From the human T2T-CHM13v2.0 reference genome, Homo sapiens: DNA of 64,000 nucleotides. The stretch lies in the NCBI RefSeq assembly GCF_009914755.1, contig NC_060944.1. One strand, written 5' to 3'. This document shows positions 1 through 64,000 of this stretch, one piece after another. Position numbers and translations under genes: made by a program. Each line of letters begins with the position of its first letter. The stretch's first letter is position 1. Under the pieces are notes generated by a model. That model saw nothing but the letters and a program-made list of their open reading frames with translations. It was not told where the DNA came from and ran no database searches.

Positions 1-650
1 AGAATACTCTCAAACTCATTTCATGAGGCCGATGTTACCATGACTTAAAAGCTAGACGAAGACAACACAATAAAAAATAATTACAGACCAGTATCCTTAA
101 TGAATATAGATGCAAAAATTCTCAATAAAATACAAACTAGCAAACTGAATTCAAAAGCACATTGAAAAGGTCATACACCATGACCAATTGGAATTTATGT
201 ATGGGATACAAGGATGTTTCAATGTGTAAAAATTAATAATGTGATATACCACATTAACAGAACAAAAGATAAAAATAACATTCCAATAGATGCAGAAAAC
301 ACATTTGACAAAATTCAATATACTTTCATGATAAAACTCTCAACAAAATAAGTATACAAGAAACTTACCTCAACACTATAAAGGCTGTATATGAAAAACC
401 TATATCTAATATTATAATCAATGGGGAAAAACTGAAAGCTTTTTCTTTACTATCTGGAACAAGACAAGGATGTCTACTCTCATCACTCCTATTCAACATA
501 GTACTGGAAGTCCTAGCCAGAGCAATCAGGCAAGAGAAAAAAAAGGCATCAAAATTGAAAGGAAGGATATAGTTACCTCTGTTAACAGAAGACAGGATTA
601 TTATACATTAAAAACTCTAAAGACTCCACAGAAAATGGTTAGAAATAATA

Positions 651-874
651 CAGTCAGTCTTTCATATCTGCTGGGGATTTGTTTCAGGACCCCCTCAGAT
701 AACAAAATCTGTGATGATCAACTCCCTCATATAAAATTGTGTACAGTTGACCCTATGTATCCATGGGTCCACATCTGTGGATTCAAAACACCACAGATGG
801 AAAATATGTACAAGTTAGGTTCATGGTTGATTGAGTTAATGGTTGCAGAACCCATTGATATGAAGGACTGACTA
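651..874. mobile_element. MER2-family (TcMar-Tigger) MITE inserted in L1
   Basis: Terminal inverted repeats cagtcagtc...gactgacta flanked by TA; internal ggggatttgtttcaggacccc...aaaatctgtg resembles MER2 consensus. Confidence 0.8.
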
Positions 875-2170
875 TATAATAAATATACTAAAGTTGTAGG
901 ATACACAATTGACATACAAAAATCATTGCTATTTCTAAACACTAACAATGAATTGTCTGAAAGGGAAATTTAAAAAACAGTGTCAAATAAACTACTTTGG
1001 AACTAACTGACCAAAGAAGTGAAAGACTTAAACACTACAAATTATAAAAGATTGATGACAGAAATTTAAACCAAAGTAAATTGAAAGACAACCCATGGAT
1101 TGAAAGAGTTAGTACTGTATTATTAAAGTGTCCATATTACTCAAAGCAATCTACACATTTAATGTAATCCATATCAAAATCCCAATGGTACTCTCACAGA
1201 AATAGAAAAAAATGATCCTAAAATTCATATAGAATCACAAAAATCCCTGAGTGGCTGAAGCTATTTTGAGCAAGAACAGAGCTACAGGTATCACAGTTCC
1301 TGATTTCAAATTAAATTACAAAGCTGTAGAAAGAAAAACACTGTGGTACTGGCATAAAAACAGACACATAAACCAGTGAAACAAAATAGAGAACCTAGGC
1401 ATAACCCACACATTTGCAACCATTGATCACCCTGGAAGGTGACAAGGAGACACTATAGGCAGAGGATATGCTCTTGACCAAATGGTGTTAGGAAAGCTGG
1501 ATGTCTACATGTAACAGAATGAAATCGGATCCCTAGCTCAAGCCTTATGTAAAAATTAACTCAAAATGGATCAAACGTTTAAATGTAATCACTGAAACCA
1601 CAAAACTCCTGGAAGAAGACAGGAGAAAACATTCTTGACATTGGTCTTGGCAATAATTTGTTTAGATATGATTCCAAAAGCACAGGCAACAAAGGCAAAA
1701 TAGATAAATGAATTACATCGAACTAAAAAGCTTATGCACAGCAAGGAAAACAACTAGTGAAATGATAAGGCCACCTATGAAATGGGGAAAATGTTTGTAA
1801 ACCATATCTCTTATAAGGAGTTCAAAAAATAAGAAGGACACACACACATCAATTCCAAAATTATAAATAACCTAATTTTATTTTAAGGCAAAGAACCTAA
1901 ATAAATACATCTCCAAAGAAGAAATTCAAATGGCTAACAGGTATAAGAAAATGTGCTCAACATCTCTAAACTTCAGAGTAATGCAAATCAAAACCACAAT
2001 GAGATATCATGTCACACCTGTTAAAATGGCTATTATCAAAAAGAGAAGAGATAAGTGTTGGTAAGAATGTGGAGAAAAGGAAACCATTAAACACTATTGA
2101 TGGGAATGCAAATTAGTAAAACACAGAAAACAGTATCGAGGTTCCTCCAAAAAAAATGGAAAATAGCACT

Positions 2171-2454
2171 GGCCTGGTGTGATGGCTCACACCTGTAATC
2201 CCAGGATTTGGGGAAGCCAAGGCAGGAGGCCAGGAGCTCCAGACCAGCCTAGGTAACATAGCAAGACCCCATCTCAGAAAAAAAATTAAAATTAGCCCGA
2301 TATGGTGTTGTACACCTGTAGTCCCAGCTACTCAGGAGGCTGAGGTAGGAGGATCGCTTGAGCCCAGGAGTTCAAGGCTGCAATGAGCTATGATATTGCC
2401 ACTGGACTTTACCCTGGATGACAGAGTGGGACCGATTTCAAAAATAAAAAAAAA
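2171..2454 (+). mobile_element. AluJ
   Basis: Dimeric Alu with J-type ggaggatcgcttgagcccaggagttcaaggctgca and an A tail. Confidence 0.92.
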
Positions 2455-3304
2455 GAACTACCACATAATCCAACAATTTCACTTTTGGATATATGTCCAG
2501 TGAAATTGACATAAGAGTCTTAGAGAGGTGTCTGTCATCCCGTTCATTGCAGCATGACACACAATGACCAAAATATGAAAATAACCTAAATGTCCTTTGG
2601 CAGAGGAACAGATGAATGGGTAAAGAAAATGTGATGTGTATACATAAAATGAAATATTATACAACCTTAAAAAAGAAGGAAATCCTTCTATTTGTGAAAA
2701 CATGGATGGAGCTGGAAGATATTGCGCCAAGCAAAAATGCAAGACACAGAGACAACTACTTCATGATCTTACTTACATGTGGAATCTACAACAGTCAAAT
2801 TCTTAAAAACGGAGACTAGGACAGTGGTTGCCAGGAGCTCAGGGAGGGGAAATGGGGTGATGTTAATTAAATTGTGCAATGTTCAAGTTATAATAATTTC
2901 TGGAGATATAATGCACAACATGGAACTACACTGTATCATATTCTTGTGTTCTGCTAAAGGACTAGATCATAAATTAATTACTGTCAACACACACACAATG
3001 GTAAATATGTAGAGATAATATGCTAATTTGCTTGATCATGGTGAGCCTTTCAAAAAGTATAGAAATATCAAAACATTAAGTTACCTTAAATTTATACAAT
3101 TTGTATATGTCATGTTATTATGATAAAGCTGTTAAGAAAGATTTAGTAAATCATGTCTACAACCTGGGAACTTTCTCATGACAGGGAGGGCTGCAGTAGG
3201 AAAATGGAATTTTGCAACAAGGATAGGGTGAGGGACATGGGAAATGATTGATCAAGTATTTAAGAAATGACCTGGGTGGAAGCTACATCAAAGGGTATGA
3301 GCTT

Positions 3305-3795
3305 TAGCGCATCAGTCCGTAAACTTTTTGGTTTCAGGAACACTTAACATTTTTAAGAGTTATTGAGGACCCCAAAGAGCTTTTATTTATTTGGATTATG
3401 TCTATCTATATTTATCATATTAAACATTAAAACTGAGAAATTAAAAAAATAATATACTTATATGTTTACGTAAATCACATTTTTACTTAAAATTATCATT
3501 TTTAAGCAGTAAAGTTGGTGAGAACAGTGACATTGTTTTATATTTTTAGGTATGTCTTTAATGTCTGGTTTAATAGAAGAAGACTTGGTTCTCCTTTCTG
3601 CTTCTATGTTTAATTTCTTGTGACATCCCACGTCAGGTAGCCTCTGGGAAACTCCAATTATACTTGTGAGAGAATGAAAGTGGAAAAGGTAAACAAAACC
3701 TGTGTATTTTTATGAAAAGACTTTTGCCCTTGCAGAGCCCCTGGAAGGGACTCAGGGACTTCTCAGGGTTCTCTGGCTCATGTGTTCATAGAGTA
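3305..3795. mobile_element. hAT-Charlie DNA transposon remnant (Charlie4a-like)
   Basis: aaactttttggtttcagga...ttattgaggaccccaaagagcttttt matches the recalled Charlie4a 5' end. Confidence 0.7.
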
Positions 3796-4187
3796 GAGGG
3801 TAAGTCCGCAAGAGAAAGCAGTGATTGGCTGTGGGAGGTCTTGCTGAGAGGTGGTAGAAAAGAGGTTGGATGTGGAGAAAGTATGGTCCTTGTTTTCATT
3901 TCTTTTCCCTTTCCTTTGGCCTCTTGTTGCTGGGATTTCCTCTTTAGATGACCGTATCATAAATTAGAAACAGCATTAATGAACATTCTTGATACTGCCT
4001 AATGAAAGTTTTTGTTTTGTCTTCCTGAGTCTTGATACATTTCAAGAAGTCTTCTATCTCATTTATTTTTCCCACCCAAATTTGGAATTTAGGAAGAGTC
4101 GATATAGCTATATTTAGATGATTTATCTCCCTGAAGACATTTTGGGATCATTTATAAATCTCTATAAATAATGCTCTGATGTCCCTG

Positions 4188-4490
4188 TATTTTGTTTAGA
4201 GACTGGGTCTTGCCGTGTTGTCTGGAGTGGAGTGGCTCGAGCGTAGCTCACAATACACAATACAATCAAACTCCTGGGCTCAAAGTGATCCTTCCACTCA
4301 GCCTCCACAGTAGCTAGGTCTGCAGGTGTGTGCCAGCACGCCTAGCTTTTGATTACTATTATCATTTTTGTAGAAATGGGGGTTTCATTATGCTGCCCAG
4401 GCTGGTTTTCCGACTCTTGGCCTCAAGTGATCCTCCTGCCTTCCGTCATCTGAGGAGCTGAGATTACAGGTGTAAGCCACCATGCTGGTC
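4188..4490 (-). mobile_element. AluJ
   Basis: Diverged reverse-complement Alu; ctgatgtc repeated on both sides. Confidence 0.88.
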
Positions 4491-4552
4491 CTGATGTCAT
4501 TTAAATACAAACATGATACTATATTCCTTGTAGAAAGTGCTACATAAATATA

Positions 4553-4842
4553 ATTTTTTTGAAATAGGGTCTTGCTGTGTCACCCAGGCTGGAATGCAGT
4601 GGTATGATCACACTCACTGCAGCCTGGACCTACTGGGCTTAAGCAATCCTCCCACCTCAGCCTTCCAAGTAGCTGGCTCCTGAGTTATGAGCCACTAAGC
4701 CCAGAGAATTTTTCAATTTTTGGTAAAGATCGGCGTGTCACTGTGTTGTCCAGGCTGGTCTTGAACTCTTAGGCTCAAGTTACCCTCCGCCCAGGTGTCC
4801 CAAAGTGCTGGGATTACAGGCCTGAACCACTGCACCGGGTCC
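4553..4842 (-). mobile_element. AluJ
   Basis: Reverse-complement Alu ending caaagtgctgggattacaggcctgaaccactgcaccggg. Confidence 0.9.
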
Positions 4843-6215
4843 TAAAAATTCATTCACTTTCTTTTTTTGTCCACAAGGTACTGCTGTTTCCCTTCTAATA
4901 ACATGAGACCGCTCACTTGAGAACATCAAGAACACGACATTCTCTAAAATAAATCACAGTAGTTCCTTTCCCATAACTATTAAGTTTTCAAGGTGTTATC
5001 AGGTTTATTTCATAGAAAGAATGTGTAAAATTTTTCATGTAGAAACATAATCTTTTAGCAATGAGTTAGTTAAAAAATTGGCATTGTCAGAATGAAGATT
5101 TCCTTTTCCCTATAATTTTATTTATTATAATTATATTTTTAATGATATGAATTGCTTTATAAAAACTCATTACATTATATACCCAATGACTGTGAAATCG
5201 TCTGCTTTGAAGCACAGTAAAATCATCAATCAGCATAGTGGGTCTAACACAGTTCCTTCCATTTTAAGAAAGCTATTTACACTCCAATTTGCAAGTTGGA
5301 CTTTACAAAAATTAAAACATTTATAAAATATACTAACTATGATTGTTTTAAAAAGTAATGTTTTTTTATGGTAAGGAAATAAATTGAAGCTTTGTGTTGG
5401 AAAATGCAGAAAACAAATCGGCATTCTTTATAAATAGATCTTACTGCTGGTTTAGAAATTACCTTATGTGCTTTATAGATGATGGAAAATGAGATCAGCT
5501 GCAGTTAGCAGTGTGCATGCATCGTATTTGCTTTGTCACTTTCAGAAAGGTTATGGAATATTGGCAGGTCAGGATTCTCAAAATGATAAGTTCTAAGAAA
5601 AGGCTAAATGAAAAAGAATTTTAAAAGCAAGCCTAGTTGTTTAATATATACATGGACGAGTTATGGGGAAATCCTGGACTGGGAGCTAGCAGATCTATGT
5701 TCTGACTTTTACTAAGTCATTGGCTGCTACAGCAGGCCAAGCAGACATAACTGCCAAGGCTGCCTGGGAGTTGGGTTGATTGGCAATTGGCACAGGGAGA
5801 GAGGACAATTGCCAGAGTAATGGCCAAATATTCAGGTTTCATGTTCAGTGAAGCAGGACGTGCATTTGTATCCCAAGGGCAAAACTGAAGCTAGAATCTG
5901 GGCCTCCTGGCTGAATCTGAGTCCACAGTCTGATGAGTAGGATGAAGTAGTCTCAGAAATCCAAGCCAGCCAGAACCCATGAGGTGTGCTCTGCAGATAT
6001 TGGCTGGTGAGCTGCATTAAGATGTTTCATTCCATTGAGCAAACATTCTTTGGTTGGTTAGGTTAGCATCCCACAAGAGCAGAGACAAATTCTTCAGAAT
6101 TTGTCCATGAAGCTATAGTCCCAGAGCTTATATTTCAAGGGAGGAGGGAAGAAACAGCATCTCAGGATGGTAGGTGATTACAGCTAAACTGAATTCTGAA
6201 AATAAAAGGAGCCCT

Positions 6216-6490
6216 ATGTCTTTGTCTGCTCAGGCTGCTGCTACAAACAACTGTAGACTGAGTGGCTTAAACAGCATATACTTGTTTCTCACAGTTGTGG
6301 GAATTCAATGATTAAAATCTGGACCAGCAGAGCCAGTGTCTGGTGAAGGCCCTCTTACTGGTTTGCAGGTGTTCTTGTTGTATCTTCACATGGCTGAGAG
6401 AAGAGGGCTCTAGTCTTCTGCTCTTCTTATTAGGATGCTAACCCCATTGTGGGAACTCCAACCTCATCAAAATCAAATTACATCCCAAAG
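6216..6490 (-). mobile_element. MLT1A-type MaLR LTR (partial)
   Basis: tgtctttgtctgctcaggctgct...agactgagtggcttaaacagc...ttctcacagtt...gtgtctggtgaaggcc is the reverse complement of an MLT1A LTR. Confidence 0.78.
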
Positions 6491-6799
6491 TGCAGTGCAC
6501 AGCATCTAATCTAATCAAATCAGTTGTCCCTTGAATAAAATTCTAGCTCCTATAACAAGACTTCAAATTATGACTTGGTTGTTGCCAAAACTGTCTATCT
6601 GGATTTGCTAGAAATCAAATATACTTGAATATTTCCTCTAAAGATTTTCTTATTCCTACCCTATTGTTTATATTTACAGAATTCTTAAATAATTACATAT
6701 ACAAGGCTTCTATTAGCTCTGACAAGAGCTTCTATTAGCTTTGACTATCGCAAGCAGCTTTATAGCACTGTAGGTAAAAGCATGTGCTTTGAAATCATA

Positions 6800-7030
6800 C
6801 AATAAATTTATTAAATGCTAAGCACTTTATATTCACTATTTAATTTTATCATCTTAATCACCTTCATTATTACCTCCATTAAACCCTATTTGTTGGCTAC
6901 TTATATTATTCTGATTTTGCAAATCTAAATTTGAGAGGCTTTCCCTATGTCACATAAGTTAATAAGTGGCATAGCTGGGATTTGAATTAAAGTCTACCTG
7001 ATTCCAAGATCTATTTACCATTGTTCTACA
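6800..7030 (-). mobile_element. MIR remnant
   Basis: tttattaaatgctaagcact...aagtggcatagctgggatttgaa. Confidence 0.6.
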
Positions 7031-7939
7031 ATATGTACTTTTTAGGTCCCTGAGGATGCTAACAGCCTTTCTTTTGAAATCTGCCTTCTTTCTGGATAGC
7101 AGCTTTATTAATATGTGATTAGGGCACCATATTTCAGGCAACAAATTCTTCGAAATCTTTCATTTCCATAGTGAGATAAGGATCAGTTCTGTGGCACTGT
7201 CAGCCAGAAAACATCATTTGGAGACAATCTTGTACAAGAAGTAGAAGATACAGCTGGGGGCCTGCGGAGGACAGAAAGCTCACAGCTTCTGTCCATACCC
7301 CTTTCACTTCCTCCTCAAGGAGATGGACCTCTGTGGTTGGTCAAGCTTAAGGATCTTTTATGGGCCACAGCTAATGGTGAAATCTTCCTAACTCTAGGTG
7401 AAGATTAATGGGCAAGTTGGAGAGTTAAGGTAGCTTGTGGCTGCTCCTTTTAGAAGAAAGTCTGATCATTGCTCTCTTATTTGTGGAACCCTTCTGTTCC
7501 CCCAAATGCTTGATAAGACATGCCTGAGGACCAATCCTGTGTCAGTAGACTTCATATCTACTCTCTTCTACCAATCACACAACTACAGACAAATAAGAAA
7601 AATAAAACAAAGCTCAGACACACTCCCCTGGCATGGAGGCCACTCTCTGGCTGGCTGCTTTTCTCTACCCTGGCACCTCCTGGGCATTTGGCTCTTTCTT
7701 AGATCAAAGCGAGACATGGGTTTGGGATTAAAGAGAAGTAGGTGAAAGGGGTCTCTGGCCTGTTTTGGCATTAGACCATGTAAATAACAGAGTTCTGGCT
7801 TAAGCTCAGCTCTGTAGAGCTTTCTCTGTGTTTGGGGAAAATCTCCGATAGTAATGAAGTGATATTTTACTGTGCTTCGTTTTCTGTACATATATCTCTT
7901 TCTTAGGTATGTTGTGAGGAGATTCGTTCCCTGGACGAA

Positions 7940-8320
7940 TATATTTCTCAAATAATAAGACTTGAAAGTCAAAATGATGCCTCAATCCATGGACTACAGA
8001 ATAGATGTTGTGTTGGCAGGCATGAAACCAGCATGTGTTTCCCTGTACATCTCCATTAGAACTCTTTAGTCACCAGGTACATTGTCAAAAAGCTGAAGTA
8101 TTTGAAGTGAATCTTTTTTTCTGAGCTGTAGGTCTCAACAGTGGGATTAAAATACTCAGTAACCCATGCAGTAAACAGCTCTGATATCATCCAAGTGTTG
8201 TTGTTCCATTTATAGAGCAGGGGTAGTGTAGATTTAACATAATTCTTAAGAGGTGCCCTAGGATTTATGGAATAACAAATGAGCATTGGCTTGTAACAAG
8301 AAAGTCAGCCTGTCCTTTAA
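7940..8320 (-). mobile_element. Tigger1 transposase fragment (DDE_1 region, decayed)
   Basis: ORF 8056-8286(-) [52 protein letters not shown] matches Tigger1/TIGD1-type transposase. Confidence 0.92.
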
Positions 8321-8322
8321 AT

Positions 8323-8628
8323 CTTTTTCTTTTTCTTGCTATAAGGTCTCACTCCATTACCCAGGCTGCATTGCAGTGGCATGATCTTGGCCCACTCCAT
8401 ACTTGACCTCCTTGGCCCCACAATCCTCCCACCTCAGCCTCCTGAGTAGCTGGGACTAGTAGCATGCACCACCATACATGGCTTATTTTTATTTATTTAT
8501 TTATTTATTTTAGAGACAGGGTTTCACCATGTTGCCCAGGCTGGTCTGAAGCTCCTAAGCTCAAGCCATTCCCCCACTTCAGCCTCACAGAATGCTGGGA
8601 TTGCTGGCGTGATCCACTCTGTCTGGCC
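8323..8628 (-). mobile_element. AluJ
   Basis: Diverged reverse-complement Alu. Confidence 0.88.
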
Positions 8629-9087
8629 TCTAAATTCGTGTTATGGAGACTCATTTTCATGGTTAAAATGTCCTGAATTGACTGTGGCCTGTTGGGAGGC
8701 GGGATGGAGGAAACTACTTATGGAAAATGAAGAAGAAAGGGAAGCACACCAGAAGCAAGAAAGTGTCATCAATTTTTACATCATGGACTCCATGATAAAA
8801 AGAAAGTACAGGTGGCTTGTTATCAAGGCTGACCATTGGACTGTGGACTGCACCTACATCTACCAGGTTCTTCTGCATAGTCCCAGTTTTAAATTTTTGA
8901 CCTGATATTCATGAACACAGTGCTACTGGTCAGACCTTTGTCCAGGTTTAAGCTTCAGAACATAATGTCTTCATGCAGTGGGAGGCCTGGTTAGGGTTAT
9001 GACTCTGCCCTGGGGCATCTGCCCCTTCTGACCTGGAGGTAAACTTGGCATCTACTACTTACCTCTACACTTGAACAGCCAAGGATG

Positions 9088-9729
<642 letters not shown>

Positions 9730-9953
9730 AATAATGTTTTCTACAAGCAAGGAGTTACTTTGTACTGTGAACTGGTGTGAAGGGATCCCCCATGTGTAAG
9801 CTTTTGGATTGATGACAGTTATTTCTAGATCACAGAGGTGGGAATGCTTGTTGATCATCTTCTGTGTTCTTTGTTATATTGATTGATTTTTTAAAATTAG
9901 CATTTTTATAACAATAAAGTCATAAAAATAAGTAACTAAAATAAAGTAATCTA

Positions 9954-10260
<307 letters not shown>

Positions 10261-11222
10261 TTTAATGTAATCGAGTTGAATATTTAAACTTTTAATTGAC
10301 ATTTCAAATTAGATTCTAATTCCACTTAAAAGAGCATCTCATAGAAGCAAATGTACTCAATTATATTAACTCTGTGGTTTCATTTAAGCAATTTGTTTTG
10401 TGAAGGGACACAAAGCCAACCAGATTTTAACAGTGTATAAATATGTATTTATTAATTTAATTACAAGGACAATACTCTCAACTCCCCATTTGAATATAGG
10501 AGAGAATCTGATCTGTGTTCTGGGACATCATGCACTATAGGTGTGTGGAAATACCGATGCCCTCAGCTGTGTGGCAGGCTCAGTGGGACCTGGAGTGCAG
10601 GAGCCCCTGGGCCATTCACCTCTGGCCACAAAAGTCATTGTCCATTTACCCCCAACTGCTATAGAAATACTATTTTCAGTGGTTGTTATGATGCAAAAGA
10701 AAAGAAGAAGGGAGATTTATTAAACTTTTACATGTAAGATATGTTAGTAAAGAAAGTCTACTTTCTTCTGGCTTAACTAAAAATCTATACTAGTATTTAT
10801 GCCTTTTGGAAATTAGAGATGTCAATTTAAATATTATGAAGCAAAGCAACTGAGTATTAGGTAAGACAGCCAAATACAACTGCAGAATTGTAGAGGTTTT
10901 GTGTTACATGTATAAGAATATTTCATAGCAATAATCTTTTAAGACTCTGAAGACACTCCACAGTGAAGCAGAAATTAGAACAGAATTAATAATACTGTGT
11001 ATGCTCTCAGTTCACCAATTTATCAAAACTAGCTTTATGATTCAGGAGGGTGTCTGCTCTTTTGCAATTGGAAGAAAAGAAAGAATATTTTATTTTTTGA
11101 CTCTTTAGATTTTCTTCACTAACAGTATTTCCAAGGCTAAGTAAGGGGGTTGCAAGTAACGCTAAGAGAAAAAAGCAGTCTTGAGTAGCTTTTTAAAAAT
11201 GGTCTTAAAATATGGAAAATGA

Positions 11223-11511
11223 AGCCAGGTGTGGTGGCTCACTCTTGTGATCCCAGCACTTTGGGAGCCTGAGGTGGGAGGATTGCTTGAGGCCAAAAGT
11301 TTGAGACCAGCCTGGGCAGCATAGCAAGATCCCCATCATTGCAAAAAACAATTTTTTAAAAAAATTAGCTGGATATGGTGGTGCATGCCTTAGAGTCCCA
11401 GTTACTTGGGAGGCTGAGGTAGGAGGAGTTCTTGAGCCCAGGAGTTCAAGTCTGAAGTGAGCTATCATTGCACCACTGTCCTCAAGCCTGGGCAACAAAG
11501 TGAGACCTCTG

Positions 11512-11520
<9 letters not shown>
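11223..11520 (+). mobile_element. AluJ
   Basis: Full dimer, J-type right arm. Confidence 0.9.
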
Positions 11521-11593
<73 letters not shown>

Positions 11594-11640
11594 AATATAT
11601 AATATATATAATTTCCATATATATGTATATATACATATAT
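11516..11640. repeat. Compound (CT)n(TA)n microsatellite replacing the Alu tail
   Basis: Directly visible. Confidence 0.95.
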
Positions 11641-12116
11641 GGAAAAGGGAAGGGGCCAATAATATCAAAGACATTGAAGAAAAGGAAAGATTTGTCCTGC
11701 CAAATATCAGGACTTTTATAAAGCTACAGCAATTAAGACAGTGTGGTCCTCACTGATACACTGACTAGTGAAACAGAATAGAGTTCCCAAGCAAATCTCC
11801 ACAAATTTAATCTTCGATATGTGATGTAGGTGACATGGCAGATCAGCAAGGAAAGAAAGGACTTTTCAATAAATAGAATAGAAAAATAATGGTTATTGAT
11901 ATAAGAAACAAAATGAAATTATATTCCTACTTCATTCTATATACAAACATTAAATTCCAGATGGACAAAAGACTTACATGTCAGAAAAAAACTTTAAAAC
12001 TTTTAGTAGAAAATGTAAGTGAATGAGACACAAAAAGCCATTTAACCATTAAAAAAGAGTAGACATTTTGACTATCACAAAATTAAGAACTTTTTACATC
12101 AAAAAGTGGAAAGATA

Positions 12117-12404
12117 GGCTGGGTACAGTGTCTCAAGCCTGTAATCCCAACAGTACATCACCTGAGATCAGGAGTTTGAGACCAGGCTGGCCAACATGGT
12201 GAAACCCCATCTCTACTAAAAATACAAGAAATTAGCCAGGTATTAGTGGCAGACACCTGTAATCCCAGCTACTTGGGAAGCTAAGGCACGAGAATGGTCT
12301 GAACCCGAGAGGTGGAGGTTGCAGTGAGCCACTGCACTCCAGCCTGAATGACAGAGCGAGACTCTGTCTCAAAAACAAAAAATAGAAATTAAAAAATAAA
12401 AGTA
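12117..12404 (+). mobile_element. AluS
   Basis: Dimer; TSD aaaaagtg(g/a)aaagata. Confidence 0.92.
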
Positions 12405-12685
12405 AAAAAGTGAAAAGATAAACTATAAATTAGAGAAGATATTTGCAGTAACTGAAACCTACAAAAGATTAATATCATATCAACTAAGTATAAGGAGCTC
12501 CTATGAATTAATTTTAAAAATAGCAACCCAACAGAAAATTGGGAAAAGACATTAATAGGGATTTCACAAAAGAGAAAGCCTGCAAAACATAAAAATTTTC
12601 TCAACCTCATTAGTAATCAGGGAAATGCACAAGATACTTCACATCTATTGTTTCCACAAATATTAAGAAGTTTGACAATACGAAA

Positions 12686-14993
12686 TGTATTAGTCCATAT
12701 TCACACTGCTGATAAAGACCTACCTGAGACAGGGAAGAAAAAGAGGCTTAGTTGGTTTAAGGGTTCCACATGGCAGAGGAGGCCTCAGAGTTATGGCGGT
12801 GGATGAACAGCACTTCTTACATGGCAGTGGCAAGAGAATATGAGAAGGAGGCAAAAGAAGCAAAAGATGAAACCACTGATAAACCCATCAGATCTTGTGA
12901 GATTTATTCACTATCACAAGAATAGCATGGGAAAGACTGGCCCTAAAGATTCAACTACCTCCCCCTGGTTCCCTCCCCGAACACATGGGAATCCTGAGCA
13001 ATACAATTCAAGTTGAGATGTGGGTAGGGACATAGTCAAACCATATTATTCTGCTCCTGGCCCCTCCAAATCTCATGTCCTCAGACTTCAAAACCGATCA
13101 TGCCTTCCCAACAGTCCCCCAAAGTCTTAAATCATTTCAGTATTAACCCAAATGTCCACTTTCCAGTCTCATCTGAGACAAGGCAAGTCTCTTCTGCCTA
13201 TGACCCTGTAAAATCCAAATCAAGCTAGTTACTTCCTAGATACAATGGGGGTACAGGTAATTGAGTAAATACAGCCATTCCAAATGGGAGAAATTTGCCA
13301 AAACAAAGGGATTACAGGCCCCATGCAAGTCCAAAATCCAGCAAGGTAGTCAAATTTTAAAGCTCCAAAATGATCTCCTTTGACTCCATGTTTCACATCA
13401 AGGTCATGCTGATGCAAGACGTGGGCTCCCACAGCCTTGGGTAGTTCTGCCCCTGTGGCTTTGCAGGGTATAGCCCACCTCCTGGCTGTTTTCATGGGCT
13501 GATGTTGAGTGTCCACAGCTTTTCCAGGCTCATGGTGAAAGCTGTCAGTGAATCTACCATTCTGGGGTCTGGAGGAGAGTGGCCCTCTCCTCACAGCTGC
13601 ACTAGGAAGTGCCCCAGTAGGGACTCTGTATAGGGGCTCTGACCCCACATTTCTCTTCTGCACAGCCCTAGCAGAGGTTCTCCATCAGAGCACCACCCCT
13701 GCAGCAAACTTCTGCTTGGACATCCAGGTGTTTTCAAACATCCTCTGAAATCTAGGTGGAGGTTTCCAAACCTCAATTCTTGACTTCTATGCATGTGCAG
13801 GCTGAACACAACATGGAAGCTGCCAAGGCTTGGTGCTTGCACTCTCAAGGCCATGGCCTGGGTTCTATGTTGTCCCCTTTCAGCCATGGCTGGAGGGGCT
13901 GAAACACAGAGATACAAAGCCCTAGTCTACACACAGCACAGTGAACCTGGCCCAGCCCAGAAATCCATTTTATCCTCCTAGGCCCCCGGCTTGTGATAGG
14001 AGGGGCTTCTGTGATGACCTATGACATGTCCTGTAGACATTTTCCCCATTGTTTTTGGGATTAACATTCAGCTTCTTGTTACTTATGCAAATTTCTGCAG
14101 ACAGCTTGAATTTATCCTCAGAAAATGGGATTTTCTTCTCTATCACATTGTCAGGCTGCAAATTTTCCAAAACTGTATGCTCTGCTTCCTTTATAAAACC
14201 GAAGGCCTTTAACATCACCCAAGTCACCTCTTGAATGCTTTACTGCTTAGAAATTTCTTCCAGCAGATACCCTAAATTATCATTCTCAAGTTAAAAGTTC
14301 CACAAATCTCTAGGACAGGGGCAAAATGCTGCCATTCTCTTTGCTAAAACATAACGAGAGTTACCTTTGCTCCAGTTCACAACAAGTTCCTCATCTCCAT
14401 CTGAGACCACCTCGGCCTGGACCTTATTGTTCAAAACACTATCAGCACTTTTGTCAAAGTCATTCAGCAAGTCTCTAGGAGGTTCCAAATTTTCCCACAT
14501 TTTCCGGTGTTCTTCTGAGCCCTCCAAACTGTTCCAATCTCTGCCTGTTACCAAGTTTCAAAGTCACTTGCACATTTTTGGGTATCTTTTCAGGAGCACC
14601 CCACTCCACTGGTATCAATTTACTGTATTAGTCTGTTTTCACACTGCTGATAAAGACATACCCAAGTCTGAGAAGAAAAAGAGGTGTAAAGAAAAAGAAC
14701 TGTAATTGTATTTACAGTCCCACATGGTGGGGGAGGCCTCAGAGTCATGGCAGGAGGTAAAAGGCACTTCTTACATGGCAGCAGCAAGAGAAAATGAGGA
14801 GGAAGCCAAAGCAGAAACTCCTGATAAACCCATCAGATCTCATGAGACTTATTCACTATCATGAGAATCATACAGGAAAGACTGGCCTCTGTGGTTCAAT
14901 TACCTCACCCTGGGTCCCTCCCCTAACATGTGGGAATTCTGGGAGATAGAATTCAACCTGGGATTTGGGTGTGGACACAGCCAAACCATATCA
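12686..14993 (-). mobile_element. Full-length THE1 (THE1B/C-like) MaLR: LTR 12686-13048, internal 13049-14623, LTR 14624-14993
   Basis: Two homologous LTRs tgtattagtc...aaaccatat(c/t)a flank a ~1.6 kb MaLR internal region; degenerate 5-bp TSD cgaaa/ccata. Confidence 0.95.
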
Positions 14994-15688
14994 CCATATA
15001 TGGAGAGACTGGATCAACAAGATCATCTCGAACTAATACAGGAGGTGAGAGTTTAAATTAGAACAACCACTTTGGAAAGCAATTTGGATTATCTTATAAA
15101 TTTGAGCATTCTCATATGTTATGGCAAAGTAATTCCTCTGCCATAGGCCCTGGAGAAACTCTTGCCCATATGTACCAGAAGTATTAAAAAAAAAATGCTC
15201 ATGTAATGCCATTCATAATAACAAAAATCTGGAAATAAGCCAAATGTTCATTAATAGGAGAATGGGTAAATTAATAGGAGAATGGGTAAATAAATTATAC
15301 CCTTAAAAACTAAATAATATGTCATTTAGGGTAATCATATGTATGCAATCAAACAGTGTTTTTTTTTTTTAAAGGAAGAGAATCCTAAACATAAATTCAG
15401 GGTATTAGTTACCCTCGGGCTGAAGGTGGAAAATCAGAAAAAAGGACAGAGGAGGAGCAGATGTTAGGGTCAGAACCCTAGTTCTTTGGTTGTGTTGTAA
15501 GTTCACAAGTGATTACCATATTGTTCAAATACATTTACACAGAGGCTCAGGCACAGACAAGGATGAAATAGGAGCCAAGGTGTGCTATGAGCCAAGGATT
15601 ATGATTAATCCAATTTTGAGCACTTTAAGTCATTTGAAAAACAGAAAAGCAAAACAACAAAATAATTTTTAAGAAATTGAATATAGGG

Positions 15689-16070
15689 TGCCATGCTCTG
15701 AATGTGTCCCCCTAAAATTAATCACCAATGTCATAGGATTAGGAAGTAGGGCTTTTAGGTAGTGATTCAGTCATGAAGGGAGAGTCTTCACAAATGGGTG
15801 TAGGATCCTTACACAACTGGAAGGAGTGGGCTTCCCCTGTTTTGCCCTTCCGCCTTCTGCCATGTGAGGACACAGTGCATCTCCTCCTGAAGACACAGTG
15901 CACAAGGTACTATCTTGGATGCAGAGACCAGGCCCTCACCAGACACCAATCCTGCTGGCACCTTGATCTTGGACTTCTAGCCTATGGAACTGTGAGAAAT
16001 ACATTTCTGTTCTTCAGAAATTACCCAGCCTAGTGTATTTTCTATATAGTAGCACAAACTCATTAAGGCA
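15689..16070 (+). mobile_element. Solo MaLR LTR (MSTD/MLT1A-like)
   Basis: tgccatgctctgaatgtgtcccc...gccatgtgaggacacag...ctgctggcaccttgatcttggacttctagcc...gaactgtgagaaatacatttctgtt. Confidence 0.85.
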
Positions 16071-16224
16071 CAATGCCTCTTGTCATTTTCTTCTACAGTT
16101 TTCTTTGTTACCTCTTTAGCACTGGGTCATTTTATATTTGATCCTTCATAATACCTCTTACTTTCGGTTTTTCACATTTCTGTTCCAAGTGTATTCTTAG
16201 ATACATATTTTCCACTATTAGTTA

Positions 16225-16272
16225 GCCTCAGGGGTTGCCAGGGAGTGTGTGTTTCTGTGCCACCACTGTAGG

Positions 16273-16312
<40 letters not shown>

Positions 16313-18180
16313 ATTCTCTCTTCTCTCTCTGTCTCTCACCCTCTGTGTGTTTCTTTCCCTCTCTCTGTCAGTCTGTGTGTGTGTGTGTTTGTGTGTGTAT
16401 GCCTGTGTGTGTGTGTATCTTTGGACGAATGTGCTCTGTTCACCAAAATGCAAATTTTTGCATATCGGCCAGTCTTTGTTGAGCCTCTTTCTGCGTCTCT
16501 GCCTGGGTCCCCTGGCCGGTTGTCCGTCATTTTCATGGCGGTTCCACTTTGGGTTTGTGAAGTCCTCGATCATGTGAGGAGACGCGTCAGTCCCGGAGCA
16601 ATCGAAGTCTCATCCCCATCCTGAGCGGCCACTTTTCTAGGATCAAGAGGACCACACTCCAGCCCAGGACAAAACCCCACAGCAGCTCATTGTCCGGCAG
16701 GAGAGGAGCAGACCCACCTCCAAGAAGATGGTTGTACCCCTGCACGGCTCTTCTCTGAGCAATGAAGCCACACCACGATACAATTCTGAGGAGGAAGCCG
16801 GGAATGGGAGACGGCAACAATCCCTGTCCCTGGAATGCTGGCCTCTCTGGACAAGTCACACATTTCACACCCCTCCCCTTATGCCCGTGGCAGTGGCAAG
16901 GTCCTGTAACCTGCCTGGGCTCTGGCCTCTGCTCTGTCCTCCCTCTTGCTCTGTCTCCCCTGTTTCTGAGGGGCCTAGTTGCCTCTTGGTCTGGCTAATA
17001 ACTTCTACGAAGATCGCTTCCCAGTCCATCAGGGAGACACTTTCTGGAGATGCGTGACATGACTCTTTCTCTCTCCAAACCTGTTTCTGCTGGATTGGGC
17101 AGGTCTGATAAGCCTGGAACACTTGGCTTCCATGCGTGTCTCAGACAGGGAAGCTTCTTTGGTCTCCTTGCTTCACCTCATGGGTGGGTGGATTGCCTAG
17201 AATAAGCGCTAGGTGATCATGACTGGCCTTGTCTTCTAGGACAGGTGGTGTCCCATTTCCTCTGCAAGTCCTGTCTCACAAATGAGGGATATCCTCTCCT
17301 CTACTCATAGGTGGACTGATTCCTTGAATCTTTTGGCTGTAATGAATGTCAGGAAACCAAAGGAACTGGGCTGGGCCTGGGGATGGGTTTGGGGCTGGGT
17401 GCAGGGAAGGTTGCATCAGGGCTACCTGGGCGGTGGAGGCTTCGGGGTGGGGTGAATGTTGCAGAAACCTCTGTGCTCCTCTGGCAGGCATTTCAAAATG
17501 TGGCTTGGACTGAGGCACAGGCCCCATCCAGGTTCCCAGGTCTTCTTTGAGTTCCCTTGGCACTCAGGGAAAGGCCACTTGATCCCCCTTTCCACTGGGC
17601 ACATGCCTGGACGCCATTGTTGGTTTCGCCATCACCCCATATGCCTCCGGTGACGCACATTCACACCATCTGCTGTGGGATACGCCAGTGCCACACGTGA
17701 TCGCATTGTCTCCACCTCTGCTTCGCACCATCCCTGTTTGCACATGTCCTGGAAAGCGGTGTCCGCTTGCAGGAGCCCCAGGGCTTTTAAAAGCGGGGCA
17801 CGCCACTGCTCTTTCAACGGAGGAGGGAGGCAGAGGGCTCACGGATCAATGAACTTTCAGCTGACACCACGCTTTGAGGGCCATGGGATCATTCTGTGCT
17901 GCAGCGAGGACCTGCCTGCCTCACCAGATGTGCTGAGCCCATCCTTTCTAATCCAGAGGGGTCCAAACTAGGATCTGAAGAGGAGTCCTGAGAACCCAGC
18001 AGGTGCCCTGAAGATCCCCCTCCATCGGTGGAAGTCGGCTCAAGGAGGTCCTGAAGACTGGACTCCTGGGGGTTTGGCCCGGGGACAGGATACTCAAGGA
18101 CTCCTCTCCCACCCCGCCCCAAACTGGACCTCAGCCCCCACGCCACAGCCCCCACTTTCTCCCCAGAGCTGAGGGACAGA
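16225..18180. repeat. Solitary SST1/NBL2 (MER22) macrosatellite monomer
   Basis: ~1.9 kb GC-rich unit with a (GT)n/(CT)n tract at 16275-16420; gcagaaacctctgtgct (17461-17477) and tcacaccatctgctgtggga (17661-17680) closely resemble the NBL2 PCR primer sites as I recall them; no second copy in the window. Confidence 0.8.
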
Positions 18181-18189
18181 GAATTGCGA

Positions 18190-18486
18190 CTAGAAATTCG
18201 ATCGATTGCTACGAGGGACCACGTGGCCAGGGGCTGGCCAATGACCAGGCCGCCCAGGATGAGTAATAATGGAAGCAATTTGTAACTTTCAGTAACTCTC
18301 TAGGCCTGGGTACCGGAGGGAGGGAGGCGGGCAAAGGAGGGGAGATGGGCACCCCCAGTCTTTCCATCCTCCTCATTCGTCTAGGTGCACCCGAATCCCC
18401 TATTCCTTATTTCCCGTATCACTCAGGCACTGGCAGCGTCCTTTGCCCACTCCTGTTGGCCGCGGCGGCTCCAAAGCGAGGTAAGC
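18190..18486 (+). promoter_or_regulatory. CpG-rich promoter-like element (E-box + CCAAT) with a candidate non-coding first exon ending at 18480
   Basis: CACGTG 18220-18225, CCAAT 18238-18242, strong donor GAG|GTAAGC at 18480/18481. Confidence 0.55.
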
Positions 18487-20149
18487 TGGTCCTCTACCCC
18501 TCAAACTCTTCACAACCTTCACCCCGTTTACTAGCACCTGCAAACCACAGCCTCCCTTCCTGTCCCATTAGTGAATTTAAATCGGATTTCGTTTTTCCTC
18601 TTAGTTGAAAGAAAAAAATCTTTTTGTATTCTTTTGTGTAACCTATCTCGGATTTGGAGAAAATTTTAATTCAAATTAATACACTTATATTGGGGGGGGT
18701 GAGTGGTACTTTCCTCCTTTTCAATAAATTTCTATACTTGCTACTTTATGGAGAGTTTACTTTTCTTTGGGGATGAGTTACACCTTATGTTTTCACATGT
18801 GTTACTTCTTTAATGATAAGTGCAACTCCTTTCTCCATTCCATCCTCCAATTTTGCTATTTATAAATATCACCTAATGGATTTAGAGTTTATTCATTTTT
18901 CTCCTCCCTCACTAGTTTTTCAGCTGTTACAGAATCACCACAATTTATTTTTCTCTGTATGTGGATGAGGTTTTGTGTTGATTCCTCTTTTTGTTTTGTA
19001 AATGAATTTATTGTTTGGGAAACTCTTGGGGTGGTGTGTGTAAAAAAGGTCTTTTGATTAATTCCAACCTCTCCTCTTCTGAAGAACAATTTGCTTGAAA
19101 TTTTTGTGTATTTTCCTCATTTTTATTATGTTTAAATTTGAGGTATTTTACCTTCTTTAAAACCTGACCTCTTTTTAAAATTTAACCTTTTGCATGTTAA
19201 ACCATTTTTAAGGTTTTTATTTTATAAACTGCAATGGTTAGTAGATTTACTTGTCTTTCCCTGACCTCCTTCACGCTCCTGCCTCCTCCATCTCAAAACT
19301 CCCATCCCCAGCTTCCACAATTCTCAGCTTCCAACGGACTCATCCTCCCCTCTCCTCCCAGCCAAGGAGGGATGCCTGGGAAGTAGACAGTGTCCTTCTT
19401 GGGTCAGAACCTATGCTCTGGTTCTAGTTCAGGACACCTCCAGTCTCACCTCCAAGCTGGCAAAACGAGTGAGAGCAGAATTTCTGTTCAACTTTTTCAT
19501 TTGGGACTAAGTTCTTTCCACTTGGCTGTATTCTGGAGAACTCTGATACATGAAATTGAATTTTAAATTCTCATTTTTTCCTTAAATTCTAAGAAAAGTG
19601 CAGGCAGATTGTTTTTCTTCCTTAAATGTAAGCTGTTAGCTTAGGGGTCAGCCCTTTGGGTCTTTTACCTCCTGGGGGAGACTTCTCAGAGAGACATACA
19701 GTGTTGATTCTTCCTTTTAGTTTTTGTTAAGGTAGAAGGGGCAGGGATTGAGGAAGCCCATATTGATCTCTGGCTCTAGCTCTGAACAAAGAAGGGTAGA
19801 GAGCTGGCCTGGGGACTTGTTCCTTTTGTCAGTAAGGTTTGGCTTAGGAGAGAGTTTGAAGTAAATCCCAGCTCTGAGGAAATTCTTCTTTTTAGCATTA
19901 CTGTGAAAATAAACTCTTAAAATGGTGTGACATGGCTTCAAACTATTCAGATTCCTTGAAGTAACAAAAATAAACTTACAAGAGTAATTTGTGTTTCCCA
20001 GAGATCCGCCTCCAGTGACTCCATTTCTCTCAGGGAAACAGAACCCAACTGGGCAGAAGCAAAACTGCCACCCCTCCGCTTTCAGGTCCCCAGTCACATT
20101 GACATTCTGGGCACATTTGGCCCAGCCCCCGTCCCTGCTTCTCCCAAGT

Positions 20150-20245
20150 ATGAATCTAAGTTACTATTAATAAGGGGCCGCTCCAAGTTAATTGGCATTA
20201 AAAGAATTCATTTCAATTTGTTAATATTAAATGAATGCTCTGCAC
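20150..20245. promoter_or_regulatory. Homeodomain-site-dense AT-rich element (candidate conserved enhancer)
   Basis: TATTAATA, GTTAATTGG (20187-20195), GGCATTAAA and TTAATATTAA (20221-20230) in unique GC-rich context. Confidence 0.45.
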
Positions 20246-20689
20246 TTTAGCTCCCTTCTTCGCCCTGGATTCCCAGATGAGTGATGGGAAGAGGGGGCAG
20301 GGAAGTAGAATGAGGATTTTATTTCTGGCTCTCCAGCTTAGCCACTGTGGTGCCTCCCCTGGGGGTGTGCGATTAGGCACAGTGGGGGACGGCTTGGGGA
20401 AAGTCTGATGGTCTTTTTTGGTGAAATTCATCTGTTTCAGCAGGAGTTGTGGGGGAGGGTTGGGGGGAGCAGAGGGAGAGAGACAGAATGGTTTGGGGGA
20501 CTTTGTGGGGAGCAGAGGGACTAGGGAGAAAGTGGGAAGGGAAAGGGACGGAGGTCAACAGGAGTTTTGGAGAACAAGGGTTGTAGGCTGTGGGGGGTAA
20601 AGCAGATTTGTGAAGAACTGGTGATAGGAACTAAACAACCCACCTAGAAGGGGAGGGGCTTTGAGCAGGGGTGGGGAGGTGGGATTTGA

Positions 20690-21160
20690 GGCAAAACAGC
20701 TAGGAGTTCTGAAACTATTAATATCTAGCTGTGTGACTCAGGGCAAGTTGCTTAACTTTTCTCTCTGCCTTAGTTTCTTGACCTGTAAAACAGGGATACT
20801 AATAATAGAACTTATCTCAGGGGGTTATTTGGAATTAGAAGAAATACATGCCATGTGTTTTCCACAGTGCTTGGCACATAGAAACTGCCAGTAAATGTTA
20901 GCTCTTTTTATGGCAGAGTGGTTAACAGGATGGATTCTGGAGCTAGACGGCCTGGTTTTGAATCTCGGTCATGCCTTATGTGAGTTGTATGACCTAGGCA
21001 AGTTACTTAACCCCTTGTGCTTTAGTTTTCTTGTCTGTAAAACGGGGTTAATAGTACCTAGCTCAAAGGCTGCTGTCAGGATTAAATGAGTTATATGTAC
21101 AAAGAGCCTGGAACAATGTCCATCCCATAGGAAACACTATGTACCCATTAGTTGTCATTG
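20690..21160 (+). mobile_element. Two tandem MIR elements
   Basis: MIR core seen twice (agctgtgtgactcagggcaagttgcttaac; tgacctaggcaagttacttaacc). Confidence 0.85.
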
Positions 21161-22769
21161 ATATTGTTGCTCTTCTGATCTAGGAAGGTTGAAAATAGAG
21201 GCATAGGTGAGCTACTACTTACAGGCTAAGATTGGAATCAGATCAACTCTTTCTCTCTTATCCCTGAAGCTAGTCCTGCAAATGGGGCTGCATATGAGGG
21301 CTTGGGGAGAGAGCCTATAAACCTGGAAGCTGGGATATCCAAGTCTTTCCTCTGCTCTAGCTCTTGGGTTGGTGGTCCCTCCAAGACCCATAGACTCGAA
21401 GTCACTTCTTTTTCCCTGGGCAAGGTTGGGTTGGATCTGGTAATGGGAGAATTACTTTCTTGGTCTAATAACTCCCTTTAGTAGAGAGGTAGTCCTGGGA
21501 GTGTGAGTTGGGGGAGGTTGGGTAGAGCAGAGGAGATTAAATATCCTTTATGTACCAGCCCACACACACTTGACCTCACCAGAGGGTTGGGAAGACAGAG
21601 ATTCAAAGAGAGGAAGTGATCTGACAAAGTTCTAAAGCTAGAACTTGGCAGAGTTGGCATCTGAACTCTGATCTGCTTGATGACAAACTTAAAGCCCTTC
21701 CATTGCTGCATGCTTTTTGAAGGGAGGGATGGGACACGTGTAAACTTGGGCCAGGACCATGGGGTAGATGGAAGATGGGTGAAGATAGAGTATTGGAGTG
21801 GAAAGTGGCCAAGCAGGAATTTTTCAATCATGGAAGATTTCCTGAGAAAAGAGATTCCAGATCAGGGTTCAGATGGTAGGGGAATGAGGATAGGAAATAA
21901 AGAAGAGGGAGGGAGCCATGCATTGACAAGGAAGGAGAAGAAAAAAGAATTTATGCAAAGGCTGGGTCAGAGTAATGGACATGAATTTGATTTGCCTTCC
22001 GTTTGCCTTACCATTTATTGAAGGCATACTATGTACTAGGTACATACATGATCACATTTGATGTTCACAACAGCCCTGACAAGTGGGTTTCTTATCCCTA
22101 TTTCCAAAAGAGTTCATTGAAGTTCTGAGAGCTTAATCCCCGCTTTAGGTTACACAGTAGTAGCTGGATTTCCTGGCATGAGAACCCTCACCTAGGCTGT
22201 CTCTGAGCCTGGCTTCTGTGTCCCAGTCTCAATTTCCATGACTGTTTCAGGTCCTCCTGTTCCCTCATATTTGTAGTCACTCTTGGTGACTGGGAACAAA
22301 GGGCTAGAGCGTGAGCTGAAACTGAGACAGGGAGTGGCAGGCAGGCAGTGGGGACAGAAACTTTTCTCACATCCACCCATGTGAAGAAGATGGACAGAAC
22401 GGTGGTCTTTCTGGATGGAGGCTTCCAAGCCACTTTCCGGAAACAGCTGATCTTGGGATGAATGGCAGGGACCTGATTGGGTAGGGGATGGGTGGTCACA
22501 TTGTTTTCTGGGCTGTAGACTTTATTTCCCTTCCTTTGGGAAGAGAAGAGGAAGAGGACAGCTCAGGTGTGGGTTTGAGCCCTGGATTAAGACTGCCCAT
22601 TGTCCACTAAAATCTCTTCTTTCCTTGCTGCCCGAGGGTGGAGAGACACCCAGCTGGACACTCCATTTCCCAGCTGTCTTGTTGCCAGGTGTAGACACAG
22701 GGAAATGTGAGGCGAGCATGTCCTCAAAGCCTGACGGCATTGGGTAAATTCTCCTTTGTGTTCTCTCTT

Positions 22770-23005
22770 TCATGAGCTGGGCAGATGTGCCTGAGACAGG
22801 TTTGACCAGGCAACTGAAAAGATATCCCTAAGAGAAGACAAAGCAAAGGTATGAAAGGAACACACGTCCCTGACTGACTAGGAGGAACAGAGCTGCCTGC
22901 TGTCTGGAACCGCTTCCTCCCAGACTAAGAGAGAAATAAACTTCTGTTTTCTATATGCTACTGTGTTTTGGGGCCTTTGTGTTATAGCAGTTTTGCTGTC
23001 ATCCT
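22770..23005 (+). mobile_element. MLT1-type LTR 3' fragment
   Basis: gagagaaataaacttctgttt...tactgtgttttggggcctttgtgttatagcag. Confidence 0.6.
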
Positions 23006-23056
23006 TTCTAATTCACCTTCTCACACCAGATATTTCAAATTAAAAAGATTATATCA

Positions 23057-23354
<298 letters not shown>

Positions 23355-23369
23355 TTACATCAGATCACG

Positions 23370-23600
23370 GAATAACTATAATGATATTTATTGGGCCAGA
23401 TAGTATGCGAAGGACTGTATGCACATTATTTAGTGTAATCTATGTGACAATCCTCTGAGATACGTGTTACTATTATTCCAGTTTATACACGAGGAAACAG
23501 GTTCAAGGAAGGTAAGTTATGTGCTGAGGGACACACAGGAGGGGGTGGAGCTGGATTTCAAGCCCACTGGGTGTGCAGAACTGAGCCTCTTCACCATGGG
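23370..23600 (-). mobile_element. MIR
   Basis: gaggaaacaggttcaaggaaggtaagttatgtgc...ggagctggatttcaagccc. Confidence 0.7.
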
Positions 23601-24589
23601 GGCAAATCCCTCCTGAGGACAGGGCTGGAAAAGCCATGGAGATCATCTTGTGCTTGGACAAGCCTCTCGCCAGTCACCACAGGGTCCTGAGACTCCCATT
23701 CCTACCTTCAAGAAGCTCAGCAGGCTACTACTCGTGTTCATGTTGGGTCACTATATATGGTTTTATTTGAAGGAAGGACCCCAGAGTTAAACTCATTTGA
23801 AAACCCCTGATAAATTCAGTCCCCTCCCTCTTTTTACAGGTGAGGCCTGGAGAGAAGATATGACTTGCTTAAGGTCACACACTTAGTTTCTCTGTCAATC
23901 TTTCTAAATCTAGGACGAGTTCTCTTCCCACTGTATCAGGCTGCCTCAACAAATAAGGAAGTACAAAAATAGCCAAATCCAGGAAGGAGGGCAGTGGTCT
24001 GTGTCTCCTCCAATAATTTCATGGGACAGCCAAGCCTATTTCCTTGATTTCCCTTGTGCCCCTCCTGTTGGATATCAGATTTGGGACCCATCTCTTTTGG
24101 GCTTGCAGAGAGAATGGGCTGCACCAGTTCTCTGCCCTCCGCATCACCTAGATGGTCAAACATGCAAAGGGAAAGGAGAGCTGGGGCCAGAGCCAAGGCA
24201 GGCAAAGAGACTCCTCGACACCCTCCAGTCTTTCCACATTTATATTTTTGGAATTTCAGGCTCCCTCCTCCCCCTGGACCTTTCCTAGTAGCCCACCAGG
24301 GAGAAGAAGAGGGAAAACTGCCATAAATTTCTCCTATTTATACAAGATGACAGAGTTTCTTGTGCCAGTAAAAACACAGAAAGGGAGCTGTCAGGGGAGA
24401 AGGGACCCAGCCCTATACCTTCTGGGGTCAATTTATCTTTCCGAATCGTGGCTTGGGGGCTACCCTAACATTGCCTGTATGAAATGCAGGCTTCGACTTG
24501 GGGCAGCCAGGCTAGACAGCCCCTGAGCTTTGTTTCTGATCACAGTTTTCCTGCTTCATCTCAACTTCCCCCTACCCCTTATGCTGTCT

Positions 24590-25060
24590 TTTTAAAAAAC
24601 AACTTTCTTGAGGTATAATTCATGTGTCATACAATTCACCATTTGAAATGTACAATTCAATGATTTTAGTATATTCACAGGTGTGTCAAACCATCATCAT
24701 AGTTAATTTTAGAACATTTTCATCACCTCAAAAAGAAATCTTGTAACCTTTAGCTATCACCTCCCTATCCCCCCATATTCCTTCTTGCCCTTAACAACAC
24801 TAATGTACTTTCAGTCTCTGTAGATTTCCCTATTCTGGACTTTCATATGAATGGCATCATATAATAAGAGACCTACTGTGACTAGCTTCTTTCATTGAGC
24901 ATAGTGTTTTCAAGGTTCATCCATGTTGTAGCATTTATCAGTACTTCATTCCTTTTCAAGGCTGACTAATATTCCATTGTATGGGTATATCACACTTTGT
25001 TTATCCGTTCATCTATTGGTGAACATTTGGGTTGTTTCCACCTTTTGGATATTATTATTC
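24590..25060 (-). mobile_element. L1MB 3' UTR fragment
   Basis: ttgaggtataattcat...tttagtatattcacag...ttttagaacattttcatcacc...tcaaggttcatccatgttgtagcat. Confidence 0.88.
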
Positions 25061-25874
25061 TCTCTTTCTTCTCATTCTCTAGACATCTTGGATAGTATCC
25101 AGTGAGGCCTGTGGGCAAGAATTGGTGTTTCTTATATTTGGGTACACCTAATATCCATGAAAGCAGGGTCTTGGCACATGTCTGCTTTCATATTAAGTAC
25201 ATGTACTAGCTGGAATTTTCCTCCCTCTATTGTTACTGAGGTGGGGCTGCTCCCTCCTTTATCAATTCTCCCTTTTTATCATGATAGCTATGTTGGAAAC
25301 TTGCTGACTCTTCAGACTAGGGGATTCAGATCCTTCTCTTGGGGCTTCAAAGACATGGAGTGGATGAATGAATGTCTTCCCATGAGGGAAGAGTTCCCTG
25401 AGTCTGGTCTCAAGTGATTCTCCAGTGCCTCACAGTGGAAGGAAGGTCTGTGAAGGCTCCAGGTTCTAGGGAAAGTTATGTTCTTGGAGGTATGACTGAG
25501 CCCAGAATCCAGGCCTCCAGTTTCCATCTCCTTGCCTGGACCATTTCAGTCTTCAGACATGCTTTGAGGTCAATCCAGTCACTCACCCAGCAACAGACAC
25601 TGCCTCTGCCCTCATGGACCTTGCAGTTCTAGTGGTGAGAGTAAGATGAATACAAGTGAACAAAATGATGGCAAGTTGTTCAAGCTTGTTCAAACTTCTA
25701 AACACTGTTCAATGAATGAATGAACCAACAAGAACTTACTATGTGCTCTGGAAAGAAAATGTGAAAAAAGTCAGAGTTGTAAATCACTTTCTGCTACCAC
25801 TACCTTTCCTAGTCTGGAAGTCAGCATTACTTCTCCATCCCTTGGAGGAGATAGTGGGCAGATATTACAAAATG

Positions 25875-26070
25875 TTAGCTAATAAGAGCTACCATTTATT
25901 GGACCAGACATACACCAAGGGGTTTCTATAGTTCATTAATTTTCACCCTTTGAATTAGGCATCAATATTTCCATTTTGAAGATGAGAAAAACCAAAACTC
26001 AGGTTAAAGTAGCTATCTGAAATCACACCCATAGCAGCAAGTGGCAGAACATTTGCTCTGGACACTGGGA
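25875..26070 (-). mobile_element. MIR
   Basis: ccattttgaagatgagaaaacc...agcaagtggcagaac. Confidence 0.7.
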
Positions 26071-26073
26071 TAA

Positions 26074-26433
<360 letters not shown>

Positions 26434-27081
26434 ATGTATGTGTTTTTATTCCTAGCACTTCATAACAAATGCCAATATCTCTTCCTGCAGCCTTACCACA
26501 GAGGGAGCTGATCAGTTTCCCCTCCTGCCCAAAGGCAAAGCAGCCACAGTGAAAGTGCCAGAGTACTCCCTCACAGCCTTCTGTCTAGTGGTTATTCCCG
26601 CTTCAAGGCTAAGGAAGGGAAGGACCCGTTTTGCTTTCAAAGGCTTTTTCCTTCCAGCCCTTGCTGTGTGCCCGTTGTGTGTGGGAGGGACCATGAGAAG
26701 CCTGGTTATTGTCAACAAAAGACTTGAACAAGCCAAAGAGCTGATGATGTTGACAAGAAGGGGACCTTAACAAGGCAGATAATCAAAAGTTGATGACTGA
26801 CAGCCCCTTTTGCATCCCTTCACCCTCTACTAAATCAGGTCTCTTACATGATCTTGATGACAAATAATAAAAATTATAAACACATTACAGTTTTCACATG
26901 CATTTGTTCACTTCTCACAGCAAATATGAGAGGTATCTAAGGCTGAGCAGCTTATTACAGAAAAGGTTTATGGGACTAGAACCTTAATTTTATGTAACAA
27001 AATTTATATAGAGCTTACCATGGATCATGTACTCTCCTAAATAGTTCAAAACTTTCATTTTTAGAGAGATGGGTGTCTTGC

Positions 27082-27372
<291 letters not shown>

Positions 27373-27490
27373 GGGGGGAGCGGTCTTGCTATGTTACCCA
27401 GGCTGGTCTTGAACTCCTGGGTTCAAGCAATCTTTCCACCTCAGCCTTCTGAGTAGCTAGGACTATGGGCCCATGTCACCAGGCCTGGCT
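27373..27490 (-). mobile_element. FLAM (remainder of the interrupted monomer; other part at ~27055-27081)
   Basis: gtcttgctatgttacccaggctggtcttgaactcctgggttcaagcaatc. Confidence 0.8.
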
Positions 27491-28704
27491 GTATCTCATA
27501 ACTATTAACTCATCTACTTTTTCACCACCATGTGAAGTAGGCATTACTGTTATTCACATTTTTTAAGATGTGGAAACTGAGGCATGGTAATCAAGTATCT
27601 TGCCCAAGGTTGTACAGCCAGCAGGTGGTAGAACAGGGATCTTGGGCCCAGCCCCAGCATCTGTGTCTAACCACTTCGCCAGGTGGGCTTTGCATGGGGA
27701 CTACACTTGAAACTTTAGTTTGTTAGTCTGGTGCCCCTGCTTCCACCTGCCTCCCTCAGTCTTTATGGCCCATTGGCAAAAGGAAGCCAGAGCTGTGGCT
27801 CCCAGGGTGACGATCCTTCAGCTGCCTCCTTGGCACTGTCATTCCCTCCTCCCATCTCCCGCCAAAGGCTACAGCCGAGAATACCACAGACGGTTTGCCA
27901 TGGATCAAGATTTCTCTCAATAGAGAGCTCACAGAAAGGCTGCTGTGAGAAAGGAAGTCACTTGCTACTCCCCTTATTCCTCCATCAGGAGGAGCCTGAT
28001 GAGGTCACTGCACATTTGAGTGGGTGCTATCAAAGCACAGCCTCTGGCCAGCGTGGAGACAAACATGGGCTGTGTGGCCCATGACTGAGTGGCTGAAAGG
28101 AAACCTGAGGTGGTAAATGATGGAACCGATTGAAATAAAACTACTGTAGGAATGCTGCATGTCATTCATTCAACAGTGCTCCCTGACCAGGGCCCAGGGC
28201 TGTGCATATGAGCTGCAAATGGGTTTGTTCATTCGTTTACATATCTATTTGCTTATTTATTCAATAAATTCTGATTATGCCCCTAAGAGGCACTGTGCTA
28301 GATGTCAAGGGTGAACAAGACAAAATCCCTTCCCCACAGGGGCTCCCGGTCTAGAGAGGGGAGGAGGAAGGAAGATGCACAGTGATTTGTATCATATGCT
28401 GAGGAAAGAGAGTCATTTACTATCGCCGTTTGACATCCTCACCCCCAGTGCGGTCCTTCTCTTTGTCTCTCCATGCTGGGAGTGGGCAGTCCCTGCCCTG
28501 CTGCCCTTCAGACACAGCCCTCTTCCCTCAAGCTGCCCTCTGCCTGGATCCCACCTTCCTTGTGAGCTGGAGTGTTTGCGTTGAAGGAGTCTTGACTCTC
28601 TTTCCCTGTCAGTCACTGTTTGGCTGCAGGCAGTGATAGAGGTGGCAATAAAGCAGCAGAGAGAAGGCTTTGGTATCAGAGCAGGGACTCGCGGGTGGGA
28701 TGGG

Positions 28705-29140
28705 ACGGGGATGGTTTTCTGTTTGCCCCACTGTGTTCTCTGTGCTGCTCTGCCCAGGGAGGCTGACCTCTGCAGACTGTGTCACCTGAGCCCCCTGATC
28801 TCTCGGCCAATAGAGGTCCCAGCTGAGAACGGGGAGAGAGGAGTCAGGGTATTTGTTTCCCCCATTCCCTGTCAGCCCCCCTTTTTGCCTGCCTGAAGCT
28901 CTGGTGGTGGTTGTGGTTCCTCCATGGTCACAGCTTTGCTGAGTGGCCTCTCTCCTGTGTCCCATGACCCCAGTTGGCATCGGGCTTTGGTAGAGATATT
29001 TCTATCCTGGTGCCACACTAGCCCTTATTAGTTTTCTTCATCTGATCTATGCCTTTAGAAACTGTCACATCACTAAACCCTTCAGTGAAACCCTTTCGAA
29101 TGTGTCATTTATTTTCTGTTGCCACCCTGACTGGCTCACC
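28705..29140 (+). mobile_element. LTR33-like ERVL solo LTR
   Basis: ttctgtttgcccc...ctgctctgcccagggaggctgacctctgcagactg...ggccaatagagg...agggtatttgtttcccc. Confidence 0.72.
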
Positions 29141-29624
29141 TGGGTGCAGAGGAGGTGGGGACAGAGCAGGTTGGGGCTCCAGTTCAGCTCTATTATCCCT
29201 CTTTTTCAGGGTTTCCCAGAGGAAGAGAGAGAATTTGGACAAATGAATGAGGAACAACGCTCTCCTGAGGGTTTTCTTTAAGGGGCGAGGATCACTGCCG
29301 CTAGCTCCTTTGAAAGCAAAGTTAAGAGGCAGCGCAGGAAGGCACAGCAGGAAGGCTCATGGTTAGACTACAGAGAAGGAAGCAGCCACTGCTGGGGACC
29401 TACCCTGTGCTGGTCACTGACAAGCTGTCTCATTAAACCTTCCCGGACCCTCAACCCCTCCTAGTATCTTATCCTCATTTTACAGATGAGAAGACTGCGG
29501 CCAAGAGAGGTAAAGTTCTGGGGAGCAGGATGGGAGCTTCACTTTGTCTCAGTTGCTCTGGCAAAGAGAAGCCTCACCTTGTGATCAAGAGATTGGGAGG
29601 GTGACAGATAAATTTTGGCTTAAG

Positions 29625-29850
29625 TGTCAACATAGCACTGGGAATCTGGAGCTAGACGGCACTGGCTTGACTCCTTGTATCTGCCTCTTAGTAGCTGTGT
29701 GATACTGGGCATACCTCTGTTTCCCCATCTATAAAAATGGGGCTAATGTTAATAACACCTGCCTTACAGGTTGTGTAGTAGGTTGAATTTGTAGTTATGA
29801 GGTGCCCAGGAACAGTGCTAGCACACAGTGAGCGCCATACACAAGTGTTA
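29625..29850 (+). mobile_element. MIR
   Basis: tagctgtgtgatactgggca...tttccccatctataaaaatgggg. Confidence 0.8.
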
Positions 29851-31989
29851 AAGAATGGAGCCTCCTGCTCTCTCCTTATTTTCCACCCCCTGCCCTCTTC
29901 TCATTGCCCACCTTCCCTGCCTTCTCCTCACCATCCTGAAAAAGGATGAACAGCCACCCAGGAGCCCCTGAACAAGCATGTTGGCCCCAGGCCCTTTGTG
30001 AGCATGCTTTTCCCTGCCCTGCCCCTTGTCATCACCATTCTGGATGGAGCAGCAAGGACGGAGACACTTATTTGGGTTATCCACTCCAGGTCCAATGCCA
30101 GTGGGATCAGCTTCGATGGGATGCGCACAGACTGACCTCTTTTCCCCAGCCCCTTCAACTTCCCAGAGCTGCAGGGGGCCTGGGAGTTCTTGGTAACAGC
30201 ACATTAAACCTCTGTTTGTGGGAACTTTAATTTAAACACAAATTAGAGAAGGCAAATGACTCTGGCAGCCAGATAAGCCATCCCAGGAAAACAAGGAGAA
30301 AGCCAAGAGAATCAGCCCAGATAAGGTCTGACTTTAAACTACTGCTGATACCCAGAAGCCTGGGACAGATGAAATCTAGGGGTCCTGAATGAAGAACCCC
30401 AGAAGCTCCACACCCCAGTTGTCCTTGCTCTGGGCTCTATGCCAGCTCCCTTTCCTGTGTTCTCTATATTTCTATCTTTTTGCAAAATTTTATCCTGATT
30501 CTTTGGCTCCATCCCTCCCACCCCCACCCTACTGTTTTAGAGAATGCACTTTCTTTACTTTGCTTCTCATCTTCTTCTGTGACCTACTATTCTGAGAAAG
30601 TTCTACTTGTTATCTAACCTCCATCTATGCTACTACCTTTAGAGTCTAATACATCCTGCTTAGTGATAACTCTGGGAGTTTCTGTTCATGTGGCAAATGT
30701 GGTGTAGTAAAAACAACCTGAAAAAGACCTGGGTGAACTTCTCTGCATCTCAGTTTCCTCATCTGTATGATGAGCGTGTGAGAAAGAATCTCTAAGGACT
30801 TGTAAACTCTGACTTCTCACAGAGAATCTGAGGACAAGGACATCCAAGGAAATCTCTATTGTTCTGGAACCCATGAATTTTCCACTGTTCTACTGTTTGG
30901 GAGTGAGCGTGGGGAGAGCAGTCCAGCCTATTGATTCCTTTCTGGGAGGGGTCTACAGGCTTTGCTTCTACCCTTCCGCCCACAACCCAGACTCAGGCCA
31001 GGCCCAGGCCCAGGAGAGAGGCTGCCTTTTCAGTTCTGTCAAGGCCTGCTGAGCCCAGCTCTGTGGGGCTGTGGCTGTTAAGATGTTGTCTCTGTCCTCT
31101 GGGGTAGGAGCAACATATGTTCCCTCTGTCACAGCACCTGTGAGGGTGGCAGAGGGATGGCAACCCCCAAGAGGGCAGGGTTCCATCTCTCCAACTGACC
31201 TTGAAGCATCTTTTTATCCTGCTTTTCTGGGAGGCTTAAAGTGAAGGCAGAGGGAGATATCACACAGTCCCAAAGCCCCCACTAAATGGGGAGCTACTGT
31301 CTTTCATCTTTCATGCAGGGTAAAAGAAGACACCTCAGCTACAGCAAGAGGAAAGAAGGTCAAACCACAGGCAGAACTTTCAGGTTGAATGTTAGAGCAG
31401 ACTGTGATCCCAAGAGGTCATCCAAGACCCTTGGTCTCAGAGGATGCCTATGAGGCCCTGGTCCCTGGCTGGGGTGGGAACAATAATCCCAACAGCCCCA
31501 TGCCAGACTGACTTGGGAGTCAGAAGGTACGTGGGACTAGAATAGAAGGACTTTGGCATTTTCCCTGGCCTAGGGCCCTTAGACAGAAGTGGGCAGCTGC
31601 CATCAGGAGCCTGGGGCCCAACTGTGTCCCCACCTTTCCCACCTCCCCCCTCCTGAGTGCCTGGCTGCCCCTGGAGCCCCAGGCTTGCCTGCCATCTGGG
31701 CAGCTCAGAGGAGAGCCCACTGCCAAGGGAGTGCCAGCGTTGATTTATGGCCCACAACCTTGGCAGGCTCAGGCTGTGTGCCCGAACCACCTTTGCTCAG
31801 GGAAGAGATGCTCCTCTTAAAGGGACAGTGCAGAGGAATGCAGGAATGTCCAGGATGAAAGCTTAGCAGGGGGCTGGCAAGGAAGACCTCCACCCATCAG
31901 CACTCTGGGTGACTGTCACTCCTTAGGGAAACTTCTCCCTAGGGAACCGCCCATCATACCTGTTATCATACCCTATCCTTTGTGGACTT

Positions 31990-32170
31990 GGCCCAACTGT
32001 AACATATTAATATGTTTACTGTCAGTCTCTCCCACTGGACTGTAATCTCTAGGAGGGTAGAAACCAGACCCATTGTGCTCATTCCTGAATATTCAGCACC
32101 CAGCACAGTGCCTGGCGCCTAATAAGATCTCAGTAAGAATTTGTCAAGTGTAGGAAAGAATGAATAAATG
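31990..32170 (+). mobile_element. L2 3' end
   Basis: cccactggactgtaatctc...cagcacagtgcctggc...gaatgaataaatgaa. Confidence 0.8.
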
Positions 32171-32480
32171 AAGGTCCTTGTCCATGAGGTGGAGGGAAGC
32201 CCACATATCTTCTTAGTGCCTGCCATGGTTTCCGAGACCCTGCGGCATCTGCTGCTACCCGCAGGATCTCTCCCTCCAGGACCCTTCCTCAACCCTGTCA
32301 TATCAACCCAGGACCAATGGGGCCAATCTTATCTGGATACCCTTGCCTCCCCACTTCCCTTGAGTCACCTTTCTTAAGTCCTTCACACAATGTTCTTTTC
32401 CTCCCATTTTCCTTCCTCCAAGATACTTTCTCAGATTACCTATGGCCTCAGTGCTGGATTCAGATACTCTTTCAGATGGT

Positions 32481-33470
<990 letters not shown>

Positions 33471-33619
33471 CAGTCACCTGGGTGTGCACAGCAGCATTTG
33501 GGGGATGGGAGTGGGAGGGGAGCTTTCCCAAACTGCACATTCCTATCTCTTTTACATTTTGAAAGCCCCTACCCTTCCAATGTGGGAGGACCATTGCTTA
33601 AAATCTTTGGAGAAGCAAC

Positions 33620-33747
33620 CCTGGCCTTACCTGGAAGCTGGTTAGAAAACAGAGCTCAGGTGCCACCCCAGATCTACTGAGTCAGAATGTGTATTTTAAC
33701 CACGTCCCAGGTCATTTGTATGCACAGTGGTGTTTGAGAAGCAGTGT
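33620..33747. mobile_element. MER5A (hAT-Charlie) fragment
   Basis: ccccagatctactgagtcagaat...ttttaaccacgtcccaggtcatttgtatgcacag...tttgagaagca. Confidence 0.7.
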
Positions 33748-34653
33748 TTCAGGAAATACCTCACAGGAGGAATGGAGTGTGAGGACATCAGAGGATGTGA
33801 GGTGGGTGGGGTTGGGGGGTTGGTTGCTGAAGAGTGGATTTGAATCAGAGATGGGGGTCTGAGTGTGTATATGTGCCTCTGTGTGTGTGTTCCTCCAGCC
33901 CTAATGACTGTGGGCTATCTGAGGATGTGCATCTCCAAGTGCTTTTCCTTCCATGGGTGTGGAGTACCAGGGGATACTGTACATCTTTATCCCACTGTGA
34001 CAATGCCCCCACTTCCACCTACAGCTGTGAGTCAAACAGAATCTGCCAACCTCTGGGTTGCGGGAGCATCTTGGAAGCAAGGCAAGACAAGGAGATCCCT
34101 TGTTCCTGATCTCCGGCAATCCATTTATTTGACTCCAGTCTCATAAAGGCGTCCTGATGAACCCAATCTCTTGCTAATGGTTATGAGCCAAGACCTGGGG
34201 ATTTATGGCTGAGGCCTCCGTGGCCACGAACAGGAGTAGGGCTGCACACAGGAGGCCAGGCTGTGCATGGCTTCAGTTCATAGAGGCCTGTACCCAGAAC
34301 CACGGTGGGGACTACCACACCCCCACCTCCAAATCTGGGGCAAAGAACATTGCCCTGGGTGGGGGAAGCTGGGCTAAGGAGAAAAAAGACCTCTGGCTGG
34401 AGATGTCCAGGGATGAAGGGTGAGTGTCTGGGAAACTGGCCTGACTTGGCTGGGTGGGGTTTAGGGGGAGATACTGGAGAAGTGAGTGGAAAGGGCACTG
34501 GAATTGGACCCAGTCAAACTGGGGTTCAAATCCTGGATCTGTTTTCCACCCATGTATGACACTGGACAAATCATGGCTCTCCCTGAGCCTCATTTTTCTC
34601 ATCTGTCGATGGGAATTGTGACGCTATCTCATAGGTTTGTGAGAATTAAATGA

Positions 34654-34925
34654 GGCCAGGTACGGTGGCTCATGCCTGTAATCTCAGCACTCTGGGAGGC
34701 CAATGTAGGAGGATTTCTTGAGCCCAGGAGTTCAAGACCAGCCTAGGCAACATGCTGAAACCCTGTCTCTACAAAAATACAAAAATTAGCCAGGTGTGGT
34801 GGCATGTGCCTGAGGCTGATGTGGGAGCATTGCTTGAGCCCAGGAGCTTGAGACTGCAGTGGGCCATGATCATGTCACTGCACTCCAGCCTGGGTGACAG
34901 AGTGAGATCCTATCGAGAGAGAGAG
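34654..34925 (+). mobile_element. AluJ with internal deletion, inserted in a MIR (~34500-34980)
   Basis: TSD gagaattaaatgag; right arm lacks the tagtcccagctact segment. Confidence 0.88.
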
Positions 34926-35049
34926 AGAATTAAATGAGATAATGTTTGTGAAAAGCACTTCGAATATCAAATGTATATATTTAAGTGGGTCAAGAGATTG
35001 GGATTCTAATTCCAGCTCCACCACTAACTTGCTGGGATTCTAGCACTAG

Positions 35050-35428
<379 letters not shown>

Positions 35429-35863
35429 TAGTTGCCCCATAGATACTAAGAGGGGACACAGTGCTCTTTTGGTTGCCTCCAGCTCTGATGTTTTGTGGTT
35501 CTAACGAGGAGTCCTTGTTTGGAAATGGAACTTTGGAATGGTTTGGATCTCATTCTGGCCATAGAGAGGGCATCATTGCAACTGTGGCTTCAGGGCCAAT
35601 GTGCGGTTGGGGGGGCTGAGTCAATACAGCCCCCTCTTCCTTGATAGTGCCATCCTGTGAGTATAACTCCTGTATGGGTGCTGGACACAGTGTTGGGGAA
35701 GACTGTGCAACAGGGGTAAGTAGGAAAGGCCCTGTGGTAGGGGGTTAGCTGGGTATCCATGGCAATGCCTGAACTACTCATGCCTTTTGCACAAGTAGGT
35801 CTTCAAATAATCTCTTCTGCTTCCCTCTTTCCCACTCTTTCCCTGTCTAAGGTGTGTGGTGTT

Positions 35864-35864
<1 letters not shown>

Positions 35865-35898
<34 letters not shown>
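35865..35898. repeat. (GT)n microsatellite
   Basis: Directly visible. Confidence 0.95.
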
Positions 35899-35899
<1 letters not shown>

Positions 35900-36824
35900 T
35901 AACCTGATTGGGAGAGTAAGCCAAATGGAGTGAAGTGGAGAAACATCCCCAAAAGTCCCAGGTAGAGACCTAAGGATTCCTAAATCACAGTGCAGAACAG
36001 GGTCCTCTACCCTTTTCCCATTCTGGGAACATCCTGAAGCCAGTCATTGTGGGAGAGAGACATGACCCCAACCCAGCCTCACAGACAGCACCCCTCTTCC
36101 ATGCTTTGCCCTACCCTCCTTCCGTGTGCTTGTATCCTAACCTTAAGCCCTAGAGACTTCTAGGTACCCAGAGAGCAGCCTATTCAATGATGTTTACTGA
36201 GCGCATGTTATGTGTCTTGCACTGGGCCTGGAGCAAGGGCTAAGGAGTGAAATTAGACCTGATCCCTGTCCTGAAGATGTCACAGCTGAGTAGGCAGAAA
36301 GACTTTAAACAGATAATGGCAACACGATGTGCTAAGGAACATCAATGTACAAGATAACAGGTAGTCTGTATTTATGGGAGAGGGAGGCGTAAAAGAAGAT
36401 GCTTCAGCTGCTTTCTAAACATGTTTGTCGTGGAACATTAAAAACATATGAAAACAGAGCAGTATAGTGTCCTCATCATGCAGCTGCAACAATGGTCACA
36501 CCAGGATCTTGGAGTGTCTATACTCCCACCCACGTTCCATACCCCACTGCGCCATTACTTGGGGTGGAACTGGGGTGGTTTTGAAAGAGGAACAGCAATT
36601 CCCCAAGTAGAAAGTGCTGGAGGGCAAAGTTTGCAGGCAGAGGGGATGCTGTGCTCAGAAGCTTGAGCAGTGCCTGATGCTGGTGCACCAAACCGAAGCT
36701 GAAGGAGTGGGACAAGATGCTTTGGCCCCCGTGCATGCTGGCCCTAATGCATCTGTCACACAGCGTGCCCTGTGGCTCCTTTTGGAACTCAGGTCTCCAG
36801 GCAAGTCTTCAGCAGAGCCAGATT

Positions 36825-37900
36825 AGCGCAGAGCCAGCCCTTTGAGTGCAGGGAGTGAGGAGGCACCGCTAAGATGGCGGGCCTTGGCTGGGCGTCCGCG
36901 GGGCCTTGGTGGGCCTAGAGCGCTAGGGACTGGCACGCACCAGCACTGACGGGCAAAGCGGGCGCAGTCAGGCCCTCCACCCCGCGTCGGCACACGGTCT
37001 TAAATATTACACCAGAGTTTTCAATTATCTCTCCTTAATGGATTTGTAGGGGCTCTTTCATCAAGCGCGGGGTGGCTGGGTGTGGGGGTGCGGGGAGCCG
37101 CGGCGAGGGCTGGAGCTGGGAAAATGGCCCATATTTCAATATGAAAGCCCTTTACGATCGTCAGCAGCATGAAAGATGCTGCAAATTAAACGGAGCTGCC
37201 CGCGCCAGCCTCTCCATCTCGCAAGTTTTAATTAACGCTGAGGGGGAGGCGGCTGACGGGCGGGTGGGAGCCGGGCCAGCGGCGGATCTGGGAGCCTGCG
37301 GATCCCAGATTCCGAACTGGAGCGTCAGGGATCTCGCGGGCCGGGCCAGGCCAGGCGGAGGCGGAGGGTGGTGGTCTCCGAGCCCGTGGAGATGGGCAAG
37401 GCTGAGGGGTGGGGGACAGGTTGGAAGGTCTCTGAGCATCTGACCGCGAAACAAAACTCTGCAACTGAAGGCAGGAAGCTTTGTTCTTAAAGGTGAGGGG
37501 GCTTGTGGCCAAATCATCGAGCTCTTCATCCCCAGGCTCCTTCAGCGCGCGTCCTTCTGCCTCTCTTCTTTCGACCAACACTTCCCCCAAACGCTCCCCC
37601 GCGTTGATTCCCGGTCCCCTCCCACCTCATCCTGTGGCTCCTTGTTTCGGGAGGCAGGCGTGCTTCTGTGACCCCGCGGCTCCTGTTCTGGGACATCTGC
37701 TTTCTCCATCACTCCCTGGCTTCCCGGGCGGGCCCCATCCTCCGGAGCGGATCGGAGCAGTGCGCACAGAAGCGCCACTGTTCTGCCTTGGCAGGGCCTG
37801 GCCCAACAGCTTGTGCCTGCGCAGCAGACCCATCCATCTGGCGGGAAGGATGGAGCGACGTCCGGCTGCCCGCTCTGAGGACTCCCTAGGGAGACACCTC
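36825..37900. promoter_or_regulatory. CpG island with YY1 motif and embedded AT-rich homeodomain-site blocks
   Basis: Dense CpG; AAGATGGCGG 36871-36880; TTAATGG 37035, TTTACGA 37151, TTAATTAA 37228. Confidence 0.75.
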
Positions 37901-38708
37901 TGCCTTGGCCCAGACTCGTCTCTTCCTTTCTCCCCACCCGCCAACCCTTCCCCCAACTACCAGCTCAGTATATACTTCTGTCTCTCCTCCTTTCCTTGCT
38001 TCTCCTCCTCCCTCCCATACACATGCAGCCTGGGGCCTGGGGCCCAGGAAAGCCACTCCTCTCATGGGTCACACTGAGAAGTCCTTCCTCCACCTGCATC
38101 CACATGGCAGGGCATAACTCTAAAGCTTAAAAAGATCCAGCGATCTCAGTGGACCACAATCCAAAGCTAAGTCAGCCAACCAACACTCAAGGGCTTAAAT
38201 CAAGGACTTTGGGCAAACACTATATAGTGGAGGAATTAGAAAAATAATACAAATAAAATACATGGTCATTATTCCTGGGTATTTACAGATACTTTGTGCT
38301 TCCTGAAATGTTTTGCAGAAATCACATTCTCCTCTCATTGTGCTACACAGCTTGTAAGCACCAAGACAAGGAATTCTATGATAAAGCAAAAAGAAAAGAA
38401 AAGAAAAAATCCTCTTCTACTTTCTTCTCGGTGTGTATTTTTTCTTGTCAATTTCTGATAATCTATGAAGCCTACTTAAAATAGTGCCTGCTTATGCAGT
38501 ATGGTTAGGATGATGAACACACACTTAAACAGGATAGGGAATAAGTACAAACTACAAGTGCTGTGGGGATGCAGAGTAATAGGACAAGTGGTGAAAATTA
38601 AAACATTTTTGGCTTAATCAAGGAGTACTTCCTGGAGGAGGGGAGATCTGATTTGGAAGGAGAGGTGATATAAACTTGAAAAGAAAGTTCCAGATGTGGA
38701 AACACTGG

Positions 38709-39016
38709 TTTTATTCTTTATTTTTATTTTGAGACAGGATCGTACTCTGTCACCCAGGTTGGAGTGCAGTGGCACGATCTTGGCTCACTGCAACCTCCAC
38801 TTCCCGGGTTCAAATGATCCTCTGCCTCAGCCTCCTGAGTAGCTGGGACTACAGGCGTGTGCCACCACACCCAGCTAATTTTTTTGCTTTTTTTGTAGAG
38901 ATGGGGTTTTGCCATATTGCTCCAGCTGGTCTTGAACTCCTGGACTCAGGCGATTCCCCAGCTGCCTTGGCCTCCTACAATGCTGGGATTATAGATGTGA
39001 GCCACCACAGCTGGCT
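38709..39016 (-). mobile_element. Alu (J-like)
   Basis: Reverse-complement dimer; acac(t/c)ggtt on both flanks. Confidence 0.9.
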
Positions 39017-39429
39017 AACACCGGTTCTAAAATTAGGCAGAATCTATATTTTACTTCAGGTTGAGGAACAGATAATCTTGGCTATATTTTCCCTGACAAT
39101 ACAGTAAGATGAAAGAAGCCTTGTGCAATAGCAGGAAGAATTCAGGGTAGACAGTGGGATCTTGGCTAATGCTGGAGACTAAAGTGAATGGAGAGAGACC
39201 CTGAAGCACCCTTCTCCCATACTTGGCTATGGGCTATGGGAGGGATGCCTGGACTCTGAGACTTGGTCACCATGTTGTGTTTTGCCATTAGAAGATTTGG
39301 ACATGAAGTTGAATAAGGCAGGAACGACCTCATGGCATCAACCACAACCCCCAATGTGGCTGGAGAATGAGGGAGAGAGGGCAAAGAATATCTTCCTCTT
39401 ACTCAGATTGTAAGTGGAGAAACTGAAGT

Positions 39430-39780
39430 CCATTCACTCAAATTGATAAGTGTCTACTGAGCACCTCCTATGTGGCAAGCACTATATAGGCCCTAAGGAC
39501 CCAAAGATGATCAGGGCATGGTCCCTGTCAACATGGTGCTCACAGTCTAGTGGGAAATAGAGTTCACTCGTCATTCTATCATTCAATCAAAAACAAAAAG
39601 TATTGAGCACTTACTCTGAGCGAGGCAGAGTTGCAGGTGCTGGAGATGCAACTGTGAACAAGACAGACTCAATCCCTGCCCCATCAGAGAGTACCACCTG
39701 GTGCAGAAGACACATACATAAACAGGTAGCTATAATTCAGGGTGATGTATGCTATGAAGGGGAAAGGACAGTTGCCATGG
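39430..39780 (-). mobile_element. Two L2 3'-end fragments
   Basis: cattcactca...tactgagcacctcctatgtggcaagcact; cattcaatca...tattgagcacttactc...gtgctggagatgca. Confidence 0.75.
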
Positions 39781-40671
39781 GGTGGTATATCTATAGATAT
39801 GCCATAGATCCATAGGTTCCCATGAGGGGATCTATCCGAGTCTGTGAAAGGGGATGCGAGGATGATGTGGAAGAAGCAACACCAAATCTGATCTGCTCAC
39901 AAGGTGCGCAGAAGTCAGGTGTGGGATGGCATGGGGAGGGTGACCTGGGCCTAGAGTTTGTGTTCCTTCTCAGCATATTACTAGGAGCTGTGGCCAAATC
40001 AGGCCCAGGCAGAGCTTCTTCCCTCTAGTCACAGGATAGCACTGGCCTACACCAACACAGCTCTTCCAACAACAGCAGGGGAAACCAGATGATAATCCTA
40101 ACAGAGCCAGACCAAGGAATGAGTTTATCAGTTTTCCTTTTTCTGCTGGGAAGTTTCTGCCTTGGAGCTAGGCTATGTGGGTGGAGGCTGGGAGGTGGGA
40201 GGGCACTGTGGAGGATCTTACTCTTTCCACCCTCCTCTCACTGATCCTAGTTTTGAACAAGAAACAGGTGATCTGTTTCTCTAGTTGCAGCTGAATAGAA
40301 ACCAGGACAAGAAAGTGTTGTCCTCCCCAGGCACGTTTCTGTCTCCTGGGTCCTAACCAGCTGCCTACTTGAGCCATCTGACTTCAATCCACAGGGCCTC
40401 CCAGGAGCTGAATCCAGAAGGGCAAGAACAAAGTAGTAAAGCAGGAAAGGGCATTCAGAAGAGAACAGCATGAGCAAAGGCTGCAAGGCCAGAGCACTTG
40501 GAAACTGCAAGTCCCTCAGTGTAAAGATGAGTCTGTAGAGGAGGTTGACACAAGCTTGTGAAAGACCCAGTATGCCAGGCTAAGGGGGTGGGAACAGTGA
40601 GGGACACTGAGGGTTTTATGGCTTAAATTTTGACAAGTGTATCTACAATATAGACAACTAATGTAACACTC

Positions 40672-40960
40672 CTTTTTTTTTTTTTTTTTTTTTTTTTTGA
40701 GACGGAGTCTCACTCTTTCGCCCAGGCTAGAGTTCAGTGGTGAGATCTTGGCTCACTGCCACCTGAGCTTCCTGGGTTCAAGTGATTCTCCTGCCTTAGC
40801 CTCCTGAGTAGCTGGGACTACAGACTGATCCCACCACATCTGGCTAATTTTTTGTATTTTTGGTAGAGACAGGGTTTCGCCATGTTGGCCAGGCTGGTCT
40901 TGAACTCCTCAGCTCAAGTGATCCACCTGCCTCAGCCTCCCAAAGTTCTGGGATTACAGG
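40672..40960 (-). mobile_element. AluS
   Basis: Long T tract followed by reverse-complement dimer. Confidence 0.92.
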
Positions 40961-40966
40961 GAACAC

Positions 40967-41265
40967 TTTTTTTTAAATTTTTTTTTTTGAGACAGAGTCT
41001 TGCTTTATCATCCAGGTTGGAGTGAAGTGGCTCAGTCATAGCTCACTGCAGCCTTGACCTCCCATACTCAAGCAATCCTTCTGCCTCAGCCTCCTGAGTT
41101 GCTGTTAATTTTTTTTTTTTTTTGTAGAGACAGGGTCTCACTATGCTGCCCAGGCTAGTCTCAAATTTCAAGAGACCAAGGCGGGAGGATGGCTGGGCTC
41201 AAGAGATCCTCCTGTCTTGGCTTCTCAAAGTGCTGGGATTATAGGCATGAGTCACTGCCTGTCCG
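40967..41265 (-). mobile_element. AluJ carrying a short inverted insertion
   Basis: Reverse-complement dimer with a sense-strand Alu snippet at ~41170-41192. Confidence 0.85.
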
Positions 41266-44158
41266 TATAAAGTAACACTCTTGAACCCACTATCCAGACT
41301 TGAGGTTTTGTTAAGTTACTGTTAAAATTTTGTCAATTTTGCTCTTGAGTTTTCAAAATAAAGAGGTCATTACAGATAAAGTTGAAGTTCCCTTTGTCCC
41401 TTCCCCAGTACCATTCCCCTCCCTTTCAGAGGCACCACCATCATATATTTTTTCTATTTTTACCATAGATATATATCCATGAATAACATTATAAGTCTTC
41501 AGTGCATTTTAAAAAGAGGTCCAATGGTTATGATATAATTTATAACTTTAGTTTTCCATCGCACATTTTTTAAAAAGTCTTTATTTGAGGTTTTCGGCAA
41601 AGTGCTGACAAGGGTAAAACTAGCGTTATAAGATCATGCTGGTTACCAAGTGGAGTATTCCAGATGACAGAGGAGGACCAAAGATGGTGACAATGGGAAG
41701 GAGGAGACAGAGGTAAAAGGAGACTCCACACCACAGGTCACTGGTGATCGCCCTGTGAGGGCAGGGTTGTTTTATACATGCTGTTCTTCAGCACCATGAA
41801 CAGGGCCTGGCTGTTGAAGATGCCCAATAAATATCTGTTGACAGAGAAAGGTTGACAGGGGCAGACGGATCCAGGATGACTCCCAAATTCCTGGCCCAGT
41901 GCAAAAGCCTGGATGATGATCCCAGTCTGCAGTATGAGGGCCCCAGGAGAAGAAGCTGGATTGCAGGGAAAGAAGAATCCAGAAGCCATCTCTCTGATCT
42001 AGAGGAAACGAGGCTGTGCGGTGTGGAAGGGATTAATGTTAGGAAGCAGACCGGACTTCCGTTCTTAGGACAGAAAAAAATCTTGTAGCAGGTAGTTCAA
42101 GGCTACAAAAGATCTGAAGGGACCCAGAGATGGTAAGAGTGGAAAGGTTCAGTCCTGCTGGGGGCAAAGGGATAGTTGAAAAACAAGACAAAAACAATAA
42201 TCACTTTCCTCAGAAGGCCAGGAGGGCAGGGCCCAGCTTCTGCATCAGCCACAATGAGTGTCTTACAGCCCTCTGTGCAGTGGGTACCCACAGCACATTA
42301 GCCAAGGCAGAGGAGGAGGAGGAAGGTATAGTAAGTGCATCTAGGATCATAAAGACCTTGTCAGATGCCCACACTCAACTTTGCTCCCACTCCATATTCA
42401 TCAACAAGATGGAAAAGTGGGGTGCTCACAGCTGCTTCTTAGGACCTATTCTTGACCAAATTCAATTTCTCTATTCAGGGAAGGATGTGAAATATAACCT
42501 GCTTTCCCAACTCTTAAGACCCAGAGCTCTGGCTCTTCACCTTAAAAGGCTGCCCTCTGCAAGAGCTCCCTCAAAGTCACTGCCACCCCCACCTCCTCAC
42601 CCCACCACCCCTGCCCCAGGCACAGCCACCACCCACCCTCTGCTGCTAATTCACCTATAAACGGTCTCTTCCCTTGCGTCTCCACTCAGTTTTGTTCTTT
42701 CTCTAACACGTTCCACTCTCCTGACAGCCCGCCCGATCCTTCCTGTTACCCTAGCACTGACTTCCTAAATGAAGTGCGGTGGCTCACAGATCTGTCCTTC
42801 TCTGTTTTTGTCACTCTTTCCAGCCCCTCACTTGAGCCTTTGGTAGCTTGGTCTCACAATTCTTTGGGTCCTGGCTATGGTTAAGTGGCATTTCTCTACT
42901 TCATCCCTGGGTTCAGAGACAGAAATGCTTTTACCATCCCCAGTGCCCCTCTCTGGGGGGAGCAGAGAGGTCACTTTAGTTTTGTTTGGTCCGGTGGAGT
43001 AAGGCACGCCCTTCTCTCAGAGAGGGAACTGTCATGGATCTAAGCTAGTCCCTGTCCTAGGAGTACTTGCAATTTAGACTTGCTCTTTAGTGAAGGAATG
43101 TTAAATATTGTAAAGCAATGCCGTAGCTGGAGGGGGAGAATCTTGGAATCCCCTTTCCATGAGCCTGCTATTTGAAGGTGTGGTGGGATCCCTTGGAAGT
43201 GTGGGCCCCTTGTACTCTGGATCTAATCCCTAGAGTCACCAAAGGGCCAACGTAATGATTCTCAAACAAATCTGTGATCAGTCCCCTCATACCTTGAACT
43301 TGAGCAGGCTGCTAATTTTTATCAGAGCAATACACCCTGTAGATACCACCTCCCTGAACTCTAAACTGAGCAGAGCTCTAAACCATCAAAGAATCAGGCT
43401 ATATAGATTTCCACTTTAAATGGGTGTAGATTCAACAAGATTCCCAAAAGTCACGTGACTTGCCTCGCTAATCAGGATTCTTCCTCAGTGGGGAAACTTC
43501 TTGGGCCTTTTCTCCTTCTCCTTTTCACCTACCTGAATTATTACATTTATTTATAATTAACATATATTGCATGTAATATTAAAAAAATAAAACTTAGAAA
43601 GACTTGGTGGTGGGTGCTGCTGAATTAGGTATCAGAGCCCCAGTTAGGTGGGTGTCCTGTGGAGTTTCTGATGAATGAAAAGCCATTGTTGGGCACTTTA
43701 AAAACATGGATGCCTTGAGCCCTGGGCAGCCCCAAGGTTGTGCCTACTGAGGGCACCCACAGAGGATTAGAACTGGGGCACTGGAACGAGAGGATCATCA
43801 GAAGCAAGGCCTGGATGCTCAAATTCCCACCACAGTCATAAAACTTAAGAGCATCTAAGTCACAAGCAGCTTTTAGTTTCTTTCTTAAGAATCCAACTAA
43901 TCTTGTGTTCCACCTTGTAGCCTTCTATAAAGTGTGACCATTCACTTGGTTGATGATTAATGATTCAGCTAGCAATTATTAAACAGAAAGGAACCAGAAA
44001 TAAGAATCATAAATTTAAACAAAACATTTCATGTTCTTAATGCTAAACTTGAAGGTAAAACAGTAGGAAGGTAGAAAAAACAATGTTGCTATTTGTTTTG
44101 TTCTTTTAAAGAATGAAGAAGTCAGATTTCCTGGTCCTTGTGTAGGCTTTGTTCCTGA

Positions 44159-44560
44159 CAGGGTTTCTCAAACTTTTCTGCCAAAGTCCCTTTGATATTA
44201 GAGGCAGGAGGGTAAACTTCGACCCCAGCACTCTGGGGGCTTGCCCTGAAGGGCCATTAGCAAGGACCAATTATTTCTTTTTTTTTTAAAGACATGTTTA
44301 ATTAAATAATAGGTTACTTCATCTTCATTATTTGCATTATATAAAAATAGGATTTTTTATTAATAAGAAAATAGCAGATTCTTTTTGTGGCCTTAAGTTT
44401 TAGCTCTAAAATGATGCAAACTTTGCATTTTATAACATAGTATATTTTATACAACTTAATATAAAAATGATATTTTAAACCATCTGCCATCAAAAAACCT
44501 CTGTGGCCCTCGGAGAGGCTTCTTATATATCCGCGGACACCCTCAGCGTGCAGCTACTGC
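44159..44560. mobile_element. Probable hAT-Charlie remnant
   Basis: Begins with Charlie-type terminus cagggtttctcaaacttt followed by an AT-rich interior; right end uncertain. Confidence 0.45.
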
Positions 44561-44919
44561 AGTGGCCTGGGGCACTTGCACCCAGGTGAGAGGTGCTACG
44601 GAGTGTGGTGGTTTGTTAAACTAGCTGCCACTGTCCCAGGTTGTATCTTTAATGACTACCATTTAGGGAGCACTACTATGTGCCAGACTCTACGCCAAAT
44701 GCTTTTATATGCTTATGCCATTTAAATTCTCACAACCACCTGCCTAAGGCCACACAGCTGTAAGGTGGCAGAGTGGGGATTCAAACACCTGTCTGCTTGG
44801 TTTCAAAGCCAACTGTGACCCCCTGCTGACTCTTAGAGGCCAAGGCTGAAGACTCTGGCTGAGTGAGTGGTGGTGATCTGGGGAAAGGACTGTTGTGGTG
44901 CATCTGGAAAGAGTGTGGG

Positions 44920-45041
44920 GGGTGTTCCGAAGGTAGTGCCTTATCTCAACTGATTGTTCACAATCAGTTACAGATCAAACTCCTTGTTCTGCTCCTTCTC
45001 CCTTCTCACTACTGCACTTGACCAGTCTTTAAAAAAAAAAA
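44920..45041 (+). pseudogene. Y1 RNA (RNY1-derived) processed pseudogene with A tail
   Basis: tccgaaggtagtgccttatctcaactgattgttcacaatcagttacagatcaaactccttgttct...ccttctcactactgcacttgaccagtcttt + A11 matches hY1 over nearly its full length. Confidence 0.95.
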
Positions 45042-45199
45042 TACATACAATGCAGGTCTAATACGACAAGGGTCAGAAAAGCTAGGCTTAGGTCTAGCTC
45101 TGCCTTTGACTAGCTATAGATTCTTTAGGGAGGCCCTCAGCCCCGTCTATAAATGGGACTATAAAGGTCTGTGAAAGGGGCAATGGAAAAAAGATGAAT

Positions 45200-45420
45200 G
45201 TTGAGCCACATCTCAGGCTCCTTTCTTGCTCCACTGCTTATCAGCTGTGTCATCTTAGGCACATCACTACAACTCTAGGCCTGTTTCCTCACTTCTAAAA
45301 TGTGAAGAACAATACCCACCTCACAGGGCTGCTGTGGGGATGAAAAATAATACCCATGAAACACCTGGAACAGAGTTTACATATAGTAGTTGCACAATAA
45401 ATGCTTCCCAATAGTAGTTA
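45200..45420 (+). mobile_element. MIR
   Basis: cagctgtgtcatcttaggcac...tgtttcctcacttctaaaatg...caataaatgc. Confidence 0.8.
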
Positions 45421-45586
45421 TCCTTGTAATAGTGGTATTAGCGATACTACTAAAGTATTATTATGTAAAGTAGTATTAGCAATGCTACTAAAGTATTCAT
45501 ATTTAAAATTGTGATTATTAAAGTGAGAAAAATGTATGAAAGGAATACTACAAATTAAGGTAATCCATTAAAAATAAGGAGCTGGA

Positions 45587-45890
<304 letters not shown>

Positions 45891-46469
45891 AAGGAGCTGG
45901 AGGAGGCCCACCTTAATGTACGCCAAAATAGTTCTGCTTGTTGAAGGCCTGGAGTTCCCTGCAACAGGTGGGGAAGGGGATTAGCCTGGGGAAATAATGC
46001 CTGGGGCAAGTTGAAGCAGAGTTAGGGAAGATCCAGGTCCCTCTGCTGAGGGACAGTTTGGAGGACAGAGCCTGACCCTCCATGAAGAGAGACTCTCAAG
46101 GTCTCTTTTAGCTTTAACATTGGCTAAGTGTGATTCTATGACTCAACCAGTCTGCCCTAATTCCTCAGTGTGGGCAGGACATGAAAGACCCCCCACCAGT
46201 ATCTCAGTGAGTTTGTGTGGCCCTCACCTTGGCAGCCATACACAGACACTTCCCAGAGTCTCAGTGATGACGATTCTCTCTAAAGGGAACCCAAGCCTTA
46301 ACCAAATACCACCTCTCCATCTTCCTGCTGGGGCCTTTCAAGTCAGCCTAGAGGGAGTTTTCCAGAGCAGGTGGCTTCCTGAGTGGCCAAGATCATGTGG
46401 GCAGGATAGGTTCTCTTCTCGCTGGGTCTTTCCCCACTAAGCTGGTGTCCCAGGCACCTCTCTCAGTTT

Positions 46470-46800
46470 GGAAATCAGATTCTTTATGGTTTATTTTTGA
46501 CACCAGATCATCTCTGCCCAAGTTTCATCAATTTGTCACTGTTTTTATTGTCAGCAATTGCCCATAACTGTAGCACATTTAAAATGTCATTGATCTTGGA
46601 TTAACAGTGTCATAATCGGACAGTAATAGGTGTAGCCAGAACAGGAAGCCCAGGCCCTGAGATTGATGGCGCACAGCACACCAATTATATTCTGTCCATG
46701 TAAGTGATAAAAGAGTATGTAGGAGGCATTCAATAGATAAATTAGATATCGCTCCCAATTATGTCCTTTATTTTATGGAGTCATATGCTGCCCTTAGAAC
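46470..46800. promoter_or_regulatory. HOX/PBX/MEIS motif cluster (candidate conserved enhancer)
   Basis: TTTATGG x2, several TGTCA/TGACA, CATCAAT and AGATTGATGG (46660-46669) in non-repetitive AT-rich sequence. Confidence 0.6.
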
Positions 46801-48499
46801 TTTTTTTCTTCATTTGGCTTGTAAAGGGGAATTACCTGACCCCCCTAAAGACTGGGACTGCCTCCCCTGCCTGTCCCAACTTGGGTTCTACCCTGATCCC
46901 TTCTGACTGGCTCATAGTCTTTCACCTGGGCTTTCTCTGGGACTCACCTAGGAGTTCCCCAGTGTGGTAGGTCCACAGGTGTAAAGGGAAGGAGGCAGAG
47001 GTGCTTCACCATTTGGGAAGGAGTTGGGTCAGGCCTTTGGGAAGGACTAGGAAGTCTGGCAATGTCTTTAATGTGACACTGCCCCAATAAATGAGACCTG
47101 GAGAGGGGCTGGAAAATGGGTAAAAATCCTCCAGTCCAGACAACAGAGCCTTCAAATTAGGACAACGAGTAATTGGCTATGAATGGGGAGGAAGAGGATG
47201 GTAAAAAGGTTTTCAGTCCTGAAGAAGTGAATTCATCCACCCCTCTACCTCCACTCCAGACTGGGTGGGGCCAATTCAAGCCCTTCCTCGGAAGAACTCC
47301 CGGAATCTTCCACATCCCCATTCTGATCCATATCAGATGACTTCCTCAGCTCAAGTCCTAGCTCTGCCACTGTGGTAGGGACATAATGTCAGCTTTCCTG
47401 GGGGAGGAAGAGGGCTCCTGTTTGCGAAAAAGCCCCAAGAATGGTTCATTTCCAAGAAGAGAGCTCACCTGAGGCAGGGAAGTGCCTGGCCAAGGAATAG
47501 AGGTACAGTGAAGGCATAACTTTATTAGAGGCCTGGTTTATAAGCATCTTAAACTCTGAGAACAGCCTTGACCTGGTCCAGACCCCTGTTTCCCCATCCC
47601 CCAAAGCCAGCAGGAAACACAGCAGAGGCCGAGACACCAAGTAGTAAACAGTGATCTAGGTCCATTGATCGAGCTTTCAAAGAGAGAGTGTCCATGGGTT
47701 GGGCTGCTCCCCATTGCCCTGTTGCCATCTCAATGTTATAAATAATTCTGGCACTAAGTGTCCTGTTACACGGAGAGGAAGTAGATCTTATGGCGTGAAA
47801 CCTGAGAATATGGGTCATGGGAAGAGGGGTGACTGGGGGCAGGGGTAGAGATGGGGAGCGATCACCCCAAGGCTCCTCAACTATACCCCTAGGCTGGTGA
47901 TAGATGAATTTCTGGAGCAGAGGATGGCATTTCAAGTGAAATGGTTATAGGAAATGAGTGTGATTTAAACAACGTCTTGGGTGATAAGCACCAGCCAGCT
48001 GGGGGGAGATGGCAGGCTAGAAGTGGAGGAATCAAAAGCCCAGAGGCCCCCAGTGTTAAGTAGCTGTCTGAAGCTCCGCTCAAACACACGCAAAAGCTTT
48101 GGTCTCAATATGTTTTTAAGAGCTGGTTATGATTTCCTTGAGGGCTGCTCAGATTAAGACTAGAGTGGAGCCCCCAGCTAAGCACCTCAATAACTGTCCA
48201 TCACATCCTCTTTAGAAACAGCAGTCTCTTCCCCTTGGCTCAGGGACCCTGTAACTGGGGAGGGCTGTGAAGCTGCATGGCTTGTCAGCCTGTTCCCAGA
48301 CAGCATGGTGCCTGTCTGTCCTTTGCCTGGGGTCCTGCCCCAGATCCCAGGAACAGAGATTGAGCCCCACCCACAGAGATCTCTCAGTATTCAAGAAGAG
48401 AGAAAACATACAACCTAGAAAAGAAGAGAGGAAGCAAAGAGAGCAAAAGGATGGAAGCCAAGGAAGAGGAAACTGCCACCAAATCCAGAATTTGGGCCT

Positions 48500-49500
48500 T
48501 TCTCACCACATGCACTGCTGCCATCCTGGTCCAAGCCACACATTTCTCACTTGGATTAGTGCAATGACCTTTCAACAAGTCTCCCTGCATCTTCCCTTGG
48601 CCCCCTGTGATCTATTCTCAACACAAAACACAAAAAGACTATTTAAAAACTGAAGTCCAGGCCAGGTGTAGTGGCTCACGACTGTAATCCCAGCACTTTG
48701 GGAGGCCAAGGTGGGTGGATCATGAGGTCAGGAGCTCAAGACCAGCCTGGCCAAGATGGTGAAACCCCGTCTCTACTAAAACTACAAAAATTAGCTGGGC
48801 ATGGTGGCAGGTGCCTGTAATCCCAGCTACTTGGGAGGCTGAGGCATAAGAATCACTTGAACCTGGGTGGCAGAAGTTGTAGTGAGTCAAGATTGTGGCA
48901 CTGCACTCTAGCTTGGGTGACAGGGTGAGACTGTCTCTCAAAACAAAGCAAGACCCTGAAGTCCAATCATGTCTCTCCTCTCTACTTCACTCCGAGTAAA
49001 AAGCAAAGTCCTTAAGTTGACTTACGAGGCCAAACATCATCTGTTCCCTCCTTACCTCTCTGATGCCATCTGCCCCCACTCTTGCTCACTCCCACAGACT
49101 TGCCAGGCATGTTCCTGCCTCAGGGACTTAGCACCAGCCACTCCCTCTACTTGGAATACTCTTGCCAAGATGTCTATGGGGTTTACTTCCTCTCTCACCT
49201 CTAAGTCTTTGTTCAAATACCATATTCTCAGTGAGATCTCCTTGACAACCATATTAAAAACCTCAGATTTCCCCTCCATGCTGATCTTTCTGTACGTGAT
49301 CTATTCCTTTTCTGTAACAATTATCATTTTCTAATATATGATATAATTTACTTATTTAGTAAGAATATTGTTCATTATCTGTCTCTCTCTGCTAGAATGT
49401 AAACTCCACACAGGCGGGGGGTCTTTCTCGGTTTTGATCACCAATGTATTCTAAGAACTTAGAATAGTGCTCAATAATAATTGCTTAGTGTGTAAATGCA
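48500..49500 (+). mobile_element. L2 element interrupted by Alu
   Basis: ccatcctggtccaagccac...cctgcctcagggacttagcac...ctagaatgtaaactcc...gtgctcaataa. Confidence 0.8.
48660..48950 (+). mobile_element. AluS
   Basis: Full dimer; TSD ctgaagtcca. Confidence 0.93.
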
Positions 49501-52500
49501 AAGGATGAGGTTCACCAGGGGAGGGTTTGGAGAAGAGACCAGAGGGGAGGCCATCCCAGGCTTGGGGTGAACTTGTGCCTTATCTCACAACAGGCCATGT
49601 GTGAGGATCTGAGAGTCAGAGTGTTGGACACAAGTTCATGAGTTGGGCTAGGCCATCACCTAAAATGGAGAGATTCAGTTAACAAAGAGACTAGGCTGGA
49701 TTTACCTCCCGAATCTGGTGGAGGACTTGGCTTTAGGTTGGGATTTTACCATCTTCATGACCAAAGCATACTTGGGGATAATAATGCCAAAGGGATGTGC
49801 AGGGCAAGAATGAGGTGGTTGGGAATGGAGGCACACTGGGAATTCAGGTGGGGGAGGGTAGCTGAAAGAACAGGCATGTGTCTTCTAAGTCTGGAAAAAA
49901 GATTGAGGTGGAATTAGAGGGCCTGAAGGAAAATTGTGTATGCAAGTGAGAGGAAGAGCCTGGGTCCCTGGAAGCTATCATCTCCAAGAGCATGTTCCAT
50001 CTCCACTGACGGCAGAATCAAAAGCCATGGGCTGCACCTAAAGTTGAAGGAACTAGAATGAGACATCAAGGAAGGCCTCCCAATAATGTGACAGGTGGTG
50101 GAGGGGAAGCACTGGGCCTTGTTCTCTGGAAAACTTGAGCAGGACCTAACTGGGTGCATACCTGAGCCAGGCTAACCCAGAGGGCACTGTGAGGCTCTGG
50201 GGTGGGAGTGTGGTATTAGAGCCCCTGAGAGGCTTCCTGCCTCTGCCTGGCTCCCAACTCCATCCTCTCACCTGTGAGGCTTCTGAGCTTCTAAGCATGC
50301 AGAAATGTCCTCTCTCCTGACCTCAAGTTTCTGCATCTTTTCAGAGTGGAAACTGAGAGTATGTAGTATTCCAAGGCCCCACCAGTCCAGGGGCCAAAAC
50401 ATGTGTACCACCTCTCCTCAGAATATCAGTGCTCAACTCAGTTTTGTGATGGCCTCAGGGTACAAGCCAGGAGAAGTAGAAAATACCTTTGGAGGTTATA
50501 CAATTCAGTGGTTACTGCAGTTATAATGGAGTGAGGACATGGGTGGCCTGGGAGTTCTGAGGTTCCGGGGAGACTTACTTGTCACTGTATAACTTTTGGT
50601 GCCTTTTGTGTTTTGAACCATGTACATGTATTTCCTATTCAAAAAACATAAAACTATTAAAATCAGATGAAAGCAACAACAATAATAACAACAAAGAATA
50701 GGTCTAGGGAAGTGGGAACTTGATGCCTCCAATTGCTACCCTGAAGGCAATGACCTGCCTCCTCTTGCCCATGTGTACCCTCCTCCACATCTGGCATCTC
50801 CATTCTCTAGAGGCTCAGAGAGGGGTGTGGCTGGCCTGATGTCACCCAGCATTTAAGACTAGCAAAATTCTGGGGCTTAGCTGTCCAGACTTTCAGTGTT
50901 GTCTTTCTTTTCTGATCCTCAATGACCCCGTCTACTCATTGACCTCTCCATGTTTTTGGCAGAACTTTGCATATGCTACAAATCAACCTTCAATGGGTTA
51001 TTTTTAAAACTGTGTGGTCTTAAATGCCATCTTTTCCAGGAAGTAATATATTTTCACAAAGAGAAAGAGATGACAGCTCTCCTCTCCCCCTGGTGTGGTG
51101 TCTGATGGTTCATTCTCTCCCTTCCTGCCTCCCTCCTCCCTACCACCCTCTACCACTAAAGTGGCTCTCCACTGAAACTTGGCCCTGTCTCTGATGAGAT
51201 ATGTGACCTTGAGCAAGTCATTTAACTTTTCTGTGTGTCTGTTTCTTCATCTAAAATTGAGGATCCTGACCTTCCTCCCATGGCTCTTCACTTATGCATT
51301 TGTACAGCAAGCATGTATTCTGTGCCTGGTGCTGAACCTGGCAGTAAGGATCACACAAGAGAATGTATGTGAAGTTAACACAGAGACACAGAGAGTTACG
51401 CCAAGGCCTCCTTCCTTGGATGCTCTTCTGGGCTGGGTGCTCCAACCCCCTCATCTGGCATGCACTTGGAGGAACTGTTTCACAGTCTACTCCAAACCTC
51501 TCAACTTCTAGCATTGCTTCTGGGCTGAAGCCGATATCCTGCTCTGCATGAATGGTCAGGGGGTGCAGAAATAGCCTATTTCCCAGGCTTTTTCATTTGG
51601 TTAGATCCTTAGGCACCACTTTGCCTACAAGAAGGAATAATGCTGAAATCTGTCTGTTGGTCTTTAGTCTGGAATTTTCAGTGTCCACCTCTCTTGCCCT
51701 CTGTTGGCCTTTCCCTGGGAGTTGGGCTGGAACAAGGGGTAGGAAACGGATTCTATTCGTGTCCTCGCTCTGCTCATTTCTCTCCTTTCCTGAATCCCAT
51801 GCATCCATGGAGATTGGTACAGTGGCAAAGATTCTGGGATTGGAAACTCACATTTGTCTCCCTCCAAATGTAAGCTGGACTGTGGAGGAAAGATGGTCCC
51901 TTCTTTAAAATGAACACCACCATCTCAGAGTATACAGGAGCTTGCTTCAGGCAGAGGAGGCAGAGCTGCCTTCCAGAGCTCTTGGCAGGAAGCTGTCCCC
52001 ACTCCCTGCCTGACCACCGGGGATTGGGTGAGCATCACTGGGAGGGAGGGGTGTTTGTAGAAAAAACGTGCTGCTTCAGCCCTGGTCATTGCTGATGGAC
52101 CATGACAGCAAGGAAGGTCAAGTCCAGACTAAGGAGGTACTTCTGGTTGTCAGGGACTGGGTTTAAGGTGAGAGGTTGGTTGGAACTACTCAGACATGGT
52201 CTTCCCAGAGCAAGGAGGAAGGATGAGATGATCTGGGAGTTGTGAAGGACTCAGGGGTTCCATGATGTTGCAGAGCTGGCAGTGACTGGGAGGATGCCAG
52301 GGAGATGTCAGTTCACCCATGTCTAGAGCAGAAACCCCATGGTCAGAGACCAGGTATCTGGAACCCCAACATTCCCAGCATAATGCCTCGCACAAGGCTA
52401 ACTGGAGACTGAGGAAGACAAGTCCTTCCCTGGAAGATGGTGACAACACTGTGCTCACAGAAGGACAGCTACTTTAAAGCCCCAGCAAGAAAATGGTCCC

Positions 52501-52879
52501 AGACTGTGGGACCTGGAAGTACTTCTTCATGTCCAGCCTCAATCCTCCTTACCACAGCTCGACTGGATCTCAGTGCAACCTGTGGGATTTGTCCATGCCC
52601 AGAGGAGAAACCCAGCAAGGAATATGGACTTTGCTTTTAGGCCTACCCTGTTGGCTGTGGGAGATAGAACAAGTTGGCCAAACTGTCAAGTACCTGTCTC
52701 CACACCTGGGGAGTCCCCAGGAAAGTGGAGAGGGAAGATCTTCCAGGGAACGGCCATCCTCCATGAGGAGATAAGCAGAACAGCAGAGGGAAAGGAAGGT
52801 TCAGTGGCCAGGAGAGGTGGGGCTCAGGGAGTCCCTCCTGGCTGGGGGTGAGGGAGCTTCCTGGATGCTCAGCCTCTCC

Positions 52880-52992
52880 AAGCCCCTGAGGAAAGACTGT
52901 AGCTTCTGGAGGGCAGGAGCTGATCCTGCATCATCCAGGCAGTCCAGTGCCCAGCACACAGCAGATGCTCAAAACACATGGGTTGAATGAAT
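52880..52992 (+). mobile_element. L2 3' end
   Basis: agactgtagcttctggagggcagg...cagtgcccagcacacagcagatgctcaa...gttgaatgaatga. Confidence 0.75.
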
Positions 52993-53479
52993 GAGCCTGT
53001 GGTCAAGAGCCTGCCCAGCCAGCAGGTGGAGTGGGTCTTTGGAGAAGGGATTCCCCTCTCTGGGCCTCCATTTGTTCATTTGTAGAATGAGGGGCTGCAG
53101 TAGATTGTCTCTAAGGTTTTGTCGGCCCCTGACGATCTGTGGTTTCCTGTTTCCCTGCTCTCTCGTCAATTCCTTGCCAATTCTCTTTCCCTCTACAGCT
53201 TCTCTTTTCCTTTCCCTTTAAGTCTTTTTCTTCCACTAACCCCCAATCTCTGCACCCCCATTTTCAGTCTCTCCCCTCCCCAGACAATTTATCTGGCTTT
53301 CCCCTTTACAGGTATTTCTTCCTCTCTGCTTCTGGTAACTGCCCCCATCACTACTCTTCCCTGATGCCTTCAGTGTTCTGCGCCCCCTGCCCCCCAAAAG
53401 TCTCCCATTCTAGTGCCCCTTTCATCCACCTTAGATCCCAGAGGCGGGAGATTGGAAGAAAAGGAGGAGGGTCCTAAAG

Positions 53480-53850
53480 CAGCCTCTCCCCTGCCCCTGC
53501 AGTGCCCCACAGCGATGTCCTCGTCCCCCCGCACCACCCTCCTCCCCGCCACGCCTCTCCCTCAGCAGCCGGTGCCGCACTGAGCCCTCGCCCCACGCTA
53601 ATGCGATCTGGAGAGACCCGGGCGGGGCGGGCGGCGGGCAGTCTGGCCCAGCGTCCAGGGCGGCGCTGATGGATGGTCCCCTGACAGTAATCGCAGAATG
53701 AGGACGCGCCAGCGACGCTCTTGCCCGAGGCCCCGCTGTTTGGCGAGCCCGGGAGTCCCTCCCTCCGCAGCGTCTGCCTTCCAGGCGCTCTCAACTCACT
53801 CGGCTTTGCGGGAGGCTCAAAGCCTCAGGTTAGGGCAGAGGTGCGGGCTT
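53480..53850. promoter_or_regulatory. CpG island with GC boxes and a PBX-HOX1 + MEIS/PREP module
   Basis: GGGCGGGGCGGG ~53620; TGATGGATGG 53667-53676; TGACAG 53682-53687; TAAT 53688-53691. Confidence 0.7.
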
Positions 53851-54829
53851 CCTCTGCTCTCTCTCTCCCAAGACACTGGTTTCTGTTTGGGAGCAGATCC
53901 CTTCTTGGATCCACGCTGCTTCTGCGATTCTGAACAAGCCATCAATCTCCTGAGTCTCAGTTCTCCCTTCTGTATAATGGCCTTTAAAGCCTGGTGGAGT
54001 GTTGGGGGCACAGGAGATAATACTGGGGAAAATCACGCTCTCTCTTAAGTAGAAACCGAATTTCACTTTTAGTTTACAATGCTCAGAATAATCTGGGCCA
54101 AATGTGCGAAGCCAAGTAAGAGCTGAGTGGCTACTCACACACAGAATATATGTTTATACACATACACATAATGTTTTTAGCATACCATGACTGCTTAGAC
54201 GTCTTTAAAGAGAACACTAGCCCAGGTCCTTCTCCAGGGAGGCGACTGTCTCCAGCAGGACTTTTTCTCCCCTCTACTGAGGCCACCTACCTGTCTTAAG
54301 CCCCCAGACCCCATCCGTTCTGGGGTTCCCCTGCAATCCAGAGCCAGGCTGAGGTGGTATGCGGGAAGATCTCCCTTTGGAAAATGTTTCTGGATAATTT
54401 CCCAACTCCTTGACCATGTTCTCCCCACCTCACCCACATTCAGATAACACAGGTTCTAAGGCTCCTTCACTCCTCCACCCCCGGGGGGGATACTCCTTGG
54501 GCCTGGCCCTGTGGAGGAGCTGGGAGGTGGGATCCAGAACCAATTGCAATTCTGGACGCACACTCAACCGCCTCCTCACTCCCTTTTAACCTTTCCCTCT
54601 CGTCAGAAGCCAAATTGAGATAGTCTTGAGTTTTGATTTAATTCCCGAAATGGAGTCATAATCTGCTTAGTGTCCTTTTTCCCGAGTCCTAGATACTGAA
54701 GTGTGTGTGTCTGTCAGGGGGAGTTAAAAGAGCAGCTCTGTGACCTTTGGAGGACCCTCACACTCACTCATCTCCCAAACACCACCAAAGAGCAGGAGAC
54801 GCCATGGCCCTGAGTTGCTGGGTAGTATG

Positions 54830-55510
54830 ATGATGGTACTGACAACTCACATTTACTAGGCACTTACCACATGCCAGTACTGAGACAGGCACTATACACG
54901 CATTTCTCACTTAATTCTCACAACTACCTTTCAGGTAGGTACCATTCATATCCCCAATTTACAGATGAAGAAACTGAGGCTTAGCGAGGTTAAGCAGTTT
55001 ATGTTCCATCCTGCAGTGATTACAGACGGTCCTTGACTTATGATGCTTTGACTTACAATTTCTCAGCTTTATGATGATGTGGAAGTGATATGCATTCATT
55101 AGATACTGTACTTCTAATACTCATACAACCACTCTGTTTTTCACTTTCAGTACAGTATATTATAACATGTTGAATCTCATGTTGAATACATGAGATGAAT
55201 AAATATCTCATGTTGAATACATGAGATATTCAACACTTTATTATAAAATAGGCTTTGTGCTAGATGATCTTGCCCAACTGTAGGCTGATGAAAGTGTCCT
55301 GAGCACTTTAAGGTAAGCGAGGCTGAACTATGATGTTTGGTGGGTTAGGTGTATGAAATGCATATCCACCTTACAATATTTTCAACTTACTACAGCTTTA
55401 TCGGGACACAGCCTCATCGTAAGTCAAGGAGAGTCTATTATTAAGTGGCAGAGCCCAAATTTGAAACTACACAGTCAGACTGCAGAGCCTGTGCTCTTAA
55501 CCACTTAGTT
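54830..55510 (-). mobile_element. MIR split by MER47A
   Basis: acagatgaagaaactgaggcttagcgaggttaagca before and aagtggcagagccc...gtgctcttaaccact after the insertion. Confidence 0.8.
55023..55436 (-). mobile_element. MER47A (TcMar-Tigger MITE)
   Basis: TIRs cagacggtccttgacttatgatg / catcgtaagtcaaggagagtct; internal tttattataaaataggctttgtg...tgcccaactgtaggct. Confidence 0.88.
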
Positions 55511-56189
55511 GTGTGACACCTGGCAGGGTATTTAACTTCTACATGCCCTGTTCCCTCATTTGCAAAACACAGATAAGTAGGGATGATAAGATATTCCCTT
55601 CAAAGAATTATGTTGTGTAATTGAGCTAAGGCATTCACCATACTCGCAGTAAGCATTCAGTAGTTTAGGTGCCCTACACACTGGAGCAAGGTTGAGGAAG
55701 GGAAAGGGTACAATCCAATGGGCTATTAATTATTCATTGTTACTGTTGATAATAATAGTTATCATGCATTGAGATCCAACTGAGCATAGGCCACCCTACA
55801 AGGTAAAAATTATGTCTGTTTTACAGATGAAGAAACTGAGTTTCACATAAATTAGGTAAATTACCTAAAGCCATCCAGTTAATAAGTGACAGAACAGAGC
55901 TCTTGTTCAAACACTGGGCCCTTGACTCCAAAGCCTGCAGTTCCCAGCACCCCCAGGGTCACCAAAACCTGGCCTCTCCTGGGGGAGGTCAGGGCTGAGG
56001 CCAACAAGCCCAAGTCACACCCTTTACCACCTGGGACATGATTTTCTCCAGGTGAGCAATGTTTTCTTAAAAGAACAGGAGGACAGTAAATAATTAACTA
56101 AGACAGTTTCTCCCTCCCTGAAGCCAAGGTAGAACCTCCCCCCTACAGCCAACCCCCACTCTCCTCACTCCTGTTTCCTCTGGGCTCAA

Positions 56190-56400
56190 GTTTGTGGCCA
56201 TTAAATAGAAGAGGAGAAAGTTTGAACCAGGCATGAAATATTTATCAGGTAATTACAATATGCAGATTCTGTTCCTAGGGGTGATTTATCTTTTTGGAAA
56301 TATAGGAAAAGGTCCTGGAAACTTGTATCCTAATTGCTTGGCCTATTATTGTAGCAACCAGGTAGAAACTCCATTTACTATGTAATTACAAATTTTCCCA
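56190..56400. promoter_or_regulatory. Homeodomain motif cluster (candidate enhancer)
   Basis: GGCCATTAAA 56196, GTAATTAC 56249, TGATTTAT 56282, TGTAATTACA 56381. Confidence 0.45.
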
Positions 56401-56744
56401 CTACTGGAGGTATCTGCCTCTGCTTCTATCACTGGTGGTCTGGGGACCATATGCTTTTCTGATAAGAGATGAGCCTCTTAGAGGTCAATTTGTCAATTCC
56501 TCTGTCTCCTCTTTGGGTGGCCCCTTTGTAAATTCTAATAGCTATAGGAAATGAAAAAGGTGAGAGTCTCTGAAATTCTGGGATCTCAAGAGAAGCTAAT
56601 TCTAAGTGAAAACCTCCCCGACTGAAGCAGTGCCACTGGTGAGGGGATGTCCAAGGTTGAGAAGCAGCTCTCAGCTGAGTATCCCTCCCCTCCCTTGCTC
56701 TGGCAGAAGTGTCAGCCCTCCCCTTATCTCTTGTATCATTTCCT

Positions 56745-57240
56745 AGGGCCTGCAACTCAACCTCTGGCTACACATTATCAACCTGGGGAGTTTTAAAAAT
56801 CCAGATGCCCAGGCCCTACTACAGGCCAACCAAATTGGAATCTCTGGAGGTGGGACCCAGGCATCAGTATTTTAAAAAACTTGTGGCCGGGCATGGTGGC
56901 TCACACCTGTAATCCCAGCACGTTGGGAGGCCAAGGTGGGCAGATTACCTGAGGTGAGGAGTTCGAGACCAGCCTGGCAAACATGGTGAAACCCCGTCTC
57001 TATTAAAAATACAAAAATTAGCTGGGCATGGTGGCAAGCACCTGTAATCCCAGCTACTCGGGAGGCTGAGGCAGGGATAATTGCTTGAACCCAGGAGGCA
57101 GAGGTTGTAGTGAGCCGAGATGTGCCACCGCACTCTAGCCTGGGCGACAAGAGCAAGACACCATCTCAAAAACAAAAATGAACAAACAAAAAAACTCGCT
57201 GGGGGTTCCAATGTGCAGCGAAAGTTGAGACCCTCTAGAG
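56745..57240. mobile_element. MER5-family element interrupted by Alu
   Basis: ctcaacctctggctacacatta...tggaatctctggaggtgggacccaggcatcagtatttt / ttccaatgtgcagcgaaagttgagacc. Confidence 0.8.
56885..57194 (+). mobile_element. AluS
   Basis: Full dimer; TSD-like aaaaaact. Confidence 0.93.
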
Positions 57241-57394
57241 CTAATAGAAGAGTATCACTGCCTGGTAAATGGGCCCTGCTTATCTGCAAGACTGTGTAAT
57301 TTTTATCCCTCCCTCTCTGGTGCTGGATGAGGCAATTCCTTCACTTTTTAGAACCTGAAGAACATCTCTCTTTCTTCACAAGAAGCTTGTAACA

Positions 57395-57610
57395 CAATAA
57401 CTACCACTTATCGAGCCCCTGCTGAATGCTTGGATCTATGCAAATAAAATTTAATCTGATCTACAGAACAACTCTATAAGGTCAGTGGGTATGTCTATTT
57501 TATGGATGGCTCAGAGAGGTTAAGTAATTTGCCCAAGTTTGTACAACTAGCAAGTGTCAGATCAGGGACTTGAATCACAAACCCATGCTTTTAACCCCTG
57601 TGGTACACTG
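57395..57610 (-). mobile_element. MIR
   Basis: ggctcagagaggttaagtaatttgcccaag. Confidence 0.8.
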
Positions 57611-60326
57611 CCTCTCACTTTCTCAAGGTCAGAAGGGAAGGGCTTCAGGTCCACCATATGAAGTGCCTACGGAATGTCTTGGGGAAGGAAAGACGAGAGA
57701 AGCAAGGAGAAGTATAGAGAAGCAGACAAGGGCTACACATGCATAGGGCATGGAGGGCAGAATGGTGGCTGGGAAAGACTGAAGAGGGTTTGTGGGGTTA
57801 AGAGGAGTTACCTGAAGGAGGGTGTGGTAAGCCAACAAGTGCATGGGAAGGGGGCAGTCGCTATGGAGATAGCTGGGGAGTGGGGGAACGGGGTCCAGGA
57901 GTGGGCGCCGGCAGTTGGAACATCCAGAACAGTGAGCAGTGCCCATCGTGGACTGGGTGGTTGGGGAGTGGGAGGGACCTCGTGTCAGAGGAGGGGTCTT
58001 TGTGAGCGTGCAGCAGTGAGGAATGCTCCGCCATGAATACTAAGGGCAAGAAGAGAAAGAGCCAGAGGGGGCTGGGTGATGTTTAGCTGCTGGGGTGATT
58101 AATGGGGGTGAACGGAGGGTGAAACTCAAGCCCTTCCAACGAAGATGGTGGGGAATGGTTGTCCAAGAACAACAGTGCACTGTTTCATGGAGAAAGCCAA
58201 TGTCCAGGGGAGGGGTGGCTGAGAAAGATGCTAGGCACAGTTGCTCCTTCCCTTTTTTCCCAAGTTCTCTTGATTTACCACCAAACAGTAAATTAAACTA
58301 TATTAGCCAGTTCCAGGGGACCCTCTGGATGGGCTTCCTACCTGCCTCCTGGCTTTGGAGAGACCAAGGAATGTTGGCATGGCTTGGAGAAAGAGTGAGT
58401 GAGGTCTGGGCTGAAAGCTGAGATGACTCCATGGACCACCCCCATCGTGGGGCACAAAATGGTAATGTGTTGGCAAGAGCCACTGGCTCCCTCTGGACCA
58501 GACAGGCACTGAGAGATACATGGGGGTTGGGACTTCAGGTGTCCTGTAGAAAGTGGTAGTGTTCTTAGAGCAGTTTTTAGAGAAGCCCCTTGGCCTCAGG
58601 GAGGGACACAGGGCTCCTTTTCTGTGAGAGAGAGAGAGTTGGGGGAACAAGGAGAGAGGGCTTCCCATGGCTCTGGTTTTAGGGTGTTGACCTGGGTTTG
58701 AAGAATGGAGATAAACCTTGTGGGAAATAACAGGTTTAAGCCACTCTCCCCTCATTTCCTACTGCTGTCTCTTCCTCTAGGTACAGCTGTTGGGAGCTGC
58801 ATCTCCTACCCTCAGTCTCCCTGTCTGTGGTTCCAGAGGGAAGAAGAGGGGAAAAAAAGGATGAAGAGAATTGTTTCAGTGCTGGGGGAGGTGAGCTTAC
58901 AGCAGGGATTTAGATGGGCATTACCTCATGGGATAGGAGCAATTTTCTCCCTCTCCAGGCCTCTCACAGATGTGAAACAACCGGCAGATCTGACTTTCCC
59001 ACCCCTAACCATCAGAGGGGATGATATGACTTGAAACCTGTGCTTCTCGATTGAGAGGCTGGTGGGGGAAAGAGAGGTCAGGAAAAGGGTCCAGATGTGT
59101 GTTCAGGGGTCCCCAGAGAGTTGAGGGAAACTAGCATCTCCTTAGGGTAAGGAAGACAAAATGACCATTCCTGATCCCAGATTGCTTAGATACTGTGCCT
59201 GGGAGTCCTCCCACCTCACCTTAATTCCTGTCTCCACACACAGCTTGGCCAAGTTTCTTCCCCTGTTGGAGTCTCACTCCCAATCCGCTACTCTATCTCT
59301 CCAGGAGCCTACAAAGCACTTTGAAATCCGAAGTTTGTGGGAAGTGGCTGTATTGCACAAATACTCTGAGGTGCAACATTACTTGACTGGTAATGAGGCA
59401 ACCATCCCACCTAGGGCAGAGTTCAAGGACTGCCTTCAAGAGGGGCTGGCCTCAGTTTGCCTGTTACAGAAGCCAAGGGCTAACAGAGGCTCCCCTCTGC
59501 CTCACAAAGAAGGAGATAAATGGGTCCACTGGAGAGCAACGGTCACAATCAAGTCTTAATGATGAATTAATAATTCATAATTACCCCAGACTTGCAGATA
59601 AGCACAAGCCTACTGGAATTATTTCCCAGGGAGGAACACAGTCAGAAAGGGTGAGAAGGGGACTTCAGTACAGACATTACTTCCAGAGGCCGTTAAGTTC
59701 ATTCCTCTGCTTCCCAACCAGAACCCGGAAGAGATTCATTAGCTTCCTTGGCTGATTCCTCCTAACAGCTACCACCCCCTGAGCTTCTAAACAGTGCCAT
59801 ATTGCCCCTCTGTTCTTCATAAGGCCAGAGGACCATTCCTACCAAAGTGACCTCAGAGCCTGGACTCTGGATTTCTGGCGTCTCTCTGTTCTCTGCTCCC
59901 CATTCTGCTATTTACATACGAGGTCCCCTGTAGGAGGGCCTGGTGCTAGGTGTCCCGGCGAGATGTGGACATCTTTCTGGCTCTTCTCCTTCTCTTATCT
60001 AAGTCCTCACATGGTGGGAAAATACCTCTCTAACGCTATGTAGAAAGAGAAGCAGGGAGTGCCCCTTCTAGCGTGGATGCCTTTGGTTCCCAGATCTGGA
60101 TTTGAGGGGCTGGCTCTATCTCTTAAGACATTTACCTAGTATTGATAATGGAGATGGGGCCTAAATAGGGCTAGGGAGGCACACCCAACTCCCGACCCAG
60201 CTCTCTGCTGTTCCCCTTCCCAGTGCACACAATCCCAATTCCCACTCCAGAAATTTTTTTAAAAACATATCTTAAAAGAAACCTCGAAGAGCCAAGCAGA
60301 CCCTCAGCTTCAAGGTATCTCCTCAT

Positions 60327-60376
60327 TCTCTCTCTCTCTCGTTTGCTCTCTCTCTCTCTCTCTCTCTGTCTCTCTG
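60327..60376. repeat. Interrupted (CT)n microsatellite
   Basis: Directly visible. Confidence 0.9.
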
Positions 60377-60727
60377 AATCTACAAAGAAGGAGTGAGTTT
60401 TGTCTCTCCAAGTACTCAGAGCCTTAGATCACAAAGGGGCCTTAGATCCTGGTCTTTAGGAGATCTTTGACCACCACCTCTGCTGTGGCACGACCTTTGT
60501 CAAAATGCTAGAAAGAAGAGAGACTGGCTCTTAGACCAAGGGAATTTGGGATTTGAAAGGTCTTCCAATTACAATTCTATAGATTTCCTTCCCATTAGCC
60601 TTTTCATGTGCATCAAATGTAAATGGCAGGCTAAACCTACAGGATGAAGAGAGTTGAAAGACTGCTGTCTAAAAATGCCCTTTTCCAAATCTGTGGGTGC
60701 AGAAGCATATTGAAAAGCAGCTACCCA

Positions 60728-60898
60728 GCCTGGCGGTGTGGCACATGCCTGCAGTCTCACATACTTAAGAGGCTAAGGTGGGAGGACTACTTGAGCCCAG
60801 GAGTTTGAGGCTTCAGTAAACTATGATGGTGCCACAACAGTCCAGCCTGGGAAACAGAGCTGGACCCCATTTCCAAAAAAAAAAAAAAAAAAAAAAAA
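60728..60898 (+). mobile_element. FRAM / free right Alu monomer
   Basis: Single right arm with A tail; TSD aaaag(c/t)ag(c/t)taccca. Confidence 0.85.
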
Positions 60899-61316
60899 GT
60901 AGTTACCCAGGTAAGGTGGATGATCAAGTACACCCAGTGAGAAGCACACAAACCTTACCCTTTGCCCAACTCTGCCCCTTACCTGGCCCATTTCTGGTCT
61001 CTAGAGGAGGATCAGTTAGGGGGTGTGACCCAAGTTACCCAGATAATTAACTGTGGAAGCACGATTTTTTTTTCACTCCTTTGGCCTCTAAATATGAGAG
61101 ATCTTTACATCTCTTGCCTATCTCCCTCTTATTCTCTAACCTCTCTCCAACATGCACGCAAATCCTAGCAACAAAAAATCCTAAATATAGGAAGACAAAC
61201 CTTCCTGACCTACCATTTTGGCCCACCTGCAACCCCTGTCCCCCGCACACCCACCCCCCAATTTTTTCCTCACCTGAGCCTCTGCTCTTCGCTTCTAAAA
61301 TAAAAAAAAAAGAAGG

Positions 61317-63146
61317 CTCCCTCTCCCTCTCCCCCTCCCCCTCCCTCTCCCCCTCCCTCTCCCCCTCCCCCTCCCTCTCCCTCTCCCCACGGTCTCCCTC
61401 TCCCTCTCTTTCCACAGTCTCCCTCTGATGCCGAGCCGAAGCTGGACTATACTGCTGCCATCTCGGCTCACTGCAACCTCCCTGCCTGATTCTCCTGCCT
61501 CAGCCTGCCGAGTGCCTGCGATTGCAGGCGAGCGCTGCCATGCCTGACTGGTTTTCGTATTTTTTTGGTGGAGACGGTGTTTCGCTGTGTTGGCCAGGCT
61601 GGTCTCCAGCTCCTAACCGCGAGTGATCCGCCAGCCTCGGCCTCCCGAGGTGCCGGGATTGCAGACGGAGTCTGGTTCACTCAGTGCTCAATGGTGCCCA
61701 GGCTGGAGTGCAGTGGCGTGATCTCGGCTCGCTACAACCTCCACCTCCCAGCCGCCTGCCTTGGCCTCCCAAAGTGCCAAGATTGCAGCCTCTGCCTGGC
61801 CGCCACCCCGTCTGGGAAGTGAGGAGTCCCTCTGCCTGGCTGCCCAGTCTGGAAAGTGAGGAGCATCTCTGCTCGGCCGTCATCCCATCTAGGAAGTGAG
61901 GAGCGCCTCTTCCCGGCCACCATCCCATCTAGGAAGTGAGGAGTGTCTCTGCCCGGCCGCCCATCGTCTGAGATATGGGGAGCGCCTCTGCCCCGCCGCC
62001 CCGTCTGGGATGTGAGGAGCGCCTCTGCCCGGCCGCGACCCCATCTGGGAGGTGAGGAGCATCTCTGCCTGGCCGCCCTGTCTGAGAAGTGAGGAGACCC
62101 TCCGCCCGGCAGCTGCCCCATCTGAGAAGTGAGGAGCCCCTCCGCCCGGCAGCCGCCCTGTCTGGGACGTGAGGAGCGTCTCCGCCCGGCACCCCGTCCG
62201 GGAGGGAGGTGGGGGTCAGCCCCCGCCAGGCCAGCCACCCCATCCGGGAGGGAGGTGGGGGTCGGCCACCGCCCGGCCAGCCGCCCGGTCCGGGAGGGAG
62301 GTGGGGGGTCAGCCCCCGCCCGGCCAGCCGCCCCATCCGGGAGGGAGGTGGGGGTCGGCCACCGCCCGGCCAGCCTGGTCCGGGAGGGAGGTGGGGGGGT
62401 CAGCCCCCGCCCGGCCAGCCGCCCCATCTGGGAGGTGAGGGGCGCCTCTGCCCGGCCGCCCCTACTGGGAAGTGAGGAGCCCCTCTGCCCGGCCACCACC
62501 CCGTCTGGGAAGTGTACCCAGAAGCTCATTGAGAACGGGCCATGATGACAATGGCAGTTTTGTGGAATAGAAAAGGGGGAAAGCTGGGGAAAAGATTGAG
62601 AAATCGGATGGTTGCTGTGTCTGTGTAGAAAGAAGTAGACATGGGAAACTTTTCATTTTGTTCTGTACTAAGAAAAGTTCTTCTGCCTTGGGATCCTGTT
62701 GATCTATGACCTTACCCCCAACCTTGTGCTCTCTGAAACATGTGCTGTGTCCACTCAGGGTTAAATGGATTAAGGGTGGTGCAAGATGTGCTTTGTTAAA
62801 CGGATGCTTGAAGGCAACATGCTCGTTAAGAGTCATCACCACTCCTTAATCTCAAGTACCCAGGGACACAAACACTGCGGAAGGCCGCAGGGTCCTCTGC
62901 CTAGGAAAACCAGAGACCTTTGTTCACTTGTTTATCTGCTGACCTTCCCTCCACTATTGTCCTATGACCCTGCCAAATCCCCCTCTGCGAGAAACACCCA
63001 AGAATGATCAATAAAACAAACAAACAAAAAACAAAAACAAACAAACAAACAAAAAGAGTAGAGTTGTCAGGTCAAACATAGGACCCTCAGTCAAATGTGA
63101 ATTTCAGATAAACAGTGAATAATTTTTTTGGCAAAAAAAAAAAAAA
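61317..63146 (+). mobile_element. Full-length SVA retrotransposon (SVA_D-like) with 3' transduction
   Basis: (CCCTCT)n ~61317-61388, Alu-like domain, GC-rich VNTR ~61790-62515, SINE-R, AATAAA 63010-63015, (AAAC)n tail to 63055, extra segment and second A tail to 63146; TSD ending aagaagg at 61316 and 63157. Confidence 0.96.
63059..63130. mobile_element. Half MER53 (hAT MITE) within the SVA 3'-transduced segment
   Basis: tagagttgtcag...cagtcaaatgtgaatttcagataaacagtgaataatttttt resembles the recalled MER53 arm tagggttgccag...ttgaatttcagataaacaacgaataattttt. Confidence 0.72.
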
Positions 63147-63204
63147 GAAGAAGAAGGAATTTTCAATAGTCCCACTTGTCAAGGGAAGACCATCTTTTAA
63201 CCTT

Positions 63205-63560
63205 CAACAGCAGCGAAAGCCGTGTGAACTCTTGGTGAACCAAGATTGAAGTCATAAATCACGCATACAAAGGCGGCTGAGGAGGCTGGCGCGGGCTGCT
63301 GCACCTTTAACGCTTTCTGGGGCTGACAGGCGGCGGCCCAGCTAAAGTTCATAGCGCCCGGGGAGAGTCGCCTCCGCCTCCCCTCCCGCCCCCGCCTCCC
63401 CTCCCCCAGGCCGGCCCCGCCCCCGGCCCCGGACCAGTCCGCCGCAAGGCCGCCTGAGCTGCGAGCTGAGGAGGCCCCTTGGCTGTTCCTGCAAAGGGCC
63501 AGGGGGCGCATTTTCTCTCCTGCCAGCCAGCTCCAGCCTGGTCGTTTATTCCTGGACTTC
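63205..63560. promoter_or_regulatory. CpG island with RARE, PBX-HOX, MEIS and GC-box motifs
   Basis: TCATAAATCA 63252-63261 (rc TGATTTATGA), TGACAG 63324-63329, C-rich GC boxes 63370-63430. Confidence 0.72.
63225..63241 (-). promoter_or_regulatory. DR5 retinoic acid response element GGTTCA-ccaag-AGTTCA
   Basis: + strand TGAACT cttgg TGAACC; both half-sites match RGKTCA perfectly with a 5-nt spacer. Confidence 0.8.
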
Positions 63561-64000
63561 CCTCATCCCCCACCCCCACAGCCTGCTGTATGTAAATAGG
63601 GAAATAGATCTACACGGACACAATAATTTAGCTTGTTTGGTCTTTGGCATTTTCTACAAGACCCCAAGAGATGGACTTTCCTCTCCCCTTCCTCCTTTTA
63701 GAAATGGCATCCTTCATCACTGTCTATGCATGCCCAATTATCCAGATCCCCGGGGCTCCAATAGGGTCTGAGTCATTGGAACCAGGAACACCTGGCTGAA
63801 ACATGCCACATAATTAGATTTTCTTTTTCTTTACCTTTTCTTTCTTATTTTTATAAGAGGGCCGGAATTAGTCTCTTCGACTGGGGCGGAGTAGCTGGGA
63901 TGTGGGAAAGGAACATCTTCATACAACTTCCAGCTTTCAGCCCCTTGGAGAGATCTCCAAGTTCCCCCGAGCCGCCAGGACTTCCTTTCCTCGATCTCTC

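What the first reader, a model, noticed from the sequence alone, without database searches (positions are those of the whole stretch)
18181..64000. A Hox-type enhancer landscape apparently duplicated without any Hox gene
Seen: ~46 kb with four CpG-rich elements, many HOX/TALE motif clusters and a RARE but no homeobox ORF, abutting an SST1 satellite typical of pericentromeric duplications. Recalled: FAM242C lies 3' of HOXC4 and has paralogs in the chr9 and chr20 pericentromeric regions. Inference: this is a hominid duplicate of the HOXC 3' regulatory desert. It could impose RA/HOX-responsive or Polycomb control on new neighbours, and it would confound short-read mapping of HOXC enhancer data.
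Basis: inference. Interest (0 to 1): 0.75.

Follow-up and report, generated by a model that had tools for sequence, protein, structure and literature searches.

The report
HOXC-flank DNA copied beside centromeres
This stretch of chromosome 20 is a gene-less, roughly 48-kb copy of the DNA that lies just downstream of the HOXC4 gene on chromosome 12, dropped into a satellite repeat near the centromere and then re-copied to chromosome 9; it is an ordinary kind of duplication, and there is no sign yet that it still acts as a Hox control region.

Summary
Window 18129-61315 and 63133-64000 (running on to 67632 outside the window) align collinearly, inverted, at 94-96.5% identity with chr12:54043920-54091673. 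That interval lies 23-71 kb 3' of the last homeobox of the chr12 Hox cluster (HOXC4 by position). The segment interrupts an SST1 macrosatellite unit. Five other pericentromeric copies (four on chr9, one on chr20) share the same SST1 junction, so it was seeded once and then re-duplicated. A copy-specific SVA fills 61316-63132.

There are three real CpG islands plus one weak one, and a fifth CpG-rich block is the SVA. No homeobox is present. One DR5 retinoic-acid-type site sits 12 bp from a PBX/HOX site and is kept in all seven copies. However, HOX/TALE motifs are not more frequent or more clustered than in shuffled sequence.

The window copy has lost about twice as many CpGs as chr12 (182 v 89). 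This fits a methylated, drifting duplicate rather than a protected regulatory domain.

Verdict: a typical pericentromeric duplicative transposition of unusual origin. Regulatory activity is untested. Interest is modest.

The parts
1..7940 (.). Context: duplicon shared with chr13/14/15/21/22 short arms and chr9 pericentromere (95-97%). It carries FAM242A exon 3550-3688.
8240..16223 (+). Context: duplicon collinear with chr20:26051099-26058797 (93-95%), the flank of an SST1 array on the p side. The chr9 copies are collinear from window 7938.
16224..18130 (+). SST1 macrosatellite unit, first part (acceptor site, left half).
   Evidence: 92% to chr20:26058798-26060906, followed there by tandem copies; 88% to about 25 tandem units on chr17 with a period of ~2353 bp. 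Family and chromosomes as described in PMC12657243 (passages read).
18129..61315 (-). chr12-derived duplicon, part 1. It equals chr12:54091673-54048442 and is inverted relative to the HOXC transcription direction.
   Evidence: 96.5% over 37195 columns and 96.1% over 6167 columns.
18327..18623 (.). Weak CpG-rich element (297 bp, 12 CpG, o/e 0.65).
29210..30725 (+). The two 3' exons of lncRNA FAM242A (29210-29509 and 30090-30725). Their AG acceptors and GT donor are also present on chr12:54079072-54080587.
   Evidence: hub annotation
36790..37942 (.). CpG island 1 (1153 bp, GC 0.62, 74 CpG). The chr12 copy has 88 CpG. This copy lost 10 of 81 inferred ancestral CpGs by transition, against 1 on chr12.
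44920..45031 (+). Y RNA-like element, probably a retro-pseudogene.
   Evidence: RF00019, 47.4 bits, gathering score 38.
53421..53933 (.). CpG island 2 (513 bp, 36 CpG). It is well kept in this copy (1 transition loss of 35) and more eroded in the chr9 copies (4-5).
61316..63132 (+). SVA retrotransposon found only in this copy: (CTCCCT)n, VNTR, poly-A. The empty site is present on chr12 and chr9, with an A-rich target duplication.
63133..64000 (-). chr12-derived duplicon, part 2. It continues outside the window to 67632 and equals chr12:54048461-54043920. There it meets the second part of the SST1 unit.
63140..63554 (.). CpG island 3 (415 bp, 25 CpG). It overlaps the RefSeq 'silencer' 63180-63380.
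   Evidence: hub annotation
63225..63261 (-). Composite site. A DR5 (GGTTCA-ccaag-AGTTCA when read on the minus strand) lies 12 bp from a PBX/HOX-type site (TGATTTAT). It is present in all 7 copies that hold this part. chr12 has CG where the six duplicates have TG in the spacer.

Best explanation
Window 18129-64000 is one copy of a pericentromeric segmental duplication. Its source is a 47.75-kb piece of the gene-poor interval 3' of HOXC4 on chromosome 12 (chr12:54043920-54091673 in T2T-CHM13).

History:
1. The piece was copied, without any Hox gene, into a unit of the SST1 macrosatellite.
2. The composite (SST1 flank plus chr12 piece plus neighbouring duplicons) was then re-duplicated among the chr9 and chr20 pericentromeres. 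This gave five near full-length and two partial copies.
3. The timing is about that of the great-ape ancestor, inferred from 2.4-3.1% divergence.

Since then this copy has drifted:
- Divergence is even along its length.
- CpG loss is twice that of chr12.
- An SVA inserted.
- Its sequence has been taken up into new non-coding transcript models. FAM242A is spliced across duplicon borders. LOC105372586 uses splice sites and an SVA exon that only this copy has.

It most likely works as passive, methylated duplicated DNA that supplies exons and promoters to lncRNAs, not as a working Hox enhancer domain. The origin, the junctions and the CpG asymmetry are shown. The methylated state and the lack of enhancer function are inferred.
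For: Origin:
- Collinear alignment to chr12 at 96.5, 96.1 and 94.2%.
- Eight Pfam homeodomain ORFs lie on the chr12 + strand between 53921736 and 54020767. The duplicon therefore starts 23.2 kb and ends 70.9 kb beyond the last one.

Single seeding:
- A probe across the junction (17600-18700) matches end to end at 96-97% in 5 other places: chr9:41.59, 43.25, 48.30 and 79.45 Mb, and chr20:31.18 Mb.
- chr12 matches only bases 530-1101 of the probe, and SST1 repeats only bases 1-531.

Direction:
- The flank beyond the distal border (67632) is SST1 again.
- At 5 SST1 sites the two flanks lie ~320-340 bp apart in the same orientation.
- The segment therefore sits inside an SST1 unit.

Age and order:
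- 3.10% substitutions over 47550 aligned bases, 2.37% outside CpG.
- In 5 kb of all 7 copies, the chr20 pair, the chr9 clade and chr12 split almost as a star. Three chr9 copies differ by only 0.3-0.5%.

Drift:
- Per-kb divergence is 2.1-4.8% with no conserved block.
- Sites with CG on chr12 and TG/CA in the window number 182, against 89 the other way (p=1.7e-8). The split is 163 v 85 outside islands and 12 v 2 in island 1.
- Polarised with 7 copies, island 1 lost 10 of 81 CpGs by transition here against 1 on chr12.

Literature: SST1 is non-randomly associated with segmental duplications (PMC12657243, passages read).
Against: - Island 2 is almost intact in this copy (1 transition loss of 35).
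- The DR5 + PBX/HOX composite keeps both half-sites in all 7 copies. At 3% divergence, though, this is expected without selection.
- RefSeq marks two 'silencer' elements in this copy (hub annotation), one over the DR5. Some fragment activity has therefore been reported.
- The CpG asymmetry also holds outside islands. It could reflect unusually low methylation or mutation on chr12 rather than anything about this copy.
- No methylation, chromatin or expression data could be consulted.
- The age rests on a recalled clock, not on ape genomes.
Confidence: 0.85

Rival explanations
1. The duplicate keeps regulatory activity. Its CpG islands and the DR5 + PBX/HOX module would still recruit RAR/RXR, HOX-PBX or Polycomb, and so give retinoic-acid- or HOX-dependent control (activation, or repression when unliganded) to pericentromeric lncRNAs on chr20 and chr9.
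For: - The DR5 with classical half-sites lies 12 bp from TGATTTAT, inside a CpG island. Only 3 of 300 shuffles place a DR5 within 50 bp of a PBX-HOX site.
- The module is kept in 7 of 7 copies.
- It lies in a RefSeq 'silencer' and ~0.5-0.8 kb upstream of lncRNA LOC107985433 (hub annotation).
- Island 2 is well kept here.
- In mouse ES cells the Hoxc4-Smug1 interval gives late RA-induced transcripts (PMC4510006, passage read).
Against: - The composite was picked out after looking.
- HOX/TALE motifs overall are at chance level.
- Retention at 97% identity needs no selection.
- Island 1 and island 3 are losing CpGs in this copy (12 v 2 and 5 v 0).
- The same mouse study reports very little RAR occupancy at HoxC (PMC4510006).
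- No binding, methylation or expression evidence for this copy was available.
Confidence: 0.12
2. The direction is the reverse. The segment arose in pericentromeric DNA and was later copied into chr12 next to HOXC4.
For: A pairwise alignment alone has no direction. In the unrooted tree chr12 joins at the same node as the chr9 and chr20 lineages.
Against: - The segment splits an SST1 unit whose two parts flank it. chr12 shows no SST1 or Alu at either border.
- All six pericentromeric copies share a derived-looking TG where chr12 has CG in the DR5 spacer.
Confidence: 0.02
3. The similarity is an assembly or collapse artefact rather than true paralogy.
For: Pericentromeric regions were historically misassembled.
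Against: - The copies differ by 0.3-3.4% with copy-specific indels.
- Only one copy carries the SVA, and two copies have different truncation points.
- The assembly is a gapless one, per the hub annotation.
Confidence: 0.01

Closest known systems
Pericentromeric duplicative transposition (mosaic segmental duplications of human 9p11/9q12-21, 20q11 and the acrocentric short arms)
   Same: - A euchromatic segment of tens of kb copied to a pericentromere, then spread by secondary duplication of larger blocks.
- Mosaic of duplicons of different origin: acrocentric-type, chr20p-type, SST1 and chr12.
- 94-97% identity.
- Chimeric transcripts across duplicon borders.
   Different: The source is the flank of a Hox cluster and carries no gene. 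The acceptor site is resolved to the inside of one SST1 unit.
SST1 macrosatellite (MER22 / NBL2 / TTY2 subfamilies) as a site of interchromosomal exchange (PMC12657243)
   Same: Both flanks belong to the family. It forms arrays on chr17 and chr13/14/21, where that paper places SST1 arrays, and searches matched both sets of arrays. That paper reports a non-random association of SST1 with duplications of 10 kb or more.
   Different: Here a single interrupted unit at an array edge acted as acceptor. No array-array crossover is seen.
DR5 retinoic acid response elements 3' of Hox genes (for example the Hoxa1 3' RARE and the RARB promoter element; sequences recalled, not from a call)
   Same: Direct repeat GGTTCA N5 AGTTCA, next to a PBX/HOX bipartite site, 27.6 kb 3' of the 3'-most gene of a Hox cluster on chr12.
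   Different: No binding, reporter or cross-species conservation evidence. A single site, statistically weak on its own.
SVA retrotransposon insertion
   Same: CT-rich hexamer run, GC-rich VNTR, poly-A, an A-rich target duplication and 85-92% matches genome-wide.
   Different: Nothing unusual.

Membership tests
Segmental duplication (pericentromeric duplicative transposition) | Non-allelic copies of at least 1 kb at 90% identity or more | tested here: met
   47.9 kb aligned to chr12 at 94-96.5%. A 2-kb probe has 6 other places at 95-96%.
Segmental duplication (pericentromeric duplicative transposition) | Mosaic of duplicons with different sources, with sharp borders | tested here: met
   Borders lie at about 7940, 18129/18130 and 67632, with different sets of paralogues on either side.
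Segmental duplication (pericentromeric duplicative transposition) | Shared junction among derived copies, showing one seeding event followed by secondary duplication | tested here: met
   The junction probe is full length in 5 of 5 other pericentromeric copies that reach it. chr12 and SST1 each match one half only.
Segmental duplication (pericentromeric duplicative transposition) | Source locus present, and derived copies absent, in outgroup species | not testable with these tools
   No ape or other vertebrate genome is held. Age is inferred from 2.4-3.1% divergence.
SST1 macrosatellite | Belongs to a family that forms tandem arrays of kb-size units on chr17 and on chr13/14/21 | tested here: met
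   - Left flank: 88% to about 25 units on chr17:23.04-23.09 Mb spaced ~2353 bp apart.
- Right flank: 88-90% to units spaced ~1.4 kb apart on chr14 and to an array on chr21.
- Chromosome list as in PMC12657243.
- No SST1 reference sequence was available for direct comparison.
Hox gene cluster | A homeobox | tested here: not met
   No tblastn hit better than E=0.004 with 8 HOXC homeodomain ORFs as queries. As a positive control, all 8 were recovered on chr12. 0 of the 12 long ORFs sent (of 97 listed) hit Pfam.
Hox-type enhancer landscape | HOX/PBX/MEIS sites more frequent or more clustered than background | tested here: not met
   z from -1.9 to +1.7 for 8 patterns against 200 shuffles. 0 bins with 3 or more sites against 1.05 expected.
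Hox-type enhancer landscape | Deep cross-species conservation, or enhancer chromatin or reporter activity | not testable with these tools
   No vertebrate genomes or epigenomic data are held. Only the RefSeq 'silencer' labels from the hub annotation are available.
Retinoic acid response element | Direct repeat of RGKTCA with a 5-bp spacer | tested here: met
   One site at 63225-63241, kept in 7 of 7 copies. Chance expectation is 0.2 per region.
Retinoic acid response element | RAR/RXR binding and RA-dependent activity | not testable with these tools
   None available.
CpG island | At least 200 bp, GC at least 0.5, observed/expected CpG at least 0.6 | tested here: met
   Met by 36790-37942, 53421-53933, 63140-63554 and, weakly, 18327-18623. 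Unmethylated state was not tested.
SVA retrotransposon | Hexamer run, VNTR, poly-A tail, target-site duplication and an empty site in paralogues | tested here: met
   The element is absent from chr12 and from chr9:48.157 Mb. The Alu-like and SINE-R parts were not examined separately.

The most novel reading that the evidence does not exclude
A relic 3' control module of the HOXC cluster lies 27.6 kb beyond HOXC4: a CpG island with a DR5 RARE 12 bp from a PBX/HOX site. It was carried into six pericentromeric sites on chr9 and chr20. There it may still bind RAR/RXR and HOX-PBX. That would make nearby hominid-specific lncRNAs (LOC107985433, LINC01597 and the FAM242 family) retinoic-acid- or HOX-responsive, or, when unliganded, a corepressor-recruiting silencer next to satellite DNA.
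Probability: 0.1. Interest if true: 0.55.

Novelty: new member of a known kind. Interest (0 to 1): 0.33.

Why it matters
It shows that a blind reading of raw sequence correctly traced a pericentromeric block to the flank of a Hox cluster.

Practical points:
- Data for the HOXC4-SMUG1 interval from very short reads are partly ambiguous. 31% of its 36-mers recur exactly in this copy alone, and six more copies exist.
- Signals assigned to FAM242A and its relatives may in part come from chr12, and the reverse.

Biological points:
- The locus gives a cleanly resolved acceptor site inside an SST1 unit. This fits the reported link between SST1 and segmental duplication.
- It also offers a natural experiment. 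The same three CpG islands sit in one Hox-adjacent and six pericentromeric settings, and they already show copy-specific CpG erosion.

The duplication itself is of a well-known kind. It is very probably listed in duplication catalogues, although four literature searches found no paper that describes it.

Tried and rejected
- 16-kb queries against the genome (and in part 6) were swamped by Alu and SVA candidates and missed the paralogues. Short repeat-free probes worked instead.
Multi-copy analyses are therefore limited to 5 kb around island 1 (7 copies) and 4.5 kb around island 2 (6 copies). Island 3 could be compared with chr12 only (one search gave no loci).
- Alu-mediated origin: no Alu-like sequence lies within 1 kb of either chr12 border.
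- Rfam found nothing in the window but a Y RNA-like element.
- Literature:
  - The FAM242 names occur only in expression lists (passages of PMC10238222; no occurrence in the held part of PMC12519442).
  - No paper links HOXC with chr9/chr20 pericentromeric duplication.
  - The DR5 string is in no searched paper.
  - Searches for a Hoxc4 3' RARE gave nothing specific (listings only apart from PMC4510006).
  - PMC6425012 and PMC10299083 (one passage each) only name genes of the interval.
- Supplements were not opened.


Full report
**What is there**

The window is T2T-CHM13 chr20:30442001-30506000. A 2-kb probe from the strongest CpG island (36500-38500) has six other places in the genome at 95-96% identity: four on chr9, one 0.7 Mb away on chr20, and chr12:54071283-54073308 on the opposite strand.

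I fetched 200 kb of chr12 and aligned it to the window. This gave three collinear blocks:
- 18129-55227 at 96.5%;
- 55174-61315 at 96.1%;
- 63133-64000 at 92.5%.

With 20 kb beyond the window, the last block runs on to 67632. The duplicated chr12 interval is 54043920-54091673, 47.75 kb.

The gap at 61316-63132 is an SVA retrotransposon present only in this copy. It has a CTCCCT hexamer run, a GC-rich VNTR, a poly-A tail and an A-rich target duplication. The empty site is present on chr12 and on chr9.

**Where the source lies**

Six-frame translation of chr12:53.92-54.12 Mb finds eight ORFs with the homeodomain helix-3 motif. All are on the + strand, between 53921736 and 54020767. All eight are Pfam Homeodomain, with E-values from 5e-17 to 8e-24.

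That this is the HOXC cluster, with HOXC4 as its 3'-most gene, follows from established knowledge of 12q13.13. No tool named the genes. The duplicon therefore begins 23.2 kb and ends 70.9 kb downstream of the last homeobox, in the HOXC4-SMUG1 interval.

The window itself holds no homeobox:
- tblastn with the eight ORFs gave nothing better than E=0.004 over 29 residues, while all eight chr12 sites were recovered as a control.
- None of the 12 long ORFs I sent to Pfam hit any family. These were 12 of the 97 ORFs of 90 aa or more.

**How it got there**

A probe across the left border (17600-18700) matches end to end at 96-97% in five other places:
- chr9:41593562
- chr9:43248958
- chr9:48304683
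- chr9:79452090
- chr20:31178787

chr12 matches only from base 530 of the probe. A large repeat family matches only bases 1-531. That family includes about 25 tandem units on chr17:23.04-23.09 Mb spaced ~2353 bp apart, plus sites on chr20p, chr7 and chr12 near their centromeres.

Across the right border (67632), chr12 and five chr9 places match the first 533 bases. The remainder matches the same repeat family, including units spaced ~1.4 kb apart on chr14 and an array on chr21.

These are the chromosomes on which a recent study places SST1 subfamilies: sf2 on chr4, 17 and 19, and sf1 on the acrocentrics, with a central gap. That study also reports that SST1 is non-randomly associated with segmental duplications (PMC12657243, passages read).

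At five SST1 sites the sequences matching my two flanks lie 320-340 bp apart in the same orientation. The chr12 segment therefore sits inside one SST1 unit, with about 330 bp of the unit missing. This gives the direction of transfer (chr12 is the donor) and shows a single seeding event.

To the left, the window is a mosaic of other duplicons:
- 1-7940 is shared with chr13/14/15/21/22 short arms and chr9.
- 8240-18130 is collinear with the edge of an SST1 array at chr20:26.05 Mb.

No Alu lies at either chr12 border.

**Copies and age**

The inventory:
- the chr12 source;
- this copy;
- four near full-length chr9 copies (41.59-41.64, 43.20-43.25, 48.31-48.35 and 79.45-79.50 Mb);
- a chr20 copy at 31.18-31.21 Mb that stops at window position 52672;
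- a chr9 fragment at 48.152-48.159 Mb covering 59071-67632.

Over 47,880 aligned columns the window and chr12 differ by 3.10% substitutions, or 2.37% outside CpG.

In the 5 kb available for all seven copies, pairwise divergence is:
- 2.5-3.4% between chr12, the two chr20 copies and the chr9 group;
- 1.3-1.4% to chr9:48.32;
- 0.3-0.5% among three chr9 copies.

The tree joins the two chr20 copies (support 98/97) and the four chr9 copies (100/100). chr12 attaches at the same node. The spread to chr9 and chr20 therefore followed the seeding quickly, and later duplications occurred within chr9.

Against recalled human-orangutan (~3%) and human-macaque (~6%) divergences, this points to the great-ape ancestor. 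That is an inference, because no ape genome was available.

**Is it a Hox-type enhancer landscape?**

Motif counts say no.
- Eight HOX, PBX-HOX and MEIS patterns are within -1.9 to +1.7 SD of 200 dinucleotide shuffles. Six of the eight are no denser than in the unrelated left part of the window.
- No 300-bp bin holds three or more PBX-HOX/MEIS sites, whereas shuffles give about one such bin.
- Divergence per kb is even, 2.1-4.8%, with no protected block.

One feature stands out. At 63225-63261, inside CpG island 3 and inside a RefSeq 'silencer', a DR5 with half-sites GGTTCA and AGTTCA lies 12 bp from TGATTTAT.
- A DR5 alone is unremarkable: 37 of 200 shuffles hold at least one.
- A DR5 within 50 bp of a PBX-HOX site occurs in only 3 of 300 shuffles. 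This is a post-hoc test.
- The 37-base composite is present in all seven copies that cover it. All six duplicates share TG where chr12 has CG in the spacer.
- On chr12 it lies 27.6 kb beyond HOXC4.

Whether it is an old HOXC element could not be tested. A mouse study notes late RA-induced transcripts between Hoxc4 and Smug1 but very little RAR occupancy at HoxC (PMC4510006, passages read).

**State of the copy**

CpG loss is asymmetric.
- 182 sites are CG on chr12 and TG/CA here, against 89 the other way (p=1.7e-8).
- The split is 163 v 85 outside islands, 12 v 2 in island 1, 5 v 0 in island 3 and 2 v 1 in island 2.
- Polarised with seven copies, island 1 lost 10 of 81 ancestral CpGs by transition here, 9 in the other chr20 copy, 2-5 in the chr9 copies and 1 on chr12.
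- In island 2 the pattern reverses between duplicates: 1 of 35 here against 4-5 in the chr9 copies and 0 on chr12.

This fits germ-line methylation of different islands in different copies, with chr12 protected. It argues against this copy having kept the full unmethylated state of its source.

**Transcripts**

- The FAM242A exons at 29210-29509 and 30090-30725 lie in the chr12-derived part, and their splice sites are also intact on chr12. Its upstream exon at 3550-3688 lies in a different duplicon, so the transcript is chimeric.
- LOC105372586 uses a donor (GT, against TT on chr12), an acceptor (AG, against GG on chr12) and an SVA-borne last exon that only this copy has.
Papers mention the name only in expression lists.

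**Mapping**

The share of chr12 k-mers that recur exactly in this copy is 31% at k=36, 19.5% at k=50, 3.9% at k=100 and 0.6% at k=150. The longest identical run is 218 bases. The other six copies would add to this and were not measured.

**Verdict**

The thing is a typical pericentromeric duplicative transposition with a well-resolved SST1 acceptor site. It is of a known kind, and four searches found no paper describing it. The 'enhancer landscape' label and the proposed control of new neighbours are not supported by anything measurable here, apart from one suggestive composite site.

Noticed in passing
window 44920-45031 (+): Rfam Y_RNA match (47.4 bits, gathering 38) inside the chr12-derived segment. 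Probably one of the many Y RNA retro-pseudogenes. Its presence on chr12 was not checked separately.
   Followed up: no
window 56163-61742: The predicted lncRNA LOC105372586 depends on copy-specific features. The exon 1 donor is GT here but TT on chr12. The exon 2 acceptor is AG here but GG on chr12. The last exon lies inside the SVA that only this copy carries.
   Followed up: partly
window 3550-3688 with 29210-30725: FAM242A splices an exon of the acrocentric/chr9-type duplicon to exons of the chr12-derived duplicon. The transcript is chimeric and created by the juxtaposition of duplicons.
   Followed up: partly
window 18129-67632 v chr12: CpG loss is about 2:1 (this copy v chr12) outside CpG islands as well (163 v 85). 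The whole HOXC flank on chr12, not only its islands, therefore seems to lose CpGs slowly, or the pericentromeric copy loses them fast.
   Followed up: partly
L028 3632-4200 (window 67632-68200) and chr9:79498515-79500931: Beyond the distal border, the chr9 copies have ~2.4 kb more before the best SST1 match (83%) than this copy does. This suggests gain or loss of one SST1 unit after the duplication.
   Followed up: no
chr20:31155112-31213894 (outside the window): The second chr20 copy shares window 1-3064 (97%) and the SST1 junction. It is ~6 kb longer between them and stops at window position 52672, so it lacks islands 2 and 3 and the DR5.
   Followed up: partly

What the first reader, a model, noticed from the sequence alone, without database searches (positions are those of the whole stretch)
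53660..63265. Possible regulatory ghost of a lost Hox paralog-group-1 gene (HoxC1): ARE-like module and 3' DR5 RARE with no gene between
Seen: a CpG island with TGATGGATGG followed 5 bp later by TGACAG and TAAT, and ~9.5 kb downstream (~7.7 kb without the SVA) a perfect DR5 GGTTCAccaagAGTTCA. Known: TGATGGATGG is repeat 3 of the Hoxb1 autoregulatory element, which works with PREP/MEIS sites. Hoxa1 and Hoxb1 carry GGTTCA-n5-AGTTCA DR5 elements several kb 3' of the gene, and mammals lack HoxC1. Inference: this order and spacing is the PG1 cis-regulatory architecture surviving loss of the coding gene, possibly serving lncRNAs or long-range HOXC control.
Basis: partly seen in the sequence, partly recalled or inferred. 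Interest (0 to 1): 0.85.

Follow-up and report, generated by a model that had tools for sequence, protein, structure and literature searches.

The report
Duplicated HOXC-flank retinoic acid element
This stretch of chromosome 20 is a recent copy of the DNA just beyond the HOXC gene cluster on chromosome 12, and it carried along an ancient retinoic-acid/HOX control element that belongs between the fourth and third HOX genes, not to a lost first gene.

Summary
The HoxC1 reading does not hold.

- **Location.** The window is pericentromeric chr20. Bases 18129-64000 (running on to 67632) are an inverted ~48-kb segmental duplicate, 94-96.5% identical, of chr12:54,043,920-54,091,673. That block lies 23-71 kb 3' of the HOXC4 homeobox. 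Five further copies or part-copies lie on chr9, and a 2.7-kb partial copy lies at chr20:31.21 Mb.
- **The DR5.** It sits 12 nt from TGATTTATG. The same composite occurs once in each of the four human HOX clusters, always on the gene strand and 3' of the group-4 homeobox (5' of HOXA3/B3/D3). It is therefore the HOXC counterpart of a group-4/group-3 intergenic PBX/HOX + retinoic acid element, not a Hoxa1/Hoxb1-type 3' element.
- **Order.** On chr12 the DR5 lies nearer HOXC4 than the ARE-like site, the reverse of the group-1 layout.
- **The ARE-like site.** It has one PBX-HOX repeat where HOXB1 has three. No paralogue was found at the stringency tested.
- **A homeobox fossil.** A degenerate, group-3-like homeobox sits on chr12 47 kb further 3', outside the duplicon. 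A HOXC1 site would lie beyond it.
- **Untested.** Whether the chr20 copy still works.

The parts
18129..64000 (-). Part of a ~48-kb segmental duplicon that continues to window coordinate 67632. It is copied, in inverted orientation, from chr12:54,091,673-54,043,920, the HOXC 3' flank.
   Evidence: megablast of the window plus 40 kb of right flank against 120 kb of chr12 gave three collinear blocks at 96.5, 96.1 and 94.2% identity. The genome search probes agree.
53501..53900 (.). CpG-rich block 1, with no annotated transcription start
   Evidence: GC 0.68, CpG o/e 0.73, 33 CpG
53667..53691 (+). ARE-like composite TGATGGATGG-tcccc-TGACAG-TAAT: one PBX-HOX-type 10-mer, a MEIS/PREP-type hexamer and a TAAT core
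   Evidence: It is identical in the chr12 parent and in four chr9 copies; 6 of 6 genome hits at up to 3 mismatches belong to this family.
56163..61742 (+). lncRNA LOC105372586 (predicted model). Its last exon ends inside the SVA.
   Evidence: Hub annotation; not tested here
61317..63132 (+). chr20-specific SVA insertion with ~72-77 bp of 3'-transduced sequence. Window 63062-63133 is 99% identical to chr11:76,220,905-76,220,976. The insertion is flanked by an A-rich ~15-bp target-site duplication (61302-61316, and within 63133-63157).
   Evidence: The chr12 and chr9 copies have the empty site.
63225..63261 (-). PBX/HOX + DR5 composite TGATTTATGACTTCAATCTTGGTTCAccaagAGTTCA (TGATTTAT at 63254-63261, DR5 at 63225-63241). 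It is a copy of the HOXC member of the group-4/group-3 intergenic element found in all four HOX clusters.
63180..63380 (.). RefSeq 'silencer' functional element covering the composite
   Evidence: Hub annotation only. The assay behind it was not checked.
63201..63500 (.). CpG-rich block 2 with GC-box repeats. It abuts the composite and lies ~0.55 kb upstream of the lncRNA LOC107985433 start (64045).
   Evidence: hub annotation

Best explanation
Window 18129-64000 is a hominid-age pericentromeric segmental duplicate of the chr12 sequence lying 23-71 kb 3' of HOXC4, and both motifs came with it.

The DR5 is half of a composite element: a PBX/HOX-type site (TGATTTATG), 12 nt of spacer ending AATCTT, then GGTTCA-N5-AGTTCA. 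This is the HOXC ohnologue of an element present once in each human HOX cluster, on the gene strand, between the group-4 and group-3 genes.

Inferred mechanism at the chr12 parent:
- RAR/RXR binds the DR5. It represses through NCoR/SMRT without ligand and activates with retinoic acid.
- A PBX-HOX dimer on TGATTTATG gives auto- or cross-regulatory input.
- The likely targets are HOXC4/C5 and the sense-strand non-coding transcripts of the HOXC4-SMUG1 interval.
- The element outlived its 3' neighbour HOXC3, of which a degenerate homeobox relic remains 47 kb further 3'.

In the chr20 copy the half-sites and the PBX/HOX site are intact; only a CpG in the spacer has changed to CpA. The copy is therefore an ectopic, possibly still competent, RAR/PBX-HOX binding module beside a CpG-island lncRNA promoter.

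The ARE-like site in CpG island 1 is most likely an incidental or promoter-associated single PBX-HOX/MEIS match. It is not a group-1 autoregulatory element.

Shown here: the duplication, the parentage, the four-cluster paralogy, the orientation and the relic. Inferred: factor binding, retinoic acid response and target genes.
For: Duplication and parentage:
- Three collinear blocks match chr12 at 94-96.5% identity, with further copies on chr9.
- K2P distance over 3.4 kb is 0.025 (chr20 vs chr12), 0.026-0.029 (either vs chr9) and 0.007-0.014 among the chr9 copies.
- The nine HOXC homeoboxes lie on chr12 (+), the last at 54,020,444-614.
- Both motifs are in the chr12 copy. The DR5 is in all 7 copies examined and the ARE-like 10-mer in the 6 that span it.

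Four-cluster paralogy:
- The pattern TGATNNAT-N0-30-RGTTCA-N5-RGTTCA has 26 genome hits (control 10). Seven are this family and 16 are unrelated.
- The other three are HOXD chr2:176,654,028-071 (+), HOXA chr7:27,249,428-471 (-) and HOXB chr17:49,419,010-055 (-).
- Those three carry TGATTTATG on the gene strand, 13-21 kb 3' of the group-4 homeobox and 4.4-5.6 kb 5' of the group-3 homeobox.
- The five-way alignment has invariant TGATTTATG.C and GGTTCAnnnAGAGTTCACAnG.
- My arithmetic: about 20 independent hits over roughly 0.5 Mb of HOX territory in 3.1 Gb gives an expectation of about 0.003, against 4 observed.

Not the group-1 element: the HOXA1 and HOXB1 DR5 flanks share a 41-nt block (E 1e-4). 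It is absent from the chr12 flank, from 120 kb of chr12 and from the window.

Homeobox relic at chr12:54,095,197-352 (+):
- Pfam Homeodomain E 0.006.
- All 39 PDB sequences matched at E<=10 are homeodomain proteins.
- It is the second-best hit after HOXC4 for 8 of 9 homeobox DNA queries: HOXB3 1e-7, HOXD3 4e-7, HOXA3 5e-5.
- With 67-aa homeodomain queries, only group-3 ones reach it (E 0.001).
- It is unique in the genome.

Literature:
- Passages of PMC3707753 say the amniote ancestor had already lost HoxC1, and that mammals later lost HoxC3.
- Passages of PMC4510006 report late retinoic-acid-induced sense-strand transcripts between Hoxc4 and Smug1 in mouse ES cells.
- The hub annotation places a RefSeq silencer over the composite.
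Against: - No non-human genome was available, so orthology in species that keep hoxc3 or hoxc1 and sequence constraint (phyloP) are untested.
- The composite lies 46.8 kb from the relic, against 4.4-5.6 kb from the group-3 homeobox in HOXA, HOXB and HOXD. Either the interval expanded or the relic is not in its original relation to the element.
- The relic scores below Pfam's gathering cut-off (16.9 vs 22.9 bits). Its N-terminal half shows some group-1-like residues (F, KQL, QV). No other Hox-related Pfam family was found in 24 downstream ORFs.
- Passages of PMC4510006 state that HoxC shows very little RAR occupancy in mouse ES cells during the first 24 h of retinoic acid.
- I could not confirm in print that this element is the described '3' of Hox4' RARE. 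The exact strings gave 0 papers, and Mainguy et al. 2003 was seen only as a reference-list entry.
- Activity of the chr20 copy is untested, and the assay behind the RefSeq silencer was not verified.
Confidence: 0.85

Rival explanations
1. The two motifs are the surviving 5' autoregulatory element and 3' DR5 RARE of a lost HOXC1 gene, bracketing its former position.
For: - The parent block does lie 3' of HOXC4.
- The half-sites are identical to those of the HOXA1 and HOXB1 3' DR5s, and the chr12 spacer CCGAG differs by one base from HOXA1's CCGAA.
- The 7.76-kb spacing resembles the 8.85 kb between the HOXB1 R3 site and its DR5.
- A MEIS-type TGACAG follows the 10-mer.
Against: - The DR5 flanks match the group-4/group-3 element of all four clusters, not the group-1 RARE.
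- The HOXA1/HOXB1 41-nt companion block is absent.
- In HOXC orientation the DR5 is proximal and the ARE-like site distal, and the two lie on opposite strands.
- There is one PBX-HOX repeat, not three.
- A group-3-like homeobox relic lies 39-47 kb distal to both motifs, so HOXC1 should have been further out still.
- HoxC1 was already lost in the amniote ancestor (PMC3707753 passages).
- The window itself is on chr20.
Confidence: 0.03
2. Both motifs are chance matches with no regulatory meaning, in a neutrally drifting pericentromeric duplicate.
For: - The 10-mer appears in 32% of shuffles and a generic DR5 in 21.5%.
- There are 157 ARE-like composites and 359 exact DR5s genome-wide, and the DR5 count is not above its control.
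- At 2.5-2.9% divergence, retention in all copies is uninformative.
- No paralogue of the ARE-like 25-mer was found.
Against: For the DR5 this is excluded by the four-cluster paralogy, with conserved flanks, strand and position. It remains the leading reading for the ARE-like site alone. In this reading the chr20 copy is functionless even though its chr12 source is functional.
Confidence: 0.1
3. CpG island 1, with its PBX-HOX/MEIS site, is a leftover of the HOXC3 promoter or of a group-3 auto- or cross-regulatory element. Such elements have been described for Hoxa3 (recalled, not checked). It now serves as an lncRNA promoter.
For: It lies 7.8 kb 3' of the group-4/3 composite. That is the side where the group-3 gene sits in HOXA, HOXB and HOXD. 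It is a CpG island without an annotated start.
Against: - No sequence relative in HOXA or HOXD among the first 100 of the 157 composite hits (those listed; chr17 was not reached), nor at up to 3 mismatches. These tests are insensitive.
- The motif is on the strand opposite to the cluster.
- The relic homeobox is 39 kb away.
- Group-3 exon 1 and promoter sequences could not be fetched for comparison.
Confidence: 0.07

Closest known systems
Conserved DR5 retinoic acid response elements at fixed positions in vertebrate Hox clusters, 3' of the group-4 genes (Mainguy et al. 2003 Trends Genet, seen only as a reference entry; Hoxb4/Hoxd4/Hoxa4 3' enhancers recalled)
   Same: A DR5 with GGTTCA/AGTTCA half-sites, on the gene strand, between the group-4 and group-3 homeoboxes, present in all four human clusters with an adjacent TGATTTATG PBX/HOX-type site.
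   Different: The window copy is ectopic: chr20 pericentromere, no HOX gene nearby, inverted, spacer CpG lost. In HOXC the 3' neighbour gene is gone, and the element sits 27.7 kb from HOXC4, against 13-21 kb in the other clusters. Identity with the published elements is recalled, not verified.
Hoxa1 / Hoxb1 3' DR5 RARE enhancers
   Same: Identical half-sites. The chr12 spacer differs from HOXA1's by one base.
   Different: It lacks the 41-nt block shared by HOXA1 and HOXB1 and carries TGATTTATG instead. It lies 5' of a group-3-like relic, not 3' of a group-1 gene.
Hoxb1 autoregulatory element (b1-ARE)
   Same: It contains the exact R3 10-mer TGATGGATGG with a MEIS/PREP-type hexamer close by.
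   Different: The human HOXB1 element has three PBX-HOX repeats within about 60 bp, on the gene strand, 1.4 kb 5' of the homeobox. Here there is a single repeat, on the opposite strand to the cluster, in a CpG island, with no flank similarity.
Pericentromeric segmental duplications of human chr9, chr20 and other chromosomes
   Same: A euchromatic donor segment copied to pericentromeres and then spread: chr20 once plus a 2.7-kb partial copy at 31.21 Mb, and chr9 five times, at 94-98% identity.
   Different: The donor here is the HOXC flank, so the cargo includes a pan-HOX regulatory element.

Membership tests
Hoxb1-type autoregulatory element (group-1 ARE) | Cluster of three PBX-HOX bipartite repeats within ~60-150 bp | tested here: not met
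   Human HOXB1 shows AGATGGATGG, TGATTGAAGT and TGATGGATGG within ~60 bp. The window has one TGATGGAT in 64 kb and no other TGATNNAT within ±150 bp (read).
Hoxb1-type autoregulatory element (group-1 ARE) | Adjacent PREP/MEIS site | tested here: met
   TGACAG lies 5 nt 3' of the 10-mer. However, there are 157 such composites genome-wide.
Hoxb1-type autoregulatory element (group-1 ARE) | Lies 5' of a group-1 Hox gene, on the gene strand | tested here: not met
   On chr12 it is on the minus strand, 35.5 kb 3' of the HOXC4 homeobox and 39 kb 5' of a group-3-like relic. No group-1 coding remnant was found.
Hoxb1-type autoregulatory element (group-1 ARE) | Rhombomere-4 reporter activity; PBX-HOX-MEIS binding | not testable with these tools
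   Needs ChIP and transgenic assays
Hoxa1/Hoxb1 3' DR5 RARE | DR5 GGTTCA-N5-AGTTCA | tested here: met
Hoxa1/Hoxb1 3' DR5 RARE | 3-8 kb 3' of a group-1 homeobox, on the gene strand | tested here: not met
   HOXA1 +3.4 kb and HOXB1 +7.5 kb. The chr12 DR5 lies between HOXC4 and a group-3-like relic.
Hoxa1/Hoxb1 3' DR5 RARE | Companion conserved block next to the DR5 (the 41 nt shared by HOXA1 and HOXB1) | tested here: not met
   HOXA1 and HOXB1 match each other at E 1e-4. The best match in chr12 (120 kb) and the window is 12-14 nt at E>=0.27.
Group-4/group-3 intergenic PBX/HOX + DR5 composite of HOX clusters | TGATTTATG 12-21 nt 5' of the DR5 on the same strand; DR5 followed by CAnG | tested here: met
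   It is invariant in HOXA, HOXB, HOXC, HOXD and the window copy.
Group-4/group-3 intergenic PBX/HOX + DR5 composite of HOX clusters | On the gene strand, 3' of the group-4 homeobox and 5' of the group-3 homeobox | tested here: met
   Met for the chr12 parent (27.7 kb 3' of HOXC4, 46.8 kb 5' of the relic). The chr20 copy is ectopic.
Group-4/group-3 intergenic PBX/HOX + DR5 composite of HOX clusters | RAR/RXR binding and retinoic acid response | not testable with these tools
   Only indirect evidence: a RefSeq silencer annotation over the copy (hub) and late retinoic-acid-induced transcripts in the mouse Hoxc4-Smug1 interval (PMC4510006 passages).
Segmental duplication | At least 1 kb at 90% identity or more to another locus | tested here: met
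   ~48 kb at 94-96.5% identity to chr12
SVA retrotransposon insertion | CCCTCT hexamers, Alu-like part, VNTR, SINE-R, A-tail, target-site duplication, empty site in paralogues | tested here: met
Homeodomain (PF00046), for the chr12 relic | Profile match at or above the gathering score | tested here: inconclusive
   16.9 bits against a cut-off of 22.9, E 0.006, helix 3 only. Support comes from DNA matches to HOXB3 and HOXD3 (1e-7, 4e-7) and from the correct spacing of the other half in a shifted frame.

The most novel reading that the evidence does not exclude
A hominid-era duplication seeded seven extra copies or part-copies of the HOXC flank into the chr20 and chr9 pericentromeres (six carry the DR5 composite, five the ARE-like site). 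The cargo includes a pan-vertebrate PBX/HOX + retinoic acid element whose binding sites are intact in every copy. These copies may act as live RAR/PBX-HOX-responsive switches, silencing without ligand, that wire young lncRNAs (LOC107985433, LINC01597, LOC105372586) into retinoic acid/HOX signalling. Separately, chr12 keeps an unannotated fossil of the HOXC3 homeobox that marks where the cluster once continued.
Probability: 0.2. Interest if true: 0.6.

Novelty: new member of a known kind. Interest (0 to 1): 0.4.

Why it matters
- The result corrects an attractive but wrong 'HoxC1 ghost' reading. It replaces it with a testable one: the DR5 belongs to a four-cluster, pre-duplication HOX element that outlived the loss of HOXC3.
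- It shows that pericentromeric duplication has multiplied a developmental control element in hominids. This matters for ChIP and methylation mapping, where multi-mapping at 94-98% identity is a risk. It also matters for asking whether such cargo gives new lncRNAs a retinoic acid or HOX response.
- If the candidate HOXC3 homeobox fossil is confirmed across mammals, it would fix the former extent of the HOXC cluster and help date the loss.

Tried and rejected
- Six-frame Pfam scan of 52-64 kb by raw reference failed because of stop codons. It was replaced by tblastn with HOX exon ORFs and homeodomains. The first tblastn run was swamped by Alu translations.
- The 14-kb genome probe was swamped by SVA and Alu copies. 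It was replaced by repeat-free probes and a local megablast.
- My early note called window 50001-52672 'a different duplicon'. That was wrong: it is an extra 98% partial copy at chr20:31.21 Mb.
- Rfam gave only a Y_RNA; there are no HOX-cluster RNA families in the window.
- A weak homeodomain-like hit at window 10640-10714 (E 0.043) is a K/R-rich chance match.
- The group-1 reading of the relic (F, KQL, QV residues) was set aside after DNA and 67-aa searches favoured group 3.
- There is no further Hox-related Pfam family 3' of the relic (0 of 24 ORFs).
- The bacterial promoter/terminator scan is irrelevant to a human sequence.
- Paper searches for the exact DR5 strings of HOXC, HOXA/B and HOXD found 0 papers; only the RARB/HOXA1 string appears, in 13 papers.
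- No paper in the library mentioned a human HOXC3 pseudogene (searches; passages read).
- Coordinates of the LINC01597 candidate imprinting regions (GRCh38; PMC13618840 passages) could not be mapped onto the window.

Full report
**1. Observation**

The window holds one TGATGGATGG, at 53667-53676 (+). It is followed by tcccc, TGACAG and TAAT and sits inside a 400-bp CpG-rich block. It holds one GGTTCAccaagAGTTCA, at 63225-63241 on the minus strand.

An SVA separates the two motifs. The hexamer array is at 61317-61408 and the VNTR at 61788-62514, followed by a SINE-R part and an A-rich tail. The insertion also carries about 72-77 bp of 3'-transduced sequence, 72 bp of it 99% identical to chr11:76,220,905-976. 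It ends in a second A-run and is flanked by a ~15-bp A-rich target-site duplication.

Chance within the window:
- The 10-mer appears in 32% of 200 shuffles.
- A generic RGKTCA DR5 appears in 21.5%, and the exact half-site pair in 1%.
- PBX-HOX-type and MEIS-type words are not enriched.

So the description is accurate. The predicted lncRNA LOC105372586 does lie between the motifs.

**2. Where the sequence comes from**

The hub places the window on chr20. Searching the window's own assembly showed that the CpG island has a 96% copy on chr12:54,055,788-54,056,381 (minus strand) and four copies on chr9. Repeat-free probes extended this collinearly.

A local megablast of the window plus 40 kb of right flank against 120 kb of chr12 gave three blocks:
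- window 18129-55227 to chr12:54,091,673-54,054,561 (96.5%)
- window 55174-61315 to chr12:54,054,583-54,048,442 (96.1%)
- window 63133-67632 to chr12:54,048,461-54,043,920 (94.2%)

The SVA is absent from chr12 and chr9.

A Pfam homeodomain scan of the genome places nine homeoboxes on chr12 (+), from 53,910,548 to 54,020,444-614. By their order these are HOXC13 to HOXC4; the names are inferred. The parent block therefore lies 23-71 kb 3' of HOXC4.

K2P distances over 3.4 kb are 0.025 (chr20 vs chr12), 0.026-0.029 (either vs chr9) and 0.007-0.014 among the chr9 copies. My inference, using recalled benchmarks, is a hominid-age event, roughly between the gorilla and orangutan splits.

**3. Are the motifs inherited?**

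Yes. chr12 carries TGATGGATGG at 54,056,113 (-) and GGTTCAccGagAGTTCA at 54,048,351 (+). The chr9 copies carry both motifs wherever they span them. All daughter copies share CpG to CpA in the spacer.

**4. Test against real group-1 loci in the same genome**

- HOXB1: TGATGGATGG lies 1,373 bp 5' of the homeobox centre, and GGTTCAtagagAGTTCA lies 7,474 bp 3'. Both are on the gene strand.
- HOXA1: GGTTCAccgaaAGTTCA lies 3,425 bp 3'.

The chr12 pair fails the layout. In HOXC orientation the order is HOXC4, then the DR5 (+), then the ARE-like site (-). This is the reverse order, with the motifs on opposite strands.

The human HOXB1 element has three PBX-HOX repeats within about 60 bp; here there is one. 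The HOXA1 and HOXB1 DR5 flanks share a 41-nt block (E 1e-4). It is missing next to the chr12 DR5 and anywhere in 120 kb of chr12 or the window.

**5. What the DR5 really is**

Twelve nucleotides 5' of the DR5, on the same strand, is TGATTTATG, a PBX/HOX-type site. The pattern TGATNNAT-N0-30-RGTTCA-N5-RGTTCA has 26 genome matches against 10 for the control.

- Seven matches are this duplicon family: chr12, chr20 and chr9 x5.
- Sixteen are unrelated.
- Three lie in the other HOX clusters, all with TGATTTATG and GGTTCA..AGTTCA on the gene strand:

| Cluster | Position | From group-4 homeobox | To group-3 homeobox |
|---|---|---|---|
| HOXD | chr2:176,654,028-071 | 13.1 kb 3' of HOXD4 | 5.6 kb 5' of HOXD3 |
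| HOXA | chr7:27,249,428-471 | 15.9 kb 3' of HOXA4 | 4.9 kb 5' of HOXA3 |
| HOXB | chr17:49,419,010-055 | 21.4 kb 3' of HOXB4 | 4.4 kb 5' of HOXB3 |

The five-way alignment shows invariant TGATTTATG.C and GGTTCAnnnAGAGTTCACAnG. HOXB and HOXC also share ATGACTyCAATCTyGGTTCA.

Four hits in about 0.5 Mb of HOX territory are roughly a thousand-fold more than expected from about 20 independent hits in 3.1 Gb (my arithmetic). The window's DR5 is therefore a copy of the HOXC ohnologue of a group-4/group-3 intergenic PBX/HOX + DR5 element.

I recall such position-conserved RAREs from Mainguy et al. 2003 and from work on the Hoxb4 and Hoxd4 3' enhancers. I saw only the reference entry. The exact strings occur in no searchable paper.

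**6. A homeobox fossil on chr12, outside the window**

tblastn with group-1 exon ORFs found, besides HOXC4, a weak hit at chr12:54,095,1xx-3xx on the plus strand. The evidence that it is a real relic:
- One frame reads ALRLYDMQVQIWFQKACMKYKR. A shifted frame reads SKQLSELEFFLQPYL.
- The YL-to-IWFQ distance is 62 nt, against 60 expected. There is a 6-nt deletion after ELE and an in-frame TGA.
- Pfam Homeodomain scores E 0.006, 16.9 bits, below the cut-off.
- All 39 PDB sequences matched at E<=10 are homeodomain proteins.
- It is unique in the genome.
- With homeobox DNA queries it is the second-best hit after HOXC4 for 8 of 9 queries. The best are HOXB3 (84% over 44 nt, 1e-7), HOXD3 (4e-7) and HOXA3 (5e-5).
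- With 67-aa homeodomain queries, only the three group-3 queries reach it (E 0.001).
- Its 3' end, ATGAAGTACAAGA--GGCCAG, mirrors the group-3 MKYKKDQ codons.

Passages of PMC3707753 state that HoxC1 was lost before the amniote ancestor and that mammals later lost HoxC3. A HOXC3 fossil is therefore the more plausible reading.

The relic lies 3.5 kb beyond the distal end of the duplicon, 46.8 kb 3' of the composite and 39 kb 3' of the ARE-like site. Any HOXC1 site would be further out and not in this window.

Caveats:
- The score is sub-threshold.
- The N-terminal half has some group-1-like residues.
- No other Hox-related Pfam family was found downstream.
- The distance is large compared with the other clusters.
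- I found no mention of such a relic in the library (searches; passages read).

**7. The ARE-like site**

The 25-mer TGATGGATGGTCCCCTGACAGTAAT has six genome hits at up to 3 mismatches, and all six are the parent and its copies. Among the first 100 of the 157 TGATGGATGG-N0-30-TGACAG matches (the ones listed), none lies in HOXA or HOXD; chr17 was not reached.

These tests are insensitive. The RARE core itself would fail the 3-mismatch test. I could not fetch group-3 upstream sequence to test further. The safest reading is a single PBX-HOX/MEIS match in a CpG-island promoter-like region. A relic of HOXC3 upstream regulation is not excluded.

**8. Function**

- Shown: the sites are intact in the chr20 copy.
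- Annotated (hub): a RefSeq silencer at 63180-63380 covers the composite. The assay behind it was not verified. ReSE and RefSeq Functional Elements papers were seen only in a search listing.
- Literature, in favour: passages of PMC4510006 report late retinoic-acid-induced sense-strand transcripts between Hoxc4 and Smug1 in mouse ES cells.
- Literature, against: the same paper reports very little RAR occupancy over HoxC in the first 24 h.
- Inferred: RAR/RXR on the DR5 represses without ligand and activates with it, with PBX-HOX input on TGATTTATG. At chr12 this would serve HOXC4/5 and the flank transcripts. At chr20 it would be an ectopic module next to a CpG island 0.55 kb upstream of LOC107985433.

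**9. Verdict**

- The HoxC1/group-1 interpretation is not supported.
- The kernel idea, that an ancient HOX retinoic acid element persists beside a lost HOXC gene, holds for the DR5 at the parent locus, with the lost neighbour probably HOXC3.
- The window feature is an ordinary segmental duplicate carrying that element.
- Interest is moderate: a mis-assigned but real pan-HOX element, multiplied in hominid pericentromeres, plus a candidate HOXC3 fossil that needs cross-species confirmation.

Noticed in passing
L031:5197-5352 (= T2T chr12:54,095,197-54,095,352, + strand), outside the window: A degenerate, frameshifted homeobox relic, closest to paralogue group 3. It lies 74.6 kb 3' of the HOXC4 homeobox on the cluster strand and is a candidate fossil of the HOXC3 gene that mammals lost. 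I found no mention of it in the paper library.
   Followed up: partly
window 61317-63157: The SVA insertion is specific to the chr20 copy. It carries ~72-77 bp of 3' transduction (72 bp 99% identical to chr11:76,220,905-976) and has an A-rich ~15-bp target-site duplication. The last exon of LOC105372586 (61418-61742) lies in its Alu-like part.
   Followed up: partly
window 44920-45031 (+): Y_RNA match (47.4 bits, gathering score 38) inside the chr12-derived duplicon. It is presumably a Y RNA pseudogene copied with the block.
   Followed up: no
window 22777-30725: The FAM242A exons annotated at 22777-22955, 29210-29509 and 30090-30725 lie inside the chr12-derived duplicon (18129 onward). The 3' part of this lncRNA is therefore built from former HOXC-flank sequence.
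   Followed up: no
window 36801-37750: The largest CpG-rich block of the window (950 bp, 63 CpG, o/e 0.70), also inside the duplicon. It has no annotated start.
   Followed up: no
window 50001-52672: A further 98% partial copy of this stretch lies at chr20:31,211,222-31,213,894, about 0.7 Mb distal.
   Followed up: no
beyond the window end (LINC01597, window coordinates 67480-75111): A 2026 paper (PMC13618840, passages read) lists candidate imprinting control regions or CoRSIVs at or near LINC01597 (GRCh38 chr20:30,283,622-30,289,510). I could not map these onto T2T window coordinates. LINC01597 begins at the proximal edge of the chr12-derived duplicon.
   Followed up: partly
L026 (T2T chr7:27,229,439, gene strand): HOXA1 carries an exact TGATGGATGG 1.1 kb 3' of its homeobox centre, so the 10-mer is not confined to the 5' side of group-1 genes.
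   Followed up: no
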